Assembly (NCBI GenBank): GCA_964234715.1
Contig: OZ174275.1
Source: Podarcis melisellensis
Taxonomy: Eukaryota
Direction: 5' to 3' (one strand)
DNA length: 64,000 bases
In this document: piece by piece, positions 1 to 64,000 of the stretch
Layout of the letters: each line of letters opens with the position of its first letter
How positions within the stretch are numbered: the stretch's first letter is position 1
Translations under genes and position numbers: made by a program
Notes under the pieces: model-generated
The model's input: only the letters and a program-made list of their open reading frames with translations
Databases searched by the model: none
Told to the model about the DNA's origin: nothing

Positions 1-25
1 CTGCAAGGCTTTTATGCAGATAGGA

Positions 26-354
26 CAGGGGTCAGCAAACTTACCGTGCCTTGGGCCAGTGTCTCCAGCGCTGATCTCGCGGTAAGCGGGGGAGCGCGTG
101 CACACATGCTATTTCCAGCGCACTTCCAGGTTGGAGGAGCACCGGAAATAGCTTGTGTGCATGGGCCTCCTCCAACCTGGATGTGCTCTGGAAATAACGC
201 GGATGCGCACAAGTTATTTCTGGTGCTCCAACCCGGAAGTGGGCAGCCACGCGGCACAGCACCGGTAAGAGTGGGCAGCAGGGGTCACCGCAGGCCAGAT
301 AAACGAGTCCCTCAGGCCTTATCCGGCCCGTGGGCCTTAGTTTGGGGACCCCTG
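26..354. mobile_element. Non-autonomous hAT-type DNA transposon (MITE)
   Basis: Imperfect TIRs CAGGGGTCAGCAAACT / AGTTTGGGGACCCCTG, exact 8-bp TSD AGATAGGA (18-25 and 355-362), internal repeated motifs. Confidence 0.85.
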
Positions 355-441
355 AGATAGGAAAATGGTACCTTAACAGCAAGACATAGTCTGGGAATGT
401 TACTTCTCCCAACACAGGTGGCCAACCAGTGTCAAACTTAC

Positions 442-536
442 TTGGAGTTATAGCTAGTCAGGAATCTGTTGGGCAGATCTGGATCATGTGCAGGTGTCAC
501 ATATTTAAGGTTATTGAGGCTGAATCCTGATGGTTC
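442..536 (-). CDS. SAXO4: SAXO4 coding exon 10 (further exons lie beyond the left edge)
   Basis: atgcag|...AA|gtaagt; EPSGFSLNNLKYVTPAHDPDLPNRFLTSYNS. Confidence 0.9.
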
Positions 537-3500
537 CTGCATAGAGAGGTCCATGAAAAGAGTAAGGGTCTAGTACCATAGGAGCAGAGCAAAGTGCCCA
601 ACAGATTATGAAGATGTAAGGCCTTAAGACTGTAGTTCAGGCATACCTTGTGACCCACTTGTTCCCGACCTAGAAGATTGTTCTGTGTCTGAGGTTGATG
701 CTGAAGCCCTTGGAACTGAGAGTGGCTCAGGGGACCTGGTGCCTCTACATCTGGTGGAACCGTCTGTGGAGATTGAAGGTCATGAGTGAAGGAGCCATTG
801 TGGGCAGTGGAGGCTGGTCCATTAAGGCCCCACCAACCTTGCCTGCCTCCTCACAGGTCCATGGGGAGGCAATGACTGTCAGCTTCTTCCTCCTTTGTCT
901 CAGCTTGCCTGTCATTGGCTCTTGACTACCGCCTACTGTTGGCCTCCTGGCCTTCCTCCCCACCAATCCCAACATGCCCCAGCCACCACAGGTTGTAGGA
1001 GTTACTGAAGAAAGGGAGGCAGCAAGGAAGACTGGGATCAAAATGAGGAAGGTTCTGTGAGTAAGATAGCCCACGGATGGTAGAAAGAGGAACAAGCAGA
1101 GACTCAGGAGAGGCTTCTGTTTGCAGACTCTGGCAGTGGAAGACAAATCCCAGAGAAAGCAAGAAAAGGGACTAAAGAACAAAGGCAGGTAGAAAAATAG
1201 GTCACGGCAGGCAAAGATACATGAAAATGTAGATAAAAGGAAATGAGAGGTGCTGGCAGGGAAAGAGTGGCAGAGACTTCTAGAGAGAGCAGTGAAGGGA
1301 GATTGTGTAAGTAGGGAAAGCAGTTGGCAGAGGGAATGTATTAAAGGAAGCAGGACAGGTATTCTGGTGATAAGGGAGTGTCACTTACTGGGGTACGGCC
1401 AAGATTCTGCCGACTGAATCCAGATCCCCTCTCAGAACCCTTTGACAGGACTGGTAGGAACTCATCACCCTGTCGGGAGGGGGACATATTAACGGTGAGT
1501 ACATCACATGCAAACAGCCAACAAAAGGAAATACAGGAAGGGGGAAATGGCACTTTTGCCTGCTGGCAAAGCACATCCCTTCAACTGTTTTTACAGGTCT
1601 CCACTAGTAACAACCCTATTACAAATGGTCTCCTTACATGTGGAAAGGAAGATGGCAGATAATCTGTCTTGGTAATGCTGACTCCTGGAGCGCTGCTCTG
1701 CAAAGCAGAAGACAAGTACTGAGACTCAGAGAGAGGAAAGTAGACAAGAGGAAGCACGGGTTCCATTACAGCTTCTACTTGGGAGCAGGCAAGCCTGTCT
1801 TAGGAGCAACTAGTTCAGCCTTCCAAGATACTGTGCTGGTTAGGACTGGCAGGAGTTTTTATCCAAAGCACCTGGAAGGCACCAGGTTCGGAAGGGTGGT
1901 ATTTTGTCCTTAATTGCATGGAATCATATTCCTGCTATAGTGAAACTGCAAGGACCTATGGGCTGCACTTGAACATTCGTGGCTAAATGTACAGAGAAAC
2001 TAGATTTGCTTTTGCCTTTAACCTCTCTTAAAAGCTCGGGTACAGGAAAAGTGGAACCTGTAACAAAATATTGCAGGGTAGAATGCTCTTCTTCCGGGTT
2101 CTTACTAGCCAATAATCCCCTTCTCCAGGACACTTCGTTCCATTCCTCCCACCCTCAACAGCAAGCATTCAATGCCCACTGAGCACGCTCAGCCTTCTTG
2201 GTGCTTTTAGGTTTCTGGAAAACCTGGAAGTTCTTACAAGCCTGCGAGTACCTCTTTTGGGTATGTGCTTGGTGCCTTTTTGGCTACATAATAATAGGCA
2301 CTATCACATCATATGAATATATGAAGAGCCCTGCTGGATCAGGTCAACAGCCCATCTAGTAGGGCATTCACGTTCTCACAGTGGCCAGCCAGCTGCCTGT
2401 GGGGAGCTCACAAGAAGGACATGAGTGCAACAGCACTCTTCCCACCAGTGATTTCCAGCAACAGGCATTCAGAGGCATACTGCCCCCAACAGTGGAGGTA
2501 GAACAAAGCCATTGTGGTTAGTAGCCACTTAGAGCCCCATCTTCTGTGAATTTGCCTAGCCTTTTAAAGCCATCCATGTTTGTGCCCATCACTACTTCTC
2601 ATGGGGGCAAATTCCTTAGTAAGTGAGGAGCTCAAGGGTCAGGAGAGATCGATCCACTGTTCAAACTAACAAGCAACTTGACTAGAGTAGGAGACCATAT
2701 TCCACTGGGCTCTGCAGGTTAATGCTTAATGTGACCCACGGCGAGAACAGCAGCATATACAGAGTTTACTGGAGAAACCTGAGATTTGTCCATAATGGGG
2801 TTTGCCAGGCAGCCTTCAGTAAAACCAGTCTCTTCTTTGGCTCCAATTGTTTTCTTCTGCAGGAAATCTGTATTGGGGGAGAAGAGAGATGAAGTGATAA
2901 CATGAGGAAAAGGAGCACACTGAAGAAAGAAGGCAGAAGACTTCTGTAAATAGCAGTGGCGACATAACAGTACAAAAATTAGACAGCAAGCTGTTGGCTG
3001 AGGAAGGCAGAGGGCATAGGTAAGATAACTGGTGAAAAGGTGAGAGCTGTATTTTACCCGATATTTAGCTCAAAGCATAAAAAGGTGTGTCAAACTAATA
3101 ATTCCACACTCTGACCTGCAGAAACATATTTAGCAATTCCATCTCTCCAGAGAAGAACTCACATCTCCCTTCCCTGCATTATATTGCACTTTCTGACTGT
3201 GCTACCAGCCAGACTGCTGTACCACTCCTGTTCTTGTAGCGTTGTTTTTCCTTGCCCATGTGGCCACAACTATTCCTTTCCCATGCATACAGCTTATGCA
3301 TCACATCCATGCAATAAAATTTGTTGCATAAAAGGTGAGGGGAATCCCTGATCCTGGAAGCAAGTGGAGGGCGGGTGTCGGTCATTCACAGGTTCTACAT
3401 GCCAATACTGTAACCACTGGGCTAACAGAGGTGACTAAGTGTTGTTTGTGACTGAAGGGGCAATTTCCCTTTGTGTAATTTTGTGTTTTACCCATGTCAA

Positions 3501-6500
3501 AAGGGCTGTGTGCTGGTGCTGGCTGTGATAGAAGATCTGATCCTATCTGAGGGAGCCCTACAGAATGTGGCTGAAGATGTGGCTGTGAATTACTTCCAGC
3601 CCACTACGCAGAGAGCCTTGCACATTATGTGTGGCAAAGCGGGTAGACTGGGTTGAGTGATGTTCCTGCTGTCACTGTATGTTGACTGCAGTTTTCTAAA
3701 GTCCAAGCATTAGAAAGAAATGCTAATGTAGCAATTTTGGCAGTCACTCCCCCCAGCAACACTGTTGATGGACTACGCTGAAATGGCAAAGATGACGGTG
3801 AAGATCAGACACCAAGATGATAAAATAATTATCATGCATGAAAGGCAAGCTGCATGTAGACTGATGCCTTTCTTGCATGGGAACTGTGGGAACATCAGTG
3901 GTGAATTTCATAGTGATTGGTGGGCAGTTGCAGCATTGGTGTGGGAGTGGAAGCCCTGCTGAATCAACCCAAAGGCCCATCTAGTCCAGCATCTGTTTCT
4001 CACAGCAGCCAACCTCTGGAAAGCTCACAAACAGGACAGGAGGGAAAGAGCTTCCTCCTGCTGTTCCCTAGTGGCCGGCATCCAGAGACACACTTCCTTT
4101 GCTCCTGGAGGTAATATATAGCCTTCATGAATATAGTAACCACTGAGAGCCTTATCATCTGTTGAGAGTTTTATCCTCTGTAGTTTATAATGACTCAATA
4201 TATAATCTCACAATACTCAGAAGAAAGTCCTTTTGAATTCAGTGGGGCTTACACCTAGGTTAGTGGCGTTACAATTTCAGCTGTACACTTTTCTCTAAAA
4301 TGCACATACCTATATTATGAAGTAATCTAATGTAGCAAGTGATGATGACCACTATAGAAAATATGGTGATGCCTATATTTTGTCCAATATCAGAGGCAGT
4401 ATGGCGCTGAATACCAGTTACTGGGGAACACAAATGGGAGAGGGCTACTGCCAGTTGGGCAGGTTTGTGGGTTTGAGCCCCATGTTGGGCAAAAGATTCC
4501 TGCATGGCAGGGGGTTGGACTACATGATCCTCAGGGTCCCTTCCAACTCTGCAGTTCTGTGATTCTATGTTCTGACTGTGAGCTTCCCATTGGCATCTAG
4601 TAGGCTGTGCTGGAATGGAAAGGGCTTTGGTCAGATTCAGCACAGCTGTTACAAAAATGAAAATCTGCAACAGACTAGAAGGCCTCTGAACTGCAAAATT
4701 CCAAAGCAAAAATCTGAAGTGTACAGAAACATTCTTTCAGAGAGCTGCATCGCTTTTTCACTGCCACCTTCAATGTGGATTTATTTTCAGACATGAGAGT
4801 GATTTGTGCATTTATATCTTGCACATGAAATGTGACAAGCTGTCCCAAGAATTCCAAGTTAGACTTCCATTATAAAATCTCTAACCTCCACCCCCCAAGT
4901 TGTAGAAGATGACTTAAATGTCAGCGTCCCCACAGCAACATTTTTAGGGGGAAAAGGCAAAAAACAAAAACCCCAATTTACATTTTAATCTAAAAATTTC
5001 TGAAGACTGTGGGTGGCAATATTGATATGTGCAGCCGTTAAAAAAAAAGAATTCAGCTGGGAGTTATTTGTGATTTGGATCTAGTCCAGACTACTGCTTT
5101 AACTTCCTAAATATGGATTTAAAAGAATTTTAAATTCAAAGAACACGGAGGTGAGAATGACATATTGCAGCATTACATAAATACAGAATAAGAAAACTGG
5201 ACAAGCATATATCTCAGGATGCTACCTTTGTGAAAGTGGTACTATATTATATATGGTCTATTTTTAATAGTAAAGTAACAATTTAATGCAGATCTAAGAA
5301 CACTTAATTTTCTAGTAGAAGGTGACCAGCTTCTTTGAATCAAACTGAATCTGTTTCTCGTGTTCCCTTTTTGCTTAAAGACTGCCTATCTCCTGAAAAC
5401 CATACTGTGCCTGGATACAAAATGAAACATCTAGGCTGAACAAACACAAGTGTCTTCTTAACAGAACCATGGACTTCAAGTATCCTTAGAGCAAGGATGG
5501 AGAACCTGTGGCCCTCCAATTGTCGGACTCCAGCTCCCATCAGTCCCAGACAGAATAGCCAAAAGTCAGACTGATGTGAATTGTAGTCTAATGGCATCTG
5601 GAGGGCCCCAGGTAAGTGTATTGTTTACTTAGATGAGACATGTGTGCTTAGTCTTGGGCATACCTCACCAGTCATGACATCCCTGAAAAATGTCACATAA
5701 GAAATACAAGAAGCATTTATCACTTTGATGTGATGTCTAGCTGCCTAAATACCCCCTTCTAAACCAATGGTGGGGAACCTTTGGCCCTCCAAATGTTGTG
5801 GAATGACAACTCCCATCATCCCTGACCACAGTATTGGCAGGTTGATTGTTATGAATAAGCAGACAGCTCCCTTTCTTATGAGTGGAGTATCAATATTGTG
5901 CACGAGGATGAAGCTCTGTCAGCTATGAAGAACAATTACCTGGTTGTCCTGGAATGTTGAAGCGGTACTTTGAATTGTACTCTGTGGACATGTAGTGAGG
6001 TCCCTGCAAATATGAAAACAGCAGTGGAGAGTAAGACCAAATGCTCCAGATGGAGTCTCCTACTTGCCCTGCCAGTAGGGTTTCCAATACACTGTTCCAC
6101 ATCTCTGTTTAAGGGCAGACCAATTATTCCTAGGGTTACAGTTCTCAGCTTTCCAAAATTATATTGCTCTCTCCCATGACTTTATCATTTATCCTTTACT
6201 GACCCTTATGCCTGGAACTCCCACCTCTCTCACTTCCTGCAAACCCTTCCTCAAAGCCCATGTTTTCTGGGAAGCATTTGGCACAACCCCCTGCTCCCCA
6301 TACACTAAACTGTAACTAAGACTAAGCAGGCACAATTGGAACAATCTCATATTCTTCCCGTGTTTTCCTGTAGCGCCATTTCCCTCCACATGGTCCATTC
6401 TGCCCCCATATGTCAATTTCTACATTTTAAGCAGTGATGTAGGGAAACTGGGGGTACAAAACTTACAGCCTCTTTCAGCCAATGAAGTACCAGGGTAATG

Positions 6501-9500
6501 GACACAATCCTTCTTGCTCCGATTCAAGCTTTACTACCATTTGTGACAGATTAGCATTGGAGAAGTCAGAGGATAAGGAAAATAATCAAGGAGAGACTTT
6601 TCTTTGGTGGGGTTCCTATGCTGCCCTAGCAGTGTGAATAGCAAATGGTGTGTGTTTTTGTTTTGGTTGTTGTTTTGCATTTCTAATTAAAAGCTAAAGA
6701 TTGCATTTACAAGTTGAACAGGGCTAGTGCCCCACCCATCCTGCCACTGCCACTGTGACAGCAGCAGTGACAAGATCTTGTGCAATCTCACAAAAGTCAA
6801 TTTCATGCGGTCTGCAATATTTTGCAAGAGCGCCACAAGATCTCATCAGAACCCACCACCATCTCTGATGCTTTGTGGGCACCACTGTACAACCTAAGTA
6901 AGAGAGGCTTTGACAGAGGAGGTTGCAGTGACAGGGTGGCATCTTCCTGTTTCCCTTCAGGCAGCAAAACACCTCTAAATTCAACCTATGCATCCAGCAT
7001 AAGAATTGCTGAGTTCAATGGAGCTTACTCCAGGTAACTGTGTGTCGGATTGAAGTCATGCTATATGGCTGATCAGGGATGTGAACCCAGGTTTCACCAG
7101 CCAAATTCTAACATGTTAACCAATATGCCAGGTATCTTCAATCTTTTCAGTACCCAGGACCCCCTTTTAATCCAAACTTGCATTTGGGGATCCATTTCTT
7201 AAATCTCTAACATATGTTTGCGTGGTAGTAGTGCTCCTGTTATGACCCACTTTTGATCAGGCCGTGCCCCATGAATGGGTCCTGACCCACCAGGCAAAGG
7301 ATCAGTGTGCTATACCATCCCTTGTCAATTCACTATTCTAAGGTAAAGGTAAAGGTACCCCTGCCCGTACGGGCCAGTCTTGCCAGACTCTGGGGTTGTG
7401 CGCCCATCTCACTCAAGAGGCCAGGGGCCAGCGCTGTCCGAAGACACTTCTGGGTCACGTGGCCAGTGTGACATCGCTGCTCTGGCGAGCCAGAGCTGCA
7501 CACGGAAACGCCGTTTACCTTCCCGCTAGAAAGCGGTCCCTACACTTTCCCCCCTCTCCCATACATATCACCTTAGGATGACATCATGCTTGTTCATAGC
7601 TCAATGATTGAAATGTTGAGTGATGACTTGTAGGTGTGAAACAACCTTCACAGATCAAAGAATGCAGACTGGAGCTTTCCTATTAGCTCACATCACCACA
7701 GACAATACTTTTCTATGGAGGCAATTCACACCTTCTGGTGCAAGTCATCAGGCAAGGAGACAGGCATATGTGAATCAAGCTTTAGATCAGGAGTGAAAAT
7801 GAGGACTATGGGGATAAAATCGGATCACTTTCTATATGGAAAGGTACTTGGTTTTGCAGTAACCCAGGAAAGTCAAGCTTTTCCTGCCAATACTTTCACT
7901 GTATGCTAAAATATTGATTTTCAACAGGTTTGCTGTGAGCAGCAGTGCAACCACAATTTTAAAAATATTTTTCCCCGTTGCGGATTATGAGGACACGAGC
8001 AGGGAAAGTCATGCATAAAATGGAAACTCCCCTTTTATTTTACTGCATCTGGTGGTGGATATAAGAGGCAAATATAGGACCCTGGATTCAACACTGGCCA
8101 ACCAGATGCCTATGAGAAGCCCAACACCAGGACCAGAATGCAACAGCACTCTCTCTATTTGTGATTCCCAGCAAATGGTATTGAGAGGCATACTGTCTCT
8201 GATAACTGAGGTAGTACATAGCCATCAGGACTGGTAGCAGCCATTGACAGCCTTATCCTCCATGGCTTTTTCTAATCTCCTTTTGAGGCTGTCCAAATTG
8301 GCAGTCGTCACTACATCTTATACAGCAGGAGCAAGGTCAATAGCTTACGCACTGTGTGAAGAAGCCAGACCTTCTGGCCCTGAGTTCTAATGAAAACTCC
8401 CCTTTATACCTCTTCTGTGATCAGGTACTGCCAAAGCTACAGTCAAATGAGGAAGGGCCCATTGAACTAGCAGCTGACTCACATGTCTGGCATGTTCCAC
8501 ATCGACAGAACCTCTTCCATACAACTTGTGCAGGTCAGGGGTATGTTTAGGCTCCAGCCCTGATATAGCTTGGGCTCCCTGGTCTGCTGTGTCAAAATGG
8601 ACTTTCTTGACCTGCAAAATGAAGCCCAGCTTGCAATTTGGAAAGTTAAGTATGAATACCACAAATACCAGAACTGAAGTGATACTGTTCAGGGCTATTG
8701 TTGAGAAAGGAGGGGAAAGAACAGTCAAAAGAGAGCAGGAAAATGCATATATAACATCTTGTATCTGTCCCCATCTCAGAAGTGGTAGGGAGTCATCTTC
8801 TTCATGGCTGAGCCCTTGATCACAGCTCTAATTAAAACATTAGGAAGCCAGTGAGGTCAATCAGTGAAGCTACAAGGCTTCATGCTCCCATATCTCATTC
8901 ATTTCTTCTTTTTCCTATACACTCCAAACAAAATAATTAGAATTTCAGCTTATGTCTTTCCAACAGAATAAAGTTTTTAATCTTTCCTGTGGCAGTGAAT
9001 GCAGTGAACATGATTACAGTGGGGGGGGGGTGGCAGGTTGTTCTGAAAGCCTACAATATAGAAGGCAAATCAAAAGAGAGACAAAACAAAAAAAAATCCT
9101 TCCAGTAGCATCTTAAAGACCAACTAAGTTAGTTCTTGGTATGAGCTTTCGTGTGCATGCACACTTCTTCAGATACACACTTCTCTCAAAAGAGAGACAC
9201 TTTGCTTTTAGTATTCACACAACTGTAAAGCAATTCTGAAATTACAGAGGAACTGGGTTTGGCAGATAGTAGGGCTCAGTCCTACTGCACACTTCCCAAG
9301 TCTCAATCCCTCACACAGCTAAACTGTTCTCAACACAGTGTCTGGGTTTAAAAGGAAGTGATCCTTGTTCAAATGCCTCTTTTCTACCACAACATGTTCC
9401 ACTTGGTATATAATCCAGGTCACAATCATATTGGCATGCACACACATACCCCAGCAGCAGCTCTCCTTAGCTCCATCCTGCACTTAATTAGAACAATTCA

Positions 9501-10789
9501 TTAATGAGTCCCAGTCCTTTAGGTGCAGAACTGCCAACTGGACATTATTTTACTGATATGTCTAGTAAAAGCATATTCTGGTAGTTAAACAGTATATAGG
9601 CTTCTGAAAACCCCACTAATCTGTCTCAACAAAACCCTAGGCTATCGAGCTTCACCTGTGATCACTAGTCTATGTAGCAAGCCTCATATGTGACTCAGGA
9701 ATGTCCACTCTGACTCTCAAAGACTATGAATGGATCACTAATACTAATGTACATTATGCACTCCTGCCCCATAACCATCCATATTCCAAACCTTAACTTA
9801 CTTACGTGGTGCCTTTATCTATAAACGTATCACATCACAGCACAACTTTATGGGCATTTACTCAGAAGCAAGTTCTACTGTGTTTAATGGGGCTAGTAAG
9901 CATATTTAAACGGAACAGAGTGTGACTTAATTCTGAACACCAGCATTTATGGGATTGCACTGCACCTACTGACTTCTTTCTGGCTCCTTGTACCATCAAA
10001 ATGTAACTCCTCTTCACATCTTGTATTTCTGAAGCTCTGTTCGTTTTGGATCCTCATATACACTTGCCAGATCACATCAATTTATGCATCCTGGCTTTTG
10101 TGTTTTGCCCTGCATCGCAGTAGATTCTCTTAGACCTCATGGATATATAGAGAGAAGCCTGGGAATGGAATGACTCATAATTGCTCAGAATTTAGTCTTG
10201 CAAAACATCCTCCTTCCACACATGCACTGCCACAGTTTTGTGCTAGATACATCGGATTGAAATTCACAACGCAGGTGATTCATGTATGCATTATTAGTTA
10301 TGGTAACTATCAGGCACATGGCCCCTTTAAGAGAAAAAGCTATGACCCAGGATGCAGGCTCTTGGAGAGCTGACTCAGAAGGATGGAGAAGCTGCTCGAA
10401 TCAAGGCCTTGCCACTTGCTAGATGGATGTCGGACTTTGAGCTGCCTCATTGCTGAAGCTCCAAGCTCCAGCCTTCCTGAACTGAAGAAGCAGCCCAAGC
10501 CATTATTAATGGCACTAGGTGATAATTTTGGCACATTACAAGCATGTTGAATAGCACAACAATACACTGCGCAGAGGCAAATCCTAGGTTTGGGATACTT
10601 ACCTCTTTAGTGGTGGGGAAAGAAAGAGGTTTTTCTCGAACATACCCACTCCCTGGCTGGTACACACTCCAGGGAAGAGGATATTTCCCATCTGGGAGCT
10701 CAAGAGGCTGGAAGTGCTTGGTTGTTGTCGATTCATAATTGTCCTGAAGGAGCTTCCTGGTTTCGGAGAAAATAATAAGCATGAGAGAC

Positions 10790-10841
<52 letters not shown>

Positions 10842-13800
10842 TTATACCCTACCCATCTGGCTGGGTTTCCCAGCCACTCTGGGTGCCTTCCAACAGAATA
10901 TTAAAATACAATAGTCTATTAAACTTCCCTAAATTCACAGCATCTGAACTTAAGAAACACAGTGGATTTTAATCAGGTTATGTTTAGGCATGTTAGAATT
11001 GTGCTCTAAAGACAGCCATGCTTTCTATCTCCTAAAGTGATGCGTTAGTCCAGGCAACCCAAAAGGTCACTGTCTTTGGTCCTTCCAGTCATCTACACTG
11101 CATTCATAATGGATACCACGGTGAAGTGCCAAATGCAATTGCCTTGCCATAGTCTTTGTTATTATGCTTTGAGGGAGTACAAGTAAAGCAAATGCAAGCA
11201 TGTCACTGACTCAGAGGTGACATGAGCATTATGAGGATGTGATTATGTTTCACAGCTTTCCCCAATCTGGTACCCCCAAAATGCTCTGGGCTACAGCTCC
11301 CACCTGCCAGAACCAGCACAGCCAATCATCAAGGGTGGTAAGAGCTGGAGCCCAAAACGTCTGGAGAGCAGCGGGTTGGGTGGTATGCAAACCACAAGAC
11401 AGTTTCCCTGTTCTGAACCATCCCAGTTAATTTCCACAAAGTATACGACCAATACCTACCCCACAGTCGGATTATCTAATTTGTCTAGGCTTGGCTTGTA
11501 GTGGACAACGGGACGGTAATTGGTTTTATATCCTGCTCCAGAGTGGATGCTAGTCCGAGGACGAAACCCTGCTTGACCTGGCAAAGGAAAGGGAGACAAT
11601 GGCAGATTTGTATTGCCTATTTATATCTTCACTTACTTACTGCATTTATAAAGCACCGTTTTCCCACTGCACACTCAATACAGTTTACAATATAAAGTAA
11701 TAACTAATTGTCAATTCAGGTAGGTAGCCATGTTGGTCTGATGCAGTCGGGGGGAAATAAATTGTCCAGTAGCACCTTATAGACCAACTAAATTTGTTCT
11801 GGTATAAGCTTTTGTGTGCATGCACCAGAATAAACTTAGTTGGTCTATAAGGTGCTACTGGACCATTTAAAAAAAAAAAACTTTTTAAAATCTAATTGTC
11901 ATGACACAGAGGGAAAGATGGGGAAGGAAAAGGAAAACCAAGCAAATTTGAGTATACTAACTCTTGCATGATTGGAGCAAGGTGTTACATAATGTTCAGG
12001 TGGGATGATCACTACAGCAGAGGAGTGGAGGAGCTACATGGCAGTTGACCCCAACCGAATCAAGAGAGATGCCGTGGGGCCTCCCTTTGGAGCAGCTGCA
12101 AATAGCGGCTGTTCCAGGAGGACAGGAGCCAAATGGTAGTTTGTCTCAGCTAGGCTGATAAAGGGGTCCTCACCTTTCCCCCTAATGCACCCGGTATGAT
12201 GGCTCCAGATGGAAGCTACTCTGGTAGGAAAAAAGGCAAAAGGGAATTGGTGCCAGCCTAGCTGACGGAGGGGGCCTCACTGTCATTTCTCTCTCTACAA
12301 AAGCCTCTGCAAGAATCAGTTCTGGAGGATGGAAGCTTCATGCTGGTTAGAAGGTGGGAAGGGGTGGGGTTTCTCCAAGAACATTCTTGTCATCTTTGGT
12401 GCTTTGGCCTATGATAATATCTAAGCTTCAAGCTGGGGCTGGGAAACTGGTGGCTCTCCAGACATTGTTGGACTACAACTCCCATGATCCCTGGATATTG
12501 GCCATGCAGACTGGAGCTGATAGGAGCCCAACAACATCTGGAGGGCACAGGTACCTCAGCCCTGGCTGTGGTAAGGGGTTCTGACATGAAATGTGTCTAA
12601 CTCGAGGCATCCCTGTTACATGTGTGCCCAGCGCATGCATATCTACAGTGTTGTCAAATTGGGGCACGATGATGATTTAGTAGGAAGCAGCAGCAATAGT
12701 GGAACATGGATGGGCCTAACTCAAGTGATCCTGTTGTTTCAACAGGGACATGTTTCACTGTTTCCAACTGAGTTAAAATAGGAAATTACAGCACTGCAGA
12801 CACTGCCTATAACAGAATGTAAGCAGCTTGGGAACCAGGCAGGGGCAAAGCACTTTGAGATAAAGAACACAACCTCTGCATAGATATGCCTGGGAGAAAA
12901 GTTATATCTCAGGTGAATTTCACTCCAAACAATTCTTGAGATACATGGGAGGTAGCAGCATAAGCAAACTGCCTAGAAAACTCCATTGAGCTCAGTGGCT
13001 CCCTGAGCAAACATGTTTAGAACTGAGTTGTTTGTTCTGGGTACATTCAGATGCAACACTCTAAAGGGCTTCTTGCTTCACACAACCTTCCAATGCTTGC
13101 AGCAAACTTTTCATCCAAACATGGTTTGTGCTTGCTTGAAAAACCAGGATCAGACAAGCCTTGGGTTTCGGTTCAGCGCACATTGTAGTTTGCTACTTAA
13201 TTTCTTTTTTTGAAATCATTTTTATTTGATTTTATGAATGCAAATTAATTACAATGCCAAATACATATCCATAAAGAGATATTTCTCTGAATCTCGCAAC
13301 TTCCCCCCATGGGTCCTAATGTCAAAAATCCCAACTGCATATTATTTCATAGTCTTATGTTTTATATCTATCCATATTGTCCATAATATTTGTTACATTA
13401 CAAGTGGGGTTAAAACCCTGCCAATGTTTTCATCTGCTTCAGTGGTCTCCTAAATACATTATTAACTTTTCACATTCTTTCTTGGATTTCTTGTCTTCTT
13501 GGTCTCTGAGTTTCCTGGTCAGTTTTGTCATTTCAGCTGAGTCTCACAGCTTAGTTTGCCAGTCCTCTCTGGTAGGAACTCTTCCTTCTTTCCATCTCTT
13601 GGCTAGTAGCATCCGTGCTGCTCTTGTCGCATACATGAAAAGTATTTTCTGTTCCTTTAGAATGTTGGTACCTATAATTCCTAATAAAAAGGCTTCTGGT
13701 TTTTTAATAAAAGTTTTCAATTTATTTTGCATGGGTTCCCAATAATCAAGAATCAAAAGTTACTAAATGTGGCACATGATGGAAGCTTGAATCTCATTAT

Positions 13801-14017
13801 TGCAACAACAAACCAGGGATTAGAATTATGCCTGAACAGCCTACCATCCTTTTGGGTAGTAAACTAGCCACAGATAAGATAAATCCCTTCCCTTATCGAA
13901 GACGTCCTTACCATAAGCTGTGCCATAGCTGGTACAGTAGAATTTCATGGGGTCCATACACCCACCAGAGCTAGTTTTTACATAGGGAGAAACAATCCCC
14001 AGGGGGAGACGACCCAT
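442..14017 (-). CDS. SAXO4: Stabilizer of axonemal microtubules 4 / PPP1R32 (IIIG9), multi-exon, 3'-partial
   Basis: Coding exons (minus): 13912-14017, 11460-11577, 10603-10756, 8483-8611, 5940-6003, ~2761-2867, 1638-1697, 1389-1469, 647-763, 442-536. All GT-AG and in phase. The translation (MGRLPLGIVSPYVKTSSGG...KFYCTSYGTAYG...KVHFDT...MSTEYNSKY...DFLQKKTIGAKEETGFT...GDEFLPVLSKGSER...EPSGFSLNN) matches remembered human PPP1R32 block by block. It lies downstream of SDHAF2 on the same strand, as in human. Confidence 0.92.
647..763 (-). CDS. SAXO4: SAXO4 coding exon 9
   Basis: ccacag|...AAG|gtatgc; TVPPDVEAPGPLSHSQFQGLQHQPQTQNNLLGREQVGHK. Confidence 0.88.
1389..1469 (-). CDS. SAXO4: SAXO4 coding exon 8
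   Basis: acag|...CCA|gtaagt; GDEFLPVLSKGSERGSGFSRQNLGRTP. Confidence 0.92.
1638..1697 (-). CDS. SAXO4: SAXO4 coding exon 7
   Basis: ttgcag|...CAT|gtaagg; SSAPGVSITKTDYLPSSFPH. Confidence 0.88.
2761..2867 (-). CDS. SAXO4: SAXO4 coding exon 6 (3' boundary uncertain)
   Basis: tacag|; DFLQKKTIGAKEETGFTEGCLANPIMDKSQ... Three in-phase weak donors are possible (exon ending 2779, 2770 or 2761). Confidence 0.8.
4490..4570 (+). mobile_element. CR1-type LINE 3' end fragment
   Basis: GGGGTTGGACTACATGATCCTCAGGGTCCCTTCCAACTCT...GTGATTCTATG, the typical CR1 terminus with an ATTCTRTG tail. Confidence 0.7.
5940..6003 (-). CDS. SAXO4: SAXO4 coding exon 5
   Basis: tttgcag|...G|gtaatt; GPHYMSTEYNSKYRFNIPGQP. 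Confidence 0.9.
7339..7542 (-). mobile_element. 5'-truncated Sauria SINE
   Basis: Reverse (ACCTTT)n tail AAGGTAAAGGTAAAGGT; body similar to the copy at 53625-53976. Confidence 0.8.
8483..8611 (-). CDS. SAXO4: SAXO4 coding exon 4
   Basis: gcag|...CAT|gtgagt; VKKVHFDTADQGAQAISGLEPKHTPDLHKLYGRGSVDVEHARH. Confidence 0.92.
9098..9180 (-). mobile_element. Penelope-like element terminal-repeat fragment carrying a minimal hammerhead motif
   Basis: TCCAGTAGCA..TT..AGACCAACTAA..GAGCTTTCGTGTGCATGCACACTTCTTCAGATAC; the family recurs at 11713-11863 and 58710-58990. Confidence 0.65.
9139..9176 (-). ncRNA. Putative minimal type I hammerhead ribozyme
   Basis: Minus strand reads GUAU-CUGAAGA-A-GUGUG(CAUG)CACAC-GAAA-GC-UC-AUAC: core CUGANGA and GAAA, stem II hairpin, stem I GUAU/AUAC, UC cleavage site. 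Confidence 0.6.
10603..10756 (-). CDS. SAXO4: SAXO4 coding exon 3
   Basis: ccag|...GAG|gtaagt; KLLQDNYESTTTKHFQPLELPDGKYPLPWSVYQPGSGYVREKPLSFPTTKE. Confidence 0.92.
10790..10935 (-). repeat. (AAT)n microsatellite forming the tail of a LINE-like 3' end fragment
   Basis: About 15 AAT units followed by CCCATCTGGCTGGGTTTCCCAGCCACTCTGGG, which recurs at ~20620-20800 and ~59350-59405. Confidence 0.75.
11460..11577 (-). CDS. SAXO4: SAXO4 coding exon 2
   Basis: ccag|...GG|gtaggt; QAGFRPRTSIHSGAGYKTNYRPVVHYKPSLDKLDNPTVG. Confidence 0.9.
11713..11863. mobile_element. Penelope-like fragment with internal inversion (40-bp inverted repeat)
   Basis: Arms 11764-11803 and 11824-11863 match at 38/40. Confidence 0.7.
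13200..13756 (-). mobile_element. L1-like LINE ORF2 3' fragment
   Basis: Residual ORF 13544-13756 (...PEAFLLGI...AARMLLAKRWKE...PTREDWQTKL) resembles an L1/Tx1 ORF2 C-terminus; T-rich end at ~13200. Confidence 0.65.
13912..14017 (-). CDS. SAXO4: SAXO4 first coding exon
   Basis: ATG at 14017, MGRLPLGIVSPYVKTSSGGCMDPMKFYCTSYGTAY, donor G|gtaagg; acceptor ttcag| ends at 14023. Confidence 0.92.
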
Positions 14018-17000
14018 CTTCTCTGAAGATACAGAGGTGGATTTACTGATGAAAGGTTTCCCTGGAGGAATAGAAATGGAAGATGATTGACCACTAATCA
14101 TTCTGGATAGCAGGAATGCTGTTCAGCCTCTGGACAAAGAAATCAGTCTGACTTGAAGCAACTGTTCATCTGCATTGTGTGCATGTCTCCTTAGAAACAG
14201 TGAGGTCACACACACAGCATTGTGATGTCACAGACTCAGGATTTTTAAAGGGGGCTAATGATACAAACCCGGCCATTCGTGGTCTTAATACATCAGGGTC
14301 AGGTCTTAAACGCTCCTTATTGGTTGCAGGTGCACTGTGGCTCAAGTGAAACAATAGAACCAATTCCTTCCACAAAAATGGAGATACAGTACCAGAATAT
14401 ACCATTTTACCTGAAGATTGTAAAAATATTCAACCTTGCTATTCTGTTCCAATTGGCAAGTAAGACACCCTCAGGGAAATCCCTGTTGAAATGGAGGGGA
14501 ACCACACAAGAGTAGGGTGGCACTTTTCCTTTTTAGAGAGGCTTTTAGAGAAAAGCTTCCAGAAGGATTTGAAACACTGAAGATCAGGTAAAATGTTCAG
14601 GGATCTCCCAGTACTGGGTGGGTGGGTGTGAGTGTCCTTCCTTCTATGAATCAGGAACCAGTTCGTATGATAGTCCCCACCCCATGCTGTAGCACATGGA
14701 TTCTGCACACTCCACACAAAGCACTAGCTAATCTGTACCCCTCCCACAATTTCTGCCTGTCCTTTTTCTAGAACTCTTCTATTGCATCTTTCTTGCTGTT
14801 CTTCTGCTGTCAATATAGGAGTGCTTGTGGTGATTGTAGCACTGCACTATTATCAACATGTTTTCAATCTATCCACCTCACATTTACAATAACCTCTGAG
14901 TGGGAAATTATTCGTTTCCAAACCTCCATTTTGTGTCCATTGGTGAGCAGCTGTGACGAACCACTTTTTCTTATTTTTCCTTCATAAATTCAACTGCTTT
15001 GTTGTGAAGTGCCACAGAGAACTTTCCATTTTAATTTTCTCCATCCTTCCAACACACCTGAAGTGCTATACATGTCTTGACAAAATATATGGCACCTGTT
15101 AATAGGTCAGTTGAGAGGCCACCTTACTTCTTATATACACAGCAGATTATTGTGTTCTGCAGGAGTCTCCCTCAAGTTCCAAAGATCTTAGAATCCCAGT
15201 TAACAGTAGCTCAGAGGAAGGCTTTCAGTCCTGCTGCCCCTGTTCTGTAGAACAGCATTTCTGTCAAGATATGGCAGAGGCCATTTTTTGCACATTCCAG
15301 AAACAATTGAAAATATGTTTGTTTTGTTGGAGAAATTTCTCACAGACAATTTAACCAAGCTTTCCCAGCTGGCTGAAGAGGCCTCTCTCTGCCTTAGATT
15401 TAAAAGCAATATGAGTGAATACCTATCTCTAGGGTTTTTTTTTCATTGTTAGTTTTAAAAGCAATTTTTAGCTGTTTTTATTATATCCTGCATTGCAAGG
15501 GGTTGGACTATAATAATAATAATATTTATTTATATCCCGCCCTCCCCAGCCGAAGCCGGGCTTTTGCATGGGTTGTATGTTTTGTGTATTGTCTACAAGG
15601 GGGGGATGGGATAGAAAATTACTTATTGCCATTCACTGCCCCTTTTGTCAGGAACACTGACACTAAGATTTTTACCTTCTTAGTAAGTTATGTGTCTAGG
15701 ACACATGCCTTTTTACCATAAGAACTACTGCAAAATTATTAACAGTGGTTACAGACTATTCTGCCCATCTGTCTAGTCTGGCTGCTGGCTCCCTTGTTCC
15801 CTCCTGGGCAAGGGAAGCCAGGAAACAGGACAGGTGTGCAATAGACCCCTCCTGCCACCATTCCCCAGCCACTCATATTCAGAACCATCCTACCTCTGAT
15901 CCTGAAGACAGGATGTAGCCACCATGACTAGATGCCAATGACAGCCTTATCCTCCATGAATTTATTTAATTCCCTTTTAAAAAACATTAAATCGAGCAGC
16001 TATCACTTTGTCTTTTGGTAGTGAATTCCATAGTTTAACCATACGCAGTATGAAAAATACTCCACTTTCAGAATTAAGAGTCCCGAAATGCTAGGGCCAT
16101 TCCTTGTAAAGCTTTTATTGGCTGCCCTTTTCCCCAGCCTTTTCCCACTCTTCTGTATCCTTTTTTGGGCAAGACAACAAGAACTGCACACTGTATTTTA
16201 AAGTGTGGACACACCACATATTTGTATGAAGATGTTTCCTTTCGTAACAATGCAAACACAGAATTAATATTTTCACGCAGCTGTCTCAACATTTGCACTG
16301 AGCATTTCCTGGTTGGTCAATATCAGCTCAGACCCCATCAGCATATAGGATCTTTTTGCCCCAACGTGCATCACTTTACACATAGGTGGTCATTGTTGTG
16401 CTTGGAGTGTTGGACTAGGACCTCGGAGACCAAGCTTGAAAACCCTGCTCAACCATTAAGCTGACTGGAAGCCACAGCCTCAGAGTCTAACCTACCACAC
16501 AGGGTTGCTGGGGATAAAATGGGGAGGAATTGATCCATGTACACTATCCTGAGCTCCTTAAGTGGAAATATGGGATATAAATGGAATAAATAAATGAACT
16601 GCATTTGCCATTTTAATGCCTATTCAGCCAGTTCCACTGGGAATCCCATTCTGTTTCTATTGACCTGAATAATTTGATGGTCTCAGAAAATATCCATCAT
16701 TGTAGGAAACATTGCTGTACACACCAGACATGTGCATACACATATCTGGGAACCCAGCAAGAGAAATGAAATGCATACATATGTCCTTACACAGGGTTGT
16801 GCACAGAGTGTAGGAGAAAGACCTAAATCAGGTATTAAACCACATGACCACATCCTAACAGATTCTCCAAAAACAGCAATTAGCCATTGCCCCTTATCTT
16901 GTTGTTTTTCTAAAAAATAATATTTCCAATCTTCCGAGCACAGAAAAGGGGGCGGGGGAAGGAATATTTAACTTATGTACAGAAGCATAGTTCAGGGTCA

Positions 17001-17265
17001 GACCATGTTTTGTGTCCAAAATATCTAAAGTTCAGTCTCTGGTAGCTCCAACCAAAAAGGTCTTAAGATTGCAGAGTTGGGGAAATCCTTGACTAGTCAC
17101 TTCCAGTCAAAGTACTGAGCCAGTGCAGTGCAAGGGAGACCAAAGGACACTGCAGAGTAGTTTGTGAGACAACATGCTTCTTCCTCACACAAAGCTAAAT
17201 CCACCATGGACAGCAGCCTGTAGCCACCAACCCCATTTCGCCTGTGAGGATGGTATTGTCCTTAC

Positions 17266-17400
17266 CTGTCCCAACCAGCGAGGCACTACTTGTTGGCTGA
17301 TGGTAGCAAGCAGAACTAGATGTCCAAAAGGAACGAACCATTCATTTATTTAAGGAACTGAAGTTGGGAACTTGACGGACGAATGCAGAAAGCTGAAGTC
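17266..17400 (-). other. SAXO4: Putative non-coding first exon (5' UTR) of SAXO4
   Basis: Strong minus-strand donor CAG|gtaagg at 17266/17265, just downstream of tandem RFX motifs. The first coding exon has an acceptor only 5 nt before its ATG, so an upstream exon is expected. TSS is approximate. Confidence 0.55.
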
Positions 17401-17409
17401 TAGCAGCAT

Positions 17410-17436
17410 GTAACCTAGCAACCAGCACCTAGCAAC
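17410..17436. promoter_or_regulatory. Tandem RFX X-box-like motifs, likely SAXO4 promoter
   Basis: GTAACCTAGCAAC (17410-17422) and GCACCTAGCAAC (17425-17436); CCTAGCAAC is a classic RFX half-site. Confidence 0.65.
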
Positions 17437-19009
17437 TAGCTCGACAACATTGCTCTCCTTCCAATGGCCTTATAGTTCAGAGGGTATTGGGAGCAACTGC
17501 AGGGGCCCTGGGCACATGCCCAATACGTACAGGAAATGGTTCTGATTATTTGGATTCCTAAATATAGCCCTTGAGGGGTTGAGGTCTGTGTTTCCTGAGC
17601 CATTGTCCCATTGTATTCAAGTTGAGCTACTAGATAGGAGCTGGGGAGGTATGCAGCAGTTGAACAAGGTAGAGTCACCAGAATCAGTGCTGCCACCGCT
17701 CCCAGGTCCGTAAAACATAGAACAGTACCAAGTGGGCAGAAAGGAACATGTGTAAGGCTGTGTGCCTACTAAATGTCTGTAGTTAAAGCTGTGCAGTGTA
17801 ATTCAAGTGTAACTTTAGATGTCCGGCACACAACTCTTGAGAATTTAAGCCTTCGCCACCATTATCCCATCTCCCAATGTTCTGCATTTGTATCTGCGAA
17901 ATAATATTGAAATGTTATTGTAAAGTCTTAGCAATATGAGTTGCGGGTTTCAGATAGCTCAGTTTTGGTGCTGTATGATTCTGTTGCTTACCTAGGACTA
18001 AAATAAGTGTATTTGTGTTATATTTTACTCATGTCATTGAATGTGGCATTGCTTGACACAGAATCTCTGCAATCTGAACTCTGACACGGAAGAGAAATCT
18101 CTGAGCATACAAAATTAAAAATATGTAAGTTACACATCACTTTTGATCAAGCCTGCATGTGAATATTTAGTATTGAGGAAACATCATCAACATGCTTATA
18201 ATGACACCATGTGGTAGTTTAAAGGTAATGCCATAGACTAGATGGCTGCAAAGAAACATGTAACCTTAAGCAAGACTTTTAACGTTCTGTGTGATAAGGG
18301 GCGGGGGGGGGGGGAACCAACTCTAGGAGGGCCAAGCTGTATTTCAAATTGTCACACAGCTAGCAAGTTTTAATAGGATTTTTTAAATTTAAAAAAGTAC
18401 ATTACATAAAACATCTTCTGCAGAAACACCTGGGTGTCTGAAAGTGTTACTTATATGATTATTGAAGAAGTCACTGCTGGCTAGAAGAAAAAGTAGTTAT
18501 GTATCCTAGAACAATTTCAAACACCTGTTTTGAAAATACCTGACTCCCAGTAATTGACTGAAAAGTGGAAAAGAGCCTAACAGGGTTAGACACAAGCCAC
18601 ACAGTACTGTTTTCTTCTTTTTGCACCATCAACTTCTAAAAATAGAATAGCTAAAGTTCATTCAGCTACGAATGCTAGCAGTCGATTGGGTGAAAAAAGG
18701 AAATACAAGCAGACTGAATAAACAGTGTATGTTTATGAAAATTTATGAACAGAGACATAGGCTGATTTATTTGCTTTTTTAAGTATTTCACATAAAATTT
18801 TCTAATGGAAGGGTGATCCCCTTTGGAATAAGGAATTTGTAGTGAAGAATCTTGTTTTTTCAGCAAATGGCACACATTTTTGTGTTCTGGGAAATAATAT
18901 TCTTGTAAGTTAAATTCTACTTTCAGCTTCTAATTTTTTGTTCTCATTTTGTCTATGTTGAGAACTGCCTTGTGACCTTTGAATGAAAGGCAGTATAAAA
19001 ATGTAATAA

Positions 19010-19210
19010 ATCATAGAATTGGAAGGGTCCCAAGGGTCATCTAGTCCAACCCCCTGCAATGCTGGAATCACAGCTAAAGCATCCATGACAGATGGCCATC
19101 CAATCTCTGTTTAAAAACCTCCAAGGAAGGAGAGTCCACCACCTCTCATGGGAGTCTGTTTCACTGCCAAACAGCTCTTACTGCCAGAAAGTTTTTTCGA
19201 ATGTTTAGTT
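19010..19210 (-). mobile_element. CR1-type LINE 3' fragment
   Basis: ATCATAGAATTGGAAGGGTCCCAAGGGTCATCTAGTCCAACCCC is the reverse complement of a CR1 terminus. Confidence 0.7.
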
Positions 19211-21325
19211 GGAGATATTCATTGTTTAACAGTCTATTGTGTACTTCTATATTAAACTTTGCTTGGTATAGCAAGTGGGTGGGAATTATTCTACATCTGA
19301 GGGTGGGGGGAGACAGTGTGAGTATTCACTAACTGCCAAACACATCAAATTACAACAACTACAAAGGACAGACAGTATCCATTTAATGCTGCAGCTACCA
19401 CTATATCAAACAGTAGCAAATGAGGGAAGAGGAGCGAAATGAATAGACACCGACTATAAAGGATAGGGTCAGCGGGGGGGGGGGGGAATTATAACCATGT
19501 GCCACTGGTTTTTACTGACAAGTGCCAGCTAAAACCTTGAGTCCCAAGTTGAATTAAGGTAGCTGGGGACCCTGGCACAATTCCCAACATACGACTTTCT
19601 TCCCCCCACAAAAAACACATAAGGTACCACAGAATAGGAGCTGCCGTCCATTCTATGCAGGAATTAGGCCCCTCTGTGCATCCACTGTCACCGAGTAGCA
19701 GTAATTACATCTGCCTGTTACCAATGATGGTAGAGAAGGAATGCAGGGCCAGTCCACTGGGACAGCTGAGAGATCAGTAACTTTTGGCGCCTCCTTTCCT
19801 TGCATTTTCCCATCCCAGCTGGTCATTAAAGCAACTTGAAAGCATGGATTTGAACCAGAGTTTGCCTATTTCCTCCTAGCTCCCTCCATTTCTTTTTGTG
19901 TCATTTCTTTTTAGATTATAAGGCTGAGGGCATATATAGCGATTTTAATGATTTGTAAGCTGCTCTGCGAGCCTTTTTTGGCTGAAGAGTGGGATTTAAA
20001 AAATCTTTAAATAAATAGGAAACACACACGCACACTGCCAAGGACATACACGAGGGCAATATGCAAGGACCAAATCTTCCATATGCAGCTTGTTAATGTT
20101 GGCCTCATTGATCTACTGAAGATGTACTAACAAACAGCACCAAGAATAAGAATAGTCTTCTAGGTTAGGGACACAGGGTTGTAGCAATTGGACAAAGGCA
20201 GTAGCAAATAAACCTATCAAGCAGAATGGAAGGAAAGTGATGGGCACATCCACCAGTTCATAGGCTGACACAGCTGAAAACTGGTAAGTATATCCAGAAC
20301 TGCACTTGTGGGGAGGCCTGAGGCAACCCCATTGCTGTCATGTGACTGCATGGAGTCAGATCACTGCACCAACTCCAGCAATTGGCTTTAGGAATGTACC
20401 TTCAGCATCTAAGATGTCCAGTAATGAATTACTTATATGGGGTTGCTATCCATTCATTATTGAAAATACACTTATAGCATAAAGAGTACTATAGACTTCC
20501 ACAAATCTACGATTCTCAATCATTCGTTCACCTTTTGGCCAGAATCATACAATACAGAAATCTGCCCAGGAATCCTGGAACTGAGCAGAATATAAAATAA
20601 TACTACAGCTGTATAAGAATAATGATAATGATAATTTATTATTTATAACCCACCCATCTGGCTGGGTTTCCCCAGCCACTCTGGGTGGCTTCCAACAGAA
20701 TATTAAAAACAATACAGTGTCAGACATTAAAAACGTCCCTAAACAGGGCTGCCTTCAGTTGTCTTTTAAAAGTAAAATAGTTGTTTATTGCCTTGACATC
20801 AGCTGGGAGTGTCGTACCTTTGAAGTCGAACAGAATCCGTTCCGGAAGTCCATCCAACTTCTGAAACGTTCAACTTCCAAAGCGCGGCTTCTGATTGGCT
20901 TCAGAAAGCTTCTGCAGCCAATCGGAAGCCGCAGAAGCCCCGTCAGATGTTTGGCTTCCTAAAGAACATTCGAAAACCAGAACACTCACTTTCAGTTTTC
21001 AATTGTTCAGGAGCCGAAACGTTCGACTCTCAAGGCATAAATCACATAACTGTGATTTGTTATGTATAATTTAACAACCATGTGCATTTCTCAATTAACC
21101 AGAACACACAACAATGTATTTTGTTTTTATCAATCAGCCTGCAGTCCTATACCAGTGGGATTGCTGAAGTGCATTCTGAGTCAGAAAAGGTACTCTGTTA
21201 ACACTTCTATACCTGTCTTCTCAGAAGTGTTGCATTGAATTTAATGGGAGCTATAACCAAGTATCTAAAGGACCACACATCCTTTTTGGGGGGCAATTAG
21301 TCTTCAAGAAAAAAAGCACTGAAGC

Positions 21326-21331
21326 TTTATT
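21326..21331 (-). terminator. Probable SDHAF2 poly(A) signal
   Basis: Minus-strand AATAAA ~130 nt after the stop codon. Confidence 0.55.
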
Positions 21332-21462
21332 ACAGATAAGTAAAGCATGGAAAACAGTGACCATTCACAAGAGTGGGACTCAAGAGGCCTGAATACCACA
21401 GTGTGTGCTTCTAGGTTTCAAACGATGTCCAGACTGTATGGCCTTCTCCAGAAACCACAAGA

Positions 21463-21593
21463 TCAGTGTGAAGCTTCAACAAGATACTCAAGATCTGGTT
21501 GTTGCTGTCTCTTTTCTCTGTTCTTGTTTTTGGTAAACTCTCTAAGCATCTCCATGACTTCATTTTCAAAGATTTCTGGAGCAGGCTTTGCTT
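21463..21593 (-). CDS. SDHAF2: SDHAF2 exon 4 (coding part)
   Basis: cccaaag|[43 protein letters not shown]. Confidence 0.95.
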
Positions 21594-24500
21594 CTTTGGG
21601 GAGAAAAAAGGAAGAAGTGAAGCAACAGTATAAGCTCTGCTACCAATGTCTGACGATTCTGTACACTGAGGTGTCCACCAGATGTTGGATTCCAACTCAT
21701 CAGTGCCAGCCAACAAAGATAAGAGTTGTAGTCCAGCAAAATCTGGATGAAATCACATTGGCTACCCCTGCTCAGAACTACAGAGTCTACAGATCTAGTA
21801 GGTTTTCCAAGATCATTTTGTCACTGGACTTAGAATTATTTGTCAAGCCCCATTTCAAAGACATCCCAGTTAGTGTGTTAAGTACAGAAAAGGAAACAAA
21901 ATGGAATGCTTGCTTTGCAAACAAACGAAAGACATTTCTTATGTGTCAGGGAGCAAGAATGTTTTTGGAACTTCTTGTAAAATGGCAGTGGGAAGTCTCG
22001 TCCCGTGGCCCTAATTAGGCTGGTGCAGGTCACATGAGGCTGTTGCCCACAAGACGTCGTAAGTGAAATGGGGCAGGTATGGGCAAGAAAAGAACAATCA
22101 GGAGTTTAAGTGAGTTCTCAATTATTTCTTTGAAAGAAGGGTTCTCTGTCAGCACCAATCAGCTGATTAATGCAGACAGGGAGCCCTGCTGGGAGTCAGT
22201 GGCACTCCAAACAGAGCATTTTCCTCTTTGTAGAGAAAAAACAACTAGCTGTTTGGAGCAAACACTTTGAATCCTAATTGCTACCTCCAAATGGACTTCA
22301 AAGGTTCCCTGTAATGCTCGTCAGCTAATTGGTGCTGAAAGTGCATCTTCAAAGAAGATTGTTGTATAGTAACCCATTTGAATGTTGATAGGTGTCATTT
22401 GATGTATTATGCCATCAGGTGACTGACAGTTGGGTGGTCCCATGCATCTGTCAAAGTTGGCCCATGGGAAGCAGAGTATTGGTCTACTAGCCAGATCCAG
22501 TTCCCCACCGCTACCATAAAATATATAATATACAGTGGTACCTCGGGTTACAGACGCTTCAGGTTACAGAGGCTGCTAACCCAGAAATAGTATCTCGGGT
22601 TAAAAACTTTACTTCAGGATGAGAACAGAAATCACGCAGCAGCGGCACAGCAGCAGCAGGAGGCCCCATTAGCTAAAGTGGTGCTTCAGGTTAAGAACAG
22701 TTTCAGGTTAAAAACGGACTTCCAGAACGAATTAAGTTCTTCACCTGAGGTACCACTATATTATCATTAACTATACAGCAGTTCTGCAACTTAAAACTAT
22801 ACTTGTTAAGGAGGATGTTAAATTCTACTAAATTCAAAAAGGGCTTACTGCAAATAAAAATACACATGTTTTAAAGGTAGAGTATACATTAGTTATACTC
22901 TTGATTAGCCTGACTGCTAGTTGGAATGTTTATATGGTGAACATGACAATTTTTAGACCCTGCTCATAGCTAACTGTATTTCAGGTTGTCAGTGACAAAA
23001 CCTTTTAGGACAATCACACACATTTTCAGGACAGAGGTTTAAATATTACATGTACTGTGCTGCTGTGTGTGGTCCAGAGGGCAGCAACACGAAAACAAGC
23101 ATTTTCTGTGACGGATTCCTACTTGTGGAATGTTCTCCCCAAAGGGGCTTGCCAGATGTCTTCATTTACATATCTTTAGGCATCAGGTAAAAACATTCCC
23201 GTTCTCCCAGGTCTTTGGCCTTTTTAACTGTGTGCAGGGGGGTTATTGTTTTTGTTTGTTACTATGTTGTATATTTTTAAGTTTTTATATTGTGAAATGC
23301 CCTTCATAAGACACGCCCACCAAGTCACATAAGAGCCAATAGCAAGTGACCCCAAAATACAGTGTTTTGCTTTACCTGTTGCCCAGTAGTAGATATCCCA
23401 ATCATTGCTGGGCTCATTAATCAGGCGATCATAAAGATCCAGCTGTTGCTCATTCATTCGATTCAGATTCTCTTTGGCAAAGAAACTATGGAAACAATAA
23501 AACAGCATACTGGGAAAACCAGATGAGGTAGAAAAAAATACCACAATGTAATAAATATACTACATTCTGGCTATGCAAGTGTCAGAAATTTCCGTACACC
23601 CATTCAGACAAACAAAAGGCATTATTACAGTTTAAGGTCCAGGCAAAAGCAATGAGGAGCAGGGCTCCTGAGGGCTGTGGCCTTTGGAGAAGAGTCCCAG
23701 AAGCTGGATAGAGGGGCTCAGAGGGGAGACCACATTCAGCCCCAGGTTCCCTCTACCAGTTCAAGATAAACCAATGTCTGACTATACCCTTGATAACCAA
23801 GAGAAAACAGAATGGACAATCTTCTCCTTTTTCCTCTATAAGCTGATTTTCAATATTCCATAACAATGCTTCCTAGCGCTGTCCCTGGATAAGGGTATTT
23901 CCAAGTGCAAGGAAAGAGCAACATTTCTTTTTTTAAAATGTAGGTTTATAAAATGATGCACAATATGGAGAAAGTAGACAACAATGATTTTGTACTCACT
24001 GTTTTTCAGCTAAATTTCCAGTTGCATTTTATCAGTTTAAACTGCCCAGAGAACATACGGTAGTTTCATCATTCTTATCTCTGTTTTATATACATTATAA
24101 AATGAAACAACAATTATAATATTAAATATTTTAATATTTAAAGACTCGATTCTTAATATGGTTACCAGGAAACAAGTCCAAGTTGAAAGCAACGAGCAGG
24201 TTTAGGAAAGGCAGAACAGAAGGCGACGGCTCACCTGAGCAGGAGGCAGTTCTCCAGCATGCCCCTCTTGCGGCTCTCGTACAGCAGCCTCGCGCGCTTC
24301 CTCGCCGGGGCTTCGTGGGGCCGGGCCTGCCAAGGCGGCAGAGGGATCTCCAGCAGATCCCGCCCGGAGTCGGAGGGAGAGTCCCCGCGGTAGCAGCACT
24401 TCGACGAGCGGAGGACGCAGGCAGGGAGCAGAAAGAGGCGCTGCGAGACAAACAGGCAGGGAAACGGCGTCAGGCAACCAAGGGCAGCGGCAGCAGCAGC

Positions 24501-24796
24501 GTCCGACCCACCACTCCGTTACTACGCGAACGCGCCGGAGCCCCTGCTGGTGCGGCGGTTAGGGAGTCGGACTAGGACTCGGGGAGGCCGTGACGCTCAG
24601 GGGGTGACCTTGGGGGCCAGTCGCTGCCTCTTAATCTCAGCCTAGCCCACCTCGCAGGGTTGGTGTTGTGGGGTCAGGAAGCCTATGCGCTTCACCCTGA
24701 GCTCCTTGGAGGCGAAGCGGGGGACACGAATTCAACAAATGCCTAGATACATAACGTGCATCTCCCTTTACTCACGCGAACGCTCAGCGCCGCCAT
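21463..24796 (-). CDS. SDHAF2: Succinate dehydrogenase assembly factor 2, mitochondrial (155 aa)
   Basis: Exons 24776-24796, 24235-24440, 23376-23485, 21463-21593 (468 nt in total). Contains [70 protein letters not shown] and PDLEYL, which are diagnostic of SDHAF2/Sdh5. Confidence 0.97.
22533..22758. mobile_element. Non-autonomous Tc1/mariner-type (Tigger-like) MITE
   Basis: TIRs CAGTGGTACCTC / GAGGTACCACT(A), flanked by TA on both sides; in SDHAF2 intron 3. Confidence 0.8.
23376..23485 (-). CDS. SDHAF2: SDHAF2 exon 3
   Basis: catag|[37 protein letters not shown]|gtaaag. Confidence 0.97.
24235..24440 (-). CDS. SDHAF2: SDHAF2 exon 2
   Basis: ctcgcag|RLFLLPAC...[10 protein letters not shown]|gtgagc. 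Confidence 0.95.
24776..24796 (-). CDS. SDHAF2: SDHAF2 exon 1 (coding part)
   Basis: AGGATGGCG start, MAALSVR|gtgagt. Confidence 0.85.
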
Positions 24797-25099
24797 CCTG
24801 GTTTCCTCCGCAGCCGCTCTACCCTTCGCGGCCCACCATAGACACAGAGGCCTCTACGGAAGCCTCTCAGCTTCTCCACAACGCATGCGCCCTAAAGCCA
24901 CTTCTCGGCCTCCCACGCCCGCTTCGGAAAAGCCGCCTACGGAGAGGGGCCTTTTCTGTTTTTGTTTACTCTTGCGAGAGGCGGCACAGCAACAGGCCGG
25001 AAGGGGCGGTCCTTGCGGAAGGGGCGGGGCTCGGCAGGGAGGAAGGGGCGGGGCAACGGGAGGAGGCGCTGGCTGTAGCGGTGAGAGGAGGAGGAGGAG

Positions 25100-25231
25100 G
25101 AGGAGGCGGCCGAGGACGAGGGGGGGTGGGGGTTCGCGCGCGCGTTTTGGGCCTGCCTGGGATTGCTAGGCCTTGAGCAGTATAACGGGCCCCGAGCGGC
25201 GCCGGGGAGGCGTCGGAGCTTCGTGGCCGGG
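25100..25231 (+). other. CPSF7: Putative non-coding exon 1 of CPSF7
   Basis: Donor GG|gtgagc at 25231/25232, branch point CTCACTAAC 25518-25526, polypyrimidine tract and cag| at 25569 ahead of the ATG exon. 5' end is approximate. Confidence 0.55.
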
Positions 25232-25626
25232 GTGAGCGCGGGGGAAGTGGGCAGCGGCGGCGGCGTGTCTCCGTCGCAGCGCGGGAAAAAGGAGGCGATG
25301 GCGGGCGCGAGCGTCCAGGCGCGCGCAGCTATGGCGGCCCGCGGAGGAGGGGAAGCGGGGAGGGAGGCGGGGGCGGCCCGGCGGAAGGTCCCGTGGTCCG
25401 AGTGGCACTGAGGCGGCGAGGGGGGCGGGGCCGCCTGCGCGGGATCCTCGGCGGAGCGGGGCTGCGCGGGAACGGGCCTGGGCTCTGCCGGCGGCGGCGG
25501 CCGCGTGAGGCGGCGATCTCACTAACCTGCGTCTCCTTCCCCCTTCTCTTTGCTCTGTGACCCCCGCAGTGCGGCTCTTTCTTCTCCCCCCACCCCCGGT
25601 TCTCTCGGCGGCTCCCCTGGAGAAAT

Positions 25627-25680
25627 ATGTCGGAAGGAGTGGACCTCATCGACATCTACGCCGACGAAGAGTTTAACCAG
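25627..25680 (+). CDS. CPSF7: CPSF7 first coding exon
   Basis: [18 protein letters not shown]|gtgagc. Confidence 0.96.
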
Positions 25681-28600
25681 GTGAGCGCGGCTGCGGACCC
25701 CGCTGGGTGGGCGTAAGGGCTGCGCCACCGTCTCGGCGGGATGTGGAAGGGCGGCAGGTGAGCGCTAGAAGAAGAGGCGAACTCTCCACGAGCCCCGAAA
25801 CTTCGGCCCGTGCTGAGGTCTCAAAAGAGAGGTTTGTCCTCAGGTGCGTTGTTAGGCTGCTGGAGCATCCTTTCCTTTCACGGTAGAAATACGAAAATCT
25901 CTGTAGAAGCAAATTCCGTTGTGTGAAAAGTTTGTTGAGTGAGAAGTGAATAGTGTTAAATCAGCGTTATAACTGGAGATTTCCTAATAAACTCCTCACA
26001 TTTGCCAATTGGTGTGAATTGTTTTACTCTACAGGAAAGAAAACATGAACCAAATGAATGCATGTTTGAAGAAATGTTGAATCACTATTTGTGCGTGTGT
26101 GTTTTGGAATGTATGAAGTCTTCCTTTTAAAAAAAGAAATAGGAAGTTACAGCATGATAGAAATAGAAAGTAATAGCATGTTAGTCTACGTAGTCTCTCA
26201 AGTGAGAGGTGCCTTCCTGGAATCAAGTTAACATAACAGTTGAGGATGCTGAATCTTTTAGAAATATCTAACCTGGGTCAGTGAGCAGACCAAGATGGTT
26301 GGTACAGTAGCTCCTGCATATGTGATTTCAAGTTACATAGTATTCTGTCCCATTCGCTGCACCACATTGACACAAAAAAATTAAACATGGAAACTGACAG
26401 GCAATTACGCAGTTAATCACAGGCAATACTAGCACCTTCATAGGAAAAGATCATTCAGTTTTGTGCACACATTGCTTGCAGTACATATTCTTTATAGCCT
26501 AAAAAGTGAACAATTAAGTGATGTTAGGGGTGTAGGTAACAGCAACTTTAGTCCACCTTACAGTTCTACATTTCATGCCTGCTTATACCTAATATTTTTT
26601 GTTACAATTATAAATTGGGTCATCTTAGTTATTGAAATGACTGTGTTTAATGGGAGAAAGAAGTGGAAAGACAGGACAACCTTTTCTGTCTGATGTATTA
26701 ACTTTGTGTGAGAGTGCATTGCACTAGAAATCAAATCTGGTTTGTGGTGTATATTGTTCCCTATTGATTTCAATCCTCAAGGCTTGATTACTGTAGCACA
26801 CTTTATGTGGGGCTACCCTGTATCTAGTCCGGAAGCTTCAATTTGTGCAGAATGCAGTGGCCAGACTGCTCAAAGGAGCAACACACTACTCTGCTGCTGA
26901 GGGAGCTGTTGTGGTTGCCTGTTTGTTACCTGCCTAGGTTCAAGGTACTTACATTAATTCACAAAACCCTAAACAGTACAGGCCTTTGCCATACAATTTT
27001 TCTCTTTAATGATGTTTTATTGATGCTTTTTGCTGCTTTTATTTTTATATGCTGTTAACCACTTTGGTATATTTTGATGAAAGTGTGGATTATAAATACA
27101 TAAATAAATAAATAGAAATAAACACCCACATGTGTTTCAAGTGTGTGTTTACGTATTACTTTAAATAGAACATTAAGAAGGCCGTGCAATTCCATAAGCA
27201 GTAGGACTGGAACCAAACTTACACTGAACAGAATTATACTGTAACCACAGAAACATGGCAACCAGCAGCCAGTTTGTTCATAATAACTCCTTTAGTGGCA
27301 TTGTTCAGTGGCAGAGCACAACAAACCACGCAGGAGGTCCCAAGAGCAGTCCCTGCCATCTCCAGATAGTGACTGACTGCTGTCTGAAGCCCTGGAGAAC
27401 CTTTGCCAGTCAGTCTAGCAAATACTAAGCTATATGGACAGTGGTCTGACTTGCCTTAAACCAGCACCTGATATTCCTACAAACCTGGGCTGAGGAACAT
27501 ATAGCTCCATATGCTTTAGGCCTCCGCCTGCTACCTTCTGTCCTGGGCCACATGGTTAGTGCTCAGGGATGATGGGCATTGTAGTTAAGCACATCTGGGT
27601 GGGTCACAGGCTTCCTACATGTGCAGTACTCATAGTCCTTACTCCAGGTAAAGATAAAGCATATAGTTTATATTGCCAAGGTCCCAAGTTTGATCTTGCC
27701 ACCTCCAAGCAGAAGCATTTCATCTCCATTTTGTCCCATCCTTAACTCCTGGTCACACCCATTCTTTCCTGTTGATTTATTTACTACTATGCATAAGTTT
27801 CATTTCACAAGGGTTCTGGTTTATGCTCATTGTGTATCCCTGTATGTGGTTATAGCACTAGATTGATTGGTCTACAAGAGAGGATTAATACCTATATGTC
27901 AGCTTTCCTGTATCTTGGTTTGGAATGTGTAGGAACATTTCCTCTTTTGGGTTGACGTTAGGGGTGCCCAGTGCTAATTCCCTCCAATGTCAGGTGTATT
28001 CATGTACATGCCATCTTGCATTCACAACTAGTGCAAAGGGACTTTACTGTTTTCAGTAATTTTGAATATATGAATGCTGGTGAAGTTGTTGCAACATCAC
28101 ACAGGGCTTCTGCTGCTGCACTAATTGTTTTTTCTGACTGCATGGCTCTAGGTAATGACCACATTTCATCTCTGGGAGCATTGGATGGATGGATGCTTGT
28201 CTCTGGAAGGCATGGGGTGTATGTTAAATGTTCCACTTGATCAGGAAAAAATTATTGTATTCTGCCTATAGTACCCCATTTTTAAATATTCTGTTCCCTA
28301 TCAAGAGTAAAAGAAGTATAATGCGAGTATGTAATGAATTAATTTTTATCTATAAGAGGTTTTCATATTTCTACAATAGTTTTCTAGAGTAAAGGATTGT
28401 TCTTGTAAACTTGGTAATCTGTTCTGGCGAAGGTGTTCTACCCTGAAAAAGTTTTAATTACAACAAATCACTGGTGTAGATGACACCATTATAGCTTTCA
28501 GACAAATATGTTTTATATATTTATTTGAAATTCCTAGTTGTGGCAAGAGAAGAAACATAAAATATATTGAGGACCAAATCCTCTTGTTCAGGTATTGGTT

Positions 28601-31600
28601 ACATAATTCAAAAACTTTATATGACTTTTGTGCACATTCATTGTGTGTGCTATGTCTATTTCCTGTAGTATTTCTGCCTACCATACACTTCATTCTGTAT
28701 ACCTTTAGCCACTCCTCTTTAATGTGTGCTTACCCAGTCTTCACCCATATTAGCTTGTTCCCCGGTGGATAGATTTAGGTCACATTCACAGCATACTTTT
28801 AAAGTACTATGATACCACTTTAAAGTGTCATGGCTTCTCCCAAAGAATTCTGGGAGCTGTCGTTTATTAAGCATGCTGAGAATTGTTAGGAAATCCCCAT
28901 TCCCCTCACAGAGCTACCACAGTTCCCACAGTGGTTTAACAATCAGCCCCTCTGCATAGGGAACTCTAGGAATTGAAGTTATGGGAGGGGAATAGCAGTC
29001 TCCTAACAACTTTCAGCACCCCAGGAGTGCTTTAAATGTATGATTTGAATGTGACCTTATCAGTGTACATGGCGAGAAAGAAAGAACAGTATTTATAGGC
29101 CTATAGTTGCTTCTTCATCATGTATTGCCAATGATGTCGTCAGCCACACTTGATCTGTTGCAGGATAAGAAGAATAGTGAAAATGTACTCCCCATTTCTT
29201 CACTGTATACATGGATGGAGCTTCCCTGGAGGCAGTTGGGGGTGGTGTACTCTGGCTGTGGATAGCAACTTCAACTTGGATGGTGGTGTTTTGTGGTGGG
29301 GTACAGTATTTGCTACTATGTATGGCTTATTCCCCACACTGCTTACCTTTCATGGGAACCTGCTTACTAGTGTGCATCTCCTTTTGTAAGTACAGGAGTT
29401 GAACTTCTTAGCTGTTTGTGTACTGAGCAATGGGACAGGCTGCTTCTGGAGAGCCTGAAAACATAGGAAACATTTGACACCTGCCCTTTCTTCCTTTCTT
29501 TTTCTTATTTGAATCTCACCCATAGCCATAGTTGTGACATCTCTGGCTGCTACACAAGTGCAGAGTTGCACCACCACAATGGTTTTGACAGATGTGAGCT
29601 AGGTGCAGGTGTAAATGTTCCATTTGTGTAGGAGTAGGGCTCCTTTCCATGGTGCAAAACTTGTCGGTTATCATGTGTTTTTTCCACTGTGGATAGCAGG
29701 GAACTGTCTTCACATTAGATGCTGAATTCCCAGTTCATGATCTGCCCTACCAGTCTGATCAGGTTGTGTGCATAGAGCTCATATTTTTTAATACATGTAT
29801 TTCAGAATAGTTTATGTACTGAGTCTTGTTACGTGTTTGGTGTGTGGCACCTTGTGATTCCATGTGCTTGTTCAAGAGTATGATGATTAGCTATGCTCTT
29901 TTTTCAGTTGGGGCTGTACCTGAACCTCTGCTTGAGGAACATGGGAAGCTGCCTTATACTAAATCAGACCATTTGTTTCTGTAGCTCAGTATTGTCTACA
30001 GTGACTGGCAGTGGCTCTCTGAATTTTCAGATGAGGGTATCTCCCAGCCCTATCTGGTATGCCAGGGATTGACCTTCTGATATTCTGCATGCAGTGCTGA
30101 TGCTCTACCTTTCAGCTATGGCCCGGTCCCAGATCCTCTCTGGAGTGGGTTCTGATGTAATGGATGCTGCTGCCCATGTTATTTCCCCTTGTTTAAGAGT
30201 AACTTGGTTCCCATAGCTTTTCAATTGGTTGTCTTTATGTGCTAGCCATTTCATTTCAGAGTTCTGTCCCTGTGTGTTTTGGCAGGAGGGTTATTCATGC
30301 TTGTCTAACGGTGGAGGGTGTGTGCTGTTTCCTATGAGGTAGTATGATGGTTATCAATGTACACTCATGGTCCTTGGATAGAATGCTAATGAGCAACATA
30401 TTTTTTTCCATTAGTTTCCTTTTCTTCCATCTTAGCAGCATTAGCAGCACACCACAACTTCACTAGTGCAGTAGTATTACATGGATGTGGGAATACACCT
30501 TTGGACCCAGAGATGCAAAAGTTGCCTGTAAGCTTTCTTGTCCATAAGAGAATCCACTGAAGAACTAGAGAAGACATGACTAAATAACAAGAACAATTGA
30601 ACCAAGAGCCTGTGAGCTTACTGTATGTAGGGATTCATCTGGAGGCCTTTGTCAACTTAGAGCCTTTTCAGTAGTGGAACACACCTTATTAAATACCTTA
30701 CCCAATGAGATTGTTTTTAAGTAGCAGGCAGAAACATGACTGTTTAAGAAGACTTTTGACTGCCTTCTCCCCACTCTCAGTTTAATTTGTTTAATGTTGT
30801 GCCCTTATGTGATTTTCAACCTGACATGTTAACAATTGCTCATTACCACTATTTTTTTAGAATTGCTGCTCTTTTATGTTTTTACATTGTATGAAACTTT
30901 GTTTTGGAAACCACCCTGATTCCATCCCCCCCCCCCCTTTAAAGGCAGGACATAGGTTTTTACAATAAATTAATTGTAAATTACAATAAATAAATTGAGC
31001 CAAGAATTTAGCACTGTGTTCTAGGATAAAGTTTTGGAAATGGAAATCTCAATGTATGGAAGTAGGCTAAAGATTTGATCAAAGTTTCAGCAAACTATTT
31101 GTTTCCTCTGCAGATTCAGAGTGCAAACAAGAATGTGTTGCAAATGCAGCTTCATGAAAAATACACATTGTAGAGAATTCAAAGCCTCTGTGCCATGCAA
31201 AAATAAAGAAGCACATACTGTGGCTTGGGTCCAGAGTTCCTGCAGGCAGAACTTCACTCAATCTGTGCTCCCATTGGAGGAAAGGAAAAGCAATCTCCAC
31301 TGATGCTTCCTGCCCCCTGAAAAATTCTCTGAGGCGAGGGTGTTGAGGAAGATCCTTTGGAACCGCATGGGAGGTAGCAGGAGGAGGAAATCTGCAAAAA
31401 TGGCCATCTTGGCCTCCCTCCAGCAGGAGCCATTCCTTCCACAAATGAAGGGAAACTCTTGATGAAGCCTCGTGCATTTAAATTTTGAAGAAAAGGGTCG
31501 GGCTTTCCATGGAATTGAGCTTTACTCTGATTGTAAAAAGAAATAAGATAGTCATATTTCAAATTTGAAAGGGGTCCAAAGTAATGAAAAGCAAAGTATG

Positions 31601-34600
31601 AAGCCGGTGAAATTCCAGCTGCATATTTCCTATATGGAGCTTTTTCTTACTCCAAAGGTTTTAAAACTCACTCTAAAAAATGTCTTAACAGTTCCTGATT
31701 CACTTGGAAGTACTAGGGTGTAGGGGTAAAACAAAAATTAACCCCAAATCTTTTCCTATACTGCTAAAAAAGAAATTGTATGCTGTTGTGTCTTTGGAAT
31801 ACCAATTGCATCTAATGGTCTTGATTCACTTTTTCAAGTTCCAATAAATATTGTTTGGCAAAAAAGAAAAAAATTGAGAGCCATCTAGGATGCAGGGAGA
31901 AACTGTGTAAATCATCAATTCTCTATTTGTGGAATTAGAAATGAATAAACTCTGGAATTCCCTCTTGCCTTGAAAAAGTGGATATCAGCACTGTAGTATC
32001 AAAAGAATGCAGTTTGAGTCTGAAGAGACACAACATGTAGCACTGTCTCCTTGGGAAGGGAAGTTGCTGAAAATAAATAGGTCTGTATTATTTATTGAGA
32101 CTATACTGTATTGTGTGTAGGGAAGAACTCTTGTGTCAGGCCTATTGCATGGTTCAAAAACTGCCCAGAAATACAGCAAATAAAATAAAAGCTGTTACCT
32201 ATTTGAGACATGACCAGATAACCAAGAATGTGCAGGTCTTGCTCACATGATGCTTGCAAACACATTTAACATGATCTTTGGAAGGTTTCAATAGCATCAT
32301 CAACAGCCGCTACCCTTGTTCCTGATGATAAGTCATCAGGAAACTACTTTGTAGTATATGTGTGGGTGGTGTTGCTGGATATGCACTGTTTTCTCCTCCC
32401 CTGTAGCTTATGTGATTCTGCCTTAGGTTCCTGGAGGCTATTGAGGACATTCTTCTGATGGTGTGGGTTTTTCATTGCTTTGCAATGGCAGTCAGTATTT
32501 GCTACAAGGCTAGGGTGGTCTTGTGCCCCTACTGTCTTAGTTTAGTTGAAAGTGAGTATCACAAGCTGTACTGTGGTCTTTACTGAGGAAATCTAAATAT
32601 ATTTTTCTTGATGTCAGAAAGCTAACAATAAGTAAGTTTCCAATCTTCTGCTTTGCAGATTTAAGAGGTATCCTAAAAATAGAATTAAGTGCTGATAGCT
32701 TGAAAATGTTGAAGTGACTTGATTTTCCTATCACCCTTTAATATCACTGCTGTTCTTAATTGATAACATTTTGTTAGTAGTAACTTTTCTTTTTCTTATG
32801 CGTAATATCCATTCCTTATTGAGGATTTGTCTCGTACTACTATGTAAAACTATTTCTACTGCTAGTAAGTTTTTTGTAGCATGTACTACTTTCTACTTGA
32901 AGACTTCCCAGTATTTGACTTTATAAAGATTGCTTGAAGCAGGAGCTGCTGCTATGTTTAAAATGGTCTGAAACACCCAAGTTTCTTTTATTCTAGATAA
33001 TTGGAATGTAACAAGCATATCACTAGTTCTATGAAACCAACAAATGGTTGTGACCTGCATCCCAATATATTGACTTTAATCCAATTTAGCATACTCATGC
33101 TAAAGCCCATTGAAAACTATGTAACAGGCTAATTGCGATTAAAAGTTCGATTCATTTCAGCGGAGTTAAGCACATCCATCTGAAATTAAGACAGTGGCCA
33201 TGATTCAGTACATGCCAGAATTCTGATGTTCTTGATAACATATGATAAATAGTTGAATTCAAACCCATAACAAATGCTAGAATTTGATTGTTTATATCCT
33301 GCATGAGTTTTTGCAGTCTTGCTAGTTTAAAACATTGAAGAATCCTTCCGGTGGGAAGCCATACCTTACAATAATCTGTGAATTACAGTAATAGTAATGT
33401 GTATTTGTTTTATTTATTCAATCTATTAGTTGCTTTTTTACCAGAGAAACACAAAGCGACTTTGAGTATATAAACAGACACACACATTAAAACTGGCATA
33501 AAGGAAAAGAGGAAAAAATCTGAAAAATAACCCTGTTTTTAAAAGGCAGTACAAGCTTTATGTTCTAGCTGCTGCTGTGTATACAAATTGGGCCAGATTA
33601 TGTTGCATGGGAAGATGAAAATTTTATATACCACTCTACATAATACTGGATTTCATATATATATAGAGAGAGAGAGAGAGAGTGTGTGTGTTTAGTCATT
33701 TATATCCCATTGTTTATATCCCATTGTTACTGCATTCTATCTTCTAGATAACTTTAGGCTGATAGGAATTATACATGTGTGTGCATAATGTGCATATTCA
33801 TGCATTAGAATTCTTTTACGGTGCATTTTTTTAGCTAGCAAAGGATTGCAGTGTGAATCACAGAAGACTATAACTACATTTTCAGAAGACCAGTGACATA
33901 TCATTAGAGTTTCAATATAATTGTTTGCTTCTGATAGTGACTCTTTAAATGTTGTGAGGATGAAATAGTACTGCATGATACCTAACTCCTCTGAAGAAAA
34001 ATGTAGAGGCTGATTTCTAGTGGAGTTGAGTATAAATCTTGACACAACCTGATCACCTTTCATGAACAGCCTGCAACATGATACTGCTCAAATAATCCAA
34101 AATAGGGAAAGAAACCAAGAGGCCTTTCTGCCAAGTTGAGTGGCCTCTTATAGAGGTTGGTGGTTATGCTATATGTGATAGACTCCTTCACTGCATATAT
34201 GCAACAAGGAAATACCGCTCATTGGAGCAGTGAAGAAAATGAGGTGGGTCTGCACACAGTGTAGATTGGGGGAGGGGGAGATGTAAAAATGTGGTTTGAT
34301 TACCCAGTCCTCCACAAAGAATGGAGAGGCAAAACGTCTTGTGCAGTAATAGATGGCAGTGAAACATGCATTCTCCTCATCTCAGAGAAAATGATGGGGA
34401 GCTTGGGGCTACATGAAACAGCTAGTCCTACTATACTCTTTGCTCTTCCTTGCAACTAGCAAAAAGAGCATGCTTCTTTTTGAGAAGCAGGTTTTACGTT
34501 ATTACTTAAATTCTAGAAAATTATTATTTGATATAGGTGTGCTGCTATTCTGTTACGAGAAGAACTAATGTGGAGAATTGGCCCTGCTTTGCCTCTGCGT

Positions 34601-37600
34601 GTGCTCAGTGATATCTTGTGTCTTCTAGGACTCTGAGTTTAGTAATGCTGACCAGATGGATCTATATGACGACGTGCTAGCTGCCAGCTCACAACCTTCT
34701 GAAAGTTGCCCTAGCAGCTCCGAGCCACCACCCGAAAACCGTCAAGAGCAGTCTCCTAAGCCAAACAGCAAATCACCTGCTATCCTGTATACCTACAGTG
34801 GGCTGCGTAATAAGAGGGCTGCTGTTTATGTAGGCAGCTTCTCTTGGGTGAGTGCGTTCCATAATCGGAGCAGAAAGTAAAGGACCTAACAAAAACAAAG
34901 CATTTGTGTGGAAAGGCTGCATCTGCACTTTAATCTTACTGCGGATGCACTGTTCTTTAATAGAGTATAGAGCCCCATGTGGGTGGGTAGGTTTTATGCT
35001 GCTTGCCAACCTCAGTCCTCACAACACATTGGATAAATAACTAGAAGCATTGTTCGTTATTACACATTGCTCTGTTTAGGACATTTTTATCCTGCTTTTC
35101 TCACAAAGACTCAACAGTCGCTTCAAATAAATAAGCTACAGCAACATAGTATTCCGTACTATGCTAAAAAGCAACACATCTCAGAGTTGGAGAATATGAT
35201 GCTCTTGCATTAGCAGGGTAACTTTTAAGAGAAGAGGATTTAACACATTTAAGATACATCAGAAAATATGATAATAGTAGAATTGAGGCCCTTAAAACGC
35301 CATGATAGAGACATTTTCACAAAATTTTCTGTAGCTGGCATACAGGTATGAGAGTTTTCTCCTATGAATGAATCTCTTAGGACCTGAGTAAGTCATATTG
35401 GGCCTGCTGTGTCATGATTTAGGGTGTGTAGACTGATCACTGCCCTAAGTGCATGCAGTTCTCTTTAATACCTGTGGTATGTGTTGGGAAAGGGACTGCT
35501 GCTGCTGCTCCTTCAATTCCGTAGGTCTGTCTAGAATTTTCATCTTCTAGGAAGATACACGTTCACACATGTACGTGCTCACAAAAGTGACTGTAGTGGG
35601 AGGGGTTTAATCAAATGTTCCTTCATTAGACTATACCAGGAACAGTATAGGAGCCTGAGAAGGATGAGTTCTCTTACTAATATAAGGATGTAAGAGAAGG
35701 ATGAGTTCTCTTACTAATATAAGATGATGTGGGTTCTCTAAAAGGTTTCAGGTTATAATGTAATTTTCTGCTTCTTCATACATAGTGGACAACTGACCAG
35801 CAGCTGACCCGAATAATCCGTTCTGTGGGTGTTTATGATGTGGTGGAACTCAAGTTTGCTGAGAACAGAGCCAATGGCCAGTCCAAAGGGTGAGCACTCC
35901 AAGACTGCTTCATAAAAGGACCCATCATGCGGGGCTGTTATTGTGGGAGGAATGATCTAGGGACCAGTGTGGTTGATAATGGTGTGCACATAAGTCTGGT
36001 TTTCTTGCTATTTTTTAAAGGTGGCCTTAGAAGTCCCTGTAACTGTCCGGTTTGGATGCCACTGCCTTCAAACTAAATGACTACTTGTTATATGTGATTC
36101 ACGAAGGCGGTGGGCTCTGTCCAATTCTGCAGAGCGATCCCTTTTCAATGTGCTATTTGCTGCTGCTCTTAATGACAGCTTTAATTTGAAGGGCATGGAG
36201 CTGAAAATTCTGCACTGTTAATGACACTGTGCGTGTGGACAGCGGGGTTGGCCTGAGAAATCAATCAAATCGGGAATGAGAGAACCTTGGGCCTGTGGGC
36301 CACATCTGGCCGTCAGAGGATTCCCATCCAGCCTCCACAGCCTCTTGTTCTTGGCTCCTGGGCTGGCTGTGGAGGGCAGTGTTAGAAACTGGGATAGGAA
36401 CTAGGAGCCATGTGGGTGCCAAACCAAAATGTGTAGTGGGCCATTTTTATTGCTCCCCACCCCCAGACCAGGCAGCCCCACCAATAAAAATTAAAATTGC
36501 TGCTGGATGACTCAGGAGGTCTGCAGTGTAGTGTGGCAACAAAATACAAGTCTTTTGCTACCTCTCTACCCTGCCAAACACCTAGGTCACCTGGCAGCGG
36601 GGCAGCAGCAGCAAAAAACAAAGACAGATGGAGATGCTAGGCACCAAAAGTGGCGCCTGGACATCTCCATCAAGTTGCAAAAGGCCAATTGCAAAATGTG
36701 ACTGGTGCCCGCTAATTTCAAACCCTGGTGGAGCGAGCTCTCTGTCTCCCAAGCTATCACAGAAGTGCAGCAGATTGGAGGCACAGGAACTTCATCTGGA
36801 TAAGTACTGAGCCAGTGTGGTGTAGTGGTTAAGAGCGGTAGTCTCGTTATCTGGGGAACCGGGTTCGCGTCTCCGCTCCTCCACATGCAGCTGCTGGGTG
36901 ACCTTGGGCCAGTCACACTTCTATGAAGTCTCTCAGCCCCACTCACCTCACAGAGTGTTTGTTGTGGAGGAGGAAGGGAAAGGAGAATGTTAGCCGCTTT
37001 GAGACTCCTGAAGGGGAGTGAAAGGCGGGATATCAAATCCAAAAAACTCTCTTCTACTGCAGTGGGAGATAAAGGGATGAAACCACTTGCCGGAGGGGGG
37101 CACTCACATAGGAACAAATGGGAGGTTTTCCCTCAATGCATCTGTGTGTATGTGAGAGAGATAAATGTAATGAATGGTGTGAGCTCATATGTGTGAGCAG
37201 ATGAGGATTGGGGAGGGGTAAGAGAGGGAGTGGTGTGGCCCTGTCTAATTTTCCCTCCCGTCCCACCCACCAATGCTATATAGCAGTGACATTTTGTAGA
37301 CCTTGGGTGGGGGAAGATTTCTTGTCTTGGATTAGATGGTTTTCCTTACTAGAAGTTGCTGACAGTCTTCAGTTCTTTTTCCTCTGTGACCAGGTATGCA
37401 GAAGTGGTGGTTGCCTCTGAGAACTCCGTCCACAAACTTCTGGAGCTGCTACCAGGGAAGATCCTCAATGGAGATAAAGTGGAAGTGAAGTTGGCTACCC
37501 GGCAGAACCTTGCACAGTTTGAGGCTCAGGCTCGAAAAAGTAAGTTTAGATGGGGGTTGCGTTTGCTAAGTAGGGAACAAGGCAGAAATACAGGGCATCT

Positions 37601-40600
37601 CTTAGAGAAACCTGAGCAGAGCTTTAAGCCAGAAACAATTTGGATGTGTGTGAATATCCAGGGAGTGTCCATGTATATTTTCTTTTTCTGTTGCTGCTGA
37701 GTGATGCCTAAGTAGATTTTATTATCCCCTTCTATGGTGCATGATTTGAGGCACGCTTCACACTGAATGGGCTTAAGCTCTTGAAGCTGCTATAGCTAGG
37801 ACCACCCCCAGCTCCTCTCTGAACCTTCTCCAGAATTTGTGCAGCCCTGAAGAGGTAAGGTGCCCTATATTGGATTCAGTGCGCCAGCCGGGGCCTTACC
37901 TCTTGGTCATATAATTCATTTACTATTATTTATAAAACACATATCCCACCCTTTCCCCCAAAGGAGCCCAGGGTGGCAAAGGAGGACCATAATAGATGGC
38001 CCTGCTTGTCAATTTCTGTGAAAGGTATGCTGTTGAATGTATTATCTGACTTAGTAAGTGGAGAAGAGGACAGTTTCCTCTGTTGTTTGCAGAATTAATC
38101 TGGACAGTTAGGATCCACTGTTTTGTATGATCCTGTCATAGTCTCAAGTGACTATAGAGTTGCAGCCTTGCCAGCTTTAGCACAGCTGCATTTTAATAGC
38201 CTCCATGTTCTGCCCTAGAAATTGACTGAAATTCAGTGCAAAAAGTCATGTTATTCCTATGTCCCTTATCTCCATGGGGTGTCATGGTGCTGTGGTCCAT
38301 TTCTCTGTGGTAGGAAGGTCAGTCAGTGTTGCTGAATCATAAGATGAAGCGGAGCTGCTTTTAGCCCTCATCAAGCTTTTCCCTGTGAAAAACTGCTTAA
38401 AGGGGCTTATCTTATCTTCACTAGGAGGTCGCGCTGGTGAATGGCAACGCCTGACAGTAACCATGGCACGTCACCATTTTTGACAAGGCCTTCGTTAATG
38501 ACTTCCACCACTTTGTGATTCCTCGCCCAAAGGGCCTGAGAAATACAAATTTGTTGTTTTTAGTAATTTTATTTACACTCTGCCTCTCTCTAGCCCCCAA
38601 AGTGGCGAACTGTAAAGCAGACAAGCCAGTACGATAAAGAAAAACACATGCACCAGTTAAACGTTTGAAGTTCTCTTTATTGCACTCTCCTATTTATCAC
38701 AAAGGAAACCTAAAAGTGGCTTCCGTTCAGTGACCATGAAGTGAATTTTTAATGTAATTCAGACACGTGCTGAGTTTGAAATATGAATGTTATTAGATTA
38801 TCCCAGACTTGCTGTCACCAAGTCTCATGTGGTGGTGGTATAAGAGATTTCTGTGTCCCTAATTATTGTGTGTCATTGCAATTGTATGATCATGGTTTTT
38901 TTCTTTTGAAATGTTTCTCAGTTATATTTGCAGTTAATTAATTTAGCCACATTGGGACAAGATTGCAATATGTTTCAAAATCCATCTTCTCAACATTCTC
39001 TCCATTTATTTATTTTTTAGTTCTTTTGATTATTGATTTCTTTCAATTATGTTTTAGATTCTCTATCTTGAATAAAGGTCTTAATTTTTTAAAAAAATAA
39101 TGTATCAAATCTCATAACATACTATAGTTGAGCTTATTGTACATTAAAATTCCAAATTAAGATGACACAGCTTTTTTTAACCTGGAGTTTTTGAAATAAT
39201 ATATTTTTGCTTTACGCAGACATTGTAAATCTTTGTAAATACTTCCTGTAATGCCCTTCCATATTATTGCCATCTTGGTTTGTGTCAAATAAAGTTGACT
39301 CTAAGTACAGTACTTTGGTCAGCATGGCTTGATTATTTCTCTGGGGTCAATAACTCTTCATTGGGAAGAATAAAGGAGTCATGTTTCCAGATTTAGGAAG
39401 CTTTCTGACTTTGAGGCCAAGCAACTGGCCTGGTGGAGCAATGGTGGATAGTATTAATTGCCTTCCAGTACTTGGGTATTGTCCCCTTGTTTTTCTAACG
39501 TTGCATTTATTAAGAATGTCGATTTCTTAATTGTAGCCAGAAGTATTCATGACAACTGAATCTAGTTTAATTCATTAGTCAGGATCTGCTGATGTATCTA
39601 AAACTATATTGCTCTCAGAAGGACCATAAGTTTTCTTCCATTCCAGAAAGTTGCTTATTTCAGTTGCTTATTTTATGTAGAAGGAGATGCAGTTTGTATT
39701 ACAGATTAAGGTTCAGAGACTTCTCTGCATCTACATTTTGTATTCTATGAGAATGGAAATGTTGATTATTTTCTGGATGTAGTGGAAAACATTCAGTTTG
39801 CAGTAGGTGCTCAGGAAGTAGTTCAGTGACTTAAAAGTAGCAATATGTATATAAGCCTGTGGATATTTGCCTTTATATAAAGTAACGTATCCTCATATAT
39901 TGCAAGGTAGTTGATATTGGCATATTAGGTTTTAATATTTCACTTTATTGAAGAATTCTACTAAAAGAACCAAATGTTCTGCTGAGTGCATTCACTAAGC
40001 AGTAAGTTCCTGGGGTCATTATTTCAGGGGACAGGGGGAGGAGTGGGAGTTAAGCATATCTCACAAAATTATGGGTCTTGAGGATTCTGTATAATTGTGT
40101 AGTGTTAGAATGTTCATGTTTCCACTCGTTAGAATACTTATAATGGGAAAGGAGTAGGGATAACACTATAGCCAATTAGTGATTTTACTGAAGACCATTC
40201 TTGCATAATCCAGTGCTTGTTAGCTAGAATTTCAGACACATTTTACATAATTAGTTAAGAGAATTAGCTCAGTGAGAAGGCCATTCATGTACAGTTTTGT
40301 GGCTGTTGCCTCCAGTTTTCAGAGGGTAGAACAATTGCTTTGTCTGCTGAAGTTTCCATATTTAATCCCTGGCATCGCCATGTAGGATTGGAAAGAGTCT
40401 TCTCTGAAGTCCCAGAGAGCTACTGCCAGTCAGTGTAGACTATACTGAACAAGATGTGTCGATCACAGAATCAGAATTGTAAATGTTCTGACTTGGTTTA
40501 AGTCAACTTCCAAGTTCCTAGTCATCAAATGATAACCCATTTGTGGTGTTACGTTTGCACAGTGGACTTCCATTAACACATTGAATTCTGCTCATGCAGC

Positions 40601-43152
40601 ATTGGATACAACACCGTCTATTTTAGTTGTCACTGTACCAAAGAGTGGGTTAGTCAAATATTTCCCTTATATTCAGCATGGTTTGATTAATTTTTATGCT
40701 ATCTGTCACATTTTCGTTTTTTTCCCTTGAAGCTTCCTGATTTTGCTTTTCCTTAAATGAGAAAGTTCAATACATTTGTCTCTGATAGTATGTGATGTTC
40801 TAATCAGTTACATTAAAAATGAATATTTTAATATATCTTTATATATAATATAACATACTCACTATGGCTGAGATGTAAACAACATAGACACCAGTTCAGA
40901 TTTCACCTTGGCTACAAGCTCAGTCACTAGGTAATATTAGGTAAGCCACACTTTTTCAGCGTAAACACCTATCTACAATCTTTGCGATAAAGACCTGTCA
41001 AGTAGGATTATTAGCAAGTTTACAATGCTTTGAACACACTATAAGCACTATATGAATGATAAGTATTACTTGAATGCTCAGGCAAAATTTATTTCACTGA
41101 AAGTGAACAGTGTAAAATACATTCAAGACATTCTAAGACCATAAATGAAATGTTCTCAGTTCAGTTTGGACACACGGCTATTGTAAATTGTAATTAAAGT
41201 TAAGCATGGATTTAGCATGTTATGCTGCCTGTCCATCTGACTCATAATCAGTGCATGTTACAACTATCTCTGTCAACTCAGCACACAACACTTAAGAGAG
41301 CTCTTACAGATCTCTTGGCCAAGACTGGGAATGCCCAGTTCCAGAGCAGGAAGGTATCTCTCTAGATACCTCAACATTTACCCAAATCAACCCAAAAATC
41401 TGTGTGCACGTACCAATGAAACCCACCTTTTCTCACATGTATGAGGTAAGAGTTCTGATATTTGGGCAAGGTGTTATTGCAATTCAGAGGCATGGTGGTT
41501 GACATGGGTGTACTTACTGGAAAGCGGGGAGAGGATTATTTTGTCAGAAAACTGACCTACCCAACTGCTACAGTGTTGAGCGCTTTTCCTCTTCTGTGAT
41601 GTCTGACAGGGGTGCCTCCGAGGGCTCACTCAAGGGATTCCTCCGACTCAGTAGATGGCCGTGCCACTCCGACAGAGAATGCTGTGCCGCCGCCACGCAT
41701 TGAGAAGCCTCCTGTGTTGCCTTTCTTCAACCGCCCTCCTTCTGCGCTTCCTCTCATGGGGCTTCCACCTCCACCCATACCACCCCCTCCTCTTTCCTCA
41801 AGCTTTGGGGTTCCCCCTCCCCCTCCAGGAATCCACTACCAACACCTCATGCCCCCTCCCCCTCGACTTCCTCCACACCTCACTGTGCCACCTCCTGGGG
41901 CCGTGCCACCTGCGCTGCACCTCAACCCAGCCTTCTTCCCCCCACCCAATGCAGCAATGGGGCCCCCGCCAGACACCTATAACAAGACCTCTGCAGCATA
42001 CAACCACAGCAGGTGAGAGCAAGCCCATTCCCAGGAATCTGAAGGAAAAAAAATCAAAACTAAGCAGTGCAAAGAACAGTAGCTAAGCCTCTTGTTTAGC
42101 AAGGCTGCAGACCTAATTCTCCAGGGGCTTAGTTATTTAGTTTTTATGCAAAGAGTGATGGTTCGACTAGACATGAAACCACTTTCTCGTTGGTGGTAGA
42201 AAATGCCTTGCATAGCTCTAGGGCACGACAGCTGACAACTTGGTTCTTAAAGGATGCTACTTAATGTCTGCTTTGGGGAGGAGGGCAGTACCTGGTCAAC
42301 CACACCTTGCTGTTTTGAAAGGCCTTGAATTGCCATGTCTATGAATAAGGAACCGTGTCATAGTTCTGCTTGAAGCTGTTTATCCTCTGTGTGTGATGGG
42401 TGTGTGTTTGTGTTCTACAGCCGGGAACTGGGCCCTTTGCCACCTCCTGTCAGTGAAGCTGAATTTGAAGATATCATGAACAGGAATCGAGCAATTTCCA
42501 GCAGTGCCATTTCCAAAGCTGTGTCTGGTGCCAGTGCAGGTAACCAGAGCTGGCTTTTGCTACATCTTGCCATTTCTCGCTCCTGGCCTCATTCTTACCA
42601 TGCCGCCTTTGCCCTGTTATATTTCAGGGGACTACAGCGATGCCATTGAGACCCTGCTCACAGCCATCGCTGTGATTAAACAGTCACGTGTCGCAAATGA
42701 TGAGCGGTGTAGAGTCCTTATCTCTTCACTCAAGGATTGTCTTCATGGCATTGAAGCCAAGTCTTACAGCATGGGCACCAGCAGCAGCTCCTCCAGGTGA
42801 GCTTCAGGCACAGTTATTGCCAAGTCATCCAGCTACTGTCACTCATGTTGCTGATGAGCGAGTCTCAGTTGTGCTCTGGTCCCCTTCCTGGGCTTTGTAC
42901 AGCCAGGTAGGAATAAGTGCTTTTGGTAGGGGAAAGGGTCTTGTTACAGCTTGCCAGTAACTAGATACCTCATTGTTTTCCAGAAAACGGCACCGGTCTC
43001 GGGATAGATCACCCAGTCGGTCTCGTGAGAGCAGTAGGAGGCACCGAGACGTCGTCCATAATGAAGATCGGCATGAGGACTATTTCCAGGAAAGAAGCCG
43101 GGAGCATGAGCGACATAGAGACAGGGACAGAGAAAGAGACCGACATCACTGA
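25627..43152 (+). CDS. CPSF7: Cleavage and polyadenylation specificity factor 7 (CFIm59), 460 aa
   Basis: Exons 25627-25680, 34629-34847, 35786-35889, 37394-37539, 41610-42012, 42421-42539, 42628-42796, 42984-43152 (1383 nt). [18 protein letters not shown] start, RRM ([16 protein letters not shown]...[17 protein letters not shown]), Pro-rich region, [29 protein letters not shown], and an RS/RE tail ending RDRHH*. Confidence 0.98.
34629..34847 (+). CDS. CPSF7: CPSF7 coding exon 2
   Basis: ttctag|[17 protein letters not shown]...AVYVGSFSW|gtgagt. Confidence 0.96.
35657..35723 (+). repeat. Local 30-bp tandem duplication
   Basis: GAGAAGGATGAGTTCTCTTACTAATATAAG at 35657-35686 and 35694-35723. 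Confidence 0.9.
35786..35889 (+). CDS. CPSF7: CPSF7 coding exon 3
   Basis: catag|[36 protein letters not shown]|gtgagc. Confidence 0.96.
36809..37055 (+). mobile_element. Full-length tRNA-derived squamate SINE (Squam3-like)
   Basis: tRNA-like head with A box TGGTGTAGTGG and B box GGTTCGCGTCT, CORE-like GTGACCTTGGGCCAGTCAC, CT-rich tail. Confidence 0.8.
37394..37539 (+). CDS. CPSF7: CPSF7 coding exon 4
   Basis: ccag|[22 protein letters not shown]...FEAQARK A|gtaagt. Confidence 0.96.
41610..42012 (+). CDS. CPSF7: CPSF7 coding exon 5 (Pro-rich)
   Basis: gacag|[13 protein letters not shown]...YNHS AG|gtgaga. Confidence 0.95.
42421..42539 (+). CDS. CPSF7: CPSF7 coding exon 6
   Basis: ctacag|[40 protein letters not shown]|gtaacc. 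Confidence 0.96.
42628..42796 (+). CDS. CPSF7: CPSF7 coding exon 7
   Basis: tttcag|[46 protein letters not shown]...|gtgagc. Confidence 0.96.
42984..43152 (+). CDS. CPSF7: CPSF7 last coding exon (RS/RE domain)
   Basis: ttccag|[22 protein letters not shown]...RERDRHH*; donor gtgaga 5 nt after the stop. Confidence 0.96.
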
Positions 43153-43620
43153 GAGAAGTGAGAGATCTTTCCAGGGTGCTTTACCTTTCCCATCCCCTCC
43201 AGCCCCACCCAGTGTATTTTCCTTTCCGAATAGAGCACCCAAGAGTATCATCCCTCTTGTAGATGCTGGCTAGGTAAGGTTGCTTTCCCTTATGCTCTGG
43301 AAGACTTTCCATGGCATAATCTCACACTTCTCTTCAGTGAGTGGACTGGTCATGCATGGATCTTAAGCTACCAGGGCAAATACATATTGTATTGTGTTCT
43401 CCATGCAGTATGTTCTGCTAGGTAAGATTTTTCAAAAATAAGGGAGTTGTCTGCTCCCTGATTGACTTGCACTTTGAGTACATGCTTGAGCTGTTTATTT
43501 TTTAACTTTGTAGATTTTTAGTATATTCAGCTGGGCTCTAAATAACTATGTGTCTCAGGCCAACTATGCAACTTTGTTAGGGTACTTTTCCTTATTCCTT
43601 GTACTGTGACCAGTGGATTG

Positions 43621-44359
43621 CCGTATTTTTCGCTCCATAAGACATACTTTTTTCTTCCTAAAAGGTAACGGGGAAATGTCTGTGTCTTATGGAGTGAATG
43701 TGTGGTCCCTGGAGCCGAATTGCCCAGGGGTGAAAAGCAGATCATGATTTATTTATTTTTGAAAGAGGGAAGTGGGTGTTGAAACAAAGCTGCTGATCGA
43801 CAAGCGATTGGGAGATAAGGGACGCTAACAATAAAGGAGGCTGTCTGGGAGGGGGGAGGTAAAGACAGCGAACTTGCAAGGAGAGGAGATAGGAAGACTA
43901 AAGCAATGAGGAGAGAAATTAGAAGAAAAGGAGAAGCAAAAAATTGCTCCAGCTAAGGAAAAGACACTAAGGCAAACAAGAGGGAAGGGAGTATTGAAAG
44001 GAAGCAGCTGATTGGCAAGCAATCAGGAGAGAGATAAGGGACGCTAGTGATAAAGGAGGGGGGAGGTAAAAGCCCATGGATCCTCAGGATTTTTGCATTG
44101 GGTCACCCGAAATTCACCATCAGATCACATTGCATGTCCATGGCTACAGCCTGCACCAAAAAAAATCCCGCACCCACTGTTGTGTGGGGCTGCAATGGTG
44201 CAAAAATGTGGTTACAAAGCACAGATCCACATGGATCAAGAATTTTGCATTGTGGCCACAGCATGAACCACAAAAATCATACATCCACTGTTTCGTTCAG
44301 ACTTTTTTTTTCTTGTTTTCCTCTGAAAACTAGGTGTGCCTTATGGAGCGAAACTACGG
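43621..44359. mobile_element. Non-autonomous Tc1/mariner-type (Tigger-like) element
   Basis: TIRs CCGTATTTTTCGCTCCATAAG / CTTATGGAGCGAAACTACGG; internal duplicated block GGAGATAAGGGACGCTA; lies in the CPSF7 3' UTR intron. Confidence 0.75.
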
Positions 44360-45460
44360 TGTTTCCGTAGGTTAGAATCAGATGCCCTGGTAAATGTGTC
44401 AAGGGCCCAGTCTATATATTGCAATAAGCCATGGTTACTGTGAACTAGTAGCATGCTAATGCAAACTGCTCAGTAGCTGCCAGTTTGCTGCTGCCCTGCC
44501 ATGAATGACAGCAATAATCTGATCAAGACACAATCCACAAGCCAAAATTTGTTCTTGACTTACTGACCATTGTTCAAGAGAAACAAGCTGTGATTCCAAT
44601 GTGCATGTTAATGACAAGCCAATCTCCATGGCTTATTGCTCCATGCCATGGGAGAAGCGAAGTGGGAGTGCTTGGGCAGTTTTGTTTTTAAGTTTGTGCA
44701 GAAAGCTACTTTTGCCCTTCCGGATTGTATTGATTGTGTCTGAGGCTGTACCTCTGTAAGCATTAAACTCAGATTCAGTCATCATTGGTGTGTTTGATTT
44801 ATGGAATCCCTGATGAGCCGAGCTATGACTCACAGACGTAACTATCTCTTTGAAGAGTTTTTACCGTCTCTGTGTTCATGTTTGCTGGTCTTGTTTGCCT
44901 TTTTGTAAAGCAAACCAATAAACCCACCAACAAATCCAACTGACTTATATTACTTTGAATTCTTAGACCTAGCATAAGGGAGAGAAATTGCAAAATAATA
45001 ATAATAATAAAAATAGTTCAGATCTTTTATTTCAAGAGGGGCATCACAGACTAGTATTGGTAGAATAACTTCTCTAACTTGAAAATCAGCCAATTTTTTC
45101 CAGTGGCAATCTGCCTTGGGTGCCCTGGAATAAAAAGTGGAGTAGAAACTACAAAAATAAGTAGAACATAGCCTTGCAATCTCACCACCCTCTTTGCTTT
45201 ATGAATGTGACTAGCACCTAAGGTGGCGATGAGTCTGACTTGAGAGTAAGTTTGATTCAGTGGATAAAGTGCTGAGTCTAGTCCAGTTCAACCATGAGCT
45301 AACACAAGCCTGTAGCTTTGGTTCCCTATTGCATGTGGAAATAACTCTGAATTCCCCATGGAGTTACAGTCCAGGGTTAATGGGCAAAATTCTCAACAAA
45401 CCTCTTTTAAAGTGCTATAGAACTTACTAGCGTTTCCAATTTTGTTTTGTCTCTTTTTAG

Positions 45461-47435
45461 GAGCGTGGGAAGCATTCAGTGTTTTTATGGACTCTGATCT
45501 CCTCTCCTTAATCAAGACTAAAATATGGAGGCTTCTCCACCCCCTCCTTCCCACTGCCCTCTGCTCTTTCCGGACCCCTTGGAAGGGACTTTGCCTGCAG
45601 AACTCCATCTGGCACACCATGGTATTGGAACCTGAGCTCTGCCTGTGTGCTGTTGCTGCTGCTTGATGGAGAAGCACTGAATGACTTGGAGGGGGGGGGG
45701 TTGGTTGTCTGAGCCACCGTGACCAGGGGGCCACTTCAATCCATGGATTCTTGGACCCAAAGAGAATGGTGCTTTCCACAGAGGTCTCTCGCCTCTTTCC
45801 TTTCCGTGGCTTTTTTAGGAGCACTGGGGAAGGAGCCCATCCAGCTCGTCTCCTGCGAGAAAAACTGGTGCTTCAGCACAGTATGAGATGTCTGACCCTA
45901 TTCTCCCCGGAACTCGTGTCCACGGTCCACACTGCATTGTTTTCTTAGGCATCGAGGCATCCATTCCTCCTTAAATCTGATCCTTTTTCCAAAGCAGCTT
46001 CAGTCTCGCCCTCCAGCACCGTTGTACACAGCTTAGAAAACAGTATTTCCCTGCTAGGATGGAAGGCAGGCTGGCTGCTTCTTCGGGTCACCCCTCTTCT
46101 CCCTTCCTCCTTTAGTTGCGGGAAAATGTCACCTCCTTTCTACCTGGCTTCTTCTAGAGGGGCCTCCGTTGGTCAACCAGCTCGCAACGTTGAATCTCCC
46201 TTAAAAAATAGATCTGGCTACTGCAGGTCCGCTTTCCACTGATTTGCTAACCATTTTCCTCGCTTTGTTTCATGCAATAGCTGCTCCAGTTGTAACTTCT
46301 GATGTAAACCTTTGTTTCTGGGGCCAGCCCCTCCCAGATTGCCGCCTTCCTTGTTGTAGAGGAAGTGTTGTGAACGGAGACCATAGAATGGAACGGGGCA
46401 AAGTCAAGCTGGGGCTACCTGGAAGTTACCGAATGCAGCACACCCTAAGCATTTTTAAAATTCTATGTGATGTACTTGTTGAACGTGTTGATTTAAGGTC
46501 CAGAGCTTTCCTTGGCCCCAGCCTCCTTTTAAAAGGAGTTCCTTTTTGGAGTGGTTCACTCATGAGTTTGCTTCAGATAGCACCATACCTCACTGATCTC
46601 TGGCATGCCAGTCTAGGGAGACGATTAGAGACAGTGGGAGGCGTCTCTTCACACCACCATATTTAGCCGTGTTATGTAATCGTAAGTAGGGTTTCTGGAG
46701 CCACTCTAGTCACCAGGCAGCCCTTTGAGACCAGTTGCAGCAAAAACCTGCTTGTTCGGAGCATTATGGGACAAAAGCACCTGCAGAGTTCTTGATTAAG
46801 CTCTCATCTTTGAGTTGCAACCCTTCGGGTGTTCATTTTCAGCTTTCATTGCTCCATCCTAGCCTGAGCACCCAGTTACTTAAAATCAAGGTAACACGTT
46901 ACACCCTGGAATATGCAGTCTCCAGCAACTGGATCTCGGTGGTGAGGCCAAGCATCTGTTGTGTTCATGAACACTTAATGTGATTGTTCAGCTGCATGGT
47001 GAAGCCTCCCTTGTAGAAGGACCCTGTTTTGTCTCACAGAACAATATTGTGGACTAAGGCGGAGGGGGTGGTGTCTGGCAAAGGATGTTCTTGTGTGATG
47101 TGGCACCTCCTTTTGTACTGTTGATCACAGAGGTGCTCAGCTCTAAATGTGGTTTTTAAAAAAAATAAAACGGGGAAAGTTGTGTAAGCAATGGAGTGAC
47201 AACTTAAACTGTAAAATATATTAAAAATTGATGATTGGAAAAGTTGCTTTTTACATAATGGACATTTTTAGTTTGTTTTGAAATAATGGAAGTAAGAAAA
47301 GAAAGAAATGGAACAACAGAAACATAGCCTTGGTTCCTCTCAACTCACCCACCCCTGTTCTTCGTGATTTGATTTGTTTGTCTTTTTCTGATAGGTTGGA
47401 AATTGTGTAATAAACTTGATGATATTGTCAATCTT
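45461..47435 (+). other. CPSF7: CPSF7 terminal non-coding (3' UTR) exon
   Basis: Strong acceptor ttttgttttgtctctttttag| at 45460 pairs with the donor at 43158. AATAAA at 47164-47169 and 47409-47414, with a U/GU-rich downstream element. End is approximate. Confidence 0.7.
47409..47414 (+). terminator. Probable CPSF7 poly(A) signal
   Basis: AATAAA flanked by TGTA motifs, with U-rich sequence downstream. Confidence 0.65.
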
Positions 47436-48254
47436 TTATACTGCATTGTATGGCTTCTTTTCATTTTGTAACTATTTTGAATCCTGGGTGAGCTGTTTTC
47501 TAGAATCTCCACTAAATATGAGCAGGGGGGGATGGAAAAGAAGATAGATAGATAAGACAGGTGCCATATTTTGGCTGGGTAGTAGCCCTTGTACAGCCAT
47601 GGTTTTATGTATTGCTAAACTAGTTCCAAACCCACTTTATGTACACAGATTAAAATGATTTTTTAAAAGCTTCTATCTCTCAGTCATCTCCATTTAAAGG
47701 GGAGTGTCTGGTAGCAAGCCAAGGAAAGATTTGAGACCCTTGAGAATTTCTGCCAGTGTGAAATCAGTACACTGAATGAAGATTCGATGCTCAGCATCAT
47801 TTTAAGTAGCTCCTTTAAAAAATATTTGCTCTGGAAAACGTGAACAGAAATCACAGGTTTCATAAAAAGGGATAAGCATTATGCTGAACAGAGATGGGGA
47901 AATGAAGCCACGGTGGAAACAGATGAAACTCAAACCCTTTGAAAGGGGATTGTGCCTTTCGCGTGAAATTGAATATTACAGGCAAGGAAATATAATAGCA
48001 TATAAGGGCTTTCTGTCTATGGCAGGAAAAGGTTCAGTTACAAGAATATTGTCCTGATTGCTAGTGGTATTCAGTGAAATGTTTCTGGGGATCATAGGCT
48101 TGCCCAGATGGTTTGTGTTTCACCTTCCTGAAGGTTTGTCATACAAGGGCATTTGCCTGTGACTGGCGGGTGAGGTGGTAGTACTTTCAGAATGCAGCTT
48201 GAGTGGTGAACAGTCTGTGGGAGGGGCTTCATGCTGAGTGGGTGGGTTTACCTG

Positions 48255-48267
48255 GTTGCTAGGTGAT
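48255..48267. promoter_or_regulatory. RFX X-box-like motif upstream of the fascin-like gene
   Basis: GTTGCTAGGTGAT (reverse complement ATCACCTAGCAAC), ~95 bp before the ATG. Confidence 0.45.
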
Positions 48268-48360
48268 GATTGTGATCTAAGGGACCAGGATTAATCTCAA
48301 GTGAGCCCAGATAACTGGTCTGATGAATGGGTACCATTCAAGTCTCTTGTTATTCTCACC

Positions 48361-48666
48361 ATGACATACTCACTAGAATTTGGCCTTGTTAATGCGGCCA
48401 ACCGGTACCTGACTGCTGAACCTTTCCGTTTCCAGGTGGCAGCCACAGGCAAGCAACTGAAGCCTCGCCAGTTGTGGGTACTGCAGTTTGTGAGCCCACA
48501 GGGAGCTGGGGCAGCTGGCCCAGGAGAAGGGGCTGGCCAAAAGCTTCACCTGATCAGTGCACTGAAACGCTACTTGGCGGCTGACGCAAATGGAAAAGTC
48601 ACCTGTGACCAGGACAAACCAGGGCCTCAGACCTTCTTTCTCTTGCATCAGTATCCAGATGGCAAG
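48361..48666 (+). CDS. Fascin-like exon 1
   Basis: Good Kozak ACCATGA; MTYSLEFGLVNAANRYLTAEPF...HQYPDGK|gtgctg. Confidence 0.9.
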
Positions 48667-51600
48667 GTGCTGTCTCTCACCCAGGCACAAGCATCCTATC
48701 TCTCAAGTGTAGCTTATGTCCGATATTATCGGGCTGGAATTCTGGACAAAGAGGGTTGGGTGTGGTTGGGTGGGTGAGACGGAGGGCAGAAGGTAGGAAA
48801 ACAATGCTTAAAGTTGCCTCAATAGGGCCTCAATAGGGCCTATTCCGCTATTGCCCAAATGTGGGCCTCTTGTTTTGCTTACAAATGTTTTTTACAATTA
48901 AGAGGCAGAAATGAGGGCAGAATTGAGCTTGATTTGCAGACTAGTTTGCTGTGGTGAGAAGCAGGGTCTTTTCTTAGTGTGCAAGTTTTTAGATTCTTAT
49001 GGGTAAGTCCAGGCAGCAGATTCCTGTAAAGTGCATCAGGAAGAGTGTAAAATGTCCCTGGACTTCCCCCACCCCACCCCCATGGTCTCCTTGGGAAGCC
49101 AGTCACATGAGCCAAAGCTCTTTGCCCCTGTCGGCCAAACAGTATGATAGTCAGCCACTATGGGCTGAAGGGGAGAGAATGTGTTTGAATAGCTTATTTG
49201 AGTCCCTGTGCCTGGTGTATCCTTCAAGGTGCCCTAGCCACTTCCCATCCACAACTGGAAACAACTGTTGCACAATGGAACTTGGGTGATCATGGCAACT
49301 CCATAAGCCCAAAGGTGTAACGTAATTGGTGTAATGATACCTGAATGTTATTCTGCCGTGTTCTTTGCTCTCATTGAGACTGTTCCTGCTTTTCTTGTCT
49401 TGGGCAATGTAGCTGACCAGACATCCTTCCCTCCCTGCAGGTGTCCTTGCAAAATGAACAGTCCAAGCGCTACCTGGGTGGAGCAGAGGACAACGTCACT
49501 TGCTTTGCCCAGGCTGCCACCGAAACTGAAAAATGGACCCTCCACCTGGCTGTGCACCCCAATGTTGCCATGTACAACCCCAACAGGAAGCGTTATGTGC
49601 GGTGTGATGATAAAACAGGGGTGCTGCGCTGTGACCGTGACATGCCCTGGGGAGCTGAATCAGTCATCACTATCTACTATGATTTCAGAGGTGGGTGGTG
49701 GCATTTTCCTATTTTGTTTTCAATTGATATGTGCATTTTTCTCTCTAATACTGTAACACACATCTCCCCCCCCCCTTTTTGGGGGGAGCGTGTTAAAGAA
49801 GCAAAAAATTCTGCTGTAGGGTTTCTCACACACAGACACAGTTGCAGATGAGGACTTATAGCTACCATACTAACAAGAAAGTTGCTTCTTCTGAACTAAG
49901 GATTGTTTAAAGTTTTCTGTTATCCTCTCCAACTATGGAGCAGACACCTGGGGTAAGTCTGAACACCTGGAAAGACTTGAGAAATTTGAGAGATGGAGAA
50001 AGTCTGTACCGGTCACAGGCTTTCTCCTCTCACAGTGAGAAAGTTGCTACTTTATTCTACAGATGTTTGTCTGCTTGTGATTTTACCTATACATGAGGAT
50101 TTCTAAGTGCTACAGGTGGGTGGGGTGGCCTGGGAAGGCAGTAAGTGCTTCTAAGTGGAAGGTCTTAATTCAAAAAGTTTGAGTGACACTGCCTTATTTA
50201 CACATCTCTATCCAAAAGCCACCCAAGAACCTTCTAAGATAGTCCTCTGTTATTGATGTGTGAAAAAGTTCAGTTTGAGTCATTTGCATCTCCTCCAATA
50301 GGTCTGGAGTCCAATGGTGAGAGAAGGCAATTTTCCCCATACATACCAGGTGAATTCAAATTCTGTTTACCCAAGAAGTCACTGTGGCTGGCAGGAATTT
50401 TGGTTTCCTTAACATCATTAATTAGCTTGGGTAATTCTTAGAACTACTAATTGCCCTATGCAAGACTTTCTGGTAAGTTAGACACCAGTGCAAACTTTCC
50501 AAATAAGACAAGAAAGGGAATTGTCTGTACAGAGAAGTTTCCAAGTGCAAATCCTCTTTCCTGACCGTATTAATGTTGGAGGTTCCCCACTCTCTCACAC
50601 ACACTTTTAAGTGAAATTGCACACTAGGCTAAAGAATCTAATACAACCAGTTTTTAAAACACACATGTATTATGGATAAAGGTGTGTATTAGTGCAGATG
50701 AGAACATTACTTCAATCCCAATCTCAGCCTGCATGTGCCCATGGCACATCTCACTATACCTGGGTTGGGGCAATGGCCTCTAGCTTTATCAAGCACACAC
50801 ATAAACCCCCAAAGTAACTATGCAAGAAAAATAGGGTGTAATCTACGAGGAAACAAATGCAGTGTCAGCACCACCAACGCTGTACAAAGCTGAGACCCAA
50901 TGAACGTCAACTTGCCCATCAGAACAAAGCACAGGGGGCTGTTTACACACATGTACAAATGATATATGAGATTCTGGGCAAGGGAAATACAATGGGAAAT
51001 GTTAAGGGCGAACAGGACTAGGGTACTCTAAAGGGTTGGTGTTTGGAACTGCAGGCAGGGTGGGCCTGTGTGGCAATTCTGCAGTGAAACAAGCATCAAC
51101 TCTGATGCTACTTTGTAAGACAGTTGATTTGAAGATTGTTTTCCAGGACTAAACATCAAGCTGCTGTCAACCTCTCATTTCTCTCGCCTTTGTCTCCAGC
51201 AAAGAAGTATGGATTGAGGAATGGGGCTGGCAAACTGTTGGCTTCCAATGGCTCACTGGTGCCAGATGTTACCCCACAAACGTTGTACTCCCTGGAGGTG
51301 CATGGCGGCTTGGTCGCTCTGCGGGATGAGGAGGGAAAGTACTTGACTGGGCGAGAGGGTAGCATGAGAACCGTAAAGATGGACAAACCTGGACGGGAGG
51401 AACTCTTCAGCATGGAATCTAGCCCTGCCCAGGTCTCTATGCGCTCTTCTTCTACTAACAAGTTCATTTGCTGCAGGCCAGGTAAGTCAGGAGAAAACAG
51501 CACTATCTATATTGCATTGCACTTTGTGAAGCCTCTGAAGCTGATTGGCTGTTCCTGTCTGATGAGATAGAATGTTTGTGATCATTCCACCTGCTCGGAA

Positions 51601-54600
51601 AATGAGGCACAGTGGTAGTCCACATTCTGCAAGCAATGGGGCAGTTGTCAGTTTGGTTGGGTAAAACTGAGATAAGACTGACTCAGGAGGCAGGGTGAAG
51701 GCTGGGAGGAGTTCTTAGAAGGTAGGTAAGCTTAGATGCTGGGACATCAGAGGCAAGATGGATGAAGAGAGCGTGCAGAAGTAAGAAGCAGGAAAAGTGC
51801 ACATACAATTGAAGTAGCAAGGATCCAGTAAGATTACGGTCCCTGAAAAAACCCACAGCATTTCTTATTAAAAGTGGTGTGACAGAAGTGCTAGGGAAGC
51901 TTGCACGTGACGTTTTGTGCTCTTAAACCAGCCTGCCTCCAAAGATAAAGATAGGAAGGTCCAAATGATCCTAGGTCAGTTGACACACAGACAGTGCCCT
52001 CATTCTCTGCACGATGTTTTCCTCTTTCAATCCACAAAACACTGATTTCAGCCTGCAAGGAGTGGGCAATGGCATATGTAGGAATGCTAACTTAGGGTGT
52101 TTCTTCCCTGCCCCCTGCAGGTGCTGATCTCTACGCCAATGCTATGGCTGTTGGCAACACAGAGATCTTCCAGGTGCTGTTTGATGACACCACAAAGAAG
52201 GTCTGCTTCCGCAGCCACAGCGGCGCATATATGTCCTTGGTGAGTGTGCCTGCCACGCGTTACGAGGAACAGCAGTGATCAGGCAGGACCTAACTATGTT
52301 TCCTAACTACGGAGAAGGACGGCAGCTCGTAGGTGGTAGAGCACCTGCTTTGCATGCAGAAAACCCCAGGCTTTTTTCAGCCACAGCCACTCATTCCAGT
52401 CTTGTCCCCAACCTCCTTCCGACTATATTCTACAATGAGCAACACTGAGACTAAGGAGGGAGGAAGCTGACAGGCAGTCCCACCCCACGACTGGTTGTGA
52501 GAATGTGGGGACTGATCAAAGGCAGAGTGAGGATGGTAGGGCAGGGCCCCTTTTGCCCAAGTGGATCAGCCTCCACTGGATACATCTGTGCCCAGATTGT
52601 GGTGCACCAACTCAATCTGGAATTCTTTTAAATGTGAGCAAGGAGGTGGGTGAGCTGCATCCTCGACACTTGGCTGCGAGCATTCACAAAAATTGTGGCC
52701 TGGTTCAAAAAACAAAACGACTTAAGCTTGAAACTTGATGTAGTAGAGGCTTTGCCACCTCAGGTGCTCACCAACACTCCCCAGATGAAGAAGATATATC
52801 TGCGCCGTGTGTGTATTAATACAGAAAGGCAGGCTGCAAATCAAGAGGATAATAATATAGCAAGCAGGGAACTGATAAAAGGAGGCTTGTTAAATAGCAG
52901 TAGATAGCTCTTGGTCCTGGACTTGTTTGTTAATGTTAGTAAGGACTGTCTCAGTCCTTTTCCAAAACATTTTTGTCAACTTTAGTGTGTGGGGGGGGGG
53001 AGTTACTCTATTCTACAAAGCAAAGCAGGGCATTATACACAATCCTCCTTGTGGAAAAGTGAAAAATTGTTTTTTGTACACTGAGGATGGAGAACCTGTG
53101 GCTCTTGAGTTGTTGTACTCAAATGCCTATTGTCCTTGATCATTGGCTGGCAGTTATTACTCCAACATCTTCAGGGCCTCAGGTTTCTCATCCCTGCCAC
53201 AGATGAAATATGTAAGAGTGCAGTAGGAATGCACAACTTCCTGAACAACCTCTTAAGAGAAAGCTAACTGCTTAAGCCTGGAGGGCTGGAGACATCTTTT
53301 TCAGGTCTGCTATTCACTTACCTGGGAGTAAAAAAAGATGATCTTCTGGCTGCATTGTTGTTCATGGTGTGCACATACACTATCTGCTATGGACCATGGT
53401 CAGAAATTTTACAGACTTTTGTTGTGCTTCAAAACTTATACTGTCTACATCTAACATACCATTTAGAAATCTTAATAGTTTGGCTTCAGTCTGGGCTATG
53501 GTTCACATAGTGCAACTTGAAGTGTGAAGTCAACAAGAAAGTGGCTTTGAATAAATCCAAGGTCCACCACCATCCCTATCTTGCTGATGCTAGAAACCCT
53601 CCACTTTTGGAGGTAACTACTGCTGGATGCGGGTGGCGCTGTCGGTTAAACCACAGAGCCTAGGACTTGCTGATCAGAAGGTCGGCGGTTTGAATCCCCA
53701 CGATGAGGTGAGCTCCCGTTGCTCGGTCCCTGCTCCTGCCAACCTAGCAGTTCAAAAGCATGTCAAAGTGCAAGTAGATAAATAGGTACCGCTCCGGCGG
53801 GAAGGTAAACAGCGTTTCCGTGCGCTGCTCTGATTCGCCAGAAGCGGCTTAGTCATGCTGGCCACATGACTGGGAAGCTGTACGCCGGCTCCCTTGGCCA
53901 ATAAAGTGAGATGAGCGCCGCAACCCCAGAGTCTGTCATGACTGGACCTAATGGTCAGGGGTCCCTTTACCTTTACTGCTGGACTAACCTCCCTGGTATT
54001 GAGATGCTCATGCATTGCTGTACTCTTGTGTTGCATCACCCACCACAATGGGATTCTCAGTCTTGATGCAGCACCCAATACCTTCCACTGAAAATATATC
54101 AACATGGATCTCAGAATGTAGCTGATAAAGGGACTGCAGCAGGAGGTTTCTATCAGACAAAGTTAGCTGAAAGCACAAAAAGCACTTTCCAACGAATGCA
54201 TCCTGTCTTTTGCAGGGTCCTAATGACTGTATTAACAGCAATACTAAACAGGACAGGAATGTCTGGTTCGACATCCAGTACCAAGACCAAAAGGTGTGTC
54301 TCCGCATAGCAGACAAGCAAGTGTCCATGCGGCCCAATGGACAGCTCCTGGCAATTCCCAAAGCTGCAGGTACAAGTTGGTAGAGAGCTTCTCTTAGGGT
54401 GGGAAGAGAGACTGCACACTGCACACTGCCAGCTGAAAATTAGTTTTAGGTAGTTCTAGGGGAAAGGGAAAGGGAAGCGACAGCCTTGCCCTAAGTTCCT
54501 AGATAGCCTTCTAGAGGAATAATGTGGGGAAAGTGTATGCACAGAAACCAAGCTGTCCCTGGATATAAAATTGGAACATGGGGAGCCAACCTTAAGCTCA

Positions 54601-56247
54601 TCCCATGAAATGGCTTTTTAGACACCTCAAGGGCTTCTTGTTGGAAACCAGCAACCAAAACTTTCATAATCTTGCTCCTGCAAGGTGGAATGAGTTCTGT
54701 TTACACTCCCTTCCTTACACTTTGGAGTAGCTAACATCACTACAAATACAGCCTAGATGAAAGAGAAAAAAACACCCTAAGACTCACTAAAACACTGCCC
54801 CTCTGTGCATATAATTCTGGCCCCCAGAACTGCATACCAAGTAGGTTGACACTGCTTCTGTAATATGATCTGGGAAGCAGTCAGAGAATGAGTTCCAGTT
54901 TGGGGAAAACCACCACCAGAAATAGCTGTGCAGTTGTTGTCCATAGTGGTTACTTGAATGAACTTTGGGGCAAATGTCACTGACAGTAGAAATCGGGATA
55001 AAACCCAAGGGAAGAACAGTATTTGAAGTCCAAGCCATTAAAAGCTTTCTGTGCCATAAGCAGCACCTTGAATCAAGTCAGAAAGACTAGAGGGAGACAT
55101 TGTGAATTCTGGGCCCCTGTTACAACACGCAGCCTGGCTTCTCAGTGTGGGGCGATTTCTCCTGATCTTTAGCACTGAGGTTGACTTTCCCTGGGGAGCT
55201 GATTCCCTCTTGAGAGCAAAAGGAAGGGTGGCAAAAGAGTTCTCTTTGAAAGCCAGGTGCGGCCAATGCTAAAGGTTTCCCTTGTACCTTCAGGGAAGAG
55301 TGAAGATTTCCTGCTGGTGCTGGTGAACCGGCCACTGCTTGTCCTGCACAGTGATGCCGGCTACGTGGGTCTGTGTTCTGACATGAGGAAGTTGGAAGGG
55401 AACTGCGTCAGCTATGTTGCCAGCAGCCTGTCGCTCACCGAGGAAGGCTACTACAACTTCCAAGTTGGTTAGTATGTTTCCAGGTGGGACTAAGTATATT
55501 CCAAGGGGTTGGGGTCTCCTAGTATCTGTGTTGCGAGAGAAACATGACCTACTCATAAATGGGAGCTGCCATCAAAGGATTTTTATAAAAACAAGCCTAG
55601 TTTATACGTAGCCATAAGAGGGAGCCAAAACTTGCTTTCCCAAACCAAAACAATGCAAGAGAGCGCATCATCACTATTTCCCCCCCTTTGCCATTTGTTT
55701 TGCTCCATGACCCCTGGACAATAGTTTCCTAGGCCCAATTAAGGATAAACTACTGTTCAGGTTGGATGGCCATCTGTCATGGTTGATTTAGCTGTGATTC
55801 CTGTGTTTCAGGGCGTTGGACTAGATGACCCTTGGGTCCCTTATTATTCTAGGTGTCGGTCATGTTTTCACTTTATACATGGTTTCTTTCTAAACCATAC
55901 CTAGTATTGCCATGACAAGCACATCCCAATTACCTGTGATTCTTTTACCTCGTAAAAGTCGGAGAGATCCAAGAGCTGGTCTTGCCACGCCTCTACCTTC
56001 CCTGACCCTCACCCTTCCTTCCACTAATTCTGCCACTTGACTTGCAGGCAGCAAGTACTGGGCTCTGGATAACGATGGACAAATCTTGGTAAACAGTGAC
56101 CGTCCCAGCAATTTCACCATCCAGTTTGCATCCTCCAGCTGCCTGATCATCAAAGCACCCAACAACAAGTTTTTTGTGGCTGAGCAAGGAGGCCGACTAT
56201 GGGCAGGGGCTTCAGACGCATCTGGAGCAACACTGTTCCATTTCTGA
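48361..56247 (+). CDS. Fascin-family actin-bundling protein (four beta-trefoil domains), divergent paralog, 494 aa, 7 coding exons
   Basis: Exons 48361-48666, 49441-49690, 51200-51481, 52121-52239, 54216-54369, 55294-55467, 56048-56247 (1485 nt, no stops or frameshifts, all GT-AG). Collinear with fascin: FGLVNAANRYLTAEPF, RYLAADANGKVTC, RYLGGAEDNVTCFAQ, EKWTLHLAVHP, RKRY, DRDMPWG, VALRDEEGKYL, NGQL, LVNRPLLVL, KYWALD. Confidence 0.93.
49441..49690 (+). CDS. Fascin-like exon 2
   Basis: ccctgcag|VSLQNEQSKRYLGGAED...ITIYYDFR G|gtgggt. Confidence 0.92.
51200..51481 (+). CDS. Fascin-like exon 3
   Basis: ctccag|KKYGLRNGAGKLLASNG...KFICCRP G|gtaagt. Confidence 0.92.
52121..52239 (+). CDS. Fascin-like exon 4
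   Basis: cctgcag|ADLYANAMAVGNTEIFQVLFDDTTKKVCFRSHSGAYMSL|gtgagt. Confidence 0.92.
53625..53976 (+). mobile_element. Full-length Sauria SINE
   Basis: GGATGCGGGTGGCGCTG..GGTTAAACC head, CCTTTACCTTTAC tail, flanking direct repeat TACTGCTGGA (53618-53627 and 53974-53983); in fascin-like intron 4. Confidence 0.9.
54216..54369 (+). CDS. Fascin-like exon 5
   Basis: tttgcag|GPNDCINSNTKQDRNVWFDIQYQDQKVCLRIADKQVSMRPNGQLLAIPKAA G|gtacaa. Confidence 0.9.
55294..55467 (+). CDS. Fascin-like exon 6
   Basis: cttcag|KSEDFLLVLVNRPLLVLHSDAGYVG...GYYNFQV G|gttagt. Confidence 0.9.
56048..56247 (+). CDS. Fascin-like exon 7 (coding part)
   Basis: ttgcag|SKYWALDNDGQILVNSDRPSNFTIQF...GATLFHF*. Confidence 0.92.
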
Positions 56248-56273
56248 GAGCATCTGACCTTGCTCTTCCCACC

Positions 56274-56279
56274 AATAAA
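56274..56279 (+). terminator. Proximal poly(A) signal of the fascin-like gene
   Basis: AATAAA 26 nt after the stop, followed by TTTTTTCTGTGTG. Confidence 0.65.
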
Positions 56280-56670
56280 CTTTTTCTGTGTGGGCTTACT
56301 TCATGCTTATCTCAACTGATGCCCAATTGGCCCATGTGTTGGACCTCTTGGAAATGACCCTTCCTCCGTAGATCCTCCCTCACACAGGGCATACTTGAAC
56401 TCTAAATGAAAGCTCTGCTACCTACAGCAGACCCAAGCCAGGACCCTTTCATGTGAATTTCCTTATGCAAAAACTTTCTGTGCCTATGAGGTCCCTTCTG
56501 AACTGCCTTCATGCAGCTAGGATGATTTGCAAAGCCTCAGTTATCTTAAAGATGTGTACCTCTCTTCAGCCCAAGAGGGGTTCCCCATGCTTCTAGGAGC
56601 ACTGTTGTTCTTCCAGCGTACCAATGTTTGTCTGAAGCTCCACATAGCTACAGTAGTTTAAAAATAAATA

Positions 56671-56676
56671 TTTATT
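56671..56676 (-). terminator. Probable TMEM216 poly(A) signal (half of palindrome AATAAATATTTATT)
   Basis: Minus-strand AATAAA ~610 nt after the TMEM216 stop. Confidence 0.6.
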
Positions 56677-57283
56677 CCAAGGATGCAGTAGAAAACCAAG
56701 TATCACAAATTATCAATACACACCAATAACAACACTGATTTGGGGGGAAGCGGCACAAGGCCTGCTGCCCTTATCCCTACCCCCATTCAGGAAGAGGGCA
56801 CAGGAGGTAACACAACAATTAGGGAGGATGAGCAAGACTGCCCTCCTGAGTCACTGCACACATGCTAGAGTCTTGAGTTGTTAGAATGTACCACGCTGGG
56901 GAATTCAGAGGACACACCAGCTGCAGGCAAAGTCTGATTATTAGGTGGCATTCACTGGCCCATAGTCTTTTGACTTGCGAGAGTCAATTACCCAAGGTAC
57001 AACGTTGGAATGGATCAATCAGCGCCCTCCAGGAGGATTGCAAGCTTAGTTAGGGTGGGTGGGTCTGTCATCTCATGAAAACTGTTTCCAGACACTGGAG
57101 ACCCTGCTAATGGTGCTCTACCTGAATGAGCTTGAAATGAGAAGTTGAGCCGCCTTCTTTCAGCTTATTGGGGGAATTGGACCCACACCTCATCTTGTTC
57201 CAGCCACAGAAATGGAGGGTTCATGCAGCCTCTCTCCAATCTGAAGAGCACACGGTTCCATACATTGCAGCCCACAAAGGTTC

Positions 57284-57299
57284 TCAGTAAGAGTCCAAG
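57284..57299 (-). CDS. TMEM216: TMEM216 exon 5 (coding part)
   Basis: ctctctattttctgcag|C TTG GAC TCT TAC TGA gives ...FSSLDSY*, resembling the mammalian ...FSSMDxI* ending. Confidence 0.75.
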
Positions 57300-60200
57300 C
57301 TGCAGAAAATAGAGAGCGAAACGTGAGGATCTTAGAAACAGCGACGGCAAATACCTCAGCCTTCTTACCCAATTTACAGTGGAACAGACTGAACACCTAT
57401 TCCAAGGATGGGGAACCTGCAGCCCTCCAGATGTTGGAATCCAACTCCCACCATGGCCAATAGTCAGTGATGATTGAAGTTGTCTAGCAACATCTGGGGA
57501 GCCCATGTTCTATTCCATTGATTCCCCTGTTTGAAGAAATAATCCAACCAACATAAATATATGATAAGCCACCTGTGCAATTTAGCATTACATCATTGAG
57601 CCTGAATCAATCAGAAAAAGAACGTCAAACTTGCATGTTCTCCCACAACAGCCAAGGAGGACTTCAGCAGGATTTTATGTTCTCTATTTAATTCTACTTT
57701 TAAAGAATCCTAGCTTAGCATTATGTCTGAACTAGGAATCCTGGTTTAAAACTCTGGTAAGTGCCATAATAAATCAACTTCACACTATGGGTTATGAATT
57801 TGGCTTCTTAAACTGATCAGAGTTACAGTATACCAATTTCCAGAGAGTATAACAGAAAGGTTTGCATTCAACACAGCGCTAAGAAGAAAAATTTCTCCTT
57901 GTGCAATTGAACATTTTCCCCACCTGCATGCCCCTTAAATCTGCTCTGGGAATGGCATAGGGCACAGAAGTCCCACTGTACTAATATAATCCTTGCACTA
58001 ATGTGGATACTTGGTTGAATATTGTCCAAGGCTAAGCTAACACATTTATTACAGCTTAAGCTAGTCCATGAAAACTTATGCCATAACTAATTTGATGCTT
58101 TTTAATGTGCCACAGGACTTTTGTTGTTTTAAACCAGGATTCTTGGTTCCAACATGATGCTAAATGGGAATTTAAAAGTGAAAGTAAATCCTTCCAAGTC
58201 CTCCCAGCCATAAAGGAAGAGGATATGGGGACTCACACACGAGCCTGAAACTTCACTTAGCACTAAACCCAACATTACCAGTCAGTGTCTTAAAAAACAA
58301 AATCTAATCAATGCACATAAAAAAATATTTCCATAAAATACCATAATGGTAGGCAAGTAAAGTACCTGGAGAAGGCAGCCAGAGTGAGAACACCCAGTAA
58401 CAGCTCCACAGCATAGAAGAGGAGGAGGATAGCATTAAGGATGGCCTCCAGCCGCAGAGCATAAGTCTGCAGCAGCAGATAATAGGCTGCCATCACTGCT
58501 GCTGGAAAGGTTAAAGCCAGACTGATAGCAAGTGGCACTTTCCGTTGACAGAGGTTCCCTTTTGAGCCTGCCGTACACAGCAAATATGAAAAAGAAAATG
58601 CATAGACCTGTTCAGCATAAAAGCCACAATATTTGGAATCTGAGGGCACAAAATGAATAGTTCTACTTTTCAGGGATCAGTTCTCATTTAACTAAATAAG
58701 TTAAAAAATTGTCCAGTAGCACCTTTGAGACCAACTAAGTTTGTTCTGGGTATAAGCTTTTGTGTGCATGCACACTTCTTCAGATACACTGAAACAGAAG
58801 TCACTAGACCTTTATATAGAATGGGAGGTGGGGTGGGGTATTTCTCGGAAGGGTAGTAGGAGATGGGTGATTGGCTCAATGGGTATGGTAAACCTGTTGA
58901 CGACTGTGAACAATTTTTTATTTTTTTTTTAATTTTTTTTATTATTATTTATTTCAACTGCATCAGACCAACACAGCTATCTACCTGAATCAAGAATCAT
59001 TTAACTGAGAATAAGGTTTTGCATTTAACATTTGTACTGTAGTTCATAAGCTAGTCTCAGGTCAGGAAGGACAGTCAGACTGGATGAATGGGATCTCATA
59101 TTTCCGCCCACATAATGTTGTCTTGCCTCCTACCTACTCCCGAATTAGGGAATGTACCACAGAGCCCCTTTTTCAGCCTTTGGGCATCATTTCATTGGAG
59201 GCACCTATTCCAGTTCAGCAGAATAATTAGGAAGGCCTGGAATGATGGGAGTGAAGGCACTGTCAGCAATTTACACTCTGCTCAACTACTCTACTCTCAA
59301 ACACCTTTGCTGTTGGAGAAGCAGAATTTATCAATGAGTGAACCACAACAACAACAACAATAATAAATTTTATTCATATCCTGCCCATCTGGCTGGGTTT
59401 CCCCAGGAGTCATCTTTTCAGGTCAAGTGCCATCAAAGATGCTCACAAAATGGCAGGTGAGTGCACTACTCGTAAGAACATTTTTATTGAATACTCACCA
59501 AAAAATATCCGGGTCACTTCAATCCCAAGATAGAGAAAAAGCATAATCAGGTCCAAAGCCAAATTGGCAGAGGGGTAGGGCAACAGGAGTCCTAAGTGGG
59601 TGCAGAAATGGACATATGCATTAAGAGAACAGCAGAGCAACAAACACTGGGACATGGATGGTTCTGAAAAAGGCTGTGAACTCTCAAGCAGCTAGGTGAG
59701 AAATAAATAATTACACTATCCACTTTGTTCTTTCACTTTCTTCAGGTGAGAGCCACAAGGTAAATGCGTAAAAAAAACCTTCTGCAGGCAACCCAAACAC
59801 ATCATCCCTTCAAAGACTCACCTTTATAGACAAATATGAAAATCTCCAGCAGAAAATATGTTGCGTAATACCAGCCATTCAGGAACAGGAGAATCTCCAG
59901 AGGGGTGGAGGAGAGCTGGCGATCTAGGGGGTGAAACGAGAACATGATTATCTATGGGGTACACATTTGTTGTTCCACTCTCATCTTCTCTCAAAGAGGA
60001 GCAGTACAAACTTTCTTGAGAGACTATATAAGGGTTCATGTACAATTCATCTTGTCCCCCTGCTTTCCAGCAGAATCAGAGCCAATGGCAATTCTGGTTT
60101 TCCCAGGACTGCCATTTGTTCCAATCTATCCCAAGGTGGGTTTTCCCTCGGAAAGGAGCAGGGCAAAGGGTGTGAGTCAAGCAGAAACTGCTGCTAAGAA

Positions 60201-61007
60201 GCCAAGCAGCAATGAGAAGGTCTCAGTTCTGTTCTAAACTCAGTCAACAGAGACCGGTGCGAGGTGAAGATTGTCAAAATGGAAGCCCTGAGATGACAAC
60301 AGCCATTAGGGGACGCCAATATTTGTACTGGGTTGGACAAGGACAGAAAACACAAGCCCTGTGTGCAGCCACTCTCCATTTCCCCTTTCTTGTATTTGCA
60401 CTGGACGCTGTGAGCTCAAAATTGGGATGCTGCGGCCTCACCAGCTTAGCGTGGAACCTCAGCACATGGTCTAACATACCTCAGGCAAAGGGAAACCAAC
60501 CAGCAGCAGAGAATAAAAACCCTAACCCACCGATCTGAACCCCTTGGGAGGGTCCAAAACCCCCTATTTGGGCAGCTTTATGCTAGGAGTGGGTTGCGAA
60601 GGGGCAGCCTCCCGCAGGACGTAGTGCCGAGTCTACCACCCTCCTCTGGCAGGATGGTTTTTCTGAGGGAGCTCAGCGCGAGGGTGAGCCAAGAGGCCCC
60701 GCACCAGGCTCTGGGGACCCGCGGGCCACTCTGCCTCCTTCCCCTTCGCTCCGGCTATTCCTCCCGCCTGGGGAGCGCTTGGCGGGATGCCGTCGGATCC
60801 CCGCCGTCGCTGCCGGGCTGCAGCCGGAGCCCGGTTCCCGTCCCTGCTGCAGGGCTCGGGGTGTCCTGGGCGGCGGGACGGGCGAGCGGGGTGGGAATCA
60901 AGAAGAGCCGAGCCTTCCACGGGGATCAGTCGCGGTCACGTGACCTCGCAGCCCCCAGGACCCTAGAACGCTGCCTGCCAGGATCCCGACTTACTGCGAG
61001 GCGCCAT
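57284..61007 (-). CDS. TMEM216: Transmembrane protein 216 (ciliary transition zone), 141 aa
   Basis: Exons 60995-61007, 59822-59923, 59499-59591, 58366-58567, 57284-57299 (426 nt). MAPRNRQLSSTPLEILLFLNGWYYATYFLLEIFIFVYKGLLLPYPSANLALD...GSKGNLCQRKVPLAISLALTFP...LTLAAFSSLDSY*. Confidence 0.96.
58366..58567 (-). CDS. TMEM216: TMEM216 exon 4
   Basis: ggcag|SKGNLCQRKVPLAIS...LTLAAFS AG|gtactt. Confidence 0.96.
58710..58990. mobile_element. Penelope-like fragment with degenerate hammerhead motif
   Basis: Same family as 9098-9180; the core GAAA reads AAAA (58750-58787); inverted terminal piece ACTGCATCAGACCAACACAGCTATCTACCTGAAT at ~58957-58990. Confidence 0.65.
59499..59591 (-). CDS. TMEM216: TMEM216 exon 3
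   Basis: cttag|LLLPYPSANLALDLIMLFLYLGIEVTRIFF G|gtgagt. Confidence 0.96.
59822..59923 (-). CDS. TMEM216: TMEM216 exon 2
   Basis: ccctag|RQLSSTPLEILLFLNGWYYATYFLLEIFIFVYK G|gtgagt. Confidence 0.96.
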
Positions 61008-61470
61008 CTTCCATCGCCATGGAAACCGCTACGCAGGAAACCCACTTCCGGCGGAGCTCACGGCACGGAAGCGGGAGAGGGCGGAGTGGCGCGCAGCGTT
61101 CGCGGAGGCAGAAAGGTCTGGGTTGGCGAGGCGCGCGCTCGCTCCCTCGCTCCCAGCACGTTAGACCGAATGGACGCAGAGCAGAGCCGCTCTATCCCTC
61201 GCCTCTTTGTGCCGGAAGACCCGTTAGAAAGGCAAAAAGCTCCATGCGCTACCGGATATCAGAGCCGCGTCTCTTTGGGGCGGAGGCCCAGATTCCGAGC
61301 GGGGACGGCGTCGCCTCGTCTCCATGGTAACCCATGAATTCTACCCGCGCTTCCTCCACGCGAGTTGTGGAGGCAGGAAATAAACACAGGGGCTCCGTTC
61401 TCCCGCCTTCTGACAAGGAGCGACACCTATTTCTTTGCTTGTTATGTAACGGCCCCGTTTTTCTTCCGCC
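60600..61470. promoter_or_regulatory. CpG island / TMEM216 promoter with two RFX X-boxes
   Basis: CpG-rich. Near-palindromic X-boxes ATCGCCATGGAAAC (61013-61026) and GTCTCCATGGTAAC (61318-61331); ETS-like CACTTCCGG at ~61043. Confidence 0.85.
60995..61007 (-). CDS. TMEM216: TMEM216 exon 1 (coding part)
   Basis: AAGATGGCG start, MAPR A|gtaagt. Confidence 0.88.
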
Positions 61471-61889
61471 CTTTCCTCACACGCACATTTTTATTTTAGA
61501 TTTTACAAGCTTTTTTTCCCCGGGAAGCGGGGACAACATACACACACGCACATCATACAAAGCACCTCGGATTGCTCAGTTCACATGGCCCAAATGGCAC
61601 TTAGCTCGTATATATCCGAAAATCCACTCCCAAATCCACCATTTACCAAGTTACCCAGCATCACCTCCTGCCCTCGAAAGCTTTTTTATTATTCTGTCAA
61701 AGGCCCACAGCGTTCCACAGTTAATGCTACTGTTAGGAGTCCTGCCCCACATTTCAGAGTACAAGATTTCCTGGGTATTGCGCTTTAGGAACTCTGCCCC
61801 TCCCAGTTTATTTTTTCTGTCAATTTCATGATCTTACCCTAAACCACACACATGCCAGGCATAACATCCTTTTGTTTCCTGTATTGAAA

Positions 61890-64000
61890 TGTTGCTAAAT
61901 TATATGGTTTATTTTTAATATCAATAGCACAACACAGAGAACTGCTGGTAATAAATCAAGCCTTGGAATGGAAAGACCACCCTTTTACTACCACACATTA
62001 GAGGAAAAACAATAAAGCAAGATCACCACGCTTTGGTTTCTGAAAAAGAGCCAATTTATCTTCTCACCATTTATAAAAATGCAAGTACAAAAGGGGAATC
62101 TAACAAGTCAATGAGAGTACGTTTGCTCAGGCTGAATACTGCAAAGCCAAACCATAGTCTTTATGCCTTGTCACACTGTCAGAGGTACTAGTGAAGGCAG
62201 GAATCCTTTTCTGTCACAGGAGAGCTTAGGGCAAGAAAATATTCTCAAGGAGGAAAATGCAGCATTGCTACTCAGTGGGAGTTGTCAGCCAAATCTGTTT
62301 GGCACTTCAGATCGTTCCTCAGTAAGGCTGCAGCCAAATCCAGAGTGCAGTTTGCTGAACTGAAAGGAGGATTGTGGAGTGCTTGGAGTCTGAGAAGCAT
62401 ATTGTAGCAAGCAGGGTATCCACAAAAGAGCAATTCCATTGATGAGTAGCCTAATGTGCACGAATGTAGGAACTTGACTGTAGGAGACAAATTGTAGTGG
62501 GAGGAGGGGAACTTGCTGCAAGATATTGGTAAAATCTCTGTGGACATTCTAGCAAGCTGGCCTCTGCTCCAAATGATCCAGAAGCAGCTGTCAACTGTGT
62601 GCTTGTGCAAACTCTTTCCGTAGCCAAAGAGAGTCCTGGTAGAAACGGGGATCTCCCAAGTGCACAGCCGTCCTCTTATAGAAGTAGTAGTACAGCACAG
62701 CCACTGCAACCAATCAGAAATAAGTCACAAGCCAGCAAGGTATCAACTTTACTAATTTTCTTACATTCATCTTCACCATTATCCCCCTAGCTACACTCCC
62801 CCTGCTCCCTGTCCCATCTACTTTCTGTGGGGAAGCACAGATGGAACCAGCCTCATTGATAAATTTTAAAGCTTTGCTCAGAAGTCACAACACAGGGGAG
62901 AAATGAAACAGCCTCGTACCCATTCTCTGGAAAACAAAAAGAGTCTGCAGCCCATCTGTCCACACAAAATAGTTGGAATTTTTCCAGCGAAGGTTCTGTG
63001 GGAAAGAAATGTATGAAACATTAAAGGCAGGAAATAGACTGTTCCTCCCAGAACAACACAAAACAATACCAACCATCCTTTCAGACTTTCTTCAGTGCCC
63101 CATCTTTCTACCAAATTCCTTCAGAAACATGGCTCCCATTTTCATACTCCCAATAATTATTTATATATTTGGGAAGCAGCAACATTCCTAACTCCTTCTC
63201 TTGAAAGTTCAGAGATTACTACAATCTCAAATAAACATTCTAGAAACTATGCAACAATCCAGGACAATTAAGAAGGCCTGTGGTATCCCATTGGTGTGTC
63301 CCCTTCCTACATCCCTCTCAAGAAACCTTCCACATTTTTTCCAAGTATAGTAAACCAGGACTTATGCAATTGTATCTATAAAAATATTTTCACAGATAAA
63401 ATAAAAACCAAAAGTTGATCCACATTAAAATTAAACACAATATTTGTTGAGCTTGTTGGGAAAAAAGAGTAATGATGTTAGTTCCACTACTAGAGAGTTT
63501 CCAAAACTCATGTTCCCAGTCATAATAGGCTATTCCAAGTCTTCCTTAACAGTTAAGCAACCAGACACCACATGGAATGGATGCCAGCACTAGGAGCAGC
63601 TCAGGGAGCAAAGAAAGGTTAATCGGATCAGCGGATTTATACAGAACAACCAGACCTATTCTAGCTCTCAACAACTGATCACAGAAAATCCTCTTAAATC
63701 CTCCTGCCTCACCAAGCAAGGTTTAGGAAAGCAGTAGTATCCAACTTTCAAGCTAGATTGCTTCATCTAACTTCAAAGATGAGATATTAATTCCCTAAAT
63801 ATCAGATGACAAGATACTGGGACTTAACTACAATGTGTACCATTTTGTCCAGTGTATTCTAGGCAGGTTTACCATTTACAAATAATGGCATGCAATCTTA
63901 AAAGAAAGAGTAAAAAAAGACATGGGGAATGAAAAGGAAAATAGGTACACTAAGTTATTCAAACTGGAAATGAGGTGAGATTGAAATAAATCTATTGTTA
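61890..64000 (-). other. Possible 3' UTR of TMEM138 (no coding exon visible)
   Basis: Minus-strand AATAAA at 61908-61913 and repeat-poor sequence to the right. TMEM138 precedes TMEM216 head-to-tail in amniotes. Synteny inference only. Confidence 0.35.

Follow-up and report, generated by a model that had tools for sequence, protein, structure and literature searches.

X-box-type elements at the SAXO4, fascin-like and TMEM216 genes of a reptile locus and a candidate RFX site in the fascin-like promoter

Introduction

The closest described system is the set of RFX2 targets in mouse testis. Kistler et al. reported in 2015 that Ppp1r32 is an RFX2 ChIP-seq target with an about five-fold drop in the Rfx2 knockout, and that Tmem216 and Tmem138 are RFX2 ChIP-seq targets as well (PMC4498915, S1 Table). 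In this study the RFX2 sites were located very close to transcription starts. Fscn1 and Fscn3 also fall in the Rfx2-knockout testis; since there is no RFX2 ChIP peak at either gene, this change is indirect (PMC4498915). For the human TMEM138-TMEM216 pair, a cis-regulatory module with binding of RFX4 between the two genes is reported (Lee et al. 2012, cited in PMC3631122 and PMC12148096). A further fascin, FSCN2, marks the stereocilia of hair cells, which depend on RFX1/3 (PMC4634134).

In our study we analysed a 64-kb stretch of DNA, referred to as the window, with candidate X-boxes at SAXO4 (PPP1R32), TMEM216 and a fascin-like gene. The original prediction had named SAXO4 and TMEM216 as RFX-linked genes, which agrees with the status of their mouse orthologues as RFX2 ChIP targets (PMC4498915). 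Thus, two of the three genes have orthologues among the mouse targets. As in mouse, an X-box would lie near the start of each gene, and conservation of the TMEM216 proximal box extends to a mammal, the platypus. Binding in mouse was measured by ChIP, whereas the reptile boxes are known from sequence and we infer RFX occupancy, transcription start sites and tissue. Like the human TMEM138-TMEM216 module reported by Lee et al., the locus has the head-to-tail order and X-box-type motifs in the non-coding gap. This gap is short here, with only about 0.6 kb separating the TMEM216 start region from the TMEM138 poly(A) signal near 61690. The conserved box is found on its TMEM216 side. Like Fscn1, Fscn3 and FSCN2, the fascin-like gene would encode a member of the fascin family that bundles actin and is, or may be, expressed in cell types with an RFX programme. 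Unlike Fscn1 and Fscn3, it is a separate paralogue that is absent from the platypus locus and whose own promoter contains a conserved box.

Results

Gene map and comparison set

Protein and Pfam searches were run exon by exon, with no joined spliced protein, and returned matches on the exon ORFs to PPP1R32, Sdh5, a CPSF6-like domain, Fascin, Transmemb_17 and TMEM138. The features on which the analysis rests are listed in Table 1. The SAXO4 start codon (14017-14015) corresponds to position 1 of the PPP1R32 Pfam profile, and the TMEM216 start coincides with the beginning of the CDS annotated in the Tiliqua skink locus (L009). TMEM138 (exons 62594-63091) and TMEM216 (58311-61007) are both encoded on the minus strand and lie head to tail in the window; the same order is present in L009, L010 and L011. 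The last coding exon of CPSF7 ends near 43150, and an ATTAAA poly(A) signal near 47650 marks the end of its 3'UTR.

The window was compared with the loci L001-L004 and L006, two turtle assemblies, the Tiliqua skink, alligator and platypus; L001 is the closest relative of the window species. Synteny was taken from the annotation of the turtle, skink, alligator and platypus loci. In squamates, turtles and alligator the fascin-like gene is flanked by CPSF7 and TMEM216, and the exon-1 peptides of the orthologues share 65-100% identity. In the platypus locus TMEM138, TMEM216 and CPSF7 are retained and no fascin gene is found there. The only CpG islands in the window are 24001-26000 and 60501-61500, both away from the fascin-like gene, which bears out the prediction that this gene has none.

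Table 1. Coordinates of genes, X-box-type motifs and neighbouring elements in the window
Feature	Position	Strand	Remarks
SAXO4/PPP1R32 first coding exon	within stop-to-stop ORF 13844..14122	-	Pfam PF15691 positions 1-41, E=7e-17
Putative non-coding SAXO4 first exon (inferred)	17266..17400	-	ends at CAG/GTAAGG donor, 17266/17265
SAXO4/PPP1R32 upstream X-box, GTAACCTAGCAAC (+ strand reading)	17410..17422	-	the window's only exact consensus match
Second SAXO4 box copy	17424..17436	-	14-nt tandem duplication; single half-site CCTAGCAAC
CPSF7 3'UTR, conserved distal end	47400..47680	+	blastn matches in L003, L004, L006, turtles, platypus
GC box of fascin-like promoter, TGGG.GGGGC-type	48215..48229	+	among the most conserved 13-nt windows of the alignment
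Fascin-like X-box-like element, GTTGCTAGGTGAT	48255..48267	+	ends 94 nt before ATG at 48361
ATTGT core adjoining fascin-like box	48268..48277	+	from alignments and pattern search
Fascin-like exon 1 (102 codons)	48361..48666	+	Pfam PF06268
CpG island, TMEM216 promoter	60501..61500	.	ETS-like CCGGAAGTG at about 61050
TMEM216 coding exon 1	60995..61007	-	ATG 61007-61005, donor after 60995; MAPR + one base
Proximal TMEM216 X-box, GTTTCCATGGCGAT (minus strand)	61013..61026	-	6-19 nt upstream of start codon
Distal TMEM216 X-box, GTCTCCATGGTAAC	61318..61331	.	about 310 nt upstream of ATG
Two overlapping X-box-like matches	61642..61662	.	just 3' of TMEM138 poly(A) signal

Motif counts within the window

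All motif sites named in the original prediction, i.e. the SAXO4 pair, the two TMEM216 boxes and the fascin-like site, are present in the sequence. The motif CCTAGCAAC occurs at 17414-17422 (+), 17428-17436 (+) and 48255-48263 (-), which makes three copies compared to 0.64 expected; three were reached in 4 of 100 shuffles. Both SAXO4 copies come from one tandem duplication and therefore the three copies represent only two independent events. Moreover, we scanned the 64 kb with the X-box consensus GTNRCC(0-3N)RGYAAC (PMC5752003) and found one exact match (17410-17422) where 0.68 were expected. Sites with at most one mismatch numbered 31, among them 48255-48267 and 61318-61331, compared to 20.5±4.7 in shuffles, and one-mismatch sites arise by chance about once per 2 kb. 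In the window alone, the motifs barely rise above chance level and are not clearly separated from it. Three further sites (57479-57491, 61650-61662 and 24161-24173) equal the previously named ones in consensus quality and are probably chance matches, as which they were treated; 57479-57491 and 61650-61662 have no alignable counterpart in the comparison loci. An origin of the motif regions from dispersed repeats was ruled out by self-comparison. Real and chance X-boxes are thus not separable by motif counts in a single window; it was conservation that separated them.

The motif pair upstream of SAXO4

Direct reading of the sequence showed that the two SAXO4 boxes are copies of a 14-nt tandem duplication with 13 of 14 positions identical. 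The pair is located 3.4 kb upstream of the ATG exon, and the SAXO4 promoter at 17.4 kb is a putative one whose placement leaned partly on the motif itself. There is a sizeable, though clearly less than even, chance that the pair is a fortuitous match doubled by the duplication and that SAXO4 transcription starts elsewhere, e.g. directly upstream of the ATG exon. A search of the comparison loci, none of which reaches SAXO4, gave no alignable counterpart of the putative first exon. The distance to the ATG exon and the manner in which the promoter was placed are consistent with such a coincidence, as are the 0.68 exact matches expected per window and the upstream ATGs and the AATAAA within the putative first exon. 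However, the pair includes the sole exact match in 64 kb, its side of the gene is the right one, and the consensus donor CAG/GTAAGG follows 144 nt downstream. Besides, two strong acceptor-like sites near 14131 and 14062, upstream of the ATG, imply an upstream exon, and mouse Ppp1r32 is a direct RFX2 target. Taken as an X-box, the duplicated motif would plausibly mark a non-coding first exon of SAXO4.

The two boxes at TMEM216

For TMEM216 two X-boxes had been predicted. Both are present; the proximal one proved to be conserved as far as platypus, whereas the distal one aligns to none of the compared loci. In the alignment of the window with Tiliqua, alligator and platypus, 9 of 14 columns of the proximal box are invariant and its spacing to the start codon is fixed; in skink, alligator and platypus it is positioned 5 nt before the conserved start-codon context. 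The box contains upstream ATGs. In the window species it deviates from GTNRCC(0-3N)RGYAAC by more than one mismatch, while the platypus box has a stronger second half and is an exact match to the nematode-type consensus GTHNYYATRRNAAC. The distal box is the best consensus match at the TMEM216 promoter, and no alignable counterpart was found in the skink, alligator and platypus loci, the alligator having an assembly gap at this place. The turtle loci end within TMEM216 intron 1; an X-box-like match in L007 (20109-20121), about 0.8 kb upstream of exon 2, falls in intron sequence that cannot be aligned and was not accepted as an orthologue. Of the two boxes, the proximal one, which directly precedes the start codon and shows conservation throughout amniotes, would most likely be the working element of TMEM216.

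The fascin-like promoter element

The conserved end of the CPSF7 3'UTR limits the fascin-like promoter to about 680 nt, from about 47680 to the ATG, and the X-box-like element is located within this gap. In the window species the element has a perfect left half-site and a weakened right half (GGTGAT). The adjoining ATTGT core reads CCATTGT in most other species and may, in our interpretation, represent a SOX-type site. The alligator CDS is annotated as beginning 267 nt before the conserved ATG, so that the box would there be part of the transcript. We also considered an NFI-type site for this element and dropped it, since a GCCA half is present in one lineage only.

Conservation of this motif had been set beforehand as one of the tests on which the original prediction could fail. 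The box is alignable in L001-L004, L006, the two turtle assemblies and alligator, and the half-site GTTGC(C/T) together with the neighbouring ATTGT is retained in L002-L004, L006, turtle and alligator, so that the prediction withstood this test. Moreover, the box falls in the most conserved stretch of the promoter. In a 7-sequence alignment 7 of 13 box positions are invariant compared to 20 of 178 other upstream positions (Fisher p=5e-4), and for the 19-nt composite of box and ATTGT core the corresponding counts are 11 of 19 and 16 of 172 (p=2e-6). When five loci, up to 23 kb long, were searched with the composite pattern, each gave exactly one match, and this match was the orthologous one in every case. 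Intron 1 of the fascin-like gene is alignable only to the 96%-identical relative and neutral DNA is therefore saturated at these distances. The proximal promoter is moderately conserved throughout, and this general background could account for part of the conservation seen in the motif. Taken together, the alignments indicate that the motif is probably a real control element.

The lineages differ in how well the box fits the consensus. One mismatch to GTNRCC(0-3N)RGYAAC was counted in the window species, L002-L004, L006 and alligator, and two in turtle and L001; four of the compared lineages have a better box than the window species itself. The second half varies by lineage (GGCATC, GGCAGC, GGCACC, GGTGCC, GGTGAT), and in L001 a T to C change in the core half-site results in GCTGC. 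This core change and the weakened right half in the window species suggest a relaxed constraint in this lineage.

It is rather improbable, however, that the box of the window species is a decaying remnant which has lost its second half and is in effect a half-site at chance level. The window species and L001 share five central changes compared to the other lineages, L001 additionally alters the core T, and a symmetric score gives the box two mismatches, a level shared by about 79 other window sites; all of this would fit such a decay. On the other hand, the site has kept its perfect half together with the CCTAGCAAC extension, and neither the ATTGT core nor the GC box has been lost. Besides, RFX proteins are known to use sites with one strong half.

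A second question is which factor reads the element. The ATTGT core and the GTTGC half-site are equally invariant, the second X-box half differs among lineages and one-mismatch X-box sites are common by chance, which would be compatible with an element that is functional but bound by another factor, either a SOX-type protein on CCATTGT or some other protein on the 19-nt block, the likeness to an X-box being coincidental. We regard this explanation as unlikely, though it carries more weight than the decay of the box. The invariant GTTGC(C/T) with a correctly spaced GG after it is where the RFX consensus is strongest; five of eight lineages are within one mismatch of the full consensus, and a position near the gene start is typical of RFX sites (PMC4498915). 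The element GTTGC(C/T).GG followed by ATTGT, about 90-110 nt before the ATG, would thus most likely be an RFX site, possibly one that is read by RFX jointly with a SOX-type factor.

Discussion

Judged by position and conservation of the motifs, we lean, with slightly better than even confidence, towards a reading in which each of the three genes has a separate promoter-proximal element of its own, of the RFX X-box type and with no shared module, and towards the fascin-like gene as a candidate RFX target. At each gene an RFX dimer would bind an imperfect inverted repeat near the transcription start and thereby switch the gene on in cells running a cilium or flagellum programme.

The original prediction had grouped SAXO4, the fascin-like gene and TMEM216 into one ciliary and sperm module. 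RFX-bound elements shared across 44 kb would be in line with the RFX-type box at all three genes, with a 13-nt string, CTGGTTGCTAGGT, common to the SAXO4 and fascin-like sites, and with the reported precedent of the human TMEM138-TMEM216 pair. However, an identity of this length is no more than chance would give (E=0.56) and every gene has its own proximal box. Moreover, SDHAF2 and CPSF7, housekeeping genes with a CpG-island promoter, are positioned between the three box-bearing genes, and platypus retains its TMEM138, TMEM216 and CPSF7 without the fascin gene. A shared module is therefore very improbable.

X-boxes at SAXO4 and TMEM216 were to be expected since mouse Ppp1r32 and Tmem216 are already RFX2 targets, and the boxes described here merely extend a known regulation to the reptile orthologues. 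What is new is the fascin-like promoter element, which is conserved in deep reptile lineages and is best read as an RFX site, making the fascin-like gene most likely a new candidate RFX target. The element supplies a defined target of 19 nt. It also leads to the hypothesis that the fascin-like bundler acts in cells building cilia, flagella or hair bundles. More tentatively, and with a less than even probability, a fascin paralogue with RFX-type and SOX-type promoter sites that predate the split of squamates, turtles and crocodilians could be an actin bundler of RFX-dependent cells which mammals have lost. If this is true, the cell type of the dedicated bundler would be the spermatid, the multiciliated cell, the hair cell or the photoreceptor.

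Motif occurrence and gene order in the window

The original prediction had placed RFX X-box motifs at SAXO4, a fascin-like gene and TMEM216, and all of its motif positions were confirmed in the window sequence. The motif CCTAGCAAC was found in three copies compared with 0.64 expected, and at least three copies were reached in 4 of 100 shuffles. A scan with the X-box consensus GTNRCC(0-3N)RGYAAC (PMC5752003) returned a single exact match in the window (17410-17422; 0.68 expected) and 31 sites with at most one mismatch versus 20.5 ± 4.7 in shuffles. A looser symmetric score gave 79 sites versus 73 ± 9. Sites as good by consensus also lie at 24161 and at 57479 and 61650, the last two of which could not be aligned with sequence of any other species. 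Since these within-window statistics are weak, the sequence of one genome cannot tell the motifs from chance. The motifs do lie where they were predicted, but by themselves they are not significant.

Gene order was derived from stop-to-stop ORFs and Pfam scans of the whole window (see table). The fascin-like gene was correctly described as lacking a CpG island, as the only two islands lie at the SDHAF2/CPSF7 and TMEM216 promoters. The annotations of two turtle assemblies, of Tiliqua scincoides and of Alligator sinensis show the order CPSF7, fascin, TMEM216, TMEM138 as well. In the annotated platypus locus, CPSF7 comes directly after TMEM216 with no fascin gene between them. The annotated TMEM216 end and the CPSF7 CDS end are only about 1 kb apart there (L011, 30302-31317), which indicates that this monotreme has no fascin paralogue at the position. 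The annotation of the fascin-like gene differs among genomes (turtles L007/L008, 10001-16296; alligator L010, 14450-20558): it is split into products of 143 and 584 aa in turtle, its CDS begins 267 nt before the conserved ATG in alligator, and the Tiliqua product has 493 aa.

Genes and sequence elements in the window (window coordinates)
Feature	Position	Strand	Basis or remark
SAXO4/PPP1R32, first coding exon	ATG 14017-14015	minus	Pfam PF15691 from profile position 1
SAXO4 box pair	17410-17436		
SAXO4 tandem duplication	17409-17436		
SDHAF2	21.4-25 kb	minus	ORFs and Pfam
CpG island	24001-26000		SDHAF2/CPSF7 promoter
CPSF7	last coding exon ends near 43150, then long 3'UTR	plus	ORFs and Pfam
CPSF7 3'UTR, distal end	47400-47680		
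GC box	48215-48229		
Fascin box	48255-48267	plus	GTTGCTAGGTGAT
SOX-like element	48268-48277		GATTGT version
Fascin-family gene	ATG 48361; seven exon-like ORFs up to 56244	plus	ORFs and Pfam
TMEM216	exons 58311-59951; short first exon 61007-60995	minus	ORFs and Pfam
CpG island	60501-61500		TMEM216 promoter
TMEM216 start codon	61007-61005	minus	third ATG
TMEM216 proximal box	61013-61026		
ATGs in proximal box	61020 and 61014	minus	
ETS-like motif	61040-61056	minus	CCGGAAG
TMEM216 distal box	61318-61331		
TMEM138	last exons 62594-63091	minus	ORFs and Pfam

A conserved element upstream of the fascin-like gene

The fascin box ends 94 nt before the ATG. With exon 1 as the query and exons not joined, we found five related exon-1 ORFs on Logan contigs (L001-L004 and L006; protein identity 83-100%), and a profile search added a turtle 'fascin-like' protein. 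An exon-1 identity of 85-89% compared with 70-72% for turtle or alligator suggests that the Logan relatives are nearer to the window species. Upstream DNA for the alignments was taken from the contigs and the annotated alligator locus. The box was kept in all of these alignments, reading GCTGCTAGGTGAT in L001, GTTGCTAGGCATC in L002, L003 and L004, GTTGCCAGGCAGC in L006, GTTGCCTGGTGCC in turtle and GTTGCCAGGCACC in alligator. In the seven-sequence alignment, 7 of its 13 positions are invariant versus 20 of 178 elsewhere upstream (p=5e-4). For the 19-nt composite of the box and the adjoining ATTGT core this rises to 11 of 19 versus 16 of 172 (p=2e-6), and the composite pattern is found a single time in each locus, in every case at the orthologous place. 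Intron 1 was alignable to L001 only, which means that over these distances neutral DNA has reached saturation. Taken together, the invariance of the box, the unique orthologous composite and the saturation of neutral DNA argue that the fascin-promoter element is very probably functional, and a putative RFX site is its best reading.

CCATTGT directly follows the fascin box in most lineages. This motif, SOX-like on the opposite strand (L007, 9922-9928; L010, 20388-20382), is as conserved as the box itself. The GC box is equally well conserved among squamate-like sequences. Further upstream, the CPSF7 3'UTR retains 72-84% identity over its distal end in three relatives, two turtles and platypus, and the surrounding non-coding DNA gave no alignment. 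This conserved end, kept as far as platypus, leaves just ~680 nt for the fascin promoter.

In the window species the second half of the fascin box is weakened. Its closest relative L001 (96% identical over 1.1 kb) carries the core half-site GCTGC instead of GTTGC (~757-770), which may reflect a true substitution, a polymorphism or an error of assembly. These two changes speak against a strong claim in the window species.

Boxes at TMEM216 and SAXO4

The exon 2 reading frame assigns the TMEM216 start to an ATG giving MAPR, and the annotated Tiliqua CDS start agrees. The proximal box lies just upstream of this codon. At the same position, skink (Tiliqua) has GTTTCCATGGAGAC, alligator GTTTCCATGGAGAT and platypus GTTGCTATGGAAAC, followed in all three alike by the start context GGAAGATGGCGCC. 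Judged from these alignments, the proximal box is conserved across amniotes, which agrees with the RFX2 ChIP signal at mouse Tmem216 (PMC4498915). The distal box fits the consensus better than the proximal one and aligned to no other fetched locus, the alligator having an assembly gap there.

The two ATGs inside the proximal box are out of frame with the start codon and, if transcribed, would give rise to an overlapping upstream ORF; skink, alligator and platypus all retain one or more ATGs of this kind inside the box. An ETS-like CCGGAAG is located just upstream of the box in the window, skink (L009, 9861-9869 and 9957-9964) and alligator. Such motifs are characteristic of start sites in CpG islands. 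Just ~0.6 kb lies between the poly(A) signal of TMEM138 and the start of TMEM216. In skink, a SINE-like repeat in the TMEM138-TMEM216 gap (L009, 9110-9240) itself contains an X-box-like match (GTTTCCTGGGTGAC at 9165), illustrating that repeats are able to seed such motifs.

At SAXO4, the exact consensus match and its second copy precede a CAG/GTAAGG donor on the SAXO4 strand by 144 nt; the ATG exon follows 3.4 kb downstream of the boxes, with good acceptor-like sites. The copies are one 14-nt unit in tandem (13 of 14 positions identical) and are therefore not independent occurrences; local duplication doubled a regulatory-type motif here. In the mouse, Ppp1r32 is targeted directly by RFX2 and falls about five-fold in the knockout (PMC4498915). 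Together with the donor and acceptor placement, this makes it plausible that the pair marks a putative SAXO4 promoter, as originally predicted; that it is not the SAXO4 promoter is the less probable alternative, although one of appreciable weight.

Implications for possible RFX regulation

Our cross-species comparison comprised L001-L004, L006, turtles, skink, alligator and platypus, in loci that reach neither SAXO4 nor SDHAF2. Conservation backs the box of the fascin-like gene and the proximal one of TMEM216, and the original interpretation finds partial support. There is no indication of the proposed single module shared over 44 kb: housekeeping genes lie between the three genes, and the 13 nt that the SAXO4 and fascin sites have in common are no more than chance would give. 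Instead, each gene would carry an RFX-type box of its own close to its start.

Candidate tissues for the fascin-like gene include testis and multiciliated cells. Hair cells or photoreceptors would fit equally well; for hair cells, RFX motifs mark early hair-cell genes, survival needs RFX1/3, and FSCN2 is a protein of the stereocilia (PMC4634134). Fscn1 and Fscn3 are down in the testis of Rfx2-knockout mice, yet they are not ChIP targets there (PMC4498915), and a direct link between RFX and a fascin would therefore be new. The fascin-like gene may be regarded as a new candidate within the known class of RFX targets.

Follow-up and report, generated by a model that had tools for sequence, protein, structure and literature searches.

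A probable fourth vertebrate fascin lineage retained between CPSF7 and TMEM216 from sharks to lizards

The window, a stretch of 64,000 nucleotides of Podarcis melisellensis DNA that was analysed as a whole, holds an intact fascin-family gene between CPSF7 and TMEM216. We think it highly probable that this gene is a fourth vertebrate fascin ('FSCN4') and a lineage of its own. A 2020 review counts three vertebrate fascins (PMC7698196); a fourth, present since early jawed vertebrates and dropped by mammals, birds and apparently teleosts, would correct that count. It would also provide a natural experiment on fascin mechanism, with purifying selection acting on a protein that has done without the PKC switch and without the trefoil-4 contacts thought essential in FSCN1. 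Finally, it would bear on the origin of testis FSCN3 and on which actin structure of sperm or cilia was changed in mammals and birds.

The core claim is already catalogued, in RefSeq and by Hara et al. 2018, though uncharacterised, and the existence of the gene and its pattern of loss therefore come as less of a surprise. RefSeq models carry the label 'fascin-like' in many species, as the preliminary description of this DNA had guessed of automated pipelines. Table S10 of Hara et al. 2018 (PMC5901865) lists the lineage as the 'elusive' AmnPhylome_0002944_sub_003, fascin-like LOC102565591, and its alligator accessions, XP_006264658.2 and XP_006026114.2, are the same as those of the present orthologues. 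That survey recorded nine reptiles and the coelacanth, none of Xenopus, gar, zebrafish or stickleback, and zero orthologues among 112 mammalian and 68 avian gene sets, with FSCN2 as the paralog (PMC5901865). The entry is a table row only, with fascin unmentioned in the text, and comes without sharks, chimaera, sturgeon or basal frogs and without analysis of synteny, introns, promoter or residues (PMC5901865). Our literature search, which did not extend to the name 'FSCN4', found no study naming or testing the gene. New here are the range down to cartilaginous fish, the synteny, the intron history and an X-box in four species, and also a cassette exon in squamates, an intronless copy in sharks, and the loss of the PKC serine and of basic contacts in trefoil 4.

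Gene structure, transcription and selection

The features of the gene, all on the plus strand, are as follows.

48255..48267, +, RFX-type X-box-like site, 106 bp before the ATG, one mismatch to the pattern
48361..48666, +, coding exon 1, aa 1-102, most of beta-trefoil 1; equivalents of E27, F29 and K43 present, PKC serine replaced by Q32
49441..49690, +, coding exon 2, aa 103-185; R149-K150-R151 motif retained
50302..50349, +, alternative in-frame cassette exon of 48 nt, bounded by AG/GT; 16 aa into beta-trefoil 2
51200..51481, +, coding exon 3, aa 186-279; S274 equivalent is C276; clade-specific phase-1 intron directly before it
52121..52239, +, coding exon 4, 119 nt; clade-specific phase-0 intron directly after it
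54216..54369, +, coding exon 5; first bases joined to exon 4 in an RNA contig
55294..55467, +, coding exon 6; R398 equivalent is C398
56048..56247, +, coding exon 7 with TGA stop; K471 equivalent is V472
56274..56279, +, proximal AATAAA, candidate poly(A) signal
56663..56668, +, distal AATAAA, tail to tail with a TMEM216-strand signal at ~56670

Joined in frame, the seven exons give 1485 nt encoding 494 aa and a TGA stop, with zero internal stops; all six introns are GT-AG, in phases 0, 1, 1, 0, 1 and 1, and the start codon stands in a CACC-ATG context. The preliminary description had claimed exactly this, seven GT-AG exons with an intact 494-aa frame, a Kozak ATG and an AATAAA of the gene's own (at 56274), and the sequence bears it out. 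Its exon set was right as far as it went and missed the 48-nt alternative exon (50302-50349) as well as the X-box at 48255. The joined protein is identical at 493 of 494 positions to the RefSeq 'fascin-like' proteins of Podarcis muralis and P. raffonei. Searched singly, exons 1, 2, 3 and 7 each pass the cut-off of Pfam Fascin (PF06268), and exon 2 matches the solved fascin-1 structure with an E value of 7.5e-23. Intron 1 (48666/49441) has a weak donor and splits a Lys-Val pair at AAG/GTG. An element in intron 4, at about 53610-53980 of the window, looks like a Sauria-type SINE.

The gene is transcribed, with a strong difference between samples. One contig from a run of a close relative carries the exact joins 48666/49441, 49690/51200 and 51481/52121 at a depth of about 518, against about 5 for intronic contigs of the same run, and in a second contig of that run exon 4 is followed by exon 5. 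This run has a coded tissue, and its type, RNA, is the tool's guess; that it contains RNA follows from the first contig being spliced. Junctions 5/6 and 6/7 agree with the intron positions of orthologues and with the 493/494-identical RefSeq model. Another sample of the same study gave a depth of about 6, unspliced, and in two runs of another species coverage was low and unspliced. An exon 1 that reads on to a stop at 48777 is ruled out by the splice at 48666. We infer that the distal AATAAA at 56663 is used, since a 1025-nt contig starting in exon 4 would, if fully spliced, reach ~56620. On the two strands the poly(A) signals of the fascin gene and TMEM216 lie within ~10 bp of each other, tail to tail (window 56655-56690).

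Selection on the gene is purifying. In the expressing run four of the six best-supported exonic differences are synonymous, and against the tailed frog orthologue dN/dS is 0.19, with dS near saturation. RNA junctions and dN/dS were two checks proposed in the preliminary description: junctions 1-4 are seen in the RNA contigs of the related lizard, and against the turtle orthologue dN/dS is 0.23, not about 1. Splicing and dN/dS together led us to reject a pseudogene.

The cassette exon accounts for the RefSeq isoforms of 509-513 aa, which include it in Lacerta, Podarcis, Zootoca, python, Erythrolamprus and leopard gecko. It has no match in the non-squamate loci that were compared, and it is skipped in the sole spliced RNA contig seen. 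Before it was found, we had attributed the 510-aa models to a wrong exon-1 donor, an explanation that was then rejected. Across squamates the cassette lengthens beta-trefoil 2 by 16-19 aa, which often include an Arg-Arg-x-x-Ser/Thr-Pro run. We speculate that this run might serve kinases as a target in place of the lost control through S39 and S274.

Locus, ancestry and taxonomic range

In the window the neighbours are PPP1R32, SDHAF2, CPSF7 and TMEM216, so that the order which the preliminary description had given for human, TMEM216-CPSF7-SDHAF2-PPP1R32, was found; TMEM138 comes next, as in turtle. Turtle and sturgeon retain the order CPSF7(+), fascin(+), TMEM216(-), the frog fascin adjoins TMEM216, and the chimaera and white-shark fascin genes lie directly after CPSF7. 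Because this synteny extends from sharks to reptiles, the locus is as old as jawed vertebrates and the absence of the gene in human is a loss. The gene had been proposed either to have been lost in mammals or to have moved here in reptiles. The loss stands; the move is ruled out by the synteny in fish and frog, with the full order in sturgeon (and turtle) and part of it in frog, chimaera and shark.

Three further observations concern these loci. Two non-coding blocks in the CPSF7 3' region (45442-45810 and 47341-47482) are conserved with turtle at 70% and 85%, including a distal AATAAA. In turtle the annotated model begins with a first exon of 11 codons (locus 10001-10033), which is located 5' of the conserved X-box and was probably mispredicted; an in-frame ATG at about 10556 agrees with the remaining orthologues. 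At the frog locus a 275-aa gene is called between fascin and TMEM216 (16357-20057); neither Pfam nor the other loci compared gave a match to it, and it is probably spurious.

In a 28-protein LG+C20 tree without FSCN3, the CPSF7-TMEM216 fascins form one clade (100/100) on a stem of 0.96. The clade falls inside the vertebrate fascins (100/98) and outside both FSCN1 (97/96) and FSCN2 (100/99), so that the extra lineage claimed in the preliminary description holds with respect to these two, and the phylogeny it had called for shows no nesting in either. Its relation to FSCN1 is at most that of a weak sister (89/86, together with two cyclostome genes), and a position outside FSCN1, FSCN2 and the cyclostome genes is not rejected (AU p=0.24). 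One FSCN1-type protein from a metagenome, probably mammalian, figured in exploratory comparisons only and was dropped afterwards.

Introns give the clade marks of its own. Each of the six intron-bearing clade members mapped, from chimaera to lizard, has those at c.556 (phase 1) and c.957 (phase 0), whereas FSCN2, the two lamprey genes, amphioxus and Nematostella have neither. FSCN2, the lampreys and amphioxus instead have a phase-2 intron about 11 codons past c.957, which is the ancestral state. The c.838 intron is found in every intron-bearing fascin gene mapped. The c.1111 intron is common to the clade, FSCN2 and the two lamprey genes and is not found in amphioxus, and we therefore place a duplication at the DNA level after the amphioxus split. 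Introns and tree together date it between that split and the split of sharks from bony fish. The c.306 intron, which is intron 1 of the lizard gene, is confined to bony vertebrates: sturgeon and tetrapods have it and cartilaginous fish lack it, so that it was either gained in bony vertebrates or lost in chondrichthyans. Each of the two lamprey genes has several private introns; they keep the ancestral phase-2 intron and carry none of the clade's marks.

Orthologues are 79-96% identical in squamates, about 53-63% in turtles and 40-45% in sharks and rays, and are also found in alligators, the frogs Ascaphus and Discoglossus, coelacanth, sturgeon and elephant shark. Word-based searches of limited sensitivity found no member in birds, mammals or teleosts. 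In mammals, birds, teleosts and Xenopus the gene has been lost or, at the least, has escaped detection. An 'elusive' gene is one present in two or more reptiles and one outgroup and missing from mammals and birds. The gene shows this pattern, with members in reptiles, frogs, coelacanth, sturgeon and chondrichthyans and no bird or mammal match in the same sensitivity-limited search. Lepidochelys turtles have both FSCN2 and the CPSF7-TMEM216 fascin.

Sharks and rays have a second copy, which in white shark is intronless (locus 10001-11464) and on another chromosome. This second copy is intact across sharks and rays and retains S39; it is probably an old retrogene. The tree places the split of the two copies at or before the divergence of chimaera; the 63-row tree that includes the second shark copies is a quick one.

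Protein surface, promoter and putative role

The 493/494-identical Podarcis protein has an AlphaFold model with a mean pLDDT of 92, in which only a short Gly/Ala insert at about 48-56 is of low confidence, and the Varanus orthologue has a full-length PDB match (E about 1e-101). The protein is thus predicted to adopt the four-trefoil fascin fold. The collinearity with fascin over four trefoils that had been claimed agrees with the Pfam matches of four exons and with the TM scores of the predicted model to FSCN1, 0.81-0.91.

We took the actin contacts of fascin-1 from a cryo-EM preprint (10.1101/2024.01.03.574123). The lizard protein retains E27, F29, K43 (as R), R149, R151 and D168, and in FSCN1 numbering basic residues are present at 247, 250, 271, 353 and 358. 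The contacts of trefoils 1-3 are thus largely retained, and in trefoil 4 R398, K471, H474, A475 and V477 are changed. No clade member with sequence there is basic at 398 or 471; the other sampled fascins have K or R at 471. By sequence, binding site 1 is rebuilt in its trefoil-4 half. Mutation of R398 abolishes bundling by FSCN1 (10.1101/2024.01.03.574123). FSCN2 and amphioxus fascin also lack R398 itself, so that the clade protein may still bundle actin. The PKC site S39 is Q32 in the lizard and S274 is C276; both serines are regulatory and not required for membership of the family. S39 is kept in Ascaphus, sturgeon and the intronless shark copy, and S274 in sharks and coelacanth.

The X-box 106 bp before the lizard ATG has counterparts at about -91 in turtle, at -84 in tailed frog (a perfect match) and at -117 in sturgeon. 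Such sites occur in only 1-2% of 60-bp windows of those loci, so that three further matches are far beyond chance. In the shark and chimaera promoters the 200 bp next to the ATG hold no site with one mismatch or fewer. More X-box-like sites lie in the window at 24161 (the SDHAF2/CPSF7 promoter region) and at 61318 and 61650 (between TMEM216 and TMEM138); an RFX4-bound element has reportedly been described in human between TMEM138 and TMEM216. X-boxes close to start sites are bound by RFX2 in mouse testis, and RFX factors also drive somatic cilia genes (PMC4498915). Ppp1r32 and Fscn3 decrease in Rfx2-null testis, and in the RFX2 testis table Tmem216 and Ppp1r32 have 'yes' in the first flag column (PMC4498915). 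The site at 48255 would be a putative target of RFX binding, and the X-box and RFX2 data, taken with the sample-restricted expression, point to a role in spermatids, or else in ciliated cells.

We propose the following course of events. A duplicate would have arisen at the DNA level after amphioxus and before cartilaginous and bony fish split, diverged fast, and remained between CPSF7 and TMEM216. The conserved X-box would put it under RFX control, most likely by RFX2 in spermatids and otherwise in ciliated cells. The protein would probably crosslink F-actin by means of its conserved contacts in trefoils 1 and 2; the half of binding site 1 that lies in trefoil 4 would be remodelled, and in squamates the PKC off-switch would be missing. 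We lean towards such an actin-crosslinking role in germ cells or cilia, judging from promoter and residues.

The separate lineage might be real and this role wrong. The protein could be a weak or one-sided actin binder or a scaffold rather than a classical bundler, and the loss of basic trefoil-4 contacts throughout the clade, like the degraded R149 region of the Discoglossus and skate members, would fit that. E27, however, is invariant across the clade and F29 nearly so, the RKR motif is retained in the lizard, the lack of R398 is shared with FSCN2 and amphioxus fascin, and an invariant arginine four residues downstream of 398 could compensate. A fascin of somatic ciliated or sensory cells rather than germ cells would agree with the action of RFX on somatic cilia genes and with the coded tissue of the expressing run. 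Taken together, we regard these versions as rather unlikely. That the gene is a decaying duplicate or an annotation artefact we regard as next to impossible. The long stem branch and the repeated loss in other lineages could be read that way, but the frame is intact, the junctions are exactly spliced, dN/dS is 0.19-0.23 and orthologues are intact across jawed vertebrates.

Relation to FSCN3 and to known systems

The clade might instead be the ancestral-locus orthologue, or the parent, of mammalian FSCN3, if a copy had moved to ARF5-PAX4 and evolved fast and the parent had been lost in mammals. We consider this improbable. An elephant-shark cDNA of the clade gene, for which the literature yielded no tissue, was deposited as 'fascin-3', and FSCN3 presumably has an exon of 119 nt with a phase-0 intron directly after it, near c.960, much as in the derived intron of the clade; both points speak for it. 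Feature and fold searches of the ESM Atlas ranked 'Fascin', 'singed' and 'fascin-3' clusters almost equally and so favour neither side. Homology searches with exon 2, the turtle orthologue, a clade profile and one region of the protein (20 candidates for the last) gave no FSCN3 sequence. FSCN3 is also spermatid-specific (PMC7698196) and RFX2-dependent (PMC4498915), which fits the X-box. Against it, exon 5 of FSCN3 starts at c.1121 according to a published variant table; this boundary equals c.1111 here with one exon fewer before it, four rather than the five of the clade gene. Hara et al. placed zero human, dog or opossum genes in the clade's subtree (PMC5901865), and the block GCC1-ARF5-FSCN3-PAX4 is described as conserved in other vertebrates, with no species listed. 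The two loci differ, with CPSF7 and TMEM216 as the neighbours of the clade gene. We further assume that FSCN3 has no c.556 intron, and no c.306 intron either, and that it keeps a W where the clade has an invariant V. If it does lack the c.556 intron and keep the W, the two split before crown jawed vertebrates and would be sister paralogs, not one moved gene. Our literature search found no fascin phylogeny paper and no FSCN3 knockout or exon map.

A wider reading, which we offer only tentatively, makes the clade gene and FSCN3 two halves of an overlooked sperm or cilia branch of fascins with a shared derived intron and RFX control. Mammals would have kept FSCN3, and sharks to crocodilians the clade gene, which would bundle actin by a rebuilt site 1 without the PKC switch. 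If true, this would explain the origin of FSCN3 and give a slower-evolving model for its function.

Among known systems, Pax10 and FoxG2, cryptic paralogs lost in mammals and birds, are likewise fast-evolving early-vertebrate duplicates kept in reptiles or non-mammals. They are transcription factors, whereas the clade gene encodes a cytoskeletal protein, for which an origin in 1R/2R is only a candidate. FSCN1, a gene of five exons, likewise has four beta-trefoils, with about 35% identity, a TM of up to 0.91 and trefoil-1 and -2 contacts in common; it belongs to another clade and locus, and the lizard protein differs from it in its replaced S39/S274 phospho-sites and changed trefoil-4 contacts. 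FSCN2, at about 35% identity, shares the intron positions c.838, c.1111 and c.1285, but has the ancestral phase-2 intron near aa 331 where the clade gene has a phase-0 intron at aa 320, and the clade gene adds two 5' introns to the five-exon pattern of FSCN2. FSCN3 is likewise divergent, with an intron at the c.1111/c.1120 equivalent and probably a similar context of spermatids and RFX2.
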